NCBI GenBank assembly: GCA_003971905.1
Contig: RSEE01000008.1
Coordinates: forward strand, 124,001 to 188,000
DNA length: 64,000 nt
Reading direction: 5' to 3'
Source: Moniliella sp. 'wahieum'
Taxonomy: Eukaryota
Part shown: positions 1 through 64,000 of the stretch, piece after piece
How the letters are laid out: each line of letters starts with the position of its first letter
Numbering within the stretch: the first letter of the stretch is position 1
The notes under the pieces: model-generated
What the model was told of the DNA's origin: nothing
The model's database searches: none
What the model saw: the letters and a program-made list of their open reading frames with translations, nothing else
Made by a program: the position numbers and the translations under genes

Positions 1-1938
1 ACAAGGCCCTTCTCTGGCTCCGGGAGCACGCACATGAGTTTGAGGGAAAAATCTACCCGCCAGTGATGATGGAAGTGGAGCTCAAACCTAACTACCGCCA
101 CTTGGCCGACGCGGTCGAAATGCCAATCCGTTGGGCGACGCTCAAGACGTTTGTATGCGAACATCGGGCGGACTATGACAAACTTTCTGCCAAGCTCAAT
201 GACGAGATGGGCTTGCGGGTGAACGTGGCTGAGATTGAAGGAGTCACAACAGAGGAAGTGCAGAGTAAAATGCCGCTCTCGCTTGCTGAGTTGCACAAAC
301 TGGGATTTGATGGCTATGTGGTGGATTTCCTCTGTGGCCCCCAAACCGTCCTCAACTTTCTCTGCATGGCCGACAATTTGCACCAGATCCCGCTCGCCGA
401 GCACGAAGGTACGTTCGACCGTGCCCGAACCGAACAACTCTTCACTCGTTTCATTGCCGGCGACACGCTGCAGAACATTAATCGCAGTCAATACGTTGGG
501 CGTAACGGGCAGCGCATGGTACAGGTCTCGACACGCATTGTTTCGCCTGCACGCAACTTGGTGCACAGCATAGACACCGATTCCATCGAGCGACATGAGC
601 GGGAGTTGGCGCAGCATCGCGAACAAGAGCAAGTGCTCCGTCAGCGCTGGGAAGAGTTACAGGCCAAGCACGAGACCATCCGAACCACTCTCCAATCGCT
701 TAAAGTCGAACGCGAGGCAATCAACCAACAGCGCCACAAGCCGTCGAAGCCAAGCGAGCGTACGAGCAGGCAGTGATGGAACTCCAGAGCAAACGGTCCC
801 AATTGCATCGCGAAACCCATGCGCCATCCCTCGAAGGCCAACGGGACAAACTTCGTGCCAAAGTGCAAACCTTTACCGATCGAATGGCAAGCTTGGCCGA
901 AGACATCTCCTTCCGTCTGACTGTGCTGTTTAACATGATGCAAAATTCGACCGAGATGCGCTTGGCCAAGATACAGGCCCAAGCTGATGCCGAGCACTTT
1001 GCCACCATTGTTGCTGAGATTACCGAGGAGGCCCAATCGCTCATGGTGGAAATTTCCGAAGTACGAGCGGATATCAAAGCGGCCAAAAACGCTTCGAGGC
1101 GCCTGCTCGAAGAAGCACAACGGGAAATGGCAGAGTTGCCCGCCGAGTTGCAGGAACAACTCAAGTTGCTTCATGACGAAGGCTTGCCCTCGGTCGATGA
1201 GCTCACGGCCCAAATCACCGAAGCACGGATCGACCTGGAAAGTGCCCCGAGCGTGTCGGCCGACGTGTTGCGGCGGTACCAAGAAAAGCTGGCGCAACAA
1301 GAAGAGTTGCAAGCCAAGGTGGCTGCGCACGATGCGGATCGAGCCAGGTTGCAAAAGAAGGTGGACAAGTACCGTGCTGCGTGGGAGCCAGCGCTGGAAG
1401 CGCTGATTGAACGTGTCAACGATCGGTTTGCCGACGCGTTTGATCAGTTCCAATGTACGGGCGAAGTACGCCTGGCCAAGCCGCAGCCGCCGGGCGGGAC
1501 TGGGCCCGAAGCTGAACGCGCAGCAGAAGATGCTGCGTTGGCATTTGAGGATTACACGGTGGAAATTCGTGTCAAGTTCCGACAAGAAGAAGAGTTGCAG
1601 TTGCTCACTGCCGAGCGTCAGAGTGGAGGCGAACGTTCCTTGTCGACCATCTTGTACCTCATGAGTCTTACCGAACTCTCTGCCGCTCCCTTTAGCTTGG
1701 TGGACGAGATCAACCAGGGTATGGACCAACGTGCCGAACGCTTGGTCCACGATCATATGGTCCGTACCACTTGTCGTCAAGCTGCCGGACAGTACTTTCT
1801 CATCACGCCCAAGCTCCTTACGGGCTACGGTACGACGAGAAGATGCGCTTGTTGATCATCAATGCTGGGGACTATGTGCCGGAACGGTTTTCGTTCAAGG
1901 ATTATGCCACGCCCGCCCGAGCGACGATTACGGCGTGA
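1..1938 (+). CDS. SMC5: Structural maintenance of chromosomes protein 5, C-terminal part (hinge, coiled coil, C-terminal ABC head); 5' end outside the window
   Basis: ORFs 63-776 and 773-1855 join via a frameshift. Motifs: QSGGERSLSTILYLMSL (signature), PFSLVDEINQGMD (Walker B/D-loop typical of SMC5), QYFLITPKLL. After another frameshift near 1825 it reads YDEKMRLLIINAGDYVP...TITA* with TGA at 1936-1938. Confidence 0.93.
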
Positions 1939-2052
1939 TCCGAGTGGCGGCCCTGGGGGCCAGATTGGAACAGATCCCATTTTTGTACCAAGTGACGGGG
2001 AGATGTGGTGGCTGTGGCAAGGGGGGGGGGGAGGGGGAGGGGGAAGGTTACG

Positions 2053-3330
2053 TTAGAACAGAGACTGAAGGTAGGTGAGCACATCTTGCTGGTACGGCTG
2101 CAGCTGTGCGTCCAGGTGGGGTGGGGTGGAACGGGCGGGAAAGTGGGTTTCAGGTGGTACGGGAGGGGGGGAAACAAGCGAGTCAAAGTGGGTACCGAGC
2201 AGACCTTGTTCCAACCAAGGCCGAAGCGATTCGGCTATTGTCCCCTTGAGTTGGAGATGAGGGACCGAGTGAACCTTGCCCTGTCGGACCACCATTTCGC
2301 CCTCCAACGCGCCCCAGGCAAATGTAGCGTCGAGCGCCAAACTAAACTGAGGTGTCTGCCCGAAAATCCAGTCCCACGAACCGAGACTGGCATACGTTTG
2401 CCGTAACTGATCGTCCTGGGCAAGCAATTCGTCCGACGCCAGGTGCACCACTGCCCTGGGCCCAGCAAATTCTTCCACGACAGCACGGATGAACGTGTGG
2501 TGCGACCATGGCTGGGCAGGGAAGGCCGTTGCGAGCGAGGTGACGGCCGCCCGTACGCTCGCTACGCCTTGCGACGTTACGATGGCCTTGCATGTCGGAC
2601 GGGCAAGCGCAGAACCAAGGTGGTCCAGCTGGGAGGACAAGAGCATTGTCCCATGATGGTACGCGCGCGACGAGGTGATCTTGTACGCCGAGCCAGATAA
2701 CTTGTACTCGTTGGGCTTGCGCAGCGCGACGGTCGTGGGGTCATGCTGTATGTCAGGCTGGTGGGTAAGGGGCGCAGAATGACCTTCGGATGTAGGAGCG
2801 CGAGGAGGGGCAGCAGGCACCGCAGAGAGGCACAGATCGTTACGCTCGTTGACGTACACGCCGGGAGGAAGGCACGGCAGAGCGTCGGGAGAAGGCGCTG
2901 GAGCCGAAGCGAGGGTGGCACGTTGGCCTGCCAGGCCCAAGCGGGAATTGAGCGCGCGCGCAATCAGCTGCGCCCCGCTGGAACGGGTAAAGACCTGCCG
3001 CGGCGTGTGCAGAGAGTAGTTGCAGTTGCCCAAGTCGTGGTACACGGCGCCGCCGCCACTGCGACGACGGACAAAGGGGATCTGGTGCGCGCGCAGCGCA
3101 GATGGGTTGAGTTCTGTCCAGGGGTTCTGGTTCCGGCCGAGCACGACACAGGGTGCGTTGCGGTACAGGAGCAGCGTGGGTGCCTGCTCGGCTGCGCGCC
3201 GCGTTCGCAGTAGCACGTCTTCCAGCGCCAGGTTGAAGAGTGGGTCCAACGACGTGCTCACCACCGCCTCGGCAGTGCCCGACGCCGCAGCGCGCAACCA
3301 TGCGCCCGTGGCAGTGGCTGTGGACAGCAT
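2053..3330 (-). CDS. Lipoate-protein ligase A / lipoyltransferase (AIM22/LIP3-like), mitochondrial
   Basis: Intact ORF with NLALED, LYRNAPCVVLGRNQNPW, RRRSGGGAVYHDLGNCNYS, KLSGSAYK, HHGTML, SWDWIFGQTPQF. First ATG is at 3330. Confidence 0.92.
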   Translation of the reverse strand: MLSTATATGAWLRAAASGTAEAVVSTSLDPLFNLALEDVLLRTRRAAEQAPTLLLYRNAPCVVLGRNQNPWTELNPSALRAHQIPFVRRRSGGGAVYHDLGNCNYSLHTPRQVFTRSSGAQLIARALNSRLGLAGQRATLASAPAPSPDALPCLPPGVYVNERNDLCLSAVPAAPPRAPTSEGHSAPLTHQPDIQHDPTTVALRKPNEYKLSGSAYKITSSRAYHHGTMLLSSQLDHLGSALARPTCKAIVTSQGVASVRAAVTSLATAFPAQPWSHHTFIRAVVEEFAGPRAVVHLASDELLAQDDQLRQTYASLGSWDWIFGQTPQFSLALDATFAWGALEGEMVVRQGKVHSVPHLQLKGTIAESLRPWLEQGLLGTHFDSLVSPPPVPPETHFPARSTPPHLDAQLQPYQQDVLTYLQSLF

Positions 3331-4379
3331 TCGGGACCTGCGGACGAAGCACAAGCAACCAACTGCTGCTCCCACGCCTCGCCTGTGGCTTGGGCTGGGC
3401 TTTGCCAAAAAGGGTTTTGTCCTGGGGCCGGCGTGCCAGCGTGGCGCAAAAGGCTTACCTCATCCTGTCTTGCCAGTGGCTGCAATCGGCTGGACTTTTT
3501 TTATGGGCAGCAAAAGAGAGTAATATGATTGTTCACCTGTGTCGTTTGCACTTGGCATAGCATGTTCCCTCTGGGACAGTAGCAGCGTCAGGATATGATG
3601 ACCCAGGATGTATCTTGTAACAATATTGGCATCTCACCAAGCACTCGGCCACAAGCGCACCGTGAGCAGCTCACGTGTGCATCACCGTCACATCATCAGT
3701 TCCTTCAACGATTTGACAGGTCCCATAGCCTAGTATGTCTCCGCTTCCCATCCATCAACGAACACAGGTTTGTAAAACCTTCCAAGTCCCCGGAAAACAG
3801 ACCTGTTCTGCCTCCGCCTCCTTATGATTTCTGTATACCGTAGTTTAGGGGCGCTGAAACGACGGTGCAGTGCGTGTGTTATGTAGCGACCAACGGAAGG
3901 CACGGCAAGTTCTGTCGCAGGAAGAGAGCGCAAGAAGGGGGGAGAGACAAAACGTTGCCATAGGGACAGGACGTAACGCATATAGACGCAACAATAAACA
4001 GACCAGATCACAGTGTGTGCGTAGGTAAAAAAGTTAGACGTGCTACTTAAACATGCTAGGCGACAGCAAACAACTGTGAACAAGTGTTCTTGCGAGAAAT
4101 AGTAGTTGAGCACGTTGAGCGGGGGGGAGGAGGTATGAACGAAGAAAACACAAAAGGAGGGGTGTAGATGGTAAGTCGGTAATATAGGTTTCGCCTCCAG
4201 CCTACTACATGCAATGTCCATATGGTTTGGGGTGGGGAAGATGAGCAGAGAAAAAGAGTCATTCTCGATTGTTTCGAAGTTGTGTTGTCAAAACCCATGA
4301 TCTGCATGATCCGGATGCCGAACAGCCGGGAGGAATCACTAGAAAAAATGAGTAGGGGAAAGCACTGGAGGGGGATAGC

Positions 4380-6018
4380 TTAGCACCCAGGACGAGTAAG
4401 CTTGTTCTTTGGCCACGCGTGGGGCCACTGGGTGAGGTTGGGGTTGGTGTACACGTCTTGGTGCCGGTGGATGTACGCGGCGGTAGGGTGGTCGACGGGG
4501 TCGCAGCTCAGTCGTCGGTCCTCACCCGTCGGCTGGTACAACCGTGCGTAGTCGATTTTGAGTTGGGCGGGGAAGCGTAATCCACGTGGATCGTTGGGGT
4601 TGAGGATGGTTTGCTGGAAGCCTGGGGAAATGCCAAGGTTCTGACCGCCATTGCATGTACAAGATTAATAAAATGAATAGGATAAGGAAACAGCCGGGAG
4701 AGGGGGAAAAGGAGAAGGGGGGAAAGGAAAGAGGTGTATGAGGGGCCCAGATTGGGAGTTTGGTTAGCATCATTTCTTTAAAAACTCAGACACCAGCTCA
4801 GGTTCTTGGGCACTCTGGCAGGCGAATGAATGAAACCAAAACGTACCATGATGATGCTCATTGGTTCTACGGGGACATGGCGTTGGCCAATATCCAGTTG
4901 GGCCACCGGCCCAATCGCCGACCCTTCCACGCGCCACGCCGGCTTCCCGTCAATCCACCACCGCACGTACCCACCTCCATTCAAATCCCAGTCCGGGAGG
5001 TACTCCAGGCCGTACCGTACAAACCGGCCGCTAGTCAAAGCAAACCCCTCGTCCGGACATTGTGTTAGCCCCGACACAGCTTCCTGGTACACCGAGCCGA
5101 CGTAATCGTTGATTCGTGAAATCGAGGTATTGTACAGTGTTGCATACGCCGACGTATTTTTCCACCAATAGCCCACATCAAAAGGTGCAGTTTGCAAGCT
5201 GCTCGAGGCGTAGGTATGGTACGTTTCTCGATCCGTTCGACTCGGTTGTACTTGCGCTTCAAACACGTCAATCTCTGGTGCTGAGCGGGCTACCGACTGG
5301 TTCGGGCCGGGATGGTCTTCCCCGGCACAGGTGCAGGAAGGTGCACGCATCCCATCGAGGTAGGATAGAACCCCTTTCTTGGCCCATTGCCCTTTCGAGT
5401 GCTGGGCCTCGTACGGGCCCGTACCGTTGAGGAAAGTTTGGTTGGGAAGGATGCCAGTATCGCAACTGGAGTACGAGTAGCTGTTCAGGTACGTAGTCGC
5501 GGTTAGCAGGGATTGTCTCCCGTTCATCGTGGCAACAACCGTACAGTATATATCGTCCATTGCCCGCAGAGGAAGAGAGGAGAAGGAAGGAAGACGTACG
5601 GCCACATCCCATCTGTGGATCCCATGTACCCAGGGCGACCTAGGTTGCCCATAATCCACGCGGCAGGCCAGTAGCCCTGGGTATAGGGAAATGCTGGGAA
5701 CTGGATGCTGAATTCCAAGTACCCACCCTGGAAGCACAGCTTGTTCCAGCTCTGTACCATGCCCGATTGGAAGTTGACCTGGTGATTGTCTTTTTGGGTA
5801 AGGGTAAGCACCAGTGCGCCACCGGTCGTGTTGACAGCCTCGGGCGAGTACCATTCATAGTCACTTGTCGCACCGTAATACAAGTCGACGGCTTCCCAAA
5901 AGGGCTATAGGAGGAGTTAGCCGTACAACTCATCGCATATAAGGAAACAGTGGCTGTGCTCTCTACAGCGAACAACGGGTATATAAATACAAAGGAAGAC
6001 GGGAAACACGTGAAAGCG

Positions 6019-6049
<31 letters not shown>

Positions 6050-6768
6050 CGTACATCGTCACCTGGCCAAAACGTACGACCCTCTTGATTAAACTCGTCG
6101 GAAAAGACGAGACTAAAGGCTTGGTGCTCCATATTTGCCCAGTGCATCGCTTCGGCCGGCGTATCCGGATCAAGGAGCGGTCGGAGTGGCAAATCGGGGA
6201 TTTGGCCCGTCCCATTCGCCCCTCCCGCTCGACCTGTGGCCTGTTCGATCCAGCTGAGAGCTGGCTTGGCAAAGTGCGAGTAGATGGGGTATCCACCAAA
6301 CAACATTAGCACCGCCAAGATCAACAAGAGGAGGGTAAGTACGTTCAACGCGCCTGCGATCGATACACCGTGGTTCCGATCTCCCGGATCGGGCGTGTGC
6401 ATCTCGTCCGGCTCATTGTCGTCAGTGTAGGCAGGGCCATAGAGAGAAGGATGGGAAACGATTGTTGCTCCAAACTTGTGCGCTACCCGAAACGAATTGG
6501 AGTGGTGCTGGGATGTACTGGACGTGGCGTATTGTACCATTTTCTCTTCGGATGATGCCGGTTGGAGACGGTCGCCGGCCACAGAAGGACTGATGGATGT
6601 TGCGGCCATGTCGTATGTTTGGCCGCTGGGTGACTCGGGCAGAAGGACTTCTTCGCCGTCCCGTTGGGACGCGTGGGGGGCAGAGGGGGAGGGGGAGGTG
6701 GGGGCGAGGGGGGGAAGGGGGATGCGGAGGGTGGGCCCCATGGACCAGCTGTAGGTGGGGTGGTGCAT
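4380..6768 (-). CDS. Beta-1,6-glucan synthesis-associated KRE6/SKN1 family GH16 type II membrane protein, about 4 exons
   Basis: TM segment, then LVFSDEFNQEGRTFWPGDD | PFWEAVDL...SGMVQSWNKLCFQGG...GYWPAAWIMGNLGRPGY...GMWP | YSYSSCDTG...RSAPEIDVFEAQ...EPMSIIM | NLGISPGF...FPAQLKIDYARLYQ...NPNLT...KNKL..C*. Introns starting GTACG lie at about 6052-5907, 5599-5482 and 4845-4641. Confidence 0.92.
6022..6049. repeat. (GA)n microsatellite within the first KRE6-like intron
   Basis: gagagagag... run visible directly. Confidence 0.9.
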
Positions 6769-8620
6769 GGGCGAGGAGGCATGCAGTGTCTATGTGTCTA
6801 GCAGCGTTTTGTGCGAGAGAAGAAAGTCAGAGGGCAGAAAGGTGTGGTTTTGGAGGTGGGCGGGGGGCAGGAGGGCAAGAGAGAAACGAGAGAGGCGTGG
6901 TGGTGGGGATGAGGGTGAAGATGGGAATGGAGATGGAGATGGAGATGGAGATGGAATGGAGGCAGAGTCTGTGGGGTTTGGAGCACACACGCTAGCAAAA
7001 CGCATGGAAGACGAGACAGGAATTAAGGCGGTTGTGGTGTGGGTGGGTCTGTCTGGATGCAATGCACACAAGCAAGCTGCATTCCAGCCGGTGGTCTGCA
7101 TAGCCCACCCCAGCGGCTGGCATTCTCCCTTGCTTGTCCCATCGGCGGTGTGTCGTCTGGCGTGGCGCTGGCTGGGGGCAGACACGGTGGTTGTGTGTCC
7201 TATTTAACTGTGTGTTCCCCCTCGAGCTGGGTACATACGCGCCCTCCCGAGACGTCCACACACCGCCCCTGTGCTCCCCCACGGGACATGCCCTCGGTGG
7301 GTGCCGACGCTTACCTAACCACCCCATCCTCCCGCCGATCGTCATCGGTCTCAGATCTCCCTTCACCAAATGCCCAAGAACGCCCCCCATTACAGTCTGA
7401 AGAGAGCGAAAAAGGATTCCAGTTGGCCGGTGGTCCTCCTCCCCAACGCAGCTCTCCACACCCTAGGCTCTCTTCTGTGTCCTTGGGGTAATATACGCGC
7501 ACCTCATCGAGCTCATCATTCCCACCGTCTTACAGTAGTAGATAGGACCACTTTTCGTCCTGGTCCATCCCCCCCTACAGCCTCCCGCAGCGTTGTTAAC
7601 AACCGCAGCACAGCGGTGGCGTAGTCGCTGGCTTTCCCGCCAACATCATTTTCATTTGACTGATGGGTTTTTAATGCGCACGTAATGGTAATGGCTGCCA
7701 TTAAGGCACTGCCAAAACAAAAGGCAAGCCAGGGATCAGAGCAGAGACAACGCGGGGTAGTAATAACAGGTGCGACAATAGTACGAAGACGCGGTCCCGG
7801 TTCAGCCCGAGGGCCAAGCAAACAAAAAAAAGTCTTCGTCAAACGAGAATGATTAATCACTACAGAGGTGGATGCGGTTGCTACCGACTATGATATGACG
7901 ATGACGACGGTGCACAGCGGAGTATAAGCCCACATTACCGCGGTTGCCGGTTGTCGGCCAGTTAGCTGGTTAGATCCTGAGCCTCAGGTCCATGCCCTAT
8001 CCCATTCTCTGGCGTGTGTTGCCCTGCGGTGCCGTGGATGCAGGCTCCAAGCCACACGCTGTTTTTTGGGCCCTGCGAACTGGAACGATGGAAAGGAGAT
8101 GGAGATGGAGATGGAGCAGGCGCCCGACCGGGGGAGAAGGTAGCGCTAACCAGGAGCTTACCTGCATTGGTCAGCCCGACCAAAAATAGCCAGTGCGAGG
8201 AAGTGGGCCGACGGATGACATCAATCGATGACATCAACCGATGACAAATGTCTGCCGGAACAAATTAATTTGCGGCTTGGCCGACTCCGCCGGGTTCCTG
8301 CCTCGCGTTTTGACGTGACGCGTGAGGTCACCGTCACCGTCACGGGGGCCTGAAGCTTGATACAGATACAGATGGTCATCAAGCGTGCCCCATCGTCTGC
8401 TAGGGATTGCTATAGCAAGGAACAAGTGATCCCGCACTGTGCCTGCCATCGGCAATCCAGCAGAAGCTGCCGCCCGTTGATCAGCAATCATCGATCATCC
8501 CAGCTCCGACACGGAGGGGGGGGGCTGGGGGGTACAAATACCCCCCCCCCTCCCCCCGGCCTGTTGGGGCTTTGGTCCCACTCTCATCCCACTCTCATCC
8601 CTCTCCTCTTTCCCACCACC

Positions 8621-10019
8621 ATGTTCGCACTCAAGTCCCTTCGTCCTGCGCTGTCCGTGCGCGGGCTGTCTCGTCTTCCGGTCCGCTTTGCCTCGACCGC
8701 GCCGCTGACGACCGAGGAAAAGAGCCTGATCAAGGCTACCATTCCGATTTTGCAACAACATGGTCCCGACCTTACCTCGCGCTTTTACCGCCGCATGCTC
8801 ACGGAGAACCCCGAGTTGAAGAATGTGTTTAGTCTGACCAAGATGGAGACTGGTCGGCAGCCGAAGGCGCTTGCGTACAGTCTCTTGGCCTATGCCCAGA
8901 ACATTGACGACCTCACCCCGCTCACTGCATTTGTTGAAAATGGTACGCTCTTAGCCCCCCCCGCGGGGTCTTCCTTTTTGTCGGCTGCATGGATTGGATG
9001 GGTGTTGACACGAGACCGATTCCAGTGTGCCAGAAACATGCGTCGCTGATCGTTACCCCCGACCAATACGAAATTGTGGGCAAGTACCTACTGATGACGA
9101 TGGCCGACATGCTGGGCGATGCGTTCACCCCGGACCTCAAGGCAGCGTGGGGAAAGGCGTACTGGCAATTGGCCAACATGATGATTGGACGAGAACAGGA
9201 GCTGTATGAAGAAGACCCTTCCTGGGCCGGATGGCGCAACTTCAAAATTGTTGACAAGCAACCTGAATCGGCTGAAATCACCTCGTTTTACCTGCAGCCT
9301 GTTGATGGCAAGCCCCTTCCCACCTACCGCCCGGGTCAGTACACTAGCATCCTCGTTCCTGTCAATGACCAAGGCCGGCACCAACCGCGGCAGTACTCCC
9401 TCTCTGCTCGGCCCAACTCGACCACCTACCGCATCTCCGTTCGTCGTGCCCAACCCGAGGCACTCAACGTGCCCAACCCCTCGCTGATCAGCAACCTTCT
9501 CCACGATTCCTTTAACGTCGGCGATTCGGTCCAGCTCTCCCACCCACGTGGCGTGTTCGTTCCCCCCCCCGACGTGGAGCAGGATGCACCCTTTGTTTTC
9601 CTCGGTGCAGGCGTCGGGATTACCCCCCTGCTGTCCATGTTGGAATCCGCCTCGGCTTCCCACCCGCTCACGTTGGTGCATGGAGCCACGTCGGTGGCTC
9701 AACGGCCATTTGCGCACGAGGTCAAACACCTGATCGAAGCTCAGGCTCAAGACCACCCCTCTCACCCTCCAGTCCAGTACCTCTCCTTTATCTCGCACCC
9801 GGAACCCGACGCGGTGAAAGGGAAAGATTACGATGTGCAGGGCCGTGTGTCCCTCGCCCTCTCGATAAGGACTCCCAGCTCTACGTGTCGAATCCAAAGA
9901 CGGTCTACTTTGTTTGTGGTCCGCCTGGATTTATGCAGGACATGTCCGACGCTCTTCAGTCCCAGTTTTCTATCCGCCCCGAACAGATCCTCTCCGAGAC
10001 GTTCACCGAGACAAAGTAA
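8621..10019 (+). CDS. YHB1: Flavohemoglobin / nitric oxide dioxygenase with predicted N-terminal mitochondrial presequence
   Basis: Globin: IKATIPILQQHG...FYRRMLTENPELKNVF...QPKALA...KHASL...YEIVGKYLL...AWGKAY. Reductase: PGQY, RQYSLS, ISNLLHD, GAGVGITP, CGPPGFM (last after a frameshift near 9860). One intron at about 8943-9025. Confidence 0.93.
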
Positions 10020-10992
10020 GGCTTTATACCACACTGCACGCTTCAAGCTGAAATAGGCGGGAGGCTGGGCTGAAGCGCCACAACGTCTCTCCTTGCAACG
10101 GGCTGGGAATCGATGCATTGTGCATGGATATATACCTCGCCGGGTCGGATCCAGGACGTTTTGGGTATATGCGTGGGTCCCCCCCCCTCCCTTTCCACCT
10201 CTCACCTCTTTTTTCTCCTTGCTCTGGCTCTTTCTCAAATCAAACGATCGATGATGGTTACTCCAACGTATCCGAGAGGAAAATCGGACAGCGCGGATGG
10301 ATACAGTAGTAAACAGCCATATACGCCGCATGTGATGGGGAAGAGGGAGGCAGCTGGGTTCAGGCCCAGGCTCCAGGTTGAGTTCTCTTGTACCTCAGAG
10401 CGTGTAATGGTTCAAAATCGAGGTCCCTCAGGCCTCGCCTGAGAGGCCTGAGGTGGCTCAGGCACGACTGTCATTTATTAGGCCAGTAGTATACACAGAG
10501 AGAGAGACTATAGTCTTTGGGAGTGGAGTTTTCTCCTCTGCCTCAGTTGTACTGATTCAACTCGAAGCTTTAGGCGCGCTTAACTTCTCAATCTAAGATC
10601 TGAACCTGGCATCCCATCCTGCCGCGTACCTCATCATGCTTCTGGTTGTTGCGACGAGATAAGCGATAAGCGATAATCGATAAGCAATCGTCCAGGGCAC
10701 ATTCATATGCGCGACCACCCTCACCGGTCGGTCACCGGCCATCAGCGGTCCCCGGACGTAAACATTAAACCGGCCATCCGCCGTCCCTGGACATAAGGTG
10801 TGCGAACGGGTAACCCTAACTCATAACCACACAGCGGCTCCTGGGTGGCCAGCACCTGCCCCCGGAAGAACACACAAACGAGCAGATCGATCGATTGGTT
10901 GGGTTTAATTTAAGCCGCGCTGCAACCGTCCCGAGTCGGGTGTGGTCGCCCTCCTTCGTCCCCTCTGCCCCCTCTGCCCCCTCAGCCGCAGG

Positions 10993-12246
10993 ATGCCCAA
11001 CATTGTTGTTATCGGAGCTGGCGTGGCGGGCGCGACGACTGCGCGCCAGCTGGCCAAGAAGTTGCCCGCGGGGTATACGATTGTGGTGATCGAAGCTGGC
11101 GACGTGGCCTTCTGGCCTCCCGCGGCTCTTCGTGCGGCCGTCGTGTCAGGCCAAGAGTGGGAGACAAAAGTGGTGTGCCAGTACGACCGGTTTTGGCCTG
11201 CCGGTTCGCCCCATAAGATCCTCACTTCCTCCCGCGTCACCCGCCTTGAGGCCAACCATGTCCTCCTCCACTCGGGCGAGACGATCGAGTTTGAGTATGC
11301 GGTCTTGGCTACCGGGTCGGAGTATGCGTTTCCTTTCCGTGCGGGTCACCCGCTTACCGGGGGCGAAAGTTCGTACCACACCACTGTCGCTGGGCTTACT
11401 AGTCTCCAGCAGGCTGTTCGCACCGCCAAGCATATCCTCGTCGTCGGTGGTGGCACGGTCGGCGTCGAATTCGCTGGGGAAGTAGGCGCGTTTTATGCGG
11501 CTGCCTTGGCTTCCGGGGACAAACAGGTCTCCCTCGTGTCCAGGAGCACAGCACTGTGCGGAACGCAGTACGGCGCGGCCTTGCCCACTAAACTCGCTGC
11601 CCAGTTGACCAAGATGCACATCAAGTTATTCTTGGGCGATTCAGTCAATGTCGATTCCCTCCCTGACCGTCAGTCGCCAGCTGGCTTCGTCGGCGTAGGC
11701 GCCATCCCACCCACGTCTATCGTCACCTCCAACGGAACGACTTTGACCGACGTGGACTTTGTCCTGATCGCTCTCGGCCCGACGCGTCTAACCCGACTAT
11801 CGACCAGGCCGCTCCGGGTCAGGTCACTCGCGCGGGCATCAAACCTGATGCTAACTTACGCTTGTCTGGCACACTGCACAATTACTTTGTCGTAGGTGAC
11901 GCAGCGGACTTGCACACGTACAAAGTGGCTAAGATGATTGTACCCATTTCGTCCGAGGCAGGCGTGGTAGCGGACAACGTTGCGGCCTTGGTCGCTTCCC
12001 ACCGCAGCTACTACGACTTTGAAAACCGTCTCGGCTCAACCAAAGTTGATCATCGTCACTGTTGGTCCGGAGGGGGGCGTGTTTGTCACCCCGTTTTGGA
12101 CGTTTGGCGAATGGGCTTCCAAGTTGCTCAAGAGCAAGTCGTTGCTCCTCTCCTCCTTTACCGCCGCATTTTTGCTGCGTAACTCACGAGCTCAGCGACC
12201 TCTTGGCTGTATGGCGTGGTGTGCGTGCAAAGACGTGAATGTGTGA
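10993..12246 (+). CDS. AIF/AMID (FSP1)-like FAD/NAD(P)H pyridine nucleotide-disulfide oxidoreductase
   Basis: IVVIGAGVAG, YAVLATGS, ILVVGGGTVGVEFAGEV, FVVGDAA, IIVTVGPEGG. Frameshifts near 11790 and 12030 make the exact stop uncertain (12182 or 12246). Confidence 0.85.
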
Positions 12247-13585
12247 ATTCCCATCCTCTTGTGTGTGTGTCTTCTCTTTCGTTTGGGCTAGGTCTCTGTC
12301 TCTGATTCGTTAATCATTTTGTTCATTTTGTTGGATTTCGTTGGGTACGCAACTAAGAAGCTGCAGGCCCGAGGTGCCGGATGATGTCGATGCAGCTCGA
12401 TGATGCCAAGAAAGGAGTTGGGTCAGGGGAAGGTGGCAGTAAGGAACTATTAACCCATGATGCATCGAGTACTGAAGACTGAAGATCAGTGAAGACTGGA
12501 GACTTAGGGCCCATCAGTCAGTCATCGAGGGAGAATCATAATCGACATCGGCATTAATTAAAGCAACTTGAACCAGAATCCCTGGGCCTCGTCGCTGAGG
12601 GGGGCCTAATTAGCCTCACAACTTCTTTGGGGACAAGGGGGAGGGCAAGTTACGTGAAGAAGCGGCGGAATTGGTCCGATGGGCGAGCGAGTCAAGTAAT
12701 ACCCTTAGTTGCTCTTCGCCGCGTTACACTGGATCAGTCCAAGTAGAGCCACTTGGCTAGAGCAACTAGTAACCCGCACGGCTCAAAAGCCGGGAACAGG
12801 TGTTGCGGCCATCTACGTGCTACTTTTATTCCTTCCCGCGGAGCGATATCGGTCCCACTGACCTATGCGTATCGCATATTGCGTCTCGCGCATTGCGTAT
12901 TGCCTGTTGCGTATGGCGTAGTACAGTGTATACTGTGGCGGTACGAGACCAAGGTGGGTTGATCCTGCGCACCTTACGCGCCACCCCCCGTCTGGGTAGG
13001 CAGATGCATCCCCCGCGCTCGAGGGAACCAAGCACGTAAATTTCTATACGCAGGACGACCATGCAGTGACAAACGCCGAGGTGGAAACATCATCCGTCCG
13101 GAATACATTTGGAGCTCGAGCAAAGGGAATGGATGCATTGTAGTGTGTGTGAGAGAGGGTTCGGGAGAGGGGCAGGGGGGATATCGGATCCAACGGCGTC
13201 CCCGGCACCGAGCACCGAGCACCGAGCACCGAGCACCGAGCGGACGGTCAAGTTGGGACCAACCTCGATGCGGGCAAGAGCAAAGGAAAGATAAGATAAG
13301 CAAAACAAAACAGAGGGTCCAGGATCGATGGGATGGGGATGGGGACGCGAGACGCGAGCCGTGAGTTGTGAACCGTAAGCCGTGGGCCGTGGGACCCTGA
13401 GACGTGGCACGAGAGACGTGACGCGGCTCGCATGCGCATCCAGATTCAAAAGGGGCTCTCGCATGCGGACCAGGCCGGGTGGGACGGGTCTGGTCTGTGG
13501 TCTGCGCGCCAAGGTACGAAAGGAGAATGTGTTTTGGGACGGGACCAACCAAAGGTCGGGTGGGGTGGTAGTGTGGTGAGCAGGA

Positions 13586-14790
13586 TCACGAGAAGCCTAC
13601 CCTCTTGGCACCCATGTCAAACGACACGGTAACCCGAGTGAGCAAGGGACAGCCTAAGATCCAGCCTGTGGTGCCCGTGCTGGGCGAACCAACGACCGAG
13701 AGAATGCACTCGCCCTTGTCCGTCTTGCCGTACCCGACCGTATCCGAATCCAAATCAACACTAAACTTGCCCACTTCAAACGTGACGTGCGGCGGGGCCT
13801 TGCAATCGTACAGGCTTGCACACTGCCATCGGGGTTGGTCTGCGTGCGCAGACCGAGACTGGAAAATAAGTTTTGGGCCTGCTTGACCGGCGCAAGGATA
13901 AGCGTTGTGCCACTGTCCAACAAACCATACGTCGCTTGCCCATTCACCACGAACCGGACGGACCAGTAGGCGGGCTTGGTTACCGGCACCCAAACCGCGT
14001 TCGTCGCTGCCGCACCCAACGTTAAGCTCGATCCTGCCTTGCGCAACTGCATTTGAAACACTGGGTTCGATAGCATGTGCTCGTTCATCAGCGTGTTGAA
14101 AAAGGGTGTGCCAGTCTTGATGTTGGCTACTTTGGGAAACGCAAGCCCGGCCAAGCCCTGCCGGTGAGTCGCATCAATCAAAAAGTTGGTCTGGCTGTGC
14201 CCGAAAAAGGCCTTGTCCGCCCGCAACGGGCCGAGGTGGATGTGGTCGGTATACACGGGACCAGCAGCGGTGGTGCCATCGCCATAGGAGATGGAAAAGT
14301 TAGACTGGGCAGGGGCAGAGGTAGTTGACTTGGCTGGATCGTACGCGGCCGCATTGATAATCAAGTCGGAGCTGCCTGTATCAAAGTCCACCTCGATCAG
14401 CGTCGGAGGCGTACCCAGCCCAATCTGGCCCGTCCACAGTTCTTGGTTCTGCTCGTCGTTCAGGGCAAGGGTACCGTTGCCAGGCGCTTGCACGGGCACA
14501 GAGGGTTTCTTGTGCGACTTGCGCTTGTTGACCGCAGGCCGCGCATCGAGATGATGCTTCTCCCCCGTGTTGGCCTCGTACGAGGCAAACCCAGCTTGGT
14601 ACTTGTTGCTCAGCCTCGTAACCTCCCGTGCCAACTTGTCCGAGTCTACCACGCCGCGTCGGTCGAGCAGCGCACGACGGTCGTGCCGCGTCAGGGGGAT
14701 GGTGTGCGCGGCAGAGGCGAGGGGAGGAGCGGCGTGCGCACCGCACGCAGCAAACGCACCGGCGGTGAGGACGAGGAGAGCGAGCTTCAT
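13586..14790 (-). CDS. Secreted pepsin-like (A1) aspartic protease
   Basis: Signal peptide MKLALLVLTAGAFAACGAHA, propeptide, catalytic DFDTGSSDL and LLDSGTTLI, flap SISYGDG, C-terminal WILG...VSFDMGAKRVGFS. One frameshift near 13810. Confidence 0.92.
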
Positions 14791-15898
14791 CAGACGCAAG
14801 ACGAGGCGCAGACACCGACGAAGGCAGGAGGACAGCACAGCAAGGCGCGCACCTGTCTGTCTGTCTGTCTGTCTGTCTGTCGAGGCGAGCGGGCAGGGGG
14901 GGTGGCGCCTGCGGAACCAGACACGACGGACACCGGCAGATCCCACCCTGTGCGAAATGCTAAATGCTAAATGCTAACGAGCGCGGGCAGCTTCGCTGCG
15001 CCCCCTCGCCCCCCCGCGCGGCACGGGGCAGCAGCCACCGAGCGGGCCGCCGGGCTGGTGCGTGAGGCATGGGTGATGCCGTGCTCCCATGCGGCGTGCG
15101 CGGTGGCTCCGACGGGTGATGCATGCGTGACACCCACGAGCGCCTCGGCACCGCACCGCTCGGCACTGCTCGGCAGCAATGCACCGGTCCAGTACCCGTC
15201 GCCTCCGCGGCTCTGCGCGGCAAGGGGGGGGAGGGAGTGCGGCGCACTGCGGTGGTGGCGGGTCTCATCGATCATCGAGCATCGAGCGCCGGGCATTGAT
15301 CATCCCATTTGCAATTTGCAGGCTGCCCTGTCTGCCTCCTGGTTCCCTTTGCGACGCCCCGCGCACACCATATCAGCCCTTACTTTCCTGACCCCCCCTG
15401 GGGGCAGTCTGGTGCAACCCAGCTGGGTCGGTACGTAACGATTGCGTGGTGAAAAGGTATCACGACAGATTGTGGTGTCACAATCGCACAGCTCCACGAG
15501 CTCTGTTATTCTCAGTTCGATTCTGGGCGCAGTCACTTTTTTGCCGTGGTGTTCCTTTCGTTGCGTTTCGTTTCGTTTCGTTTCGCTTCCTTCCGTCTCC
15601 TGCTCAGCATGGGGTTTTTTTTGCACTCTCCACTCTGGCATGTTGGTTAAACCGGGTTGACTGTCTCCAGCTACAGCTTCAGCTACCTACCCTCCCAGCT
15701 CTTCTCTCCACCTCCATCCTGGCTCTCGCATCGCATCACTCCATTGGACAGGAATCAAGTAGTGAAGCAAGAACAGTTGGTAGCGTAAAGTGCAAGAGGG
15801 GGGGGGGGGGGGCTCGTCAAGTACGGGGCACGACTAGATGGGAGAGGGAGGGGGGGGGTGCCGCCAAGCAGCTAGGTTTTCATGCCACGTAGCGTTCA

Positions 15899-17746
15899 TT
15901 ACGCCTGCGGCTGCGACTGCGACTGCGAGGCCGGGTCAGCGGCTGCGTCGGTCTCCGGGGCCGGTTGGGTCGGCTTGGCAAACAGACCGCCAGTGATGGT
16001 AGCCAGAGCGTTGGACTTGAACTCTTCAATCTGCTTGTCCTGTTCTTCCTTGGCCTGTTGCCGGATCTTTTCACCGTTTTCGCGCCAGAACTTCTCATCG
16101 GCCTCGTAGGCGGCCTGGTAGCGTTCCCGCTCGGTATCGTACCATGTCTTGAACGCCCCATCGTCCTTCTGCGTCGACATGGTCAAAAAGGCAAAGGGAG
16201 AATGTTTCTTCTTCTCCTTCTTGTCCTGCCACGCTTGGAACGCCGCTGCACGCATCTCGTCGTCCGTGCCAAGTGCTCGGTGGGAATGTGCGTGCCTTCG
16301 TACGCTTTGATCGTCTTGCGCACATCGGGGATATTGTAGATGCCCACAGCCTCGAGGAAAGGTAGGTAGCCAATCAGTTCCCGGTCGCCCCGTTCCCCAT
16401 TCCACTTCTTGACCAAAATCGCATTCTCTTTCGCTTCGGAAATCGGCTCGGTCTCCGTGTCGAGGAAGATGACCTTGGCAGGATCGCGGTTCAGCGCTTC
16501 AAGGTCCTTGATCAGCCGCCCATCGTCCAGCGTACGACACGATTCCTTAAACAGCATGTAGGTCAAGAAGCGCCGGTCCGGATCGAGCTTCTCAATAATC
16601 GGCGCAACAGTAAAGAAGGGCTGGGTGGTGTAGAGCACAATCTCGTAAAATTGACTCAGGTACCCAAGGAAGTAATCCAACCCGGGCCGCTTGGCCGTGC
16701 GCCACCCGTGCTCCCTTGTCCACCAGCTCGAGGTGAGCAAACCATCCAGGTCCACCACAAGTGTGTACGGACGCCCGTACGGGAACGGAAGTGGATCCGG
16801 CAACAGTTTCTCCCACATCGGAGCTTGCACATCTTTTTTCATCGTTGTCAGGCGCGTGTAGATCCGGCCGTACCACGTCTCGTTCTGCCACGCGGCAAAT
16901 TCAAATCACTCGATAAGAACCCGTTGCTTCCCCCTCGTCATACGGCGCTGACAACACATACGCCCCATACCCAACCCCCAACGCCGTCGCAATAGCCATC
17001 AACTGCATCCGCGCCGTCCTACTCCTCTCGGCCTTCGTAGGCGCATCCCCCTTGCGCCGCGCACTCGTCCGTCCACCCCCTTGCTCCTCTGGAATGGACT
17101 CGATCAGCGCAGTCGACGTGTCCAGGTCAAACAGTCCTTTCGACCCGGACGGCACGTCCTCTGCCGTGGCCTTGGCTTTGGCCTGGGCCTCCTCGGCAGG
17201 CGGGGCCTCTTGGCCCGCGGACTCCGCCTTGGCTCCCGCAGCTTCGCCAGTCGACGGCGAGTCGGTGGCCGGACTGGGACTGGGACTGGGCTGGCTGGCA
17301 GACGCAGCGTCGGGCGTAGACGTAGACGGGGACGTGGGTGGGGCCGCAGCCGTCGCAGCGGCCGCAGCAGCCGCAGTGGGCGTCTCCGGTGTAGACTTAG
17401 ACGTAGACGTAGAGGTGGATGCGGCAGGTTTCGGGGCAGACTTAGCTTTCGCAGCGCTGGGCTTGGCGGCGGAGGTGGATGGGCCCTTGGCCGAGGTCTT
17501 GGCCGAAGTCTTGGCTGCGGTCTTAGCTGCAGTGTTGGTGGCGGTGTTGGTAGCAGTCTTGGGCTTGGGCTTGGGCTTGGAAGCGGACGCGGGAGATGCC
17601 TTGGCCGGGGCGAGGAGGGAGGTGTGGAGGGCGCGGGTGGCGAGGGGCGTGCGGCGGGCAAAGGTGAGGGCGAGGGGGGCGGGGGCAGCGGCGCGGACAA
17701 AGGCGCTGCGGGACAGGCTGGCCGCGCGGATGGCAAGGGGCATCAT
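15899..17746 (-). CDS. TIM50: Mitochondrial inner-membrane translocase subunit TIM50
   Basis: Arg/Ala-rich presequence, TM segment ([17 protein letters not shown]), NIF/FCP1-like domain LLPDPLP...[12 protein letters not shown]...[27 protein letters not shown]...IKDL..LNRD. Frameshifts near 16900 and 16260. Confidence 0.92.
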
Positions 17747-17939
17747 CCTGGCTGGGAGCAGCGCACAGAGTGCAGACGACAGGATGTGGACCGAGGGGTG
17801 GGTGGTGGGTGCTGTGTGCTGGCATAGGCGCAGCCACCCAACCCAACGCCCGTTGCCTGCACCGGTGTTCTGGCGGAATCTTCTCGTCGCCCGCGCTCGG
17901 AAAAATCCACCCAGTTCCGCCCAGGCAGGCGTATTCGGT

Positions 17940-18224
<285 letters not shown>

Positions 18225-20239
18225 CCTTTTCATTTCATTCCCTCTCCCTTTTGCTTTTGCTTTCGCTTTTCTCTGGCAGCCAGCTAATCGCTCGGCCGAA
18301 CGGGGTGGCACGCAACTGGCATGATGCATGATGCATGACTGACTGACTAGGACTAGGGACTAGCCAAGCTGGTCCTAGTCACTATGGGCATCACTCTCTT
18401 GGCTGTAAGATTGGGGGCTAGGGCGAAGCACTAGACTAGGCGATCAATGGGTGAGCGCGATGGATCGATCACACCAATGAGAGCCCAGAACCGCGGTTGT
18501 CCGTTAACTGAGAAGTAGCTACGCTACCAAGCTAAGGACGATTGCACTGTGCAGGGTGGGAACAGTCAGAGATAGCTTCTTGTAAGCTCCTGACGCTAGT
18601 CCAACCTTCAATGCAACAGGGAGAAGAGGAAGGAGGGGAACGAGGGCGCGACGGTAACCAATCCGGAGCGCGCGAGTTGCGGAGCTCTATAGCCAGTTCC
18701 GCTTGCCAGCGACATGGCCGATCCAGCCATCACACCAAGTGGTGCCACATGCCATCACACTCCAACATTGGCACCCCAACCGGCCCACCGTTGGCCGTCC
18801 CTTCCGCCTCGAGAAGGGACAAACGCCAACTGCTCAACTCTGTTAATCACCCAATTCACATCAAAATTTGGCTTGGCCAATCATGCAATCATTAATCACA
18901 TCACATCACATCCATCATGCATCATGCATCGATGAATGGCTAGGTAATCGGCAACCTGTAGCTAGGTATCGATATCGATAATCGCCACTGGTACTGGACT
19001 AGTCAAATTCAGAGTTGCTGGTTGCTAGTTGCTAGTTGCCAGTTGCCAGGGCTACGAGAGGTGCTATATGCTACTTGCTAGGTGCTAGGTGCTGTTGCTA
19101 GTTTCTTCGACACTGATTCATTTTTGGGGGGTTGCAACAGCGCAATTGCCGAGGGCCGCCCGTAGCTCGTACACCCCCCGTGCGGGCCGCATGGGGCGAC
19201 CGGCCACTAAGCCGAGCCTCTGACCATGTGCATCACCGTATCAACCATCCTGCCTCCTGCCTCCTCCTGCCTCCCCCTGCATCCCATCCAGCATCGGCCT
19301 CGGCCTCAGCGGCCTCAGCGCCTCAGCCTCCCCCCAGCCTGCCTGCTCGGCTTGCGGCGTTCAAAGTTTGGCGTCTGCCGCTGTCGGCGACGGCAGGGGG
19401 GTGGAACAGAGGGTGGAAGACTGCATGGTTGTACAGCCGGCGAGTCACGATGACTTGCAAGTTGCCGCTGTGACTCATGCGAGTGCATACTGCCCAAGTG
19501 ACTGCGTGTAGCGTGCAACTACCCGCTACCATTGAGTAACTAGTAAGCTAGCAAAGAAAGCTAGTTGCTAGTTCTAGTTTCGGAGTTAAGCTAGTTACCA
19601 CGTTGCCGGTTACCAGGTTACTAGCTCCTCGTTACTAGCTACTGCTGTGCGCGGCTGTGCGTTGATTGGAAAACGACGCAAGAGGAAAGTGCAATCGGTA
19701 GGTGAGGGTGAGCCAGATGGTTGATGATCTGATCAATGATACTCGATACACATGCTTGTAGCTTGGCGCCTGATGCGATGCGTTACTCCGGTTACTCACC
19801 GGCAGACGCCAACGTCGCCAACCCAACGTCGCCGGCCGGCAACTCGGAGATATGAGGCATCTGGGCCAGTACCAGCTGGCTTCGACTGGCTTTGAGCACG
19901 AGTACTGAATACGTGAAGCTTGAGACTCAGTCTCTGTTCCCACTCGATGAGATCGATGCGAAGAGAGGTGTGGGATGGGCACTTGCACACATACCTGGGC
20001 CCCCCGTCACGCGGGTCACGCGCTCACCGCTCACCGGTCACACCTTCGCTTGCCGCTGCGACTGCGACTGGCCGTCTGCTGGGGGGCAAGTGCACTTTAC
20101 CCGTCCTTCTGGGTTTCCAGCCCGCCTGTCACCAATCCCCTCCTTCTCCTTCGCTTCGTTCTCCACCATCACCACCTCCTCCGCTTCTTCTCCTTCTCCC
20201 GCGCTTCGTGCGCTTGCTCTCGCCCGCCCCCACCCGGCC

Positions 20240-23200
20240 ATGGCCGCCGCCCCCATCGCCAGCCCAGACGCCCAGGCCGCTGCCTCGCCCTCTGCCCTTG
20301 CTCTGGACGAAGCACGCGCTGAGGGTGCGGCCGAGCTGCAGGTGCATCGCAGCAACCTGCCCACCTTTCTCTATCTCCTCTCCTTCAGCGCGTGCCCCTG
20401 GAAGTCCCCTCGACCGCCGCACCTTGCGTGACTATCTGCCTTATCTGCTCTATGCTACCGGCTTTGTCGCCGCCTTCATTTCGGGCGGCGGCCAGATCTC
20501 CATCGATCTCCTCTACGGTCTCAAGTGGACCAATGGTCTCACCGCCGTCGGCGCCACGCCACATTCTATGATGTCCTCTTCCCGTCTTGCCGCTGGCCTC
20601 GTTAGCATTGTCGGTCTCGTCCAGGCCGTGCTCACATGGACGTTTCTCACTTGCTTCAGCGCCGCCAGTCACCTGATGAGCATGCGCCTCCAACATGCGT
20701 ACGTGGCCAGCATGCTCAGCCAGGACGCCACCTACTTTGACATTCATGGTCCGGGTGAAATTGCCACCCGGGCCGGCAAAGACATCAACCTCATCCGTGT
20801 TGGATGGGGCGAGAAGGTGGCGTACTTGATCTGGGCTTGCGCCACCCTGATTGCTGCCCTGATCTCTTCCTTTTGCAATGCCGATCGCATGGCCGGCGTC
20901 TTGTTTAGTCTGATCCCCTTTCTGATCATCGCATTTGGTGTACTTGGGTACTTTTCCGAAAAGATGTCGGCACCCGCGCTGCGCCTCGAAGGTCTGACAG
21001 GCAACTTGGTCGAACAAGCAATCTCTTCCGTCCGCATCATCCAGTCGTTTGGCATGAACGGCCCCCTGCTTAAAAAGCTCAACGATGACCTGCTTCGTCG
21101 CCTTGCCCGACTTGGAATTGGGCGTGCGTTCATCAAGAGCTGCGAGGTTTCGATCGTCTATTTCGTCATCTTTATCGTCTACTCGTTGGGCCTGTACTAT
21201 GCCGGGGTCACCGTCCAGGACGGCAAGAGTGTCGGTTCGGCCTTGACCACTTTTTGGAACTCGTTCAACTCGCTTTTTGCCCTGGCCAACGTGGCACCCC
21301 ACATTCCTACCCTGCTGGATGCCCATGCTTCGCTCCAAGTCTTGCGCAACTCGATCGAACGCGTACCGTACATTGATGTGCGCGACCCTTCGGGTCTGCA
21401 GCCGTCGAAAGCCGAGCTTTTCGGTTCCGAAGCTGTCTCTGAAGCCCAAAGCTCGTCGACCGCTGGCGTTCGTTCCGGCCCCCCGTGGACTTGAGACAGG
21501 TAACGTTTGCTTACCCCCCCGACCGAACGTGGCGTCGCTCAAGGATGTGACGCTGCACGTGCCCGGTGGCCGGGTTACTGCGCTGGTCGGGCCGTCGGGG
21601 TCAGGTAAGAGCACGATCGCCAGTCTCTTGTTGCGTGAATACGACCCTTATGTTCCTCCCAACCCGTCGGACTTGGCGTACGAGGTGATGCGCGCGAAAG
21701 AGGAGAAGAAACAGCACGCCCTCGACGGTGAGACAGAGGACACACCTCCTTTTTGGCGAAAGTGGCGTTCCCCACCGAGCAGACGGATGCAGAAAAGAAA
21801 GGCGACGATGGCATGGACTCTCGATCTGTCTCGAGCCAGTCGCAAGAAGCAGCAAAGGTACAAGGGAGTGGTCAGGTCCTGTTTGGCGGACACGATGTCC
21901 GCCAACTCAACCTCCGTTGGCTCCGATCCCAAGTCGCTGTCGTCCAGCAAAACCCTTCGATCTTCACCGCCTCGGTATTTGAGAATGTAGCCGCTGGGCT
22001 GACGGGGACAGAGTGGGAATACTTCCCTGACTTGGATGGCGCACCCGATGCCCCCCCTGAACGCGTTGCACGGAAACAAGTCGTTGCTGAAAAAGTCAAG
22101 GAGGCCCTAATCAAAGCGCAGGCTTACGAGTTTGTTCAGAACCTCCCCGAAGGATGGGACACGCAAGTATCCGGAGGCCGCACTGGTGTCCTTTCTGGCG
22201 GTCAGCGGCAACGCATCGCGATTGCCCGTGCGCTCATCAAACAGCCTCTCGTCCTTCTCCTGGACGAGGCAACTTCTGGTACGTACCCCCCTCTTTTTTA
22301 CCAGGAGACGCGGTGCGGTGTCTAACCCCTTCCTATAGCTCTGGACAGTGCAACCGAAGAAAAAATTAAGCTCATGTTGGAACAGGAACAGGCGGAGCGC
22401 GGCATGACCTGCATTATCATTGCGCATCGCTTGTCGACCGTCAAGAATGCCGACAAGATCGTGGTCATCACCAACGGGTCCAAGGTGGATGAGGGCACCC
22501 ACGACGAATTGATGCAGCCAGGGCGGGAAAACCAGGTGTACCGCAACATGGTTCTCCAACAACGTTCCATCGTGCACAAGGACCCCTCGGGAACACCGTT
22601 GGACGAGACAAAGGACCGAGCGGAGGGCAACGAGTCGGACTGTGCCACCCCGGCTGCCACGGTCGTGCTGAGCGATGTTACCACTCTTCCGGCCGAGCCG
22701 GTACGCGCGTCCTCCTCTCTACCACCAAGCACATTGTGCCTGACCCCCTACCAACAAGCACGACTTTGCTGTCCAGATCGGACGCAATACCGCCACCACC
22801 CACCCACCTACTTTTGCCCCCCTTCTCGACCCGGCTCCAGCTCCCGAATCGTCCGAGCAGGCGGACCCTGCCCAGTTGCCGCACGTCGGCGTCTGGCCCG
22901 CGTTCCGCACTTTGATCTACTACATCTCCCTTCACCCGTGGCAGTTCCTGATTGGCTTTGTGGCGAGTTTGGGCGTGGGAGCATCGTTGCCGGTGAGTGG
23001 GTGGATGGTGGGCAAGGCGGTCGGGTTCCTCAGTATCCACGATAACAATCATCTCATGCGGCACGAGACGGAACGGTGGGCACTGTGGTTCTTTGTGTTG
23101 GCCATTGTGATTCTGTTTGTTGCCCTTCTAGCCTCGTTCTTTTTGGAAAACGTGTCGGAAAGTATGAGCCGCGTGATTCGCGCCGATGCACTGGCCAAGT

Positions 23201-24654
23201 TGTTGCGGCAAGAAATTGGCTTTTTCGATGCGGAAGGCACTGGCGCCGGCGGACTTACTGCGGCAGTAGCCAACCACCCAACCGCCGTCGCCGCCGCTTC
23301 GGGCGCCGTCTTGTTCCAAGTCCTCAATACCGCTGCCAATGTGCTCGGAAGCGTGATTATGACCTTCATCCTCAGCTGGAAGATGGCCGTGGTGGTCTTA
23401 TCTCCAATTGTTTTGTTGCTCGTATCGGGATGGCTCAATGTGGTGATGCTCCAAGGGTTTGAGACGCGCGCTCAACAACCTCTCGACCGCGCGGCGAGCT
23501 ACATTGCGGAAAACATGGATTCCATCCGGACCGTCGCTGCGCTCGGAAGGGAGGCCGAGACAATGCGTGTGTTTGCAGCCCGAGCCAAGGCGGACAAGAG
23601 TAGGACGATGTACCTGCTTGCCGGCTCGCTTGGGTTTAGTCTCGGAAACTCATTGGTCTACTTTGTCTGTGGCTTGGGATTCTTCTGGGGTGGCCACCTG
23701 CTCGCTTCGGGCCAGCTGAGCCTGTCTAAAATGTACGCTGGGATTGAGGGCGCGTTCATTGGCGCCTTCTCCTCGGAAAGATCTTAACTTATGTCCCGGA
23801 CTATGGGCGGGCATTTGCTTCCCTCCGCACTCTTACCGCCTGGGCCCAACGCACACCGCGCGTCGCTTACCTCCCTCCTCCGACTCCGCTCTCTCCGTCC
23901 GACTTGGCCGCCATGCCCCAGGGTGACATCACCTTTGATCATGTCGAGATGCGGTATCCGATGCGGCCTAAGCACCCGGCTCTCAAGGACCTCTGTCTCA
24001 CCCTCAAGGCCGGTCAGACGACGGCGTTTTGCGGACCCAGCGGGTCGGGTAAGAGTTCCATCTTGGCTCTGCTGCAGCGCTACTACGATCCGAGCAAAGG
24101 AGCCGTACGACTGAACGGGATCGACGCTCGTAGTGTGCCACTGGAACAACTGCGAAGCCGAATGGCCTATGTCAGCCAAGACGCCGTCCTGTTCTCCGGC
24201 TCGATCTTTTGGAACTTGTCCCTCGGCGCTAACCAGCCCGAAGAAGTCACCCAAGAACAGGTCGAAGCGGCTTGTCGCGAAGCTCACATTCTCGACTTTG
24301 TTCGTGGCCTCCCAGACGGGTTCGAGACGGACATTGGGTACAAGGGAGCCCAGTTGTCCGGCGGTCAAAAACAGCGCTTGTGCATCGCCCGTGCGCTCAT
24401 GCGCAATCCTGATATTTTGATCTTGGACGAAGCTACCAGTGCGCTCGATACCGAGTCCGAGGCTTCGGTCCAAGCTGCCCTCGATCGCGCCGCTCGCGGT
24501 CGCACCACTTGCATCATTGCTCATCGCCTCACCACCATCCGACACGCTCATACCATCAACGTCATTGAAGATGGCGTCTGTGTCGAGTCGGGCTCCCAAC
24601 GAACTCTTGGCCCGCCAAGGACGATACTACGACCTGATCCAGGCACAGCTATGA
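20240..24654 (+). CDS. Full-length ABCB (MDR1/P-glycoprotein-like) transporter, TMD-NBD-TMD-NBD
   Basis: NBD1: [38 protein letters not shown]2: [39 protein letters not shown]. Two multi-TM domains with QDATYFD and RQEIGFFD. Intron at about 22279-22338, several frameshifts. Confidence 0.93.
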
Positions 24655-25273
24655 GCCTGTGAACCTGTGAGCCTGTGTGTCTATGAGCCTGTGAGCTCGT
24701 GAGTTACGCGCTGGGAGCTGCGTGCTGCGTGTTGGATTCAGCTTCCATTGCCCGCTTTGCTTGCAGTTGTCTGCTTGGGCGTCGGCTCCCCTATCCCCCC
24801 CTGTCTTATCCGTACGACATGCGATATCTTGCCCGCCAACTTATACAGCGATAAACCAACCCTCTTGCCATGAATCACTACTTCCTGGTCGCTACCTGTA
24901 TGGTCGTGTCACCCTCTCCTTGTGTTGCATGTTAGTTTACTGGGTACCTCTTTTCATTTTCATTGGAATGTGATAGGGGCTAGGATGGGCCCCTACTAGG
25001 AATCCTCCCATCCATGCCTTTTTCGTAGAGGAGAAAGCGCGGTGCCCTCAGAGAGACACAAGGTGGCTTTGAGAATCGTCGCTAGTAGCAAAGTGAGTGG
25101 AATGTGCTGGATGAGGGGCTGAGTCGAAGGTAGGATGTTAAGTGGGTCGCGCTTTGGTCTCTGTCGGCATTGGTCAAGTCAGAGCAAAAAGGCGGCCTTT
25201 CATTACTGGCAAGATAGCAAGCAGATAATAGGCCGGCTCGCGATAAAGCAATGACAACCGCACCCAAAAAGAA

Positions 25274-25360
25274 TGCTTCAAAGGGGAATCGAACCCCTGT
25301 CATATCGACACAACACTGGCGTGATGGCAACGATATAGTATACCACTAACCCATTGAAGC
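25274..25360 (-). tRNA. tRNA-Gly(GCC) with 16-nt intron
   Basis: Reverse complement reads GCTTCAA TG GGTTAGTGGTATACT A TATCG TTGCCA [tcacgccagtgttgtg] T CGATA TGAC AGGGG TTCGATT CCCCT TTGAAGC A. Perfect 7-bp acceptor stem, 5-bp anticodon and T stems, A/B boxes, and a TTTTT Pol III terminator just downstream. Confidence 0.92.
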
Positions 25361-26005
25361 TTGTGGTTGGAGTTGCATTTGTATACTTGCACCATGTGGT
25401 CGGCTCCAGCCTTGGGTCCTACCTCCACCTGGTTGGAACGGAGGGGAGGTAAGCAGAGTGATGGCAGCACACGGTACACTTGTCTCTCAGTAAAACGACA
25501 GACCAGCGAATGTGACGAATGGAGAAGGCGCTGGCAGAGAAGGAGGAGACCCGGGAGAAAGAGGCATCGGCCCACCCTCGTTCTTTCGTCTTGCACCCGC
25601 GCAAAAGTGGGTTGCCGGATGCCGATCGAGGATGCCAAGCTCGGCTTCGATAGTCGGTTGATCCTAACGAATTGTCCACTAGCCTCACATCCAAACACAT
25701 TGAGACGACCCTATTCCGCAGCTGGGCCTACCCTGTGTCGGGCAGCGCCGCCACGCCAGTGGTGATGGGGTTAGGGGAACTCACAACATCATAGCTTAAT
25801 TAGCCCCCTATGTCGTGCTCGTTCTCCAGCTCGGTCAGCGACAATGCGCGGCCCTCTGTCCCTCTGCTATGTCTAGTGTGCTTGCTGCCTCGCTTGCGTC
25901 TGGACCTGTGGGGAGACGGAGATGCAAAGCAGGAAACGATTATTTTCTTCAGTGGGTTTATTATGCGGCCGGACGGGTAATGACTGACCACGGCAGGGGT
26001 GTAGG

Positions 26006-28358
<2,353 letters not shown>

Positions 28359-28460
28359 GTCGGCTCAGCGGGGCGGCGGGGTGTGGTGGGGTGGGGGCGG
28401 AGGCGCTGGGCACCGCCCCGGTTAGGCGGGCGTCCGAGGTGACGGAGGTAATGGCCGGTG

Positions 28461-30456
28461 ATGGCCGCCGTCACCGCCGCAATATTTCACTTGGGCGTGG
28501 AGCATTCGCCCGCACACTGGCGCCGTGCCACGCGGCTGGGCCAGCCCATCGGTGCAGCCCATCGCACCACCACCACCACCCCGTCTTCACCACCACCATC
28601 TCCTGTCCCCCCCACGCACAACGCCTGGAGCGTTCCGCTTTCTGTCGACCCCTCTATTTACGTCCATGTCCACCCGCTGTCCCGCCGCCACTCGCGCTCC
28701 GCGTCGACGCGTGCGTCCGTGCAGGATGTGGCACTGCTCTTCGCCCCGCCTCCGGCCCCCCCTCCGCCCGCCCCCACCAAGCGCGCCAGCCACCACGAGC
28801 GCCACGCCAGTCTATCTGGAGAGCAGGACCTTCTCACTATTCCCGGCAGCTACTCCTCAGCTGACCAGCGCAAATCCTTCCCCGCCTCTCCCGCGGCTCT
28901 GTGGCGAGTGCTTCGGTTTTGTTTGCGGCTTGTGCCCAGCAGCCCTTCCTCGACGCGGTTGCTGCGCATGAGCTGCATCTCGGCGACCGCCAATCTGCCT
29001 TGGACAGTCTCGAGGGACGCTCCCTCTACCGCTCGCTGGACGAGCCTGCCCCGCCCACCCTCCTTCTCCCACCTACCCCAACAGCAGCTGAGTCCTGCCC
29101 CTCACCTCCCATGGGCAAGCCCTTCACACTCTCCTCGAGGAGGAGGAAGAAGAAGAAGAAAAAAGGAGAGGCGGAGAAAGAGGCGCGGAGACAGCCCTGG
29201 CCAGAGCCACTTCCATCCTTGTCTCTCGCCCGCTCCCGCCCCACTCCCCTAAACATACCCCAAGAGCATGCCCATCTGCGAGCTTGTCTCGAGCAAAACG
29301 AGAGGCAGCATACCATCCAAGCCCGTTCCTGGGAACAGGAACGGGAAAATGGCCGCACGCATTCAATCACTCGAGAAGCTGGTGGCGCAGTCCCAGGAAG
29401 ACCAAAAAGCAAGCCAAACTAAAGTCGAGGAGCTGGAGGAGCTCCTGACTCTTACCCAACGCGAGCGCGATACATATCTCGACGATATTGCTGGCTGGAA
29501 GCAGCGCTGCGCCGAGTTGGAGGGTAAGCTTGCTGCCGAGACGGAACGGGCCGATGGCCAAACCCGCCTCCGCGCTGGCCTTGCTGCCAAGGCGCTGAGG
29601 ATGGCTAGCAGCCTCCCAGCCGACAGCGCAGCGCCTGAACTTACCCGGCCGAGTTGGGCCCGGCCTTGGTCTCCCTGCCGCGACGGTGCGAGCGCTCTGC
29701 ACCCATCCCTCAACCTGTTGGCCCTTCGCCCGAGGCCACTGTCCAGCTTCTGGGTGCCATGCGCCATCAAATCATTTCGCTTGCTCGCACCCTCGCCAAG
29801 GAACGGGAGGAGCACGCCCGCTCCCAGCCCCCCATCCTCGGCCCACACGAATGTCCCGAGCCAGCCGCACTACTGACTCCACCGCCTCGACTGCATCTAC
29901 CTCTTGGACTGCTTCGTCGGCTTCGGAACAGGGCCTGCACCTCTCGGTATCTACGGTACCCACCAGCCGGGACGGCAGCACTTCCACCTTCTGCTTTGAG
30001 CCCAAGTCCGATCAGACTATGGTGCCTCCCTCTTCGGGTCGCACAAGCGCTCGTCCCTATCTTGCACCACGAGAGACGGACTTCTGTCCGCATTGGACTT
30101 TTTCTGCCGCTACCCTTCATCCCGTCAAACCGTGCGGCATCTTTCCCCTTCCCGGGAGTGAGGGGGAGGACATTTTCCAACTAGGCCGAGAACTGACACT
30201 GCCACCGCTGTCATGGGAAGCCAAGGACCTGCCACCGCTCGCCCCAGCAGGAGGGTTTGCTGCAACTCACCTCACTAGCCCTCCAGGGTTTGGGCGGCTA
30301 CCTTTTCTCTCCTGCCTCTACTGCCTCCCCCCCACGTCCTCCGCCTCTGGTTCCGGCACGTCTGCGCCCCGCCGCTTGCCCCACACTGACCCTCGCGACC
30401 GCACCGGCGCACGCGCGCCCCTCTCTGCGCCCGAGGGCGGTATGGTCTTTATCTAA
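28461..30456 (+). CDS. Hypothetical Pro/Ser-rich protein with central coiled coil (frameshifted)
   Basis: Chain of overlapping ORFs (28458-29252, 28901-29422, 29268-29876, 29654-30184, 29686-30456) with heptad-like segment IQSLEKLVAQSQEDQKASQTKVEELEELLTLTQRERD...WKQRCAELEGKL. No family recognised. Confidence 0.55.
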
Positions 30457-31377
30457 TTCTTTATTTCTCCGCTTCGCTGGTCGAAACGACAAAAACCATC
30501 TTTCGCCTGCATGATTCATACATTTACATTTCCTCCTTCAAGCTTCACTTCAAGCTTCATCGATCATCCCGCTTCAAGCTTCAAGCTTCAAGCTTCATCG
30601 ATTTCATCCCGCTTCAAGCTTCAAGCTTCAAGCTTCATTGAAGGACTTCATCATCGACATCCTTCTCTCCCTTGCCACTTTTTCACATTTCACGCCCTCC
30701 ATTCTAAGATCTAACAAAAAGGTACCACCTCTTTGGTTTGTTGTGTTTTTCTCCCTCGTCCCACGTGCGGCGTTACTTCTACTCAATTGGTTTCCCTTAG
30801 TACACCCAGACCACATGTAGCTGGTAGTCCGCGTGCACGTGTTTTGTTCGGCTGACTCTCTCGCCCACTCGATCCCCGCGTCGGTTGTCTTCCTCGGCGG
30901 ACAGAGGTGGGCGTTGGACAGAGTGAAGGGTTGGGTCTTAGGCCTTAGGACAGGAACCAAACCGGACCCACTGAAACCAGAAGGGGAAGGCAGCGAAACA
31001 GAAGTGGGAAAAGTCAGAAGGGAGGCGGTGTGGGATTCGCACAGTGGCGCACTCTGAAACCCTATCGGGCGAGTGCGCGCCGCATGGCAGCGCCACCTGC
31101 TCCACATGGCCAGCTGGGCCGGGGCGATGGTGCCGATGGGTGATGGCGTGCACCTCGTGGATGACTCGGTGGCCCTTCGTTCATTGTTGCGGCCGGCCGA
31201 GCGCCCAAGGCAGCGGGGCAGCCAGTGGGAATGGGGCAGGGCTACTGGCAGGGCACTTGCTCGATGCCGGCTTTTCTGTGCAGAAGGCACAGGCACGCGT
31301 CCGACGCCAGCCACTGCTTTTATATAGATCGCACCGTCGCCTGTTTCGCGCTGCCCGTCTTGTTCGCCCTTGCCCCC

Positions 31378-32929
31378 ATGCGGACGTCGACGCCCCTCAG
31401 CCTCTTCGGCGCCGTCGCCGCCGCCGCCGCGCCGCGCCGCGCTCGCCGCCCCCTCCGCACACCTCTTCCAGCCCCGCCTGCCGCTCGACCAGGTGCCCGA
31501 CGCGGTCGCGTCGTGCAACATCAACCCTTCACTTCTGGCTACCCCAACGCCAGCAACTTCAACAACCTCACCAACCGCTTTGCCCTCAATTCCGGATACA
31601 ACGCCACTGCTCATGTCGCCGCCCTGCCCCAAACGGAGGAGGATGTGAGCACGCTGCTCCAATGCGTCGCCACCCACAACATCCCCTTCGCAGTGCTTGC
31701 AGGCGGGCACAAGGACGACCCTCCCTCGGCCGCCGCCCCACCGGGCCTGGTCATCAACCTGCAAAACTTTACCCAGCTCAGCTACCAACCTAGTGACACC
31801 ACCCTCACCCTTGGCCCCGGCCTACGCTGGGCCCAGGTGTATGACTATCTGCAGCAAGCTACCAACGGCACCCGCGCTGTCGTCGGGGGCCGCGCGTCCA
31901 TGTGGGCGTCGCTGGCTGCCTTCTCATGGGTTGCGACAGCTGGCTCACCAGTGCTCACGGGTTCGGCACACAAAACATAGTGTCCCTCAGGGTCGTCTTG
32001 GCTAACGGAACTGCCGTCACCGCTTCTGCCACCCAGCATCCCGACCTCTTCAACGCTCTCCGTGGCTCGGCCGGCCAGCTCGGTGTCGTGACCTCCTTCA
32101 CCACCCTCACTCATCCCGTTTCCTCCACCCAGTTCAGTGGCACATACGCCTACGCACCCAATGCCACGGCAGCGATTGCGGCCGCAGGGCAGGCTGCCTT
32201 CGCTGCCGATCCCACGGGGCAAAGTAACTTTATTGTTACGTTCTTTGCTCAGGGCACCAGCGTACAACAGTGGTTTAATGGCACCGCTAGCGAAGCACAG
32301 GCAGCCAAAGTGTTTGATGCCTTCAATGCCATCCCGCACACCACCACCCTCGTCCCACCCCCGGGCGAGATGACATATGACCAGGTCAACCGACAAGACG
32401 ACCCTCTGTTTGGTCCCGGTGGCGGTCGGGGCATGATGACCACCATTTCGATCAACTCGCTCAACGCTACCTTTTTTGAGAAGGTCCAGACTCGCCTTAA
32501 CGAGTTTGGTGCCAACTACACCACACTGACCGGGACCAACATTCACATTGAGCCCTTGAAAGCCAGTGCGTTTGCTGCCCCGCCTGTGCCAGGGGCTGTC
32601 TGGCCGCCTGACGAGGGCGTGATGGCCGCTGTATTGGGCATCTCCACCTCCTGGTCCACCAAGGACCAAGACAATGATGGCGCTACTGCGCTGGCACGGT
32701 TGCGCCAACTGTTGGCTGCCGATGCGGCGGACTTGGGCTTGGTCACCCAGCCCAACGGATCCCCATTGGCGTACTTCAACAACTATGCTCAGTATGGCGA
32801 TGTGAGCAACCAGATGATCTTTGGTCCGCAACTCTCGTCCCTTGAAGCCGCCAAGAAGCACTACGACCCCACCTGCTCTTCTACCAGGCCCCAACGCTGG
32901 GGAAGCACTGCTACGGCAGCGCAAACTAG
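31378..32929 (+). CDS. Secreted FAD-linked oxidase, berberine bridge enzyme/VAO family
   Basis: Signal-peptide-like N-terminus, PQTEEDVSTLLQ...IPFAVLAGGH (flavinylation His), LVINL, LGPGLRWAQVY, HPDLFNALRGSAGQLGVVTSFT, YFNNYA, L..AKKHYDP. TATATA at about 31320. Frameshifts make the stop approximate. Confidence 0.88.
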
Positions 32930-35745
32930 ACTGACCAAAGCGGAGACCTATGATGGGCTGATGACTAATGATTCTTCTCATCAACTTAAAGTATGTTCTC
33001 GCCAAGGCCTTGGCGAGTGAGAGAAGCATTGCATATACCATTCTCGTGCAAGTTACTATCAAAGTTCGATAGCAATTGTCTGCCCATTGCGCACACATGC
33101 TCAGCTAGTAGGGCCCCGCTTGAGCTACAACACCATTATCTTATAACACACTTCTTCTACGCCGCGAGAACTACCAAAAGGTTTTACCGGAAACCAGAGG
33201 CATGCTGCTAGTGACCGTGGATAGGACACAACGTATTTGCGTTCGGGCTGCTGAGGCTCAACGCTCAGCGAGCGCTCTGTGGTGAGGCACCCTAGTGATC
33301 AAGCGCCTTGACCATAGGCTGGAAAAGCCTCCACTACAGTACAGAACATCAGTAGTGAGAATATTGAGATCGAATTGAGATACCCATGAGGAAACGTGGT
33401 CTGCCTGTTATGTAGGAAACTTGGTCTATCTGTTATGTGACGATGGTGCCATCGCGCAGGCGGTCGTGGAGATCCCGGTAACCGTCGGTATACGCCAGCC
33501 AATGGCATGCCACTGCCATCATACTTAGACGGACATCAAAGTCCATCGTGGGCCAGCTTGACGGAGGGAAAAGAGAATATAGGGCAAAATAGGAACACCT
33601 CTCCAGCGGAGTTCCGAAGCCTGATCGAATCACAGGCACTGTACCTTTTTTCGTCCTCTTGCGCAATAGGTCTTCCATGAGTACATCAGTCTTGTAGTGT
33701 GTTCGATCCCTTGTAACATATATATGTAAGCGCAGTGGAGGCCAAAGGTGCCCTATGTCATGCACACGATAGCTTTTGTCGCGTCTTCGCTACGCGTCAT
33801 GCACCCGGGGGAGGAGAGCGAGCGCTTGATGGAGCGAGAGTTACACTTGAAGGGATCAGATCTCAGATCTCATATTCCACATGCCTCATGTATCCTAGCG
33901 GGGACAACGATTATCGATTATGGTCCGTGCGCCCAGGGGGGGTACTATGTACGAAAAAGGGGCACATTTTTTTCCTATAACCTTTTACACACACAAAGGT
34001 TCAATTTGATGCCCTTTGCGCTCCCCCTAACGTCTAACCCGCTCCACAAACTGACTCTAGCGTTTTGTATACCCCAATGCATCTCTATCGACTACCTCTC
34101 AGATCTCGTTAACGTTTAACGTTTAACGTTTAACGTTTGTAACGTGTATACCAATGTAGGCGTTTAAGGCACCGGCGAGACCAAGAAGAGGCCGTGCGCA
34201 AGTTCCGGTGGGCCAGGAAAACGAGGAGCTCACCGATGGCCATCACAGGGAGACGATTGATCGATGATCGAAATGATTCTTTGTTCGTACCTGCTTCTCC
34301 CCGCAACTCCGCGAGTGCCTAATGTATGTGTGGGGTACGAACAAGTGTGTACACCTCAGCGCTATTAGAAGAGTCCAAATGCGCTGTATGGCCGAGATAG
34401 TCTTCCTTTTGCGTGATGACACTGCGAGGACGTAGAAGTAGAGCAACTTTTTGGGCCTCAAAACCCCGGCGGCCCACCGGCATCGAGTGAACGTATGAGG
34501 CACGTTCGGAGGCACGTACGCAGGCACGTACGGGCAGGCACAAGAGTGTCTCTAGGTTATTGCCTACTTCAAGCCTTCAAGCTTCAAGCTTCAACCTAAC
34601 GCCACAACAGGTGATGCCAATGAAAGGTGATGCATGATGTTCGATGAGGCCGAGGAGACATGATGATATGCGTATGATGTGCACGTGCTCACATGCTGAG
34701 CGCTGGCGGAGCCCGCGGGGGCTGAGCACAACGCCAAGACCAGCAAGGACCCTCAGAAGGTAGCCTAGCCCCTAGCCCTACGTGCCAGCCACACCTTTCT
34801 GCCATTTTTTTCCGGTCCGCCAGTCACGTCGATCATTGATCCTCCCGATGTTCGAACGAACCACGCGCGAGCGAACAGCAATAATCGATTAATGACGAAA
34901 ATGACGCGTGACGCGTGACGGGGCAAGACGTGATGATGAGCAAGTCGTAGGATCTCAGGCTTCTCGCACTTCAGATGAAGCTTCAGAGCTTCAGAGCTTC
35001 AGCCTCAGCGCTCAGACTGTGAGCACTCAGCCTGTCGTGATGTTGTCGTTTGCTGGAAGAATCAACTGGATTTCCCAGCAGAGGTAAGAAAAGCAGGGGC
35101 TTTCCGTCACGCGCGTCACGCGTCACATGTCACACGCAATGGCGTCAGTTGATTGAAGCCCTGGAAAGCGCCAAGCAAGGCTAATCCGAATGGACCTGCT
35201 ACGGTGTATACGTACCCAGTCCAGAGGCTGAGGCACGCAGGCGGGCGACTGAGGCCTCGGACTGCGAGGCACGAGCAGGCTCCCCACGGAAACAAGGCAA
35301 TATTGACCCGACTAGGGCCACAGCGCCCCACCGGCCTGGCACGCCCGAGCCAAAAAGCCTGCCCAAGCGCAGCATCACGGCTACTACATGCTGTGGTACC
35401 CACGCGGGGTCCAACAGGGCCCACCCAACGCCTGGCGCCGCACCCCTCGCGTGTTCTCCGCGCTCCCATGGCTGCAGGGGCCAAGGTGTGCGGAGTCCCG
35501 TCAACGCGTCACCGCACAGGAGCCTCTTGAAGCTTGACGGGCGGGGGGCGAGTAGAAGACGTGCGCACGGTACCTGTGGGATTTCGTTAATCAACACTAG
35601 TCACTAGTCACTCCACACTGACTTTGGCAGTATAATCAGAAGGGATGTGTGGTATATATATGGGCCATCTCCAACTTGCTACCCCTTTACCCACCACCCC
35701 TCACCCCCACACCCCACTGCCCTACCCCTTCCGCACTCCCCCAAC

Positions 35746-36542
35746 ATGCGCTTTGCCTTCCCTCTTTGCCCTTGTTGGCGCGTTCTTCTCTCTGCCCGTC
35801 ATGGCCATGCCCGCCATGGCGCCGCGGGCAAACCAGATCGAGATCGGGTACAAATTTGGTCCCCCTTCCCCTTGAGCTGCGCACTTTTACGGGCACTCAT
35901 GTGCGCAACTACTACTCCCGTAACGCCTCCACTGATCCCGACGCGCGGGACTCGGCTGGACGGCGTATCCTCGACATTTTCCCTGTACGTATACGTGGTC
36001 TCCTTGACGTATCCGTGACGGCTCTTTTCTCCTGGGAAGAGTATTGTTCGCTGACCTTCTGTCTCGCAACCGCGACGCAGGACGGACACAACTCGTCCGC
36101 AGAATACTTTTACTTCATTTCAATTGGTTCTCAGTACAAGGACACTTCGACCAGAGGTGTCCAATATGATTCTGAAGGACAATTTGGGGCCTACTCCAGT
36201 CGGCTTCGAACCCGACGTACGGCATTGGCGCCCGAATGTTGGCAACGGCAACTCCTACGGCCATTTTGCTGCGATCCCCCTGTCGTACGATGATGATGAG
36301 TCGCAGAACCAGCAGCTGTTCAGCGTCGAATTACAACGAGTCAACTATGATAACGGCACGTCAGCCTTTTCCAATGGTCTTTTACCTTTGTAGGCGACCA
36401 AGACAAGACCGGTGGTTACGCCGTGACATTGGCCGACAATGATCACCAAACGGTTCAATGGAACACGCAAGCCCAATCGCCTGGTGGTCATTCCCTTGGG
36501 TTCCCTTGGGATTCTGCTGAACCTGTCCCTGATGGCATTTGA
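35746..36542 (+). CDS. Secreted protein of unknown family, paralogue 1 (apparent frameshifts: pseudogene or assembly error)
   Basis: MRFAFPL..LVGAFFSLPVMAMP signal peptide, same GTACG...GCAG intron as paralogue 2 (about 35985-36080), TATATATA at about 35653. Several indels relative to 41509-42311. Confidence 0.75.
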
Positions 36543-37379
36543 TGATTCACCATCAACACACCGCAATCTGTTTCGTCTCCCTCTCGGGACCCAATTTGTG
36601 CGGAGCGCCATCAATGGCAAGCACACGTTCTGAGCGATCTGATCTATACATTTTTTTTCTGTTTCTTCCTCTCGTTTTTTCCGCCTGTTTTGCAAAACAC
36701 GTAGTAATACGGTGTCATCCATGTCATCAATGTTCAGCGTTCACGTGCGATGCCCCGCATGTTGCCTCTGACGAATGCTTGTGCTCACCCCTCGCAATGC
36801 GAGGGGCACTGAGATGAATGAACGGACGTTGCGTCCTTTTGTGGTAAGGGTTACAGGACTGGTGTGTTCGATTATGTTCTCAACCGTAGATGTGATTCAT
36901 TTCCCGCGGGCAGGCGTTTATCTTGTGTAGTAGTGCATTTGTTATGAGATTGAAACGTGACGCGAAATGGCTGAATCGTTTCGCTTTCAACGCGCCCCGG
37001 TAGCATGACCATCAGCATCCACCCGTGCTTATAAAAAAACGGAAAAAGATCATTGCACTGGTCAAACCCCGTCAAACGACGCCACCTTGATTCATTCGAT
37101 CCAGGGCCGGTTACCGGTGGCATTGGTATGGACGAGAGTTCGTGTGCATTCATCGATCATCAGAGGCAACACCTAGGAACGAAAAGGCGTTCAAAAGGGG
37201 GGGAAGGGAACACAAGAAACAAATGTGGATACGAAAGAAAACGATACAAAGAGAGAAACAGAATAATATGAACGCGTTGCCGTGCTCTCAACGAGTACAT
37301 TTTTTCGCTGGTGAGGTTTCAGCAAAGGGGGGCAAAACAGACCGAGAGTGCTGATGGGTTGATGCGAGGTCAGCGCTTG

Positions 37380-37830
37380 GAACCAACAGGAGTGGATAAA
37401 GCAATGTCCAAAAGTGAACCCGAGAGGCTAAACTGAGGGTTGGAGGATTCAGTGTCCGTTATGATCGTTCAAAGTTAACTCCACATACGCCGAAGTCTTT
37501 TCCTAATTGTTTCTCATCACCTTCACAAGCCATGGAGGAATGGTCCCAGGCTGAAGTGCCCTTGTCATCGTTCAGTCTGGTCAAACACGATCCTCCGGAA
37601 CAATCGTTGGTTATGTGATCCATTATCGTACGGCATGAAAAGCGCAGCAAAAGTGGGTGTTGCGTTGCCACCACCGCCAACGTTAGGTGCTATGTTTCAC
37701 GAATCAGAGTACCTTCTTTCGATTCTAGGATTTTCTCTGGGAAGAAATGCTTTCATGGCTGTCATGTCCACACAAGTGAGCACGGCATAGCCGGGGTAAA
37801 CGTTTAAACTGGCGTCATAATGTTGAGGCA
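37380..37830 (-). pseudogene. Decayed inverted paralogue of the secreted protein family
   Basis: Minus-strand fragments APNVGGGGNATPTFAALFMPYDNGSHNQRLF and RLNDDKGTSAWDHSSMACEGDEKQ align by eye to APNVGNGNSYGHFAAIPLSYDDDESQNQQLF and RFNFDNGTSVWSRWSLGFVGDKDK. Confidence 0.75.
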
Positions 37831-37874
37831 GGCTCTCAGACATCGGTCATGCCCCGCACCCCCGTTACACCACA

Positions 37875-39050
37875 GAGGAAGTGCTATCGGATGATATTCT
37901 TAGTGCCTTCGCAGCCTCCGCTTACTTCTGGTGGAGGGCAGTGCTAGGATTCCCTGCACGGCCCTCAGTGGATCGATGACGCTCGTTTAGAGCGGTCGAA
38001 AGAGTTGTGCTCGCAGGCCGTGCACGCCCTGTGCTCGCACCATCTCCCTTTTCTCTCTCTCCCGCCTCCTTCCCTTCAATTCAGATGTTGCTTGAAGACT
38101 TGTGGCTCACCACCTTGCCTTCACGTTGTCTGAAGGCTGCTTTGCAGCTGATCCATAGGATCGCGAGTGCTCCCAAGTCGCACTCTAGCAGTTTGTCTGC
38201 TTCGCTCCGTCAACATCTATGCCACAGTGCGATGGGGCTTAGATAGGAGGTGGTTACCAAAAGGGGCCAACCAACAGTCAGCATCCTCGATCGGTGGGGA
38301 TCCCTTCCATTCTCGTCCCTTCTGCCTTTCTTGTCCAACTCCTGACCGTTTCCAGCCAATTGATTGACCAATACAGGCAACCTCTCGTCTCCACTTAGCT
38401 GCCTCATCATAATCCAACCTCGTCGTCCAGCTTTCCATCCGCCCAGTCGCGCGAGCCTTCCTTCTGCGCGTCGATTCCCTGACCCACAACATGTCGCATG
38501 GGTTCCTTCACAGCCACGTCGACAGCAGCCCCTACCCAGCCTCAGCCCTGGCAGCGTTTGCCCTCCACTGCACCTACCCGTCCCTAAGCTCGGGAGGCTT
38601 CATACACGTTACCACCCCCACCAGCCGGTGCATACGCAGCCTTGCCACGCGTGCGGCAGCCTCGGCTTCACGCCCAGAGGCTTTTCCTGTGGGCTAATAG
38701 GATCCACCAAATACCCAAACCCGAAACTACCGTGAGTCGTCCTTCACCTAAGGGATTGTACCCCACCAACCTGGGTGAGCCCCCTGGCAGGACCCCCTTG
38801 TGACAGGGTCGTCGTAATTCACGCTTAGTACATGGATCGAGCCCACCACTTCTGGTCCACCGATCATCTTTGCTCAATCCTCTCCCTTGTTCCACCGATT
38901 CCCTTTGTCCCTCCCACTTCTTGTCCCCCCTTGTCCCGCCCCCCCCTTCAATTGCTCTCCACATCCCTCCTTGCTCCAGCGCTCCCTATTGTGCCATGGT
39001 TACTCTTTGCACCACCGCACCCCTTTTAAGGTATGGGACGGACGCGTCGA
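37875..39050. repeat. Dispersed ~1.2 kb non-coding repeat family (other copies about 49582-50645, partial 43240-43720, short matches near 45320 and 58806)
   Basis: Shared blocks such as gaggaagtgcta, ccattctcgtccctt...actcctgac.gtt, and gtgagt...cctaagggattgtacccc...gagcc.cctggc.gg. Possibly LTR- or non-autonomous TE-derived. Confidence 0.7.
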
Positions 39051-39189
39051 CGTTCTGATGCACCCTCCGATATAGAAATAAAATAGAGATTTTCTTTCTT
39101 TCCCCCCTCCTGTCACGCGTCACGGGCGAAGACGGGTGAGGAAAAGATCGGAATTGGAGGTCCCTAATCTATCTACTCTTTTGAATTCA

Positions 39190-40185
39190 TCATTGACAGA
39201 GCTTAAGGCTGGGACAGGGGGAACGCTACGTCTAAACCGAACCGTTCATCTTGCGGGGGTTACTTGGAAGCGCCACTAAGGTCAAGGAACCAGGGGGATC
39301 GCCAGGATATCAGGACCCTCCGGCTCTCGCCATCCGGTCCCGTACCCTAGGAAGCGCGTGTGGACACGGAGGAACGTGGTTGACATCCGAGCGAGGAACC
39401 ATTTCCACTGAGACTTAGTCATAGCTAATCGAAAATGCTGGTAACAAGGTTCCGGATAGATATGTGAGGACTACGTACAAAATTCAAGGTGGGCAAGGCT
39501 GTGCAAGATTGTGCGCAAGAAATTTCGATTAGCCATGCTAGCCAATTCCTTCCAATGCGCAAACAACTTGCCCGCCGTCGTGGTGCCGTAGTATCCTCGC
39601 GTCGGCAAAACCAGGGGGGAAAACGTTTTGAGTGCGTCCCTGGTACTTGGCGTTCTTGTCGCATTCTGCTTGTTCAAGCAGCCGAAGCAGTTCCTTCTCC
39701 CGGCGTTCCAAAGGCGACGCAGTGCTCTCATGCACCACCCGCCGGTACGCGCTCTGCGCCTCCTGCGATCCCGTGTCGCGCAGCGTGTGGTCTACTTCCA
39801 TTCCGGTTCCTCCCAGTGCTCCGGGCCCCATCACGCGGTAATCGGTGCGCTGTGCCTTCCGTCCGCGCCTCGTCCCATCCTCTTCCTCCACCATAGGTTC
39901 GTTGTGGACGCGGGTGTCGGGATGGAGCGTAGGAGCTGGAGACTCCTTTTATAAAAGAGTAGTAAGTCTCAGGGAAATGGTCCTCGTCGGATGTCAACCA
40001 CGTTCATCCGTGTCCACACGCCTTCCTGGGTACGGGACCGGATGGCGAGAGCCGGAGGGTCCTGATATCCTGGCAATCCCCCTGGTTCCTTAATCTTGGT
40101 AGCGCTTCCAAGTAACCCCCTCAAGATGAACGGTTAGGTTTAGACGTAGTGTTCCCCCTGTCCCAGCCTTAAGCTCTGTCAATGA
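39190..40185. repeat. Inverted repeat with ~230-bp arms (39190-39419 and 39961-40185) around a ~540-bp spacer; third arm copy at about 53470-53700
   Basis: tcattgacagagcttaaggctgggacagggggaac...gagacttagt is reverse-complemented as agtaagtctc...gttccccctgtcccagccttaagctctgtcaatga with scattered mismatches. Confidence 0.92.
39471..39945 (-). pseudogene. Fragment of non-LTR retrotransposon restriction-like endonuclease (RLE) domain, CRE/Cnl1-like
   Basis: EPMVEEEDG...QRTDYRV...MEVDHT...AECDKNAKY...F.PLVL.TRGYYG...HWKE: the RTD / E-x-D / K-x-x-KY / F-x-P-L-V pattern of RLE domains. Nearly identical to 53070-53468. Confidence 0.72.
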
Positions 40186-41508
40186 AATGGACGTGATCTA
40201 GGGATTGGGGCGTTTTTTCTTGACATCAGCTGTAGTTTCTGACAAATCATGCCACCTGGCACGTTCCAGTCCAGTCCAGTCCACCCGCCGCTGCACATGG
40301 GTGAAAATTCCGCCCAAGGCGTAGTGGTGAATACCATTCCGCTCTGCAGCGTGGAACGATGGACCGGTAGCTACGGTGGCGACCAAGCACCAAGCACCTA
40401 AGGTGGCGATTGGGGGAACGGTGGCTACGAAGGTGGCGGTGGGGGGAACGGTGGCTACGGTGGCGAAGGCGGACCGGTGGCTAAGGTGGCGACGGTGCAC
40501 CAAGCACCAAGCTGGGGCGCAGCCCCAGCTGACCGGGCCGTAGGCCCGGTGGTCTTCTAGTATTTAATAATGACGAAAATGACGCGTGATGCGTGCTGGG
40601 CAAGACGTGACGCGGGATGATGCATCGATGATGTCGATGAGCAAAAGTCGTAGGATCTCAGGCTTCTCACACTTCAGATGAAGCTTCAGAGCTTCAGAGA
40701 GCTTCAGCCTTCAGCCTCAGCGCGCTCAGTGGCTCAGCTGAGCCTCAGCGCTCAGCCTGTCGTGCTGTTGTCGTTTGCTGGAGGAATCAACTGGATTTCC
40801 CAGGAGGTACGAAAAGAAGGGGGCATTCCGTCACGCGTCACATGCAATGGCGTCAGTTGATTGAAGCCCTGGTAAGCGCCAAGGAAGGCAAATGAGTGTT
40901 AAAGCTTAAGGAGATCCCAATGGACCTACTACGGTGTATACGTACCCAGTCCAGAGGTTGAGGCGCGCAGGCGGGCTACTGAGTACAGACCGGACTGAGT
41001 ACTGACCGGCCGTACTGACCTCGGACGGAGAGGCGCGAGCAGGATCCCACACGGAAACAAGGCAATATTGACCCGACTGGAACCACAGCGCCCCACCGGC
41101 CTACACACCCGAGCCATTAAAAAACCTGCCGAAGCGCAGCGCCACGGCTACTACATGCTGGGTACCCACGCGGGGTCCAACAGGGCCCACCCAGCGGCTG
41201 GCGCCGCACCACTCCACTGTTCTCCGCGCTCCCATGGCTGCAGGGGCCAAGGTGTGCCGAGTCCCGTCAACGCGTCACCGCACCAGGAGCATCTTGCCGG
41301 GCGGGGGGCGAGTAGAAGACGTGTGCACGGTCCCTGCGGGATTTCATTAATCACTAGTCACTAGCTAGTCACTCCACACTGACTTTTGCAGTATATTAAG
41401 GGGCATGTGGTGGTATATATTAGGCCGTCTCCAACTTCATATCCCTTCACCCTCCACCCCTCAACCCCACACCGTCGCTGCCACTATCCCTTGCACACTC
41501 CTATCAGC

Positions 41509-42311
41509 ATGCGTTTTGCCTTCCCTCTTGCTGCCCTCGTTGGCGCATTTTTTTCTCTGCCCGTCATGGCCATGCCCTCCCTGGCGCCGCGGGCAAACCA
41601 GATCGAGATTGGGTACAAACTTGGTCCCCTTCCCCTTGAGCTGCGCACTTTTACGGGCTCTCACGTGCACAACTACTACTCTCGCAACACATCCACTGAT
41701 CCCGACGCGCGGGACTCGGCTGGACGGCGTATCCTCGACGTTTTCCCTGTACGTATATACGTGTTCTCCTTGACATATGCGTGACGGCTCTTTTCTCCTG
41801 GGAAGAGTATTGTTCGCTGACCTTCTGTCTCGCAACCGCGACGCAGGACGGACACAACTCGTCCGCAGAATACTTTTACTTCATTTCAATTGGTTCTCAG
41901 TACAAGGACACTTCGACCAGAGGTGTCCAATATGATTCTCAAGGACAATTTTGGGGCCTACTTCAGTCGGCTTCGAACCCGACGTACGGCATTGGCGCGC
42001 CAAATGTTGGCAACGGCAACTCCTACGGCCATTTTGCTGCTATTCCCCTGTCGTACGATGACGATGAGTCGCAAAACCAGCAGCTGTTCAGCGTCGAATT
42101 AGGCAGATTCAACTTTGATAACGGCACGTCAGTATGGAGCCGATGGTCCCTTGGCTTTGTAGGCGACAAAGACAAGAACGATGGTTACGCCGTGACTTTG
42201 GCCGACAATGATCACCAAACGGTTCAATGGAACACGCAAGCCCAATCGCCTGGTGGTCATTCCCTTGGGTTCCCTTGGGAGTCTGCTGTTCCCGTCCCTG
42301 CTGGCATTTGA
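41509..42311 (+). CDS. Intact 234-aa secreted, cysteine-free protein of unknown family (candidate effector), paralogue 2
   Basis: Exon 1 41509-41748 (80 codons), phase-0 intron 41749-41846 (GTACGT...GCTGAC...GCAG), exon 2 41847-42311. Signal peptide MRFAFPLAALVGAFFSLPVMA, N-glycosylation sequons NTS/NSS/NGT, TATA-like motif at about 41414. Confidence 0.85.
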
Positions 42312-42740
42312 TGATTCACCATAAACACACCGCAATCTGTTTCGTCCCTTTCTCGTGACCCAATTTGTGCGAAGCGCCATCAATTGCAAGCGGACGTTCT
42401 GATCGATCTGATCTCCTTTTTTCTTTTTTTTTCCCTGTTTTTTCCTCTCGTCTTTTTTCGCCTATTTTGCAAAACACGTAGTAACACGGCGCCATCAATG
42501 TTCACATGTGACGCCCCGCATGTTGCCTCTGACGAATGCTTGTGCTCGCCCCTCGCAATGCAAGGGGCACTGAGACGAATGAACGAACGTTGCGTCTTTT
42601 GCGGAAAGGTTACTACTCCCTAGACTGTGTTCGAGGATGTTTTCAACCGTAGATGCATTCATTTCCCGGGCAGGCGCTTATCTTGTAGTGCATTTGTTAT
42701 GATATTGACGCCTGACGCGGAAGGGCTGAATCGTTTCCCT

Positions 42741-44331
42741 TGTTCCTATACTGTAGTGTTGGCATGCACCGCAAAGGGCCTGAAGGGACAGCGGTACTAT
42801 GGAAGATAGACTACGTACAGGCGAAATCCGTTGAGACATCAAGCTTCAAGGTTCCCTGGCGATGCCACAATTGCTATATAGTGTCACGGGCTGCGGCGGA
42901 CACGATATGGTCCGACCCAAGCTAAGGCCCGCCTGCTCCTCACATTCCCACAGTAGAGCGTGCTCCGCAGGCCAACCGAGTGTGATGATGGTTGGCTGAA
43001 TTAAGTATCGTGGCCGAAGGGCCATGCATCCGCGCGGCAATAGCCCCCCGCCCAAGTTCAAGTCGGCCGGCCTAAAAGTAAGGCCACCGAGCTTCCAGTG
43101 TCGTGGCTACATCTGTCGCCCCATCCCCGTTTCCTTTTCGTTTCTTGGTCGCGCCTGAGGCGACCAACCCCGCTTTTGACATGTCTTCATTTCTACCCCC
43201 CCTCTTGGATCCATTTCCCTTTTAATCTTGCCTGTACCCCTGGTTGATGGGGATCCTTTCCCCCACCCTCCATTCTCGTCCTTTCCCGCCTATCAGTGTC
43301 CGACTCCTGCCGGTTTTCCAGCCAATTGATCCAGTACAGGCAGCTTCCTCTCTTGTTAGCGTCCGACTTCTCCTCCGACCTCGTCCTCCAGCAATCCGTC
43401 AGTCCAGTCGCGCGAACCCTGCTTCGGTCGCGGCGATTTCCAGCGTCGATTCCGTCTCAGTTGAGCCAGTGTTTGTCCCCCTCTGCCTCCTCCCGTCCCT
43501 AAGTCCCGGAGGCTTCAGACACGTTACTATACGGCCCACGGTGCAGACGCAGCCTTGCCACACGTGCAGCCGCCCCACCAAAGGCCTCTCCTCGTCCCTA
43601 GCCCCGCTCGGATTCACCAATCAGCCCAAGCCCGAAACTATCTGAGACGTCCTTCCGTCTTCCGTCTCCTAAGGGATTTGTACCCCAAGAACGGTGAGCC
43701 CCCTGGCGGGACCCGTCCGTGACATATAGCAGCTGGCAAAAGGAAGAAGGCATGCTGGGAGCTGTCATGAGCGATTCGACGAAGGGTGAGACAAGAGGGC
43801 CAACAGAATGCCGAGTGTCTCCATTCGACAGCTCTCATCGTCTGTGCCCACCGCAACGCCACGGATGGCCTCATATAGCCATGGCACCAGGCCACGGTAA
43901 AGGTGCTTTGGCCCTCTAATTTTAACCTCGCCGGCAACCGACAACTGATGGAGGAATCGAAACCTCTTCGTACTATCTCACTCCGGCTCAAGCACAAGCA
44001 TAAGTGAAGTAACAGAACAAGAACAAAGAGCGAGACACTCGAGACAGGTATATTTGAATGAATGGCAACATGATCTTCAGCAAAACTATATATATACACG
44101 GCATGCTGTGGGCGCCATGTAAGATTGCAAAGACCGGCTCCCTCTCTTTGATAAAGAAAGCACTTGGGCGGACAATGGGACGACTTCCATTCAATGCCAG
44201 GAATGCGGTGGGTTTTGATGGCCACTTCGGCTATCGGGATGGATGAGATGGCTCAACGATCTCGTCGCGGCTGGGACTGAGGGTGGGCTAGCCACTAGTC
44301 GGCACAGCTGGAGCCAGAAACAGGAGGGACA
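42741..44331. mobile_element. ~1.6 kb insertion specific to duplication copy 2, with TGT...ACA ends (solo-LTR-like or non-autonomous element)
   Basis: Copy 1 reads ...gctgaatcgtttcgctttcaacgcgccccggtagcatg contiguously at about 36970-37008, while copy 2 is split here. Ends tgttcct / agggaca are imperfect inverted termini. No clear TSD. Confidence 0.55.
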
Positions 44332-44699
44332 ATGCGCCCCGGTAGCATGCCAATCAGCATCCACCCGTACTGATAAAAAACAGAAAAATATCATTGCAGT
44401 CAAACCCTGTCAAACAACGGGACATTGATTCATTTGATCCAGGCAGGTCGCATCGGTATGGGTGAGAGTTCGCGTGCATTAATCAGAAGCAACATTTGGG
44501 ACATCACATGCCATCACGACAAGGCGTTCAAAAGGGGGGGAAAGGGAAAACAAGAAACAAAGATACAAGAGAAAAGGAATCAAAGAGAAACAGATCATCA
44601 ACGCATGCTCTCTCAACGAGTATAATTTTTCGCTGGTGGGGTTCAGCAAAAGGGGGTAAAACGGAGAGTGCTGAAGGGTTGATGCGAGGTCAGCGCTCG

Positions 44700-45140
44700 G
44701 AACCAAGGATGGATACAGCAGAGTCCCAAGTGAACCCTAGAGGCTATGACGATGAGGATTGGAGGGCACAGTGCCAGCTTGATGATCGTTTAATGCTCGC
44801 CACATACCCCAAAGTCTTTTGCTTGTTTCATCACCTCTAACCCAAAGACCAATGGTCCCAGACTGAAGTGCCCTTGTAATAGATCAATCCGGTCAAACAC
44901 GATCCGGAACAGTTGTTGGTTACGTAAATCTTATCATCGTACGGGATAAAGATCGCAGCAAAAAGTAGGCGTTTGCATTGGGGCTACCGCCAACATTAGG
45001 TGCCCCAAATACGTTTGACGAGTAAGCCTACATCCTTTCGATTCTAGGCTATTCTCCGCCAAGAAATGCTTTCATGGCTGTCTTGTCCCCACAAGTGAGA
45101 GTGATATAGCAGGGGTAACTGGTGTCGTAATGTTGAGGGA
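44700..45140 (-). pseudogene. Second decayed inverted paralogue of the secreted protein family
   Basis: Minus-strand fragments FGAPNVGGS, FAAIFIPYDDK, NQQLFRI, KGTSVWDHWSLG, NDHQ, GFTWDSAVSI match paralogue 2 (GAPNVG, FAAIPLSYDDD, NQQLF, GTSVWSRWSLG, NDHQ, GFPWESAVPV). Confidence 0.8.
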
Positions 45141-45208
45141 AGCACTCATCCCATATGCATATCATTACGCCCCGAATCCCCCCGGATATACACCAACTTC
45201 TTTCTTTC

Positions 45209-48200
45209 TGTTGTGTGGATGAATTGCGTGCTACACTGGTGACATGGGACCATCAGTGGCCCTGCAGCACCCCTGACATTCCTAGCCGCACTAATCAGCT
45301 CAAGAAGGCATGAATACCGTGTGAGTCGACCTTTGGATCTCCAAGGGGTTGTACCCTTAACCCACCCCCTGCCCTCTCCCCCGTCCTTTGCAGTGGGTGC
45401 CTCAGTCTGCCATACTATCGCTCCTTTTTGATCTATCACAAAAGACTGGTCGGTTCCGAGTTCGAAGGAATGAAAACGGATTGACGTGACTCAGGCTCCG
45501 CGCGGTCCTAGGCCGGATGTCAACAGTCAGCCTACGAGTGATGATAAATCTCCAGTTCTTTATCTTTCCCCATTCTCCATTGATCAACTACGTAGTTCCC
45601 CTTTCATATTCCGGCCCATATACAGTTGTCTGTGGCGACAATCCGTTAGCGTCTCTTCATTTTTGTTCATTCATACAATAGAGGCAATCCCCCTCATCCA
45701 ACAATTGCTTGCTCCGTGCCCCACGTGAATTTGTCGCCCAGCTATCCAGTTAAAACCCGACGTGTCAGCCACGCAGTGTCCGGAATAGGGTTTCTATCTC
45801 CATGGCCTTACCTGGATTACCAGCATCCGTTTTAGTCAAGCTTCAGACGCTGGCCCAGTTAGAGTAGCGTTACGTTAATTTTCGCCTAAAATTGGCAGCC
45901 CCTGATTTACGTTTGTCAATCCATTTTCCTCCTTTCATCATTCTGTGTTAGCACTAATCTTTGATGGGTGAATGGCAAACGGTTCGTAATCCAATGCGAA
46001 GTTTATTACTCGAATCTAGTACGATTAAAATGCTCGATTGAGGGGTATCGCACTCTTCCTTTTCACCCACATGCCGGCGCAAATGGATTCTGATTACTGT
46101 TGGCCATGGTGATGACTGGCAGTTACGCCATTGAGATCTCGCCTATCTATTCACTTGGGCCTCGGCCAGGGACCTACCACCCAGTATTTTGCGCAGAAAT
46201 TGCTGTTAGGCCGTCCTATTTCCACGGCACCACATAATACACAGCAACCCCGACTGTGGGTTACCATAATCTTCGGTAACCTTTTCCATATTTTGCGAAT
46301 GAGCCCCATGTGTCCCTGTTTAATCAACTTTCGCAATTGGGGTAATCAGAATGGGATCAGAGCTTCAACAGATACGACAGAAGCACATAAAGATCATGAT
46401 ACTTCGCGATCACGACCATATGCTTGATACCTTTCCCATGAAAAACCCAAATAGCGTGTTTGTCTTTATGTTTACGCAACTCTGACCCGCTTTCTGAAGG
46501 AAATGACAGGTGCGATAGACGTGCTCGCGACATGGGTTGGTTATATGCATTGAAGAACCTGAATGGAGGTGAACCTCGTTTTCCGGGATTGTCTGTAAGG
46601 AGGGGATGTTTCGCACCGGACAAAGAACCAGGGAATTGCAATGCGTCTGTGGACCGCCGAGTTTAGGAGTTTGCTTTGACTTTTCAATGGGTTCTGAACC
46701 AGGCAAAGTAGCGTTGAAGACAAGAACCTTCTCTTCCTTTTGCTGATTCCTTCTGCTGACGATGGAACGGGTTTATAGGCCACTGAAACAAAGTAATTGA
46801 CAAAGAAATTCCGAAGTCAGAAACGGCTCAGTGGTGTATCCGTATCTATTCGTCTGTAGGCAGGCTACATGCCGTTGGCAGGGGACCAAGGTGACACTGT
46901 ATCCTAACGCAATACCGATTTCACTGCTCCCTAATCTGTTTGGCGAACAAGACCCACAAGACCTTGGATGACAATGCTTCCCCAAGATTCATGAATGATA
47001 TCAACATGGCTCACACCTCGAAACTGTTTCTGACGGTAACGTCAAAGGACCCGATCTAGCCCGATTGTTTGTGTCCATTCGTAACAAAGCGTACGCTACG
47101 CAACAACATATCCACAAGTTTAACGTGGCTTCTTCCATTTTCGATAGCCACAGCCAGCTGTCATCGAGCCTTCTTAATTATACCAACGTCAACCGGCCTT
47201 GTTTGTCCTCGTTGTTCCTCTCCTGGTCTGTTTCCTCAGCATTTGCGGTATCATCGGAGTGCCATTGCCCCACCATCCATTGCAGACGTTTCGAAGCCAC
47301 CTTTCTACATTTGTGTTGTCTAGTCCTTATCGAATCTGTCGCTTCGGACGCTTAATCCATGTACTTTTGTCCACCAGCAGATGATTTTGTAACCGCATCC
47401 TTTGCAGGTGCTTCTTTGCCAGTTGAGACTTTCCAAAGTCACGAGAAACTCAACCGACACATTTCCCATTACCACGTCGTCAACATGTGGAATTCGTTCA
47501 GCTCAGCACGCATTGCCATGTCTTCATCGTTCAATGTCATCTGTACAAATTCTCCGGGGCGATACTAAATGGGTTGAGTTCTTCTGGGGCAGGACCTCTG
47601 CTATCATTCTTTGCCCTTGTCAACTTTTGGGCCTTTCATGTTCTGAGCCTTCAGGTGCTTCACTAGTCCTGCTACGCAACCTGCCCCGTGTGCCCACGCC
47701 CGTAATTTAGAAGCGCCGCCTCGTCTCCAGCAGAGTTCAGATCCGCTACCAAGCTCGATAATCCGTGAGAGGGACTCTCCTCCTCTAACGTAATTCACTC
47801 TCGAACCAAGGCTCGGGCTGATGTTAGGGGCCTACACATTCCACAGTCTCTGCTGGAACAAATTGTTTGAGACACGTCGCTACTGCCCTGGGGTGAGCAT
47901 GTAAAGCCTTGCTGCTCAAACCGCCGCCTCTGTTATATGCCGTGCGAGCGCTCACTCTGCTCTCCCAGGCATTGTACCCTTAAGTCTAGGGACTTGCATT
48001 CACGCTTTCGTTGGTGAATGCGGAATGGGATCTGTGGCACTACGGCCCGAATCAGTCAATGAGTGTGAGAAAAAGAGTGTCCGCTTGACGTGTACATTGT
48101 CATGTTTTCCCAAATCGAAACAGGGGGGCATCTGCATTGCAATATCGCATGCGCTTATGCGAGTTGTTGACTGATACCGAACTGGGAGCGTAGGACTGGG

Positions 48201-49570
48201 AGAAGGGAGACTAGGGCGGCTAGCGAAGAGACGGCCAAGAGAAGGCCTAGCGGCCTGTACGAGGTTAAATCATTGGTCAGTGACAGAAGGGGAGACGCGG
48301 ACGGACCGTCGGGGGAAACCACGAACCATTGTTTACTGGCAAGGAATAATAGGGAAACGACGCAATAGAGGAAGAACAAGGAACAGGCGAGGACGGAGGG
48401 GAGGCGGTCATTACCACACGACGGGCAACGGCTAGAAAGGCAAAGTAAAAGGGTACGGGACGATTATCGTCGCAAAGGATACTGACAGTTCGGAGGCACG
48501 ATTGTGCCCAAAGACCAACTTTTTTCCTTTGGCTGCAGGCGAATATTATTGCGCGGAAACGCAAGGTTGGTGTGTTGCGTGGTTGAGGCTGGCAACAGAC
48601 TCTGCGGAGGGATATAAGTAGTAGGTTCCTCCTCCAAAAAGGAGAGATGGCCATACCATCCATCTTTTTCGACCAATCCGGGGTCGGGGCGAGAAAAAGG
48701 TGAAAAGAGCGCGTAGGCTGAGCTGGGACTGCCAGCCCGTCCTCGCCCATGACAGTACTGGTCTTTGCTTTCCTCATCCAGTATGCGGCCCAAGGCACGC
48801 GGCCTGACATTGCGTTTGCTGCTGGTTTTGCGGGGCAGTCTAATGCCAAACCGACCAAGCAGTCATGGGAAGTAATGAACGGTCGCTACCTGGCCGCGGC
48901 CACAACTCTCAAGCTGGTGTACACCCGCCAACCAACCAAGTTGATCCAAGGATGAACGGATTCCGATTTTGCTGAAGAGTTGAATCGGAAGTGTGTCGGA
49001 GGCTACATGTTCAAGTTGGCTGGCGCTGCTGTGTCGTGGGCAAGTCGCAAGCAGACCAAGTTGGCCCTGTCCACTACCGAGGCCGAGCTCAATGCTGCCC
49101 TAGAAGGCTCTCCGTGAGGCAAAGCATCTGCTCAAGATTGCTAAGGACTTTGGGATGAATCAAAAGAGCATGACCCATCCAAGTGGACAATCAACCGCTG
49201 CTCTGGCTTACTTCGCAGCAACTGAGAAGCACGGTCGCAGCAAGCACTACGACGTTGAGCTCACAATGGTACGAGTATTGTCCCACCCAGTCCATGGTGG
49301 CCGACTTCCTCATCAAGGCCGTCCCTGGTCCTGTGTATGTCAATGGTTGCAAGAGTGTTGGTCTCGAGGACCATTCCCACTCTTGAGGAGTGTTGTGTGG
49401 ATGAATTGCGTGCTACACTGGTGACATGCGACCAGTGGCACTACAGCAGTAGTGTTCTTATTTTCTTCTTCTTCTTCCCACCTGCGGATGGGAGCATAGC
49501 AGTCTTGTGGGAGCTATGCAGTGAATGTTCTGACTTTACCACCTCCATCCCCACTGGTTAGCTGCACAAT
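45209..49570 (+). mobile_element. Degenerate Ty1/Copia LTR retrotransposon (LTR remnants at 45209 and 49391, RT/RNase H relic 48750-49386)
   Basis: YAAQGTRPDIAFA, DSDFAEE..RK..GGYMFKLAGAAVSWASRKQTKLALSTTEAE, DNQ, RSKHYDV, YCPTQSMVADFLIK are Copia RT-end/RNase H motifs. A purine run (ttgaggag) precedes TGTTGTGTGGATGAATTGCGTGCTACACTGGTGACATG at 49391, which recurs identically at 45209. Confidence 0.85.
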
Positions 49571-52500
49571 ATTATGTATACGAGGAAGTGCTATCGGATG
49601 ACATTCTTAGTGCCTTCGCAGTCTTCGCTTGCTTCTGTTGGAGGGTAGTGCTGGGGTTCCCCTGCACGGCCCTAGGTAGATCGGTGACGCTCACTTAGCC
49701 GGGCGGAAGAGTTCCGTTCGCAGGGCGCGCACGCCCTGCTCGCTTTTCATCTCCCTTCTCTCTCTCATCAGGGGTCAACCAACAGTCAGCATCCTCCTTT
49801 ATCCCACCTTCCATTCTCGTCCCTTCTCACCTTTCTTGTCCAACTCCTGACGGTTTCCGGCCAACTGAGTGAGTAATACAGGCTACCTCTCGCCCTCCAT
49901 TTAGCTGCCTCATCTTCATCATCCAACCTCATCCTCCAACTTTCCATCCGCCCAGTCGCGCGCACTTTCCTTCAGCGGCGTCGATTCCCCCTACCACACA
50001 GCATATCGCGTGGGTTCCTTTCACAGCTACGTCGACAGCCGCCCCTTCCCAGCTTCAGCTCTGGCAGTGTTTCCCTCCACTGCACCTACCCTCCCTAAGC
50101 CCCGGAGGCTTCAGACACGTTACTACCCCAAGCCGGCGCATACGCAGCCCTGGCACGCGTACAGCCGCCTCGGATTCACGCCACCAATAAGCCCAAACCT
50201 GAAACTACCGTGAGTACTTCACCTAAGGGATTGTACCCCATCAACCTGGGCGAGAGCCTCCTGGCAGGGCCCAGGGTAAGGATCGAGCCCGCCATCCACC
50301 GATCAACCTTGCTCCATCCTCCCCATGTTCCGCCGATCCCCTTCTTGTCCCCCTTGCCCCCACCCCCTCAATTGCTCTCCACCACTCCGCCTTGTGCCAC
50401 GGTTACTCTTTGCACCACCGCCACCCTTTGAGCTAGTCAAAGACGCGTCGGGTGGTCCTCCGTCTTCGAAAATTAGCATTGTGGGGAGTCGGCAGCCTTG
50501 TGGCCATGGCGACGGCAGTGGCGGCACAACTCTCGGCGTGGATTGAAGGAGCACTGTGCGCGAGTGTGGTCCTTGGTGCGGCAATGAGGGCACCGCCAGT
50601 GAGCACGGGTAGGGGCATTTTAAGGGTGGAGGGACGCGTCGACGCGACTCTGTCATATGCCCGATAGTTGGCGCAACCAGCCCCGTCACGTGCAGGTCGG
50701 GGAGCAGTATCCTGTCAGGCAATGGATGGACGAGGTTAGCCTCGAGCAAATTGAATCGCCAAATGTTTTTGCAGAGGGGGCGTACCAGGCGTTCTTTTGG
50801 CCCTTATATCAGCCAAGCATTGAGCGATCAGATTCGGCGCATCGGGGGGGCGAAGGAATTGCACCCTCTTGTTTCCTTGCCATTGAGGTAAGGTTCTGGC
50901 GATATCGCATGCGGCTGGCAGATTTTGTTTGTTGGGGAGATGGTGATGGTGCCCCTGTAGGGAGAGTTCCTCAGCTAGGTGAACAGGTATCTCGGTCCGG
51001 AAGTGGGCTTGAACTGATGAGACCTGGAGTCCGGATGGTCATTGAGGGTGATGCAATCGCACTGGTGGCGGTGGTTGTCTAAGCCAACCAGCAACACCTA
51101 CAGAGGAACAGCAAGCAGCGAGTCGCCTCCAGGGGCTGTGCTTCGGAACAAGGAAAAACAAGAGAGAGAGAAAACAACAGAACTCCCAGGCCTGAGGAGG
51201 AACTGAAGGGACATTGGCCAAAGCACGAGCCACCCGATGGCTCAACATGAACTGTCTGTCCGCTTACCTATTTCTCCCCATACACCATGCCAGGCAGTAT
51301 GCGGGTCTTATTTTGAAGGGCTGTGCGCTCGCTGATCGTCCACCCGGAGCCCGAAGGCTGAGGTTACCGCACGGCTACCAGTGACCGTGACCAGTTAACG
51401 TTTAGCGTACTTTAACATGCTTCGTGCGAGCGACCCTGCCCCGCACGGGCTTCAGCCGCCTCACGTCGCAGGGCAGCACAGCATGCTCTCCAGCACCATG
51501 CTTCTGTTTTTGGGGTGATGCATGATGATCGATGAAACAGCGGCCCCAGGCCTCAATTTGAGGTGGTAAGTCAATTCACGCTCCGCAGATCTCAGCTCGA
51601 TCGACCCCTGGGAATCTGACCCCTGGTGGGGAAGCGACCACACAGCTGCATCACTTTTATGCGAACTGCATGCCCCCGTCCACCACCTTTCCCGCCATCA
51701 TCTTTCTGTTGAGCCAGTACTGCCACTCTACAATGCCTCCCTCCCGCACCGTCACAGGGCGCCCCAGTAACCAGCAACGCCGCTCGCCGCCCGAGGGACA
51801 CACGACGTATCAACCCTGAGCCGGAGCCCGTGGTGGAGACTGCGTTCGAAGGTGACGAACCATCCCCTGAAGGTCCACCTGTGGTGGCACCAGTTGGCTC
51901 AACCGTGATTCCGACGGCGACTGAGAGGGAAAAGAGGAGTACGAACCGAGAGTTACGTTTTAGTCCCTTCTCCCCCCCGGTTCCCGTGTGGGTTCGTGAA
52001 ATGATATGCGGGGTCAATTGAACCAGCACGACGAAGGTGAACAACGATGAATATGCGCTGGATCTTGACGCTGACATCTTGTTCCCCCGCACAATGGGCG
52101 CTGACGAATAGAGCTCCGTTAATCAGGACGAATTTGCTGGCATTCCCCTCTTATCTGACCCTTTCGCCGGAGAATGGGATCCACATTTCAGCGATCCCCT
52201 CGTTACAAGGGCAACATGCATCACTAAGCGAGGGAAGTCTATGCGAGATCAAGACTCTTCGGGTACTCTTTTTGTCAAAACCATGCGAAGCAGGAATCGT
52301 TGGCCAGGGCTTTGCCATGTCCAACCCACGCCAGTATTTCGAACGCTTGCTGGAGCACAAACAGGTCAGGACCATCAGCTCTCGCCGTACACCCCAGGAT
52401 CACTTTGTACTGTACTGACACTTTCTCTTTCCATGAACAGATCGCCACTGACATAAATGGTACAAATGGCTCGCGGTATGGGTTTTGTCTGCATCCCGAG

Positions 52501-52789
52501 AGCAGGATGGGCAACAGTAAGGATTTAAGCTTGGTTTTCCGTCCGCAAGCGGCTTGTTCCCCTCAAGGTCTGGAAGAGTACACTTTTGACCCAGGACAAC
52601 TTCTAGCCCATATCGGTTGTGTGACAAAAAGTTTGTCCAAGTTCTGTTGACGGTGTTCCTGAAGCCGACTTGGTCGACCATGCGTAGTCGCATTTTCGAT
52701 TTGGAGGTACGTTGTTATGCGTACACTGGTTATGACCTTGCTACCCCCTAACCTAACCCATTGCTTAATCTTATTACCAATTATGTTGA

Positions 52790-53470
52790 CCCGGCGGGAC
52801 CGCAAACGGCTACGGCCAACGCATTTACGAAGCAACGCCAGCGCTGCCGGGGAATGTGGGAGCAAAGTCGACAGGAGCTGCTCCAGAAGCTGGACGCGGC
52901 CGACGGTCGCAATGTGGTTGAGCACAGCAACCCGCTGAGCCACAACTGGCTCTCCGCGCCATTCCATCCGTCCCGTACCTCAAGCTCTCTGATCAGCAGG
53001 TCCAGGTTGGTCTCCAGCTCCGAACGCTGTGCCGCACCACGCGCAGCATGAGGCAGTGCGGGAGCCCATTCTCCAGCTCCTACGCTCCATCCCCGACACC
53101 CACATCCGCAACGAACCTATGGTGGAGGACGAGGATGGCAAGAGACAGAGGACGCAGCGCACCGACTACCGCGTGATGGGGCCCGGGGCACTCGGAGGAT
53201 CAGGAATGGAGGTAGACCACACGCTGCGCGACACGGGATCGCTGGAGGCGCAGAGCGCGTTCCGGAGGGTGGTGCATGAGAGCACCGCAACCCCCTCGGA
53301 ACACCGGGAGAAGGAGCTGCTTCGGCTTCTTGAACAAGCAGAATGCGACAAGAACGCCAAGTACCAGGGACGCGCTCAAGAGCCGTTTTTCCCCCTGGTT
53401 TTGACGACGCGAGGATACTACGGCACCAAGACGGCGGGCAAGTTGTTTGCGCATTGGAAGGAGTTGGCTA
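52790..53470 (+). mobile_element. 5'-truncated CRE-like (RLE-type) non-LTR retrotransposon relic
   Basis: PLSHNWLSAP...LKLSDQQVQVGLQLRTL, then HEAVREPI...NEPMV...QRTDYRV...MEVDHT...DKNAKY...FFPLVLTTRGYYG...HWKE, consistent with the C-terminal region of RLE-encoding LINEs. Confidence 0.7.
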
Positions 53471-53734
53471 CTAAGTCTCAGTGGAAATGGTTCCTCGCTC
53501 GGATGTCAACCACGTTCCCGTGTCCACACGCGCTTCCTAGGGTACGGGACCGGATGGCGAGAACCGGAGGGTCCTGATATCCTGGCGATCCCGCTGGTTC
53601 CTTAATCTTGGTAGCGCTTCCAAGTAACCCCCTCAAGATGAACGGTTAGGTTTAGACGTAGCGTTCCCCCTGTCCCAGCCTTAAGCTCTGTCAATGAAAT
53701 GGAGACGTGATCTAGAGATGTCGGTGTTGGAGAC

Positions 53735-53825
53735 GGTGGAACGGTGGTTAAGGTGGCGACGCAGCACAGTTGGGGCGAAGCCCCAGCTGACCGGGCCGTA
53801 GGCCCGGTGGTGGTCCTCCTTGTAG
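53735..53825 (+). mobile_element. Second Helitron-like 3' terminus
   Basis: ggtggttaaggtggcgacg...agttggggcGAAgccccagct g accgggccGTAggcccggt...ttgtag|t, homologous to 40480-40560. The terminal CTAG is degenerate (GTAG). Confidence 0.6.
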
Positions 53826-54591
53826 TATATAGGGGATATTGGCGTGGTGTCAGCATGTGGAATATCTCAGTGTGTGCTCTCGAGGTGGCTGTTGTCCCTA
53901 GTTAGATCCGTGAGGGCAATATTCTTTTAAAGGTACGAAGCTCTGACTTAGCATTGACTTCAGGGTCTGATCCTCTGGCCCCAGGCCCAACGAACCCGAG
54001 GGCTGGCCTACTCTTTTGACCCCGACAAGCCACAAGTCATCACCGCCCCGGAAATCTACACACTGGTTATGGGAAAAGCGGGACCGCTAGTACCTACTAT
54101 GGCATGCATCGTCCCCTCTTTGATAGAAGACACAACATATATGTACTGGGGTGCCATTATCATAATAGGGCGTTTATTCAGCCGCTCAATGAGCGCGTAC
54201 ATTCAAAAGTTAATAACAAAGAAGACGAAATACCGGGTGAGAAACAAAAACAAAATATGCAGGGACAGAGACCAAAAAACAGAAGGTGGCGAGAGAGAGG
54301 CCAACCACAGTATAGGTCTGTCAAAATATGGGTCTTGGCCGAAGTCGGGCACTGCAAGACAGATGAATGCCGGAGCATTTAGCAGAAAAAAAGGGCGGGA
54401 AAGGGGGGAAGAGTGTGGAAGGGGAGGTCACCCCCACGGTGAAGCTTCGGTAGGGTTATTTCACGCCAGCGAAGCCGAATATTAACGCCAATTCGAGGAT
54501 GGGATGGAGGCTGAGAAAGCCGGATTGCGGCAGTGTCAAAACGTCAGGAAAGACAGGTACTCGGGGGGGAAACAAGGGTGTCCAACCAGTC

Positions 54592-55176
54592 TCATGCGTG
54601 AGAGTTGAACGTTTCCTTCAAGCCACCTCCACCACGGAAAGCACCAGCTGCAATGAAGCCCACAACAGTCAGCATCAGCGATGTGAGGATAAAGTTGATC
54701 CAGCCAAAGGCAATCAGTGTCTCGTTAGCCGAGCAATACTTGATTCCGGTAGTGTTGTAGCTGCAGTTGATGCCACCATGCAACGACTTTGTCAAAGCGG
54801 CAGAAGCAGAGAGCCAAAAGACCCAATCGATGAAAATGAAAACAAAGTGAGAAACAATTGAGGTAAAACAACCGCCCACGCCGGATACGAAGGCGACAAC
54901 CTGATAAAGAGCAGCGAAGCGGGTCAGTAGCCGAGAGAACAGAAGACGGCGGTTATACGGACATAGGCGGTGGCAAAGAGGAAGGAGAACCAGCCAACAA
55001 AGAGGAAAAGGCGGACACGGCCCTTGATCCCCCGGCCAGGATGCTTGGCATCATCCTTGGCGTTGTAGTCGTGGACAAGCACGGAAGCAATGATGGCCAC
55101 GACAAACGAAAAACACCGCGAGGATGGAAAGGGAAATGGGGGCGCCACGGCGCACAACAGTGCTTGCATCGACCAT
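54592..55176 (-). CDS. MARVEL-domain four-TM membrane protein
   Basis: MVDASTVVRRG...FSFVVAIIASVLV...RVRLFLFVGWFSFLF | intron about 54959-54901 | ...FIDWVFWLSASAALT...GGINC...YC..NETLIAFGWINFIL. One frameshift near 55110. Confidence 0.8.
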
Positions 55177-58100
55177 TGTGAAAGAGAAGGGGGGAAGCAA
55201 GAAGGGGATAGGATATGTGGGTGGGACAGAGGGCTGACAAGGAGGAGGAGGAGGTGGTGGTGGTGGTGATGCGAGAAAGGGACCCAGTGGCGGCAAGCCA
55301 GTGGGCAAATGCGTTCGAGCAGGGCGCAAGGACAGGATGCGAGGCGATGAGAGGCCTGAGGGCGATGAATTCAAAGCATCGCGCCAGCCGGGCAGAGGGG
55401 GGGTGTGCTGCGCGTGTGTGCGCAACGCATCGTGGGCAGCGCTAATGAATGCACGGATGGATGCAGGGAGGTGTGACAGCGCTGCAGGACGGCGGGGGAT
55501 GGGGTTGTGTGGCTGGCGAGCATGTGAATGGAGCACATGCGATGACGGCATGGCGTTGGCGCTTGTGAGCACGATCGATGCACGGTGATCGATTAGCGCT
55601 TAGCGCTAGCCCCGCCTCGCCTGTGCTCTGTCCCTTGTTTGTTGTTTGCTGTGCGACAGGGGATGCAGCTTGCAGTAGGCTGCTGCAGGGGGGGATGCCA
55701 GAGGAACAGGGGAGGGGGGCATATCACATGTGAGTGCAGCATATCACATGCATATGTGATGTCATAGGTCATGCATCATGCATCCTTGCAAGCAGCCCTG
55801 CTGGCACACGTGCTGTTAGCTGCTTGGGGGCGCCTGGCAGCCATCTCCTACCACCACCCCCTCTCCGAGCGTGCAGTGCCTATGACTGCTGGGGCTTTCC
55901 CCCCGTACCTATAAGCATCTTGTTGGTCGTTGGTGACGTAGCATCCTCGCGTCGTCATGAACACCGACAGGGGAATCTTTAGAGGCTCTTGCTTGTGGTC
56001 CGGGGGTGGCCGTACCGCACTATAGCAGTCGAATTAATCCTCTTGCAGGTCCACCGCCGGCGTTACGAGCCCCTCGTGCACAAGCCTCAGACACGCGACC
56101 TTTTGGCCTCCTTTTTTTACCGGAGCCCCTTAGGATGTGGTCAACCTCTCCACTCCGAGTCCTCCACACGCGCTCCTCTAGAGTCAAACCGTACGCCTTT
56201 TTTGTGACCCTTTTTCTCCTGCCGCGTTTCAACTTCTTCCTCCGCACCCGACACCTCTCTAGGTTCTTTTTCCCGTAGGCCTCAATTGTCCCCGTACTTC
56301 ATTCCAAGCATCAACTTTGAGCAAACCTTTCATCTGCCAGCAAGAGTCACACCATCGACTAGCCTTTGTTCCACCGGCCTAACTCTCTCTCTGGCCCTCT
56401 ACTTCCCGGGGAAGACATTGCTCCATCGCCGTGTATCGTTCCCCTCAGTGTGGAGCAAGAACCCCTCATGCTCAGTGTCATTTGACGCAAGGGTACTTGA
56501 CTTTGCTTCCGAATATATATTCTCGCTCACACGGATATATAAGCCGTGACGTGTGCCCATTTTCAGGTACAACTTCGTGCCCTTTTTCGCGAATAGTCGC
56601 TCTTGTGGGCAGGTGCGTTGTACAGTGGAACCAGCTAGTAGCCATATCCCTTCACAAGCAGAGCCACCTTCGTGTTTTCATCCATCCAAAACGGAAAATA
56701 GGGGCAGAGACCCGGCTATGACTGACTTGATGAACACTATGTTGAAGTATACATATGTGCACGGTCCAAAAAGGATCCCCGCTATATAGTAGGACTCTCG
56801 CATAGTCTCCTTGCACAAATATGAAGGGATATGTAGCGATCACGCCTTTTCTGTGCATTTGTAGATGTGAGGGTGTGGTAGGACCTCCTTTTAATTATAT
56901 CAAGATGGGGGGGATCTCCTATCTATGTACCCTGTGCTATTCAAGATGGTATTCCATTTGGACAAGGCAAAAGTTTCGCGCGAGACACAGAGGGATTGCG
57001 TACCACTATCCCAGGGGGGGTGGGGCGAAGACCGAGGGGACCAATCAACCATATAATATGGAAGATTGGAAGAGGGGAGGGGAGGGGGGGGTTAATAGGG
57101 GCGAGAAGAGAAATTTGAGAGCCATTGAGAGATCTCACAAGCGGCACATCAGTATCTGCACAGTGCCAGTACTGGTACCTCCAATTCAGTGTTGTGTGCG
57201 TACTTGACCATTACTGTTGACGGCTTAATAGGTAGGCACGTTGATCACTACGCGGCAAACAGAGGTGGGGCCACAGGCTTCTGGTTGAAGAAATAGTGTT
57301 CATCCACCCTCATGTCAGCCAATTTGGGCGAGTACTGCCCGTTATCAAAATCCCGATCAGCTCCATATGGGCCAGTATCGTACCCCGGCATGGGTGTTAT
57401 GAGGGAGGGCCAAGAGATGTCATATTACTGTAACAAGGTCCTTCGCCTTTTGACCACACAAAGGAGTTCGTCGCAGGACTGTTCAAGCGGTCTCACCTCC
57501 AACACGCGCCATGCGTTCACATTCCGATTGTCATTTCCTTCCAAAGCCGCTTCAATGGTGTTGTCCAACCCCATCGTTGGGGTGCCATTCAATAGGGCTG
57601 TTGAAAAAGGTGAGTTGCTGTTTCACATAAACAACAGATGATGTGGAACCACGGACCAGCCACTTGCTGAGCTACGAACTCCCGCATTGTATCTTCGGGA
57701 CGACATGGTGCATCAGAAGGAGCTACTATGTCAGGACGTGGGTAACATATAGGATCGGATATCGAGGACCGCTGAACCGACTGGTCCATCTTTCTTCGTT
57801 CTTCGTTCTGTGTGTTTGTATTTGTGTGCCTCTCTCCCCGTTCGTTGCGAGCCCATCCAAACTCAAGCTAGGGGGTACCGAGAGTCTCAAATCACTCCTT
57901 CGGGGAGGCGGAGAGTTCCCTGGGCGCAGCAGACCCCCACGACTGCGAAACGTCAAGGTCACCCGCAGGTACATCTCAGCAAAGATATATCTCACCCCAT
58001 TTCCTCCCCGCAGAGACCCTGTCGTGCACGGCCTCTCTCCATGGACTGCCTTACTAGGACCGAAGGCACGCCTCCACTGTTGGGTCCTTCATTTTTGTTC

Positions 58101-59693
58101 TGCGTCGTACATTTCGAGGAGTACACGTTCGTGTGATCAACGAACAGCCGACCTCGTTGTGGCTGCAGTAGTGCCAGTGTAGTGTATACGTGTAGAGCTG
58201 ACGGCCCGCATTCTTCTTTACGAAGGAGCAGAGACTCTCCATGAAGATGTGCAAGATGATAGATCATCTTTCCTAGTATTCCCAAGAGGTTTTCGTCCCC
58301 CAGGACCGTTAAAATCGATATGCGGAGAGAGAAAAGTGCCTGTTTGGGCCAGTACATCGTCCACAGCTTTTTTTCTTTTCCGCACCACTGCACTCTCGTT
58401 CATCCCCTTCTTCCATGGCACTTACCGCATCTACTCATGTGTCCAGTCACAATGTGATGGTCACCAATCTTTCGTCCTTTGGTAAAACACGTCGCCCGAC
58501 GGCTGGCACACGGGAGACGTATTCATACTAGTTGTGTATATCGGGCGGGGCTTTCCGGAGCGTTCACCGGCTTCCGGATTTGAAGCTGCCCTTCACATAC
58601 CACACGATCTTGGGCCCTTTAGCTCTGGATGACCATCTCCATTTGGTCTATAACAACCCCACCCCCCACCCCACACCAACCCACCGCTAACTAGACCCCG
58701 TGACAAACTTGTGATGGTTTTTTTTGCCAACGAACATTTGCATTTGCGGTATACACGGCCAGCCGTATAATACTAGTAACACCTATAGTTATCGATATTC
58801 TGCACGAGGAAGTGCTAATAGAAGATTCCTTAGCACCTCAGCGCTGCGCACTGGGGATTCGCTCTGCTTCGCGCTGTCAAAGATTGTTAGCAAAAGTGGG
58901 GTTGTTAGCAAAAAGTGATGGGATGCGGCTTTTGGACCGGAGGAGGATGACAATGACAATTCTCAGTGCCCTCGATAAGCAACCAGGCGAGCGCGGATTT
59001 GCCCCCCCCCTCCATCATATCGTAAAACCACGTTGCTGGTGGAACCCCGAAATCCAACGGCCATATAGTGATGCCGGCCAGTGCGTGCGGGAGAGAAAGA
59101 GGAGAACTGATCGTGACTAAAAAATGGATATACGGAGGATGTGGATACGGACACTGTGAAAGTTTGCCCTTGGTCGGTATTGTTCACGGTCATGGCGAGG
59201 AGCATGCCCGTCGCACCGTCTGTTCCCGGGCTTAAACTATAAAGCCCAGGAACAGGACCGTGATGCGGCGATGACACTGCTGGGGTTGCCTGGGCTGAAT
59301 TGCGAGAGATTGGGGCCGGGCGGGGAGGCTCATGCTTTGTTCGTCCTATTTATAGTTCCGTCGGATGGACCACAGGAGCCCTAGGGAGGAACGGGATGGA
59401 TCCACAGCAACATAGGGCGAGAACCTCGATGACAGGCGGCTGCCACCGGGTCACCTGAGCAGCGAGCGATGGGTAAAAATGCAATGTTGGAACGGGAGCA
59501 TTGAAATTGAATATCGACTGCTGGCCCCGCCAGAACCGCTGAGCCTGACCGGTGACGGTGGCGGGGCGCCTTAGGGTTGCTGTGCCTTATGTCAGCACGG
59601 CCACTGGGCGTGCTCGTCGCAGCCGCATTTCTGGGCTGCTTCGGCTGCGAAGCCCAAGGGGTTGTCTCCGCCCCACCACCTCTGCCGCCGGCC

Positions 59694-62600
59694 ATGGACG
59701 ATCCGTTCGACCATCTCGAGGGTGCGTCCCACTACTCGCACGCCTCCACCCAGAGCAAGAGCACTGTTGCTTCCCGTCTCCCCGACTCCGCTTCGGCCGC
59801 CCCCCCCCTCACCCGGCCCAGTCCCTCGACCTGGACCTGGACCTGAAGCTCAACCTTGATCTCGACCTCAATGACCTGAGCTTGACTAGCCGCGACCTTC
59901 GTGGCCCCTCTCCTCCTGGTAACCACCACCACCACCCCGGGGATGATGATGAGCCCGAGGATGGTGATGACGCCTTTACCTCCTACACCTTTGATTCTGT
60001 TCGCGGGCCCGTTCCGCGTGCGCAGCCTGGTGTCGCTCGTGCCCCTTCGCCCCGTCCTACCAAGCCCAAGACATTCGATGTGTCGCTGTGGACTAAGCAA
60101 ATGGAAAAGTCCTTGCCTTCCCACGCTTGTTCTTACTGTGGTCTCTCCAACCCCGAGAGCGTGGTCAAATGTCTCGTGTGCAAAAAGTGGTTTTGTAACG
60201 GCCGCACCCCCCTGTCGGCCAGCCACATTGTCAACCATTTGGTTCACTCTAAGCACAAGGAAGTTCTCTTCATACCGAGTCACCCTTGGGCGATACGACG
60301 CCCGAGTGCTACAACTGTGGCAACAAGAACGTTTTTATCCTCGGCTTCATCCCGGCCAAGAGCGAGACGGTGGTGGTCCTGCTTTGCCGGCAGCCGTGTG
60401 CGTCACTTCCGAGCAGTACCAAAGATGTGTTGGGACACGTCTCGCTGGGCTCCGCTCATAGAGGACAAGGCTTTCCTCACATGGCTTGTAAAGGCCCCCA
60501 CCGACGCTGAGGAGCCAGGCCCCCAAGCAGGGCATTACCTTCCACCAGATCAACCGTCTTGAGGAGCTGTGGAAGGAAAATTCTCAGGCGACGCTCGAGG
60601 ACATTGACAAGCCTGGGGTGGATGAAGACCCGCCGGGAATTCTGCTTCGATACGAGGACGCGTTCCAGTACCAAAACATTCTGGGCCCGCTGGTCAAAAT
60701 CGAAGCCGATTACGACAAGAAATTGAAGGAGTCGCAGACGCAAGAAAATGTGACTGTTCGTTGGGACCAAGGTCTTAACATGCGCAAAGTGGCATGGATG
60801 TCGCTTCCCAAACTCGAGTCGGGAGAGGTGCGTCTGGCAGTAGGCGACGAGCTGAAGCTCATCTACCGTGGAAGCAACGCTCCCAATTGGGAGGGTCTTG
60901 GCCATGTAATCAAGATTCCCAATAGTGCGTTTTCTCCCTAAATTTTGCTACTACGATGCGTGAGTACTGACATGATCTGGCTGTTAGACATTTCGGATGA
61001 GGTAGCGGTCGAGCTGCGTCGTTCCGACGGGGTGCCGGACCACTGCCAACTGGGGTTCTCTGTCATGTTTGTTTGGAAGTCGACGTCGTTTGATCGTATG
61101 CAGACCGCCATGAGAACGTTCGCGGTGGATGAACAGTCCGTCTCGGCGTTCATTTACCACAAGCTCTTGGGCCACGAAGTGGAGAATGTCTTCCTGCAAA
61201 CTGCTTTGCCCAAGCGCTTCTCTGTCCCGGGCTTGCCCGAGCTTAACCACGGTCAAGTGTTTGCCGTCAAGTCCGTCCTACAGCGGCCTGTGTCCCTGAT
61301 CCAAGGTCCTCCTGGTACAGGAAGACGGTGACGAGCGCTACCATTGTGTATCACTTGAGTCGCATGAACCGGGCCCCGTGTTGGTTGTTGCGCGTCGAAC
61401 GTGGCTGTTGACCAATTGACGGAAAAGATCCATAAGACCGGACTGAAGGTGGTGCGCCTAACGGCCAAGAGCCGTGAAGGGCTGGATAGCCCCATCAACT
61501 TTTTGACCTTGCATGAGCAGGTCGCCCACAACGAAGGCCATGCTGAGCTGCAAAGCTGATCCAGCTAAAAAACGAGCAAGGTGAACTGTCTAGTTCTGAC
61601 GAGCGCAAGTACAAAACCTTGACGCGCGCCTGCGAGCGGCAACTGCTCCACGCTGCCGATGTGATCTGCACCACCTGTGTTGGTACCGGCGATCCGCGGC
61701 TGAGCAAGCTCAAGTTCCGCACCGTTTTGGTAGACGAGGCAACCCAGGCGGCCGAACCCGAGTGTATGATCCGCTCGTGTTGGATGCAAGCAAGTTGTGT
61801 TTGTCGGAGACCATCTTCAGTTGGGGCCGGTGATCATGAACAAGAAGGCCGCGAGCAGGCTTGACGCAGTCGCTCTTTGAGCGCCTAATTATGTTGGGTA
61901 ACAAGCCGATTCGCTGCAAGTGCAATACCGTATGCACCCTTGCTTGTCCGACTTTCCTTCCAACATGTTCTACGAGGGCACCTTGCAGAACGGGGGACTG
62001 CTCCCGAACGGGTACGCAAGAATGTTAACTTCCCCTGGGCCCAACCCTTCGCTGCCCATGTTCTTCTTTTCCAATCTGGGGCAGGCGGAGATATCTTCGT
62101 CGGCACCTCGTTCTTGAATCGGACCGAGGCAAGCAACGTCGAGAAAATTATCACCCAATTTTTCCGTTCCGGCGTGACCCCCGACCAGATTGCGGTTGTG
62201 ACGCCGTGTAGAGGACAACGGTCGTACGTGGTCAACCATATGCAGCTCCATGGTAAACTCAAGAAGGAACTCTACAAGGAAGTGGAGGTTGCGTCCGTTG
62301 ATGCATTCCAGGGGCGCGAAAAGGATTAATTATCCTGTCGTGCGTGCAGCAACGAACACCAAGGCATTGGCTTCTTGTCAGATCGCGCCGTCTGAACGTG
62401 GCGCTGACCCGAGCCAAGTATGGATTGGTGATTTTGGGGAACCCCAAGGTTGTTCTAAGCACCCACTTGGTATCACCTCCTCCAACACTTTAAGGCCCAG
62501 GGGCTCTTGGTCGAAGGCGTGGTTGTCCAACCTTCAGCCGAGCATGATCCAGTTTACGCGCCCGCGTCGGCCGCTTCAACAACCGGGTGACTTGATGGCA

Positions 62601-63175
62601 CGGTACCGCCATGAAGTGGCGTACGATCGCTCCACTCATCCTGGCATGCCGGGTGGGGGCAGCGTGGGGTCCCGTCGTCGTATGGGTTGCCCAACGGTAC
62701 TCCTTCGTCTTTTGCCATGCCCAGCTACCCGCCAAGCTTTGCCACCGGCCCGCCAAGCACGTTTGGGAGTGAGTTTGACACGCAGTCGGTGGCCTCGCTC
62801 AACACGCAGGGCTACCCGGCAGCGCATTTGCCTCCCTATGCGCCGTCAGCCGGTTTGGGTTCCGCTTCGCTTGCAGGCTCGCACGTTGGTCCGACTCACC
62901 ATCAGACCTATGGCCCTGCTTACAGTGCGACCCACCGACGCAAATATGCTGCTTCAAGTTACGCAGCGAGCATGGCGGACACGGAGGAGGAGACGGGGTC
63001 GGTGTACAGCCAAGCGTACGCTGCGCCCATGTCCCTCAACCCGATTGACCGTCTGGACGCCGAATACGATGGGGCGGGTTCAGCCGGGTTCGGAGGCAAA
63101 GGTCTGGGCTTGGAAGACGATGGGCGGTCGACGTACTCGGTGAGCACATCGCAAGCCTCTTTCACCACGTTTTAA
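59694..63175 (+). CDS. UPF1: UPF1/NAM7 nonsense-mediated decay SF1 RNA helicase
   Basis: CH domain HACSYCG...[84 protein letters not shown]. Intron at about 60925-60988, many frameshifts. Confidence 0.96.
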
Positions 63176-63603
63176 CGCGTCTTCACGCTGGCGTCGATGT
63201 CGGCTGCCTTGAGGCAGCATTGGACACGCCTGCCCCGTTGCGCGGACCGGCGTGGGTCGCATGGAAGCGCACGCATAGTGCATCCAGACGGATGGCTGGC
63301 CGATGCGTGCGCGCCTATGACGCCGGATGCGATGCGCAGAGCGCAGCCGTTGTGCGCTGGGTACTGGACCCCCACCCCATCCCCCCTCCGCGCGCTCACT
63401 TACACTGGCGACTGGGGACGCGCTGGGGCGGCATGGCGGCGAACGCTGCTGGCTAAGATACTGCAGAGGGTTGGTGTGGGTGCATGCTGCGGCCGGCTTC
63501 AAAGGCGACAACACAACGGGATGGATGGAAGAATGATTGGATGGGCGATAGGACGATGGGCCGAGGAAAGGGGAGGACGCAGGGAATGCTTTAATGAGAG
63601 TAT

Positions 63604-64000
63604 TTAATGAGAGTATATGGCCATGTCCGTGCCAAGCGGGGTTAGCATGGGGCGGAATAAAATCATTGCACCGACGAGCGGAACAGCATGACTGCGGTGG
63701 TGCCAGGCAGAAGGCCAGTGCGCGGGGGGCGGCTGGGCCTGGCTGGGCCCTGGGCTGTCGTCGTTGCCGTTACCATCGCCATCGCCATCGCCATCGCCAT
63801 CGACGCTGCCTCCACCCCCCACCACCCTCGTCTCTGTCCCATCTGTCGCCCGCCCGCTGCTTTGGCCACACACCCTCCGCCCTCGCCTTCCACCGCCACT
63901 GCTGCCCTCCCCCTTGGCTGGAGCGATGCCTGACTCGCTCCGCCGACCCAAGCTTGTTGTATCTTTTGTCTCTCTTGCCCCTCCGCCTTCGTCGCCTGAG
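63604..64000 (-). CDS. Possible 3' end of a gene continuing beyond the window
   Basis: GC-rich open frames with (GATGGC)n Asp-Gly repeats ending near 63604, convergent with UPF1. No family recognised. Confidence 0.3.
   Translation of the reverse strand, partial: SGDEGGGARETKDTTSLGRRSESGIAPAKGEGSSGGGRRGRRVCGQSSGRATDGTETRVVGGGGSVDGDGDGDGDGNGNDDSPGPSQAQPPPAHWPSAWHHRSHAVPLVGAMILFRPMLTPLGTDMAIYSH

Follow-up and report, generated by a model that had tools for sequence, protein, structure and literature searches.

What would make the second copy of a tandemly duplicated gene segment begin just where a mobile repeat stops? This question is raised by a locus in the window (the whole stretch of 64,000 nucleotides that was analysed), in which self-BLAST and a repeat search revealed a direct segmental duplication in four blocks, as had been claimed in an earlier note on this DNA.

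34890–39052, no strand: S1, the first copy, blocks A to D (self-BLAST; right end mapped)
40568–50430, no strand: S2, the second copy, split by 42741–44330 and 45148–49582 (self-BLAST and repeat search)
39053–39189, no strand: 137-bp spacer with one CCCTAA at 39162–39167, unmatched in S2
43254–43714, no strand: block D again, as an older, incomplete third copy (self-BLAST; 23% and 31% substitution differences from the other two)

In self-BLAST, block A pairs 34890–36986 with 40568–42741 (83.7% over 2,234 columns), block B 36988–37838 with 44330–45148 (76.2%), block C 37875–38059 with 49582–49766 (83.5%), and block D 38262–39026 with 49770–50429 (73.6%). Substitution differences between the copies amount to 10.1%, 18.0%, 16.3% and 12.9% for blocks A to D, respectively, and S2 has been lengthened by additional DNA at 42741–44330 and 45148–49582. 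The duplication is thus old and diverged, with a unit of roughly 4 kb (4.2 kb). Because the copies differ by 10–20%, a false collapse or duplication during assembly is unlikely, and mis-assembly, which the earlier note had named as fatal to its own reading, can be set aside to the same degree. Homology to S1 sets in sharply at 40568, 7 bp past the CTAG at 40557–40560, exactly where the left boundary of the second copy had been placed. The gap between the copies measures 1,515 bp; a repeat at 39190–40566 occupies 1,377 of these, in agreement with the claim that an element fills almost all of it, and a search of the window gave no significant match to the spacer in or downstream of S2. The locus itself is a 21-kb gene-poor island between a FAD-binding/BBE-like gene (ending at about 33.0 kb) and a MARVEL gene (54.6 kb), and Pfam returned no domain match between these two genes.

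The duplicated segment carries a gene that survives in one copy.

41509–42311, plus strand: intact gene, whose 234-aa product lacks cysteine and has a signal-like peptide at its N-terminus (ORF and translation)
35746–36540, plus strand: pseudogene twin of that gene in S1 (end coordinate computed from the alignment)

The S2 gene consists of exon 1 (41509–41748), an intron (41749–41846) that reads GTACGT...CTGAC...CAG, and exon 2 (41847–42311). Homology searches detected no homologue or family for the 234-aa protein; with its signal-like N-terminus, it is an orphan and putatively secreted. The S1 twin shares 95% column identity with the S2 gene and bears five frameshifting indels: a 1-bp insertion and four gaps, of which one measures 2 bp and the others 1 bp. 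Since the intron was kept in both copies, RNA-mediated copying of the gene is disfavoured. Copying of the gene, implied when the locus was called an 'amplification island', is real, but 'amplification' is too strong a word for one intact gene and one pseudogene.

Protein similarity identifies the repeat in the gap as one of two dead, 5′-truncated copies of a non-LTR retrotransposon with a C-terminal CCHC motif and REL (restriction-enzyme-like, PD-(D/E)XK) endonuclease, an element of the R2 / CRE / MoTeR-FoTeR kind. The copies, at 39190–40566 (R1′, hereafter the junction relic) and 52764–53831 (R2, hereafter the distal relic), are separate, lie in the same orientation and provide two 3′ ends.

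52764–53831, plus strand: distal relic, comprising linker, REL endonuclease coding region and 3′ UTR; 5′-truncated, frameshifted, ending in TTGTAGTATATA (protein search, tblastn, terminus alignment)
52745–52758, plus strand: telomere-like CCCTAACCTAACCC, immediately 5′ of the truncation point of the distal relic (motif search)

The only ORF of the repeat corresponds to the C-terminal REL domain of reverse-transcriptase proteins. Indeed, ORF 53119–53577 gave 16 protein matches at E ≤ 0.001 among 1.84 billion representatives, the best being P0001 (E 5.7e-61, 76% identity), and in long matched proteins it aligned at the C-terminus. An RVT_1 domain, carried by the long proteins, was found in 4 of the 16, N-terminal to the matched stretch. 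When the reverse transcriptase of P0010 was searched, its sole PDB matches were five distinct R2 retrotransposon sequences (8gh6, 8ibw, 9nl2, 9nl3 and 9dou; best E 3.3e-09), elements in which a C-terminal endonuclease is likewise preceded by a CCHC motif. Record names of the relatives read only 'hypothetical protein' or 'reverse transcriptase'.

The REL motif, given in the available part of PMC12857005 as C..C..H..C..RH[DNE]..E..[RK]xD..[DE], was found in 11 of the 16 matches and in 116 of 143 fetched relatives, with RHE replacing RHD/N. In the window, the distal relic keeps RTD, ExD and K..KY, while its CCHC part was lost through deletion and frameshift. Relatives run collinear in tblastn on 52764–53600 (plus strand) and 39921–39288 (minus strand), a mapping that marks the 5′ end of the distal relic as a truncation. 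Owing to the 5′ truncation of both copies, no reverse transcriptase domain is present in the window. A model of the endonuclease domain (pLDDT 75.1) had no Foldseek match at E ≤ 0.001, and in VIA it scored Z 3.3–4.1 against the C-terminal domain of the five R2 entries, no better than unrelated chains. The element differs from R2 retrotransposons in this weak fold match, in low sequence identity and in its target, which is not rDNA here.

Both copies share the 3′ end ...TAGTAT(T/A)TA and diverge beyond it (n = 2 copies), while their 5′ ends differ: the distal relic starts at 52764, and the sense piece of the junction relic starts at the position matching 53469. A pair of GC hairpins lies before each end (z = −6.3 and −3.9 relative to shuffled sequence), at 40510–40530 and 40532–40550 in the junction relic and at 53767–53789 and 53790–53808 in the distal one. 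These hairpins and a tandem repeat at 40398–40497 would constitute the 3′ UTR of the element, as judged from two copies. The R2 protein recognises a structured 3′ UTR. The 3′ part of the junction repeat recurs at 53469–53831, with TAG at 53823–53825, about 3.4 kb beyond the end of S2; the second homologous terminus that the earlier note had placed at 53825 therefore does recur, but it reads TTGTAG rather than CTAG.

The junction relic is a composite of two opposed pieces.

39190–39942, minus strand: antisense piece, reverse complement of 53070–53697 of the distal relic (self-BLAST, 95.7% and 89.4% identity; tblastn)
39420–39538, no strand: MITE-like insertion of about 118 bp within the antisense piece, bounded by short inverted ends and missing from the distal relic (by eye; gap between BLAST blocks)
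39538–39894, minus strand: REL-domain ORF remnant in the antisense piece (tblastn of P0001 and others)
39943–39959, no strand: filler at the inversion junction, containing the palindrome CTTTTATAAAAG (by eye; unaligned between BLAST blocks)
39960–40566, plus strand: sense piece, corresponding to 53469–53831 of the distal relic with a longer 3′ UTR, ending in CTAGTATTTA (self-BLAST, terminus alignment)

The antisense (53697 to 53070) and sense (53469 to 53831) pieces overlap by 229 bp, forming inverted arms joined by the 17-bp filler. No ordinary-size target-site duplication was seen by eye around the relic.

The explanation we favour, with a probability of about 0.55, is that both relics are copies of a REL-type non-LTR retrotransposon and that twin-primed insertion of the junction relic set the boundary of the duplication. 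Twin priming would yield an antisense piece, the 17-bp filler and an overlapping sense piece reaching the 3′ end, and the geometry of the junction relic fits this scheme. The common element end stops at 40566, and S2 homology begins at 40568. Because the 3′ junction, the precise one in target-primed reverse transcription, falls at the first base of S2, the insertion event itself would have fixed the boundary, and the two are probably linked mechanistically. Twin priming was reportedly described in LINE-1 insertions by Ostertag and Kazazian in 2001. Relative to L1 cases, an overlap of 229 bp between the pieces is large for twin priming. In addition, 10 nt of the left flank recur, inverted, in the filler, a feature that twin priming does not predict.

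Two routes could connect the insertion with the duplication. In one, break-induced copying at the insertion would have made the 4.2-kb repeat a kilobase-scale target-site duplication; in the other, an older, larger tandem duplication would have lost its original junction to a deletion accompanying the insertion. After either, the S2 gene would have stayed intact while the S1 copy decayed by frameshifts. The S1/S2 repeat does flank the junction relic in the manner of a target-site duplication, except for 137 unmatched bp on the left. That the duplication is such a target-site duplication is, taken as a separate claim, doubtful. The 137-bp spacer (39053–39189) is not predicted by a pure large-target-site-duplication model. 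Divergence bears on the timing: the arms of the junction relic differ at 17 of 223 positions (7.6%), compatible with a single event when set against block A (207/2044, 10.1%; p = 0.29). They are, however, less diverged than blocks B to D (257/1629, 15.8%; p = 0.0008), such that a same-event model needs gene conversion of the arms or uneven rates.

A close parallel to this geometry comes from human LINE-1. In twin-primed L1 insertions, an antisense 5′ piece is likewise followed by a sense 3′ piece whose 3′ end is complete. According to the available part of a preprint (bioRxiv 10.1101/2024.12.14.628481), L1 can lie at the joint of 1–10 kb tandem duplications 'regarded as large TSDs' or next to deletions of 1–10 kb, the latter being the commonest outcome in that study. 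Unlike L1, the element has a REL-type rather than an APE-type endonuclease and no poly(A), in addition to the 229-bp overlap; unlike the somatic L1 events, this one is old and fixed in a fungal genome. Retrotransposition-coupled kilobase duplication has so far been seen mainly in human cells, as the result of somatic L1 activity. If the duplication is indeed the target-site duplication of the twin-primed insertion, the locus would provide a fixed, evolutionary example from a fungus, in which a kilobase-scale tandem duplication doubled an orphan secreted-protein gene. The event is of an ordinary kind, neatly preserved.

The strongest competitor, though unlikely, is that the locus was once a chromosome end. 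Here, an element family residing at or near telomeres would have suffered breaks in or beside its terminal copies, which were healed by telomerase or joined to internal DNA by NHEJ or BIR; the 5′-truncated relics would have become internal, the adjoining 4.2-kb segment would have been duplicated, and the inverted piece of the junction relic would be a repair product. Such a history is kept alive by CCCTAACCTAACCC, which caps the 5′ break of the distal relic 5 bp before its truncation point; its strand and side match an element whose 5′ end faced a chromosome tip, the orientation given in the available part of PMC7367193. This tract is the sole such locus in the window, and a lone CCCTAA precedes the junction relic by 22 bp. 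Nevertheless, of 200 shuffled versions of the window, 17 contained a telomere-like 14-mer, and hexamers on their own are frequent (17 in the window).

The precedent is provided by the MoTeR relics of Pyricularia oryzae (Rahnama et al. 2020, PMC7367193; 2021, PMC8381367) and the FoTeRs (PMC12857005), which are also fungal non-LTR elements with C-terminal CCHC and REL; the REL motif is common to MoTeR1, FoTeR, SLACS and CRE. As far as the available text of these papers goes, MoTeR relics resemble ours in being short, 5′-truncated, internal and devoid of ordinary target-site duplications (PMC7367193, PMC8381367), in a duplication that starts <20 nt from a relic boundary, and in tandem relics separated by other DNA; a telomere-like tract at a 5′ truncation boundary, present here at the distal relic, may be another shared trait. 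Of the 19 internal relics described there, 12 mark duplication boundaries and three make up a tandem array broken up by other DNA (PMC7367193). The differences are equally specific. Every MoTeR relic has at least a partial 3′ telomere repeat (PMC7367193) and FoTeRs have 3–7 telomere units at the 3′ end (PMC12857005), again as stated in the available portions, whereas neither of the two copies here ends in one, the flanks being TATTTAATAATG and TATATAGGGG. The duplication begins at the 3′ boundary of the relic rather than at the 5′ boundary of the MoTeR cases (PMC7367193), the junction relic has an inverted 5′ piece, and the motif spacing of P0001 (C-X1-C, LHE, RTD) departs from the MoTeR1 formula (PMC12857005).

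Less probable still are two unrelated events: unequal exchange or replication slippage would first have produced an ordinary tandem duplication, and a retroelement would later have inserted at its junction by chance. The divergence data lend this some weight, as both the arms of the junction relic (7.6%; p = 0.027) and the two relics compared with each other (64/872, 7.3%; p = 5.5e-06) are less diverged than S1 and S2 overall (464/3673, 12.6%), suggesting that the insertion came after the duplication; a gene-poor 21-kb island would also tolerate insertions. Yet the odds that an insertion in the island would hit the junction by chance were estimated at about 1 in 1,000 or lower, and site preference does not rescue it, because the two 3′ flanks have no evident common target motif beyond TA.

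Very improbable, and rejected here, is the earlier note's non-autonomous Helitron at 39168–40560, which would have bypassed its 3′ terminator and captured DNA to 53825 or seeded the duplication by rolling-circle transposition: the entire common sequence runs collinear to an RT-REL retroelement protein and the UTR that follows it, no Helitron Rep or PIF1-like helicase domain turned up in the 202 window ORFs of at least 110 aa (the sole helicase is the host UPF1), and the second copy ends in GTAG rather than CTRR. The resemblance lay in the subterminal GC hairpins 7–16 nt before the end, the absence of an ordinary target-site duplication and the CTAG at one end, among the Helitron features reportedly set out by Kapitonov and Jurka in 2001; the junction copy can be read as A|TC...CTAG|T, though only with a 5′ boundary at 39168. 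That boundary finds no confirmation, since copy-to-copy homology begins at 39190, no 5′ TC end is common to the copies, and the 16-nt terminus is unique in the window, apart from a 3-mismatch match at 10875 (one such match, 0.22 expected by chance). Similarly, the proposed rolling-circle composite of about 14.7 kb (39168–53825) has no support, as its termini are the 3′ ends of two 5′-truncated copies, and capture does not account for the upstream copy, S1 having no element on its 5′ side. What stands of the proposed seeding, and makes 'TE-associated' a fair reduction of the 'TE-driven gene birth-and-death module' once its Helitron part is dropped, is a mobile-element fragment lying exactly at the junction and probably linked to the duplication.

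A retroelement relic lies here at the joint of a tandem duplication, a known kind of event: MoTeR relics of the blast fungus and L1 copies in human cells have been reported in the same placement. The locus offers a clean, datable fungal case in which the relic lies base-exact at the joint. The direct duplication claimed in the earlier note was borne out by self-BLAST and a repeat search of the window, with four homologous blocks shared between an upstream copy (S1) and an interrupted downstream copy (S2):

34890-36986 (S1) and 40568-42741 (S2), block A, 83.7% identity
36988-37838 (S1) and 44330-45148 (S2), block B, 76.2% identity
37875-38059 (S1) and 49582-49766 (S2), block C, 83.5% identity
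38262-39026 (S1) and 49770-50429 (S2), block D, 73.6% identity

As had also been claimed, S2 homology begins sharply at 40568, 7 bp past a CTAG (40557-40560). Substitution-only differences between the copies amount to 10.1% (A), 18.0% (B), 16.3% (C), and 12.9% (D), a divergence far too high for an assembly duplicate, which makes the mis-assembly that the earlier note had allowed for unlikely. This divergence is ordinary and RIP was ruled out as its source, since transition/transversion ratios are 1.0-2.0 and CpA/TpG bias is absent (11/110, 13/72, 5/20, and 8/49 transitions in that context across the blocks).

The repeat, one copy of which lies at the joint, has a sole open reading frame (ORF) at 53119-53577, with an antisense remnant at 39538-39894. 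Among 1.84 billion representatives, this ORF returned 16 protein matches at E <= 0.001, the best being P0001 (279 aa, 76% identity). The homology sits C-terminally in the long matches (498-1301 aa), and 4 of the 16 homologues carry RVT_1 upstream of the matched stretch. One relative, P0010, matched five PDB sequences, all of them R2 retrotransposon proteins; a wider search with it collected 235 fungal-looking relatives, named, where a name was given, "hypothetical protein" or "reverse transcriptase", with named members from Filobasidium, Kwoniella, Wallemia, Aureobasidium, and Cladobotryum. The restriction-enzyme-like (REL) endonuclease formula common to MoTeR1, FoTeR, SLACS, and CRE, as set out in the consulted section of PMC12857005, recurs in 11/16 matches and 116/143 fetched relatives, with RHE replacing RHD/N, and the invariant columns (R-x-D, D, and K..Y) are retained in the window ORF. 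A model of the REL domain (pLDDT 75.1) gave no significant Foldseek match and weak VIA alignments (Z 3.3-4.1) to the C-terminal domain of the five R2 retrotransposon entries. The repeat represents relics of a REL-type non-LTR retroelement from an apparently unnamed family. Metagenome scans yielded 12 pattern matches with P0001, none confirmed, and no match with a 24-nt hairpin string. In X1, the sole public run holding part of the stretch (share 0.09), depth is ~24-27 over 39148-39811 and 53092-53755, compared with ~2.5-3.5 on single pieces, for example 40205-40381 and 52581-52766. These depths, from ~200-bp contigs too sparse for delimiting ends or an empty site, suggest multiple copies of the element in a related organism, which may have the same locus.

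Two copies of the repeat lie in the window, designated relic R1' and relic R2 (the latter label being distinct from the R2 retrotransposons):

52764-53831, + strand, relic R2, collinear with its relatives from the RT-REL linker to the C-terminus
39190-39942, antisense piece of R1', reverse complement of relic R2 53697-53070
39960-40566, sense piece of R1', equal to relic R2 53469-53831 with a longer tail

The coding part of relic R2, which carries frameshifts and a deletion removing the CCHC knuckle, is followed by a non-coding tail of ~250 bp. Upstream of ~52.7 kb, RT homology was absent even at E up to 5; relic R2 is thus 5'-truncated, and a full-length element was ruled out. The longer tail of R1' contains a 26-30-bp tandem repeat, and its two pieces overlap by 229 bp, which accounts for the apparent "inverted arms". 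Both relics share an end consisting of two hairpins and (C/G)TAGTAT(T/A)TA, beyond which their flanks differ. A common 3' end combined with differing 5' ends is a signature of non-LTR retrotransposons. The hairpins and tandem repeat belong to the element's 3' UTR, whose terminus is known from two copies. Within the antisense piece of R1', a ~118-bp insertion (39420-39538) with imperfect inverted ends of ~15 nt (CAT(A/G)GCTAATCGAAA...) is absent from relic R2 and looks like a small MITE-like insertion that postdates relic formation.

In relic R2 coordinates, R1' opens with its antisense piece, 53697 to 53070, and continues with its sense piece, which starts at 53469 and reaches the end. Such an order is what twin priming during target-primed reverse transcription (TPRT) gives; simple fold-back as the origin of R1' was ruled out, as the order is not mirror-symmetric. 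The common 3' end has its last base at 40566 and S2 its first at 40568, which places the precise TPRT junction no more than a base or two from the duplication boundary. By our estimate, chance would produce such precision within the island roughly once in a thousand, and the 3' flanks of R1' and relic R2 share no common target motif; we therefore infer that the R1' insertion and the duplication boundary are causally linked.

Two versions of this link can be envisaged. In the first, S1 and S2 would together make up a kilobase-scale target-site duplication (TSD), one half each, comparable to the "large TSDs" reported, in the consulted part of one preprint, for L1 at the joint of 1-10 kb tandem duplications formed via break-induced replication (bioRxiv 10.1101/2024.12.14.628481). 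In the second, the tandem duplication would be older and once larger, and a deletion that came with the insertion would have removed its original joint; deletions of 1-10 kb are the commonest outcome according to the same portion of that preprint. The R1' arms differ at 17/223 positions (7.6%, 95% CI 4.5-11.9%), which is indistinguishable from block A (10.1%, p = 0.29) and less than blocks B-D (15.8%, p = 0.0008), and this timing does not decide between a large TSD and an insertion with deletion. Neither version accounts for the 137 unmatched bp at 39053-39189, for the absence of a short TSD around R1', or for the R1' filler (39943-39962), which holds a perfect 12-nt palindrome, CTTTTATAAAAG, and AAAAGAGTAG, a 10-nt inverted copy of CTACTCTTTT from the flank to the left (39172-39181). 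The latter may be either a templated insertion of end joining or a chance match.

The main rival, which we consider unlikely, is an origin at a former chromosome end, as for relics of MoTeR, a fungal telomere-targeted retrotransposon. The closest fungal situation in the consulted parts of the literature is that of Pyricularia MoTeR relics, which are 5'-truncated, lack TSDs, and in some cases carry telomere tracts at the truncation; 12/19 lie at duplication boundaries, and three sit in a tandem array with other DNA intervening (PMC7367193, PMC8381367). Here, a telomere-like CCCTAACCTAACCC (52745-52758) ends 5 bp before the homology of relic R2 begins. Its strand is the one to be expected had the 5' end of the element formerly pointed to a chromosome tip. 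A single CCCTAA is found 22 bp to the left of R1'. CCCTAACCTAACCC is the sole such tract in the window, although 17/200 shuffled windows also contain one somewhere. Against this rival, neither window relic bears the 3'-terminal telomere repeats described for all MoTeR relics (PMC7367193) and FoTeRs (PMC12857005), and the duplication here begins at the relic's 3' rather than its 5' boundary. Comparison of this genome with its relatives could show which repair route ties such elements to gene duplication: large TSD, insertion-linked deletion, or telomere-end repair.

The repeat had originally been read as a Helitron, an interpretation that is rejected. Neither a Rep nor a PIF1-like helicase domain was found in 202 window ORFs of at least 110 aa, and the 5' end put forward for it, TCTATCTACTC..., is present a single time in the window and falls outside the copy-to-copy homology. 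The second terminus exists, with two hairpins and TAG at 53823-53825, but it ends in GTAG rather than CTAG. Nor can terminator bypass account for the upstream copy, since no element lies 5' of S1. The hairpins are real, yet they do not discriminate between a Helitron and a non-LTR element. A subterminal hairpin with CTAG is insufficient for a Helitron call, a tempting misreading corrected here; the locus also shows that a REL-type non-LTR element can, through its structured 3' UTR, imitate the end of a Helitron. An RNA-mediated origin of the gene copies (retro-copy or transduction) was ruled out, as both retain the intron and S1 lacks an upstream element.

The duplicated cargo is an orphan, effector-like gene for a predicted secreted protein. 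In S2 the gene (41509-42311) is split by a canonical intron of 98 nt (GTACGT...CTGAC...CAG) and encodes 234 aa without cysteine and with an N-terminus that, read by eye, is signal-like. Comparison with 28 near-length candidates and 210 longer ones returned no homologue, and there was no Atlas hit and no Pfam family at E <= 10; the predicted protein is an orphan by these searches, whose sensitivity is limited, and its single-sequence model (pLDDT 35.9) is unusable. The S1 twin carries five frameshifting indels, so the amplified family once proposed shrinks to one live gene and one pseudogene. Between 35817-36267 (frameshifted) and 41580-42030, divergence is 2-6% with an identical intron, compared with 10-20% in neighboring DNA, which points to gene conversion acting in this region, probably recently, with the live gene and the pseudogene as partners.

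S2 is stretched by extra DNA at 42741-44330 and 45148-49582; these intervals and 50430-52745 contain no Pfam domains or terminal inverted repeats. The larger, ~4.4 kb between blocks B and C (45149-49581), has direct repeats of 44-61 bp close to each end (45209-45269, 49391-49448; 90-98% identical) and low depth in X1; it was either inserted into S2 or lost from S1. C/T-rich block D occurs three times in the window (38262-39026, 49770-50429, and an older, partial copy at 43254-43714), and depth over 42951-43640 in the metagenome run is 3-4x single-copy; thus, block D may be part of a dispersed repeat and not solely of this duplication. GACGCGTGACGCG-like motifs containing ACGCGT, which could be regulatory boxes, mark the start of block A (34890-34922, 40568-40600) and the vicinity of its end (36939-36971, 42694-42726) in both copies, and also lie just before R1' (39109-39124).

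Pfam and ORF annotation showed fungal, intron-bearing genes across the window, encoding SKN1/KRE6, a lipoyl ligase, an aspartyl protease, an ABC transporter, a cation-efflux protein, and UPF1, with two further genes bordering the duplicated region:

ends near 33.0 kb, gene for a FAD-binding (BBE-like) enzyme
54.6-55.4 kb, - strand, gene for a MARVEL protein

ORFs of at least 75 aa in 33.1-54.5 kb matched no Pfam family, so the duplication and relics sit in a 21-kb gene-poor island. Rfam gave two sub-threshold hits in 33-56 kb, and no tRNAs were found. Elsewhere, long overlapping ORFs without a Pfam match (16.9-18.3 kb) contain a tandem array at 17930-18269, with a period of ~105-110 bp and 88-93% identity among units.
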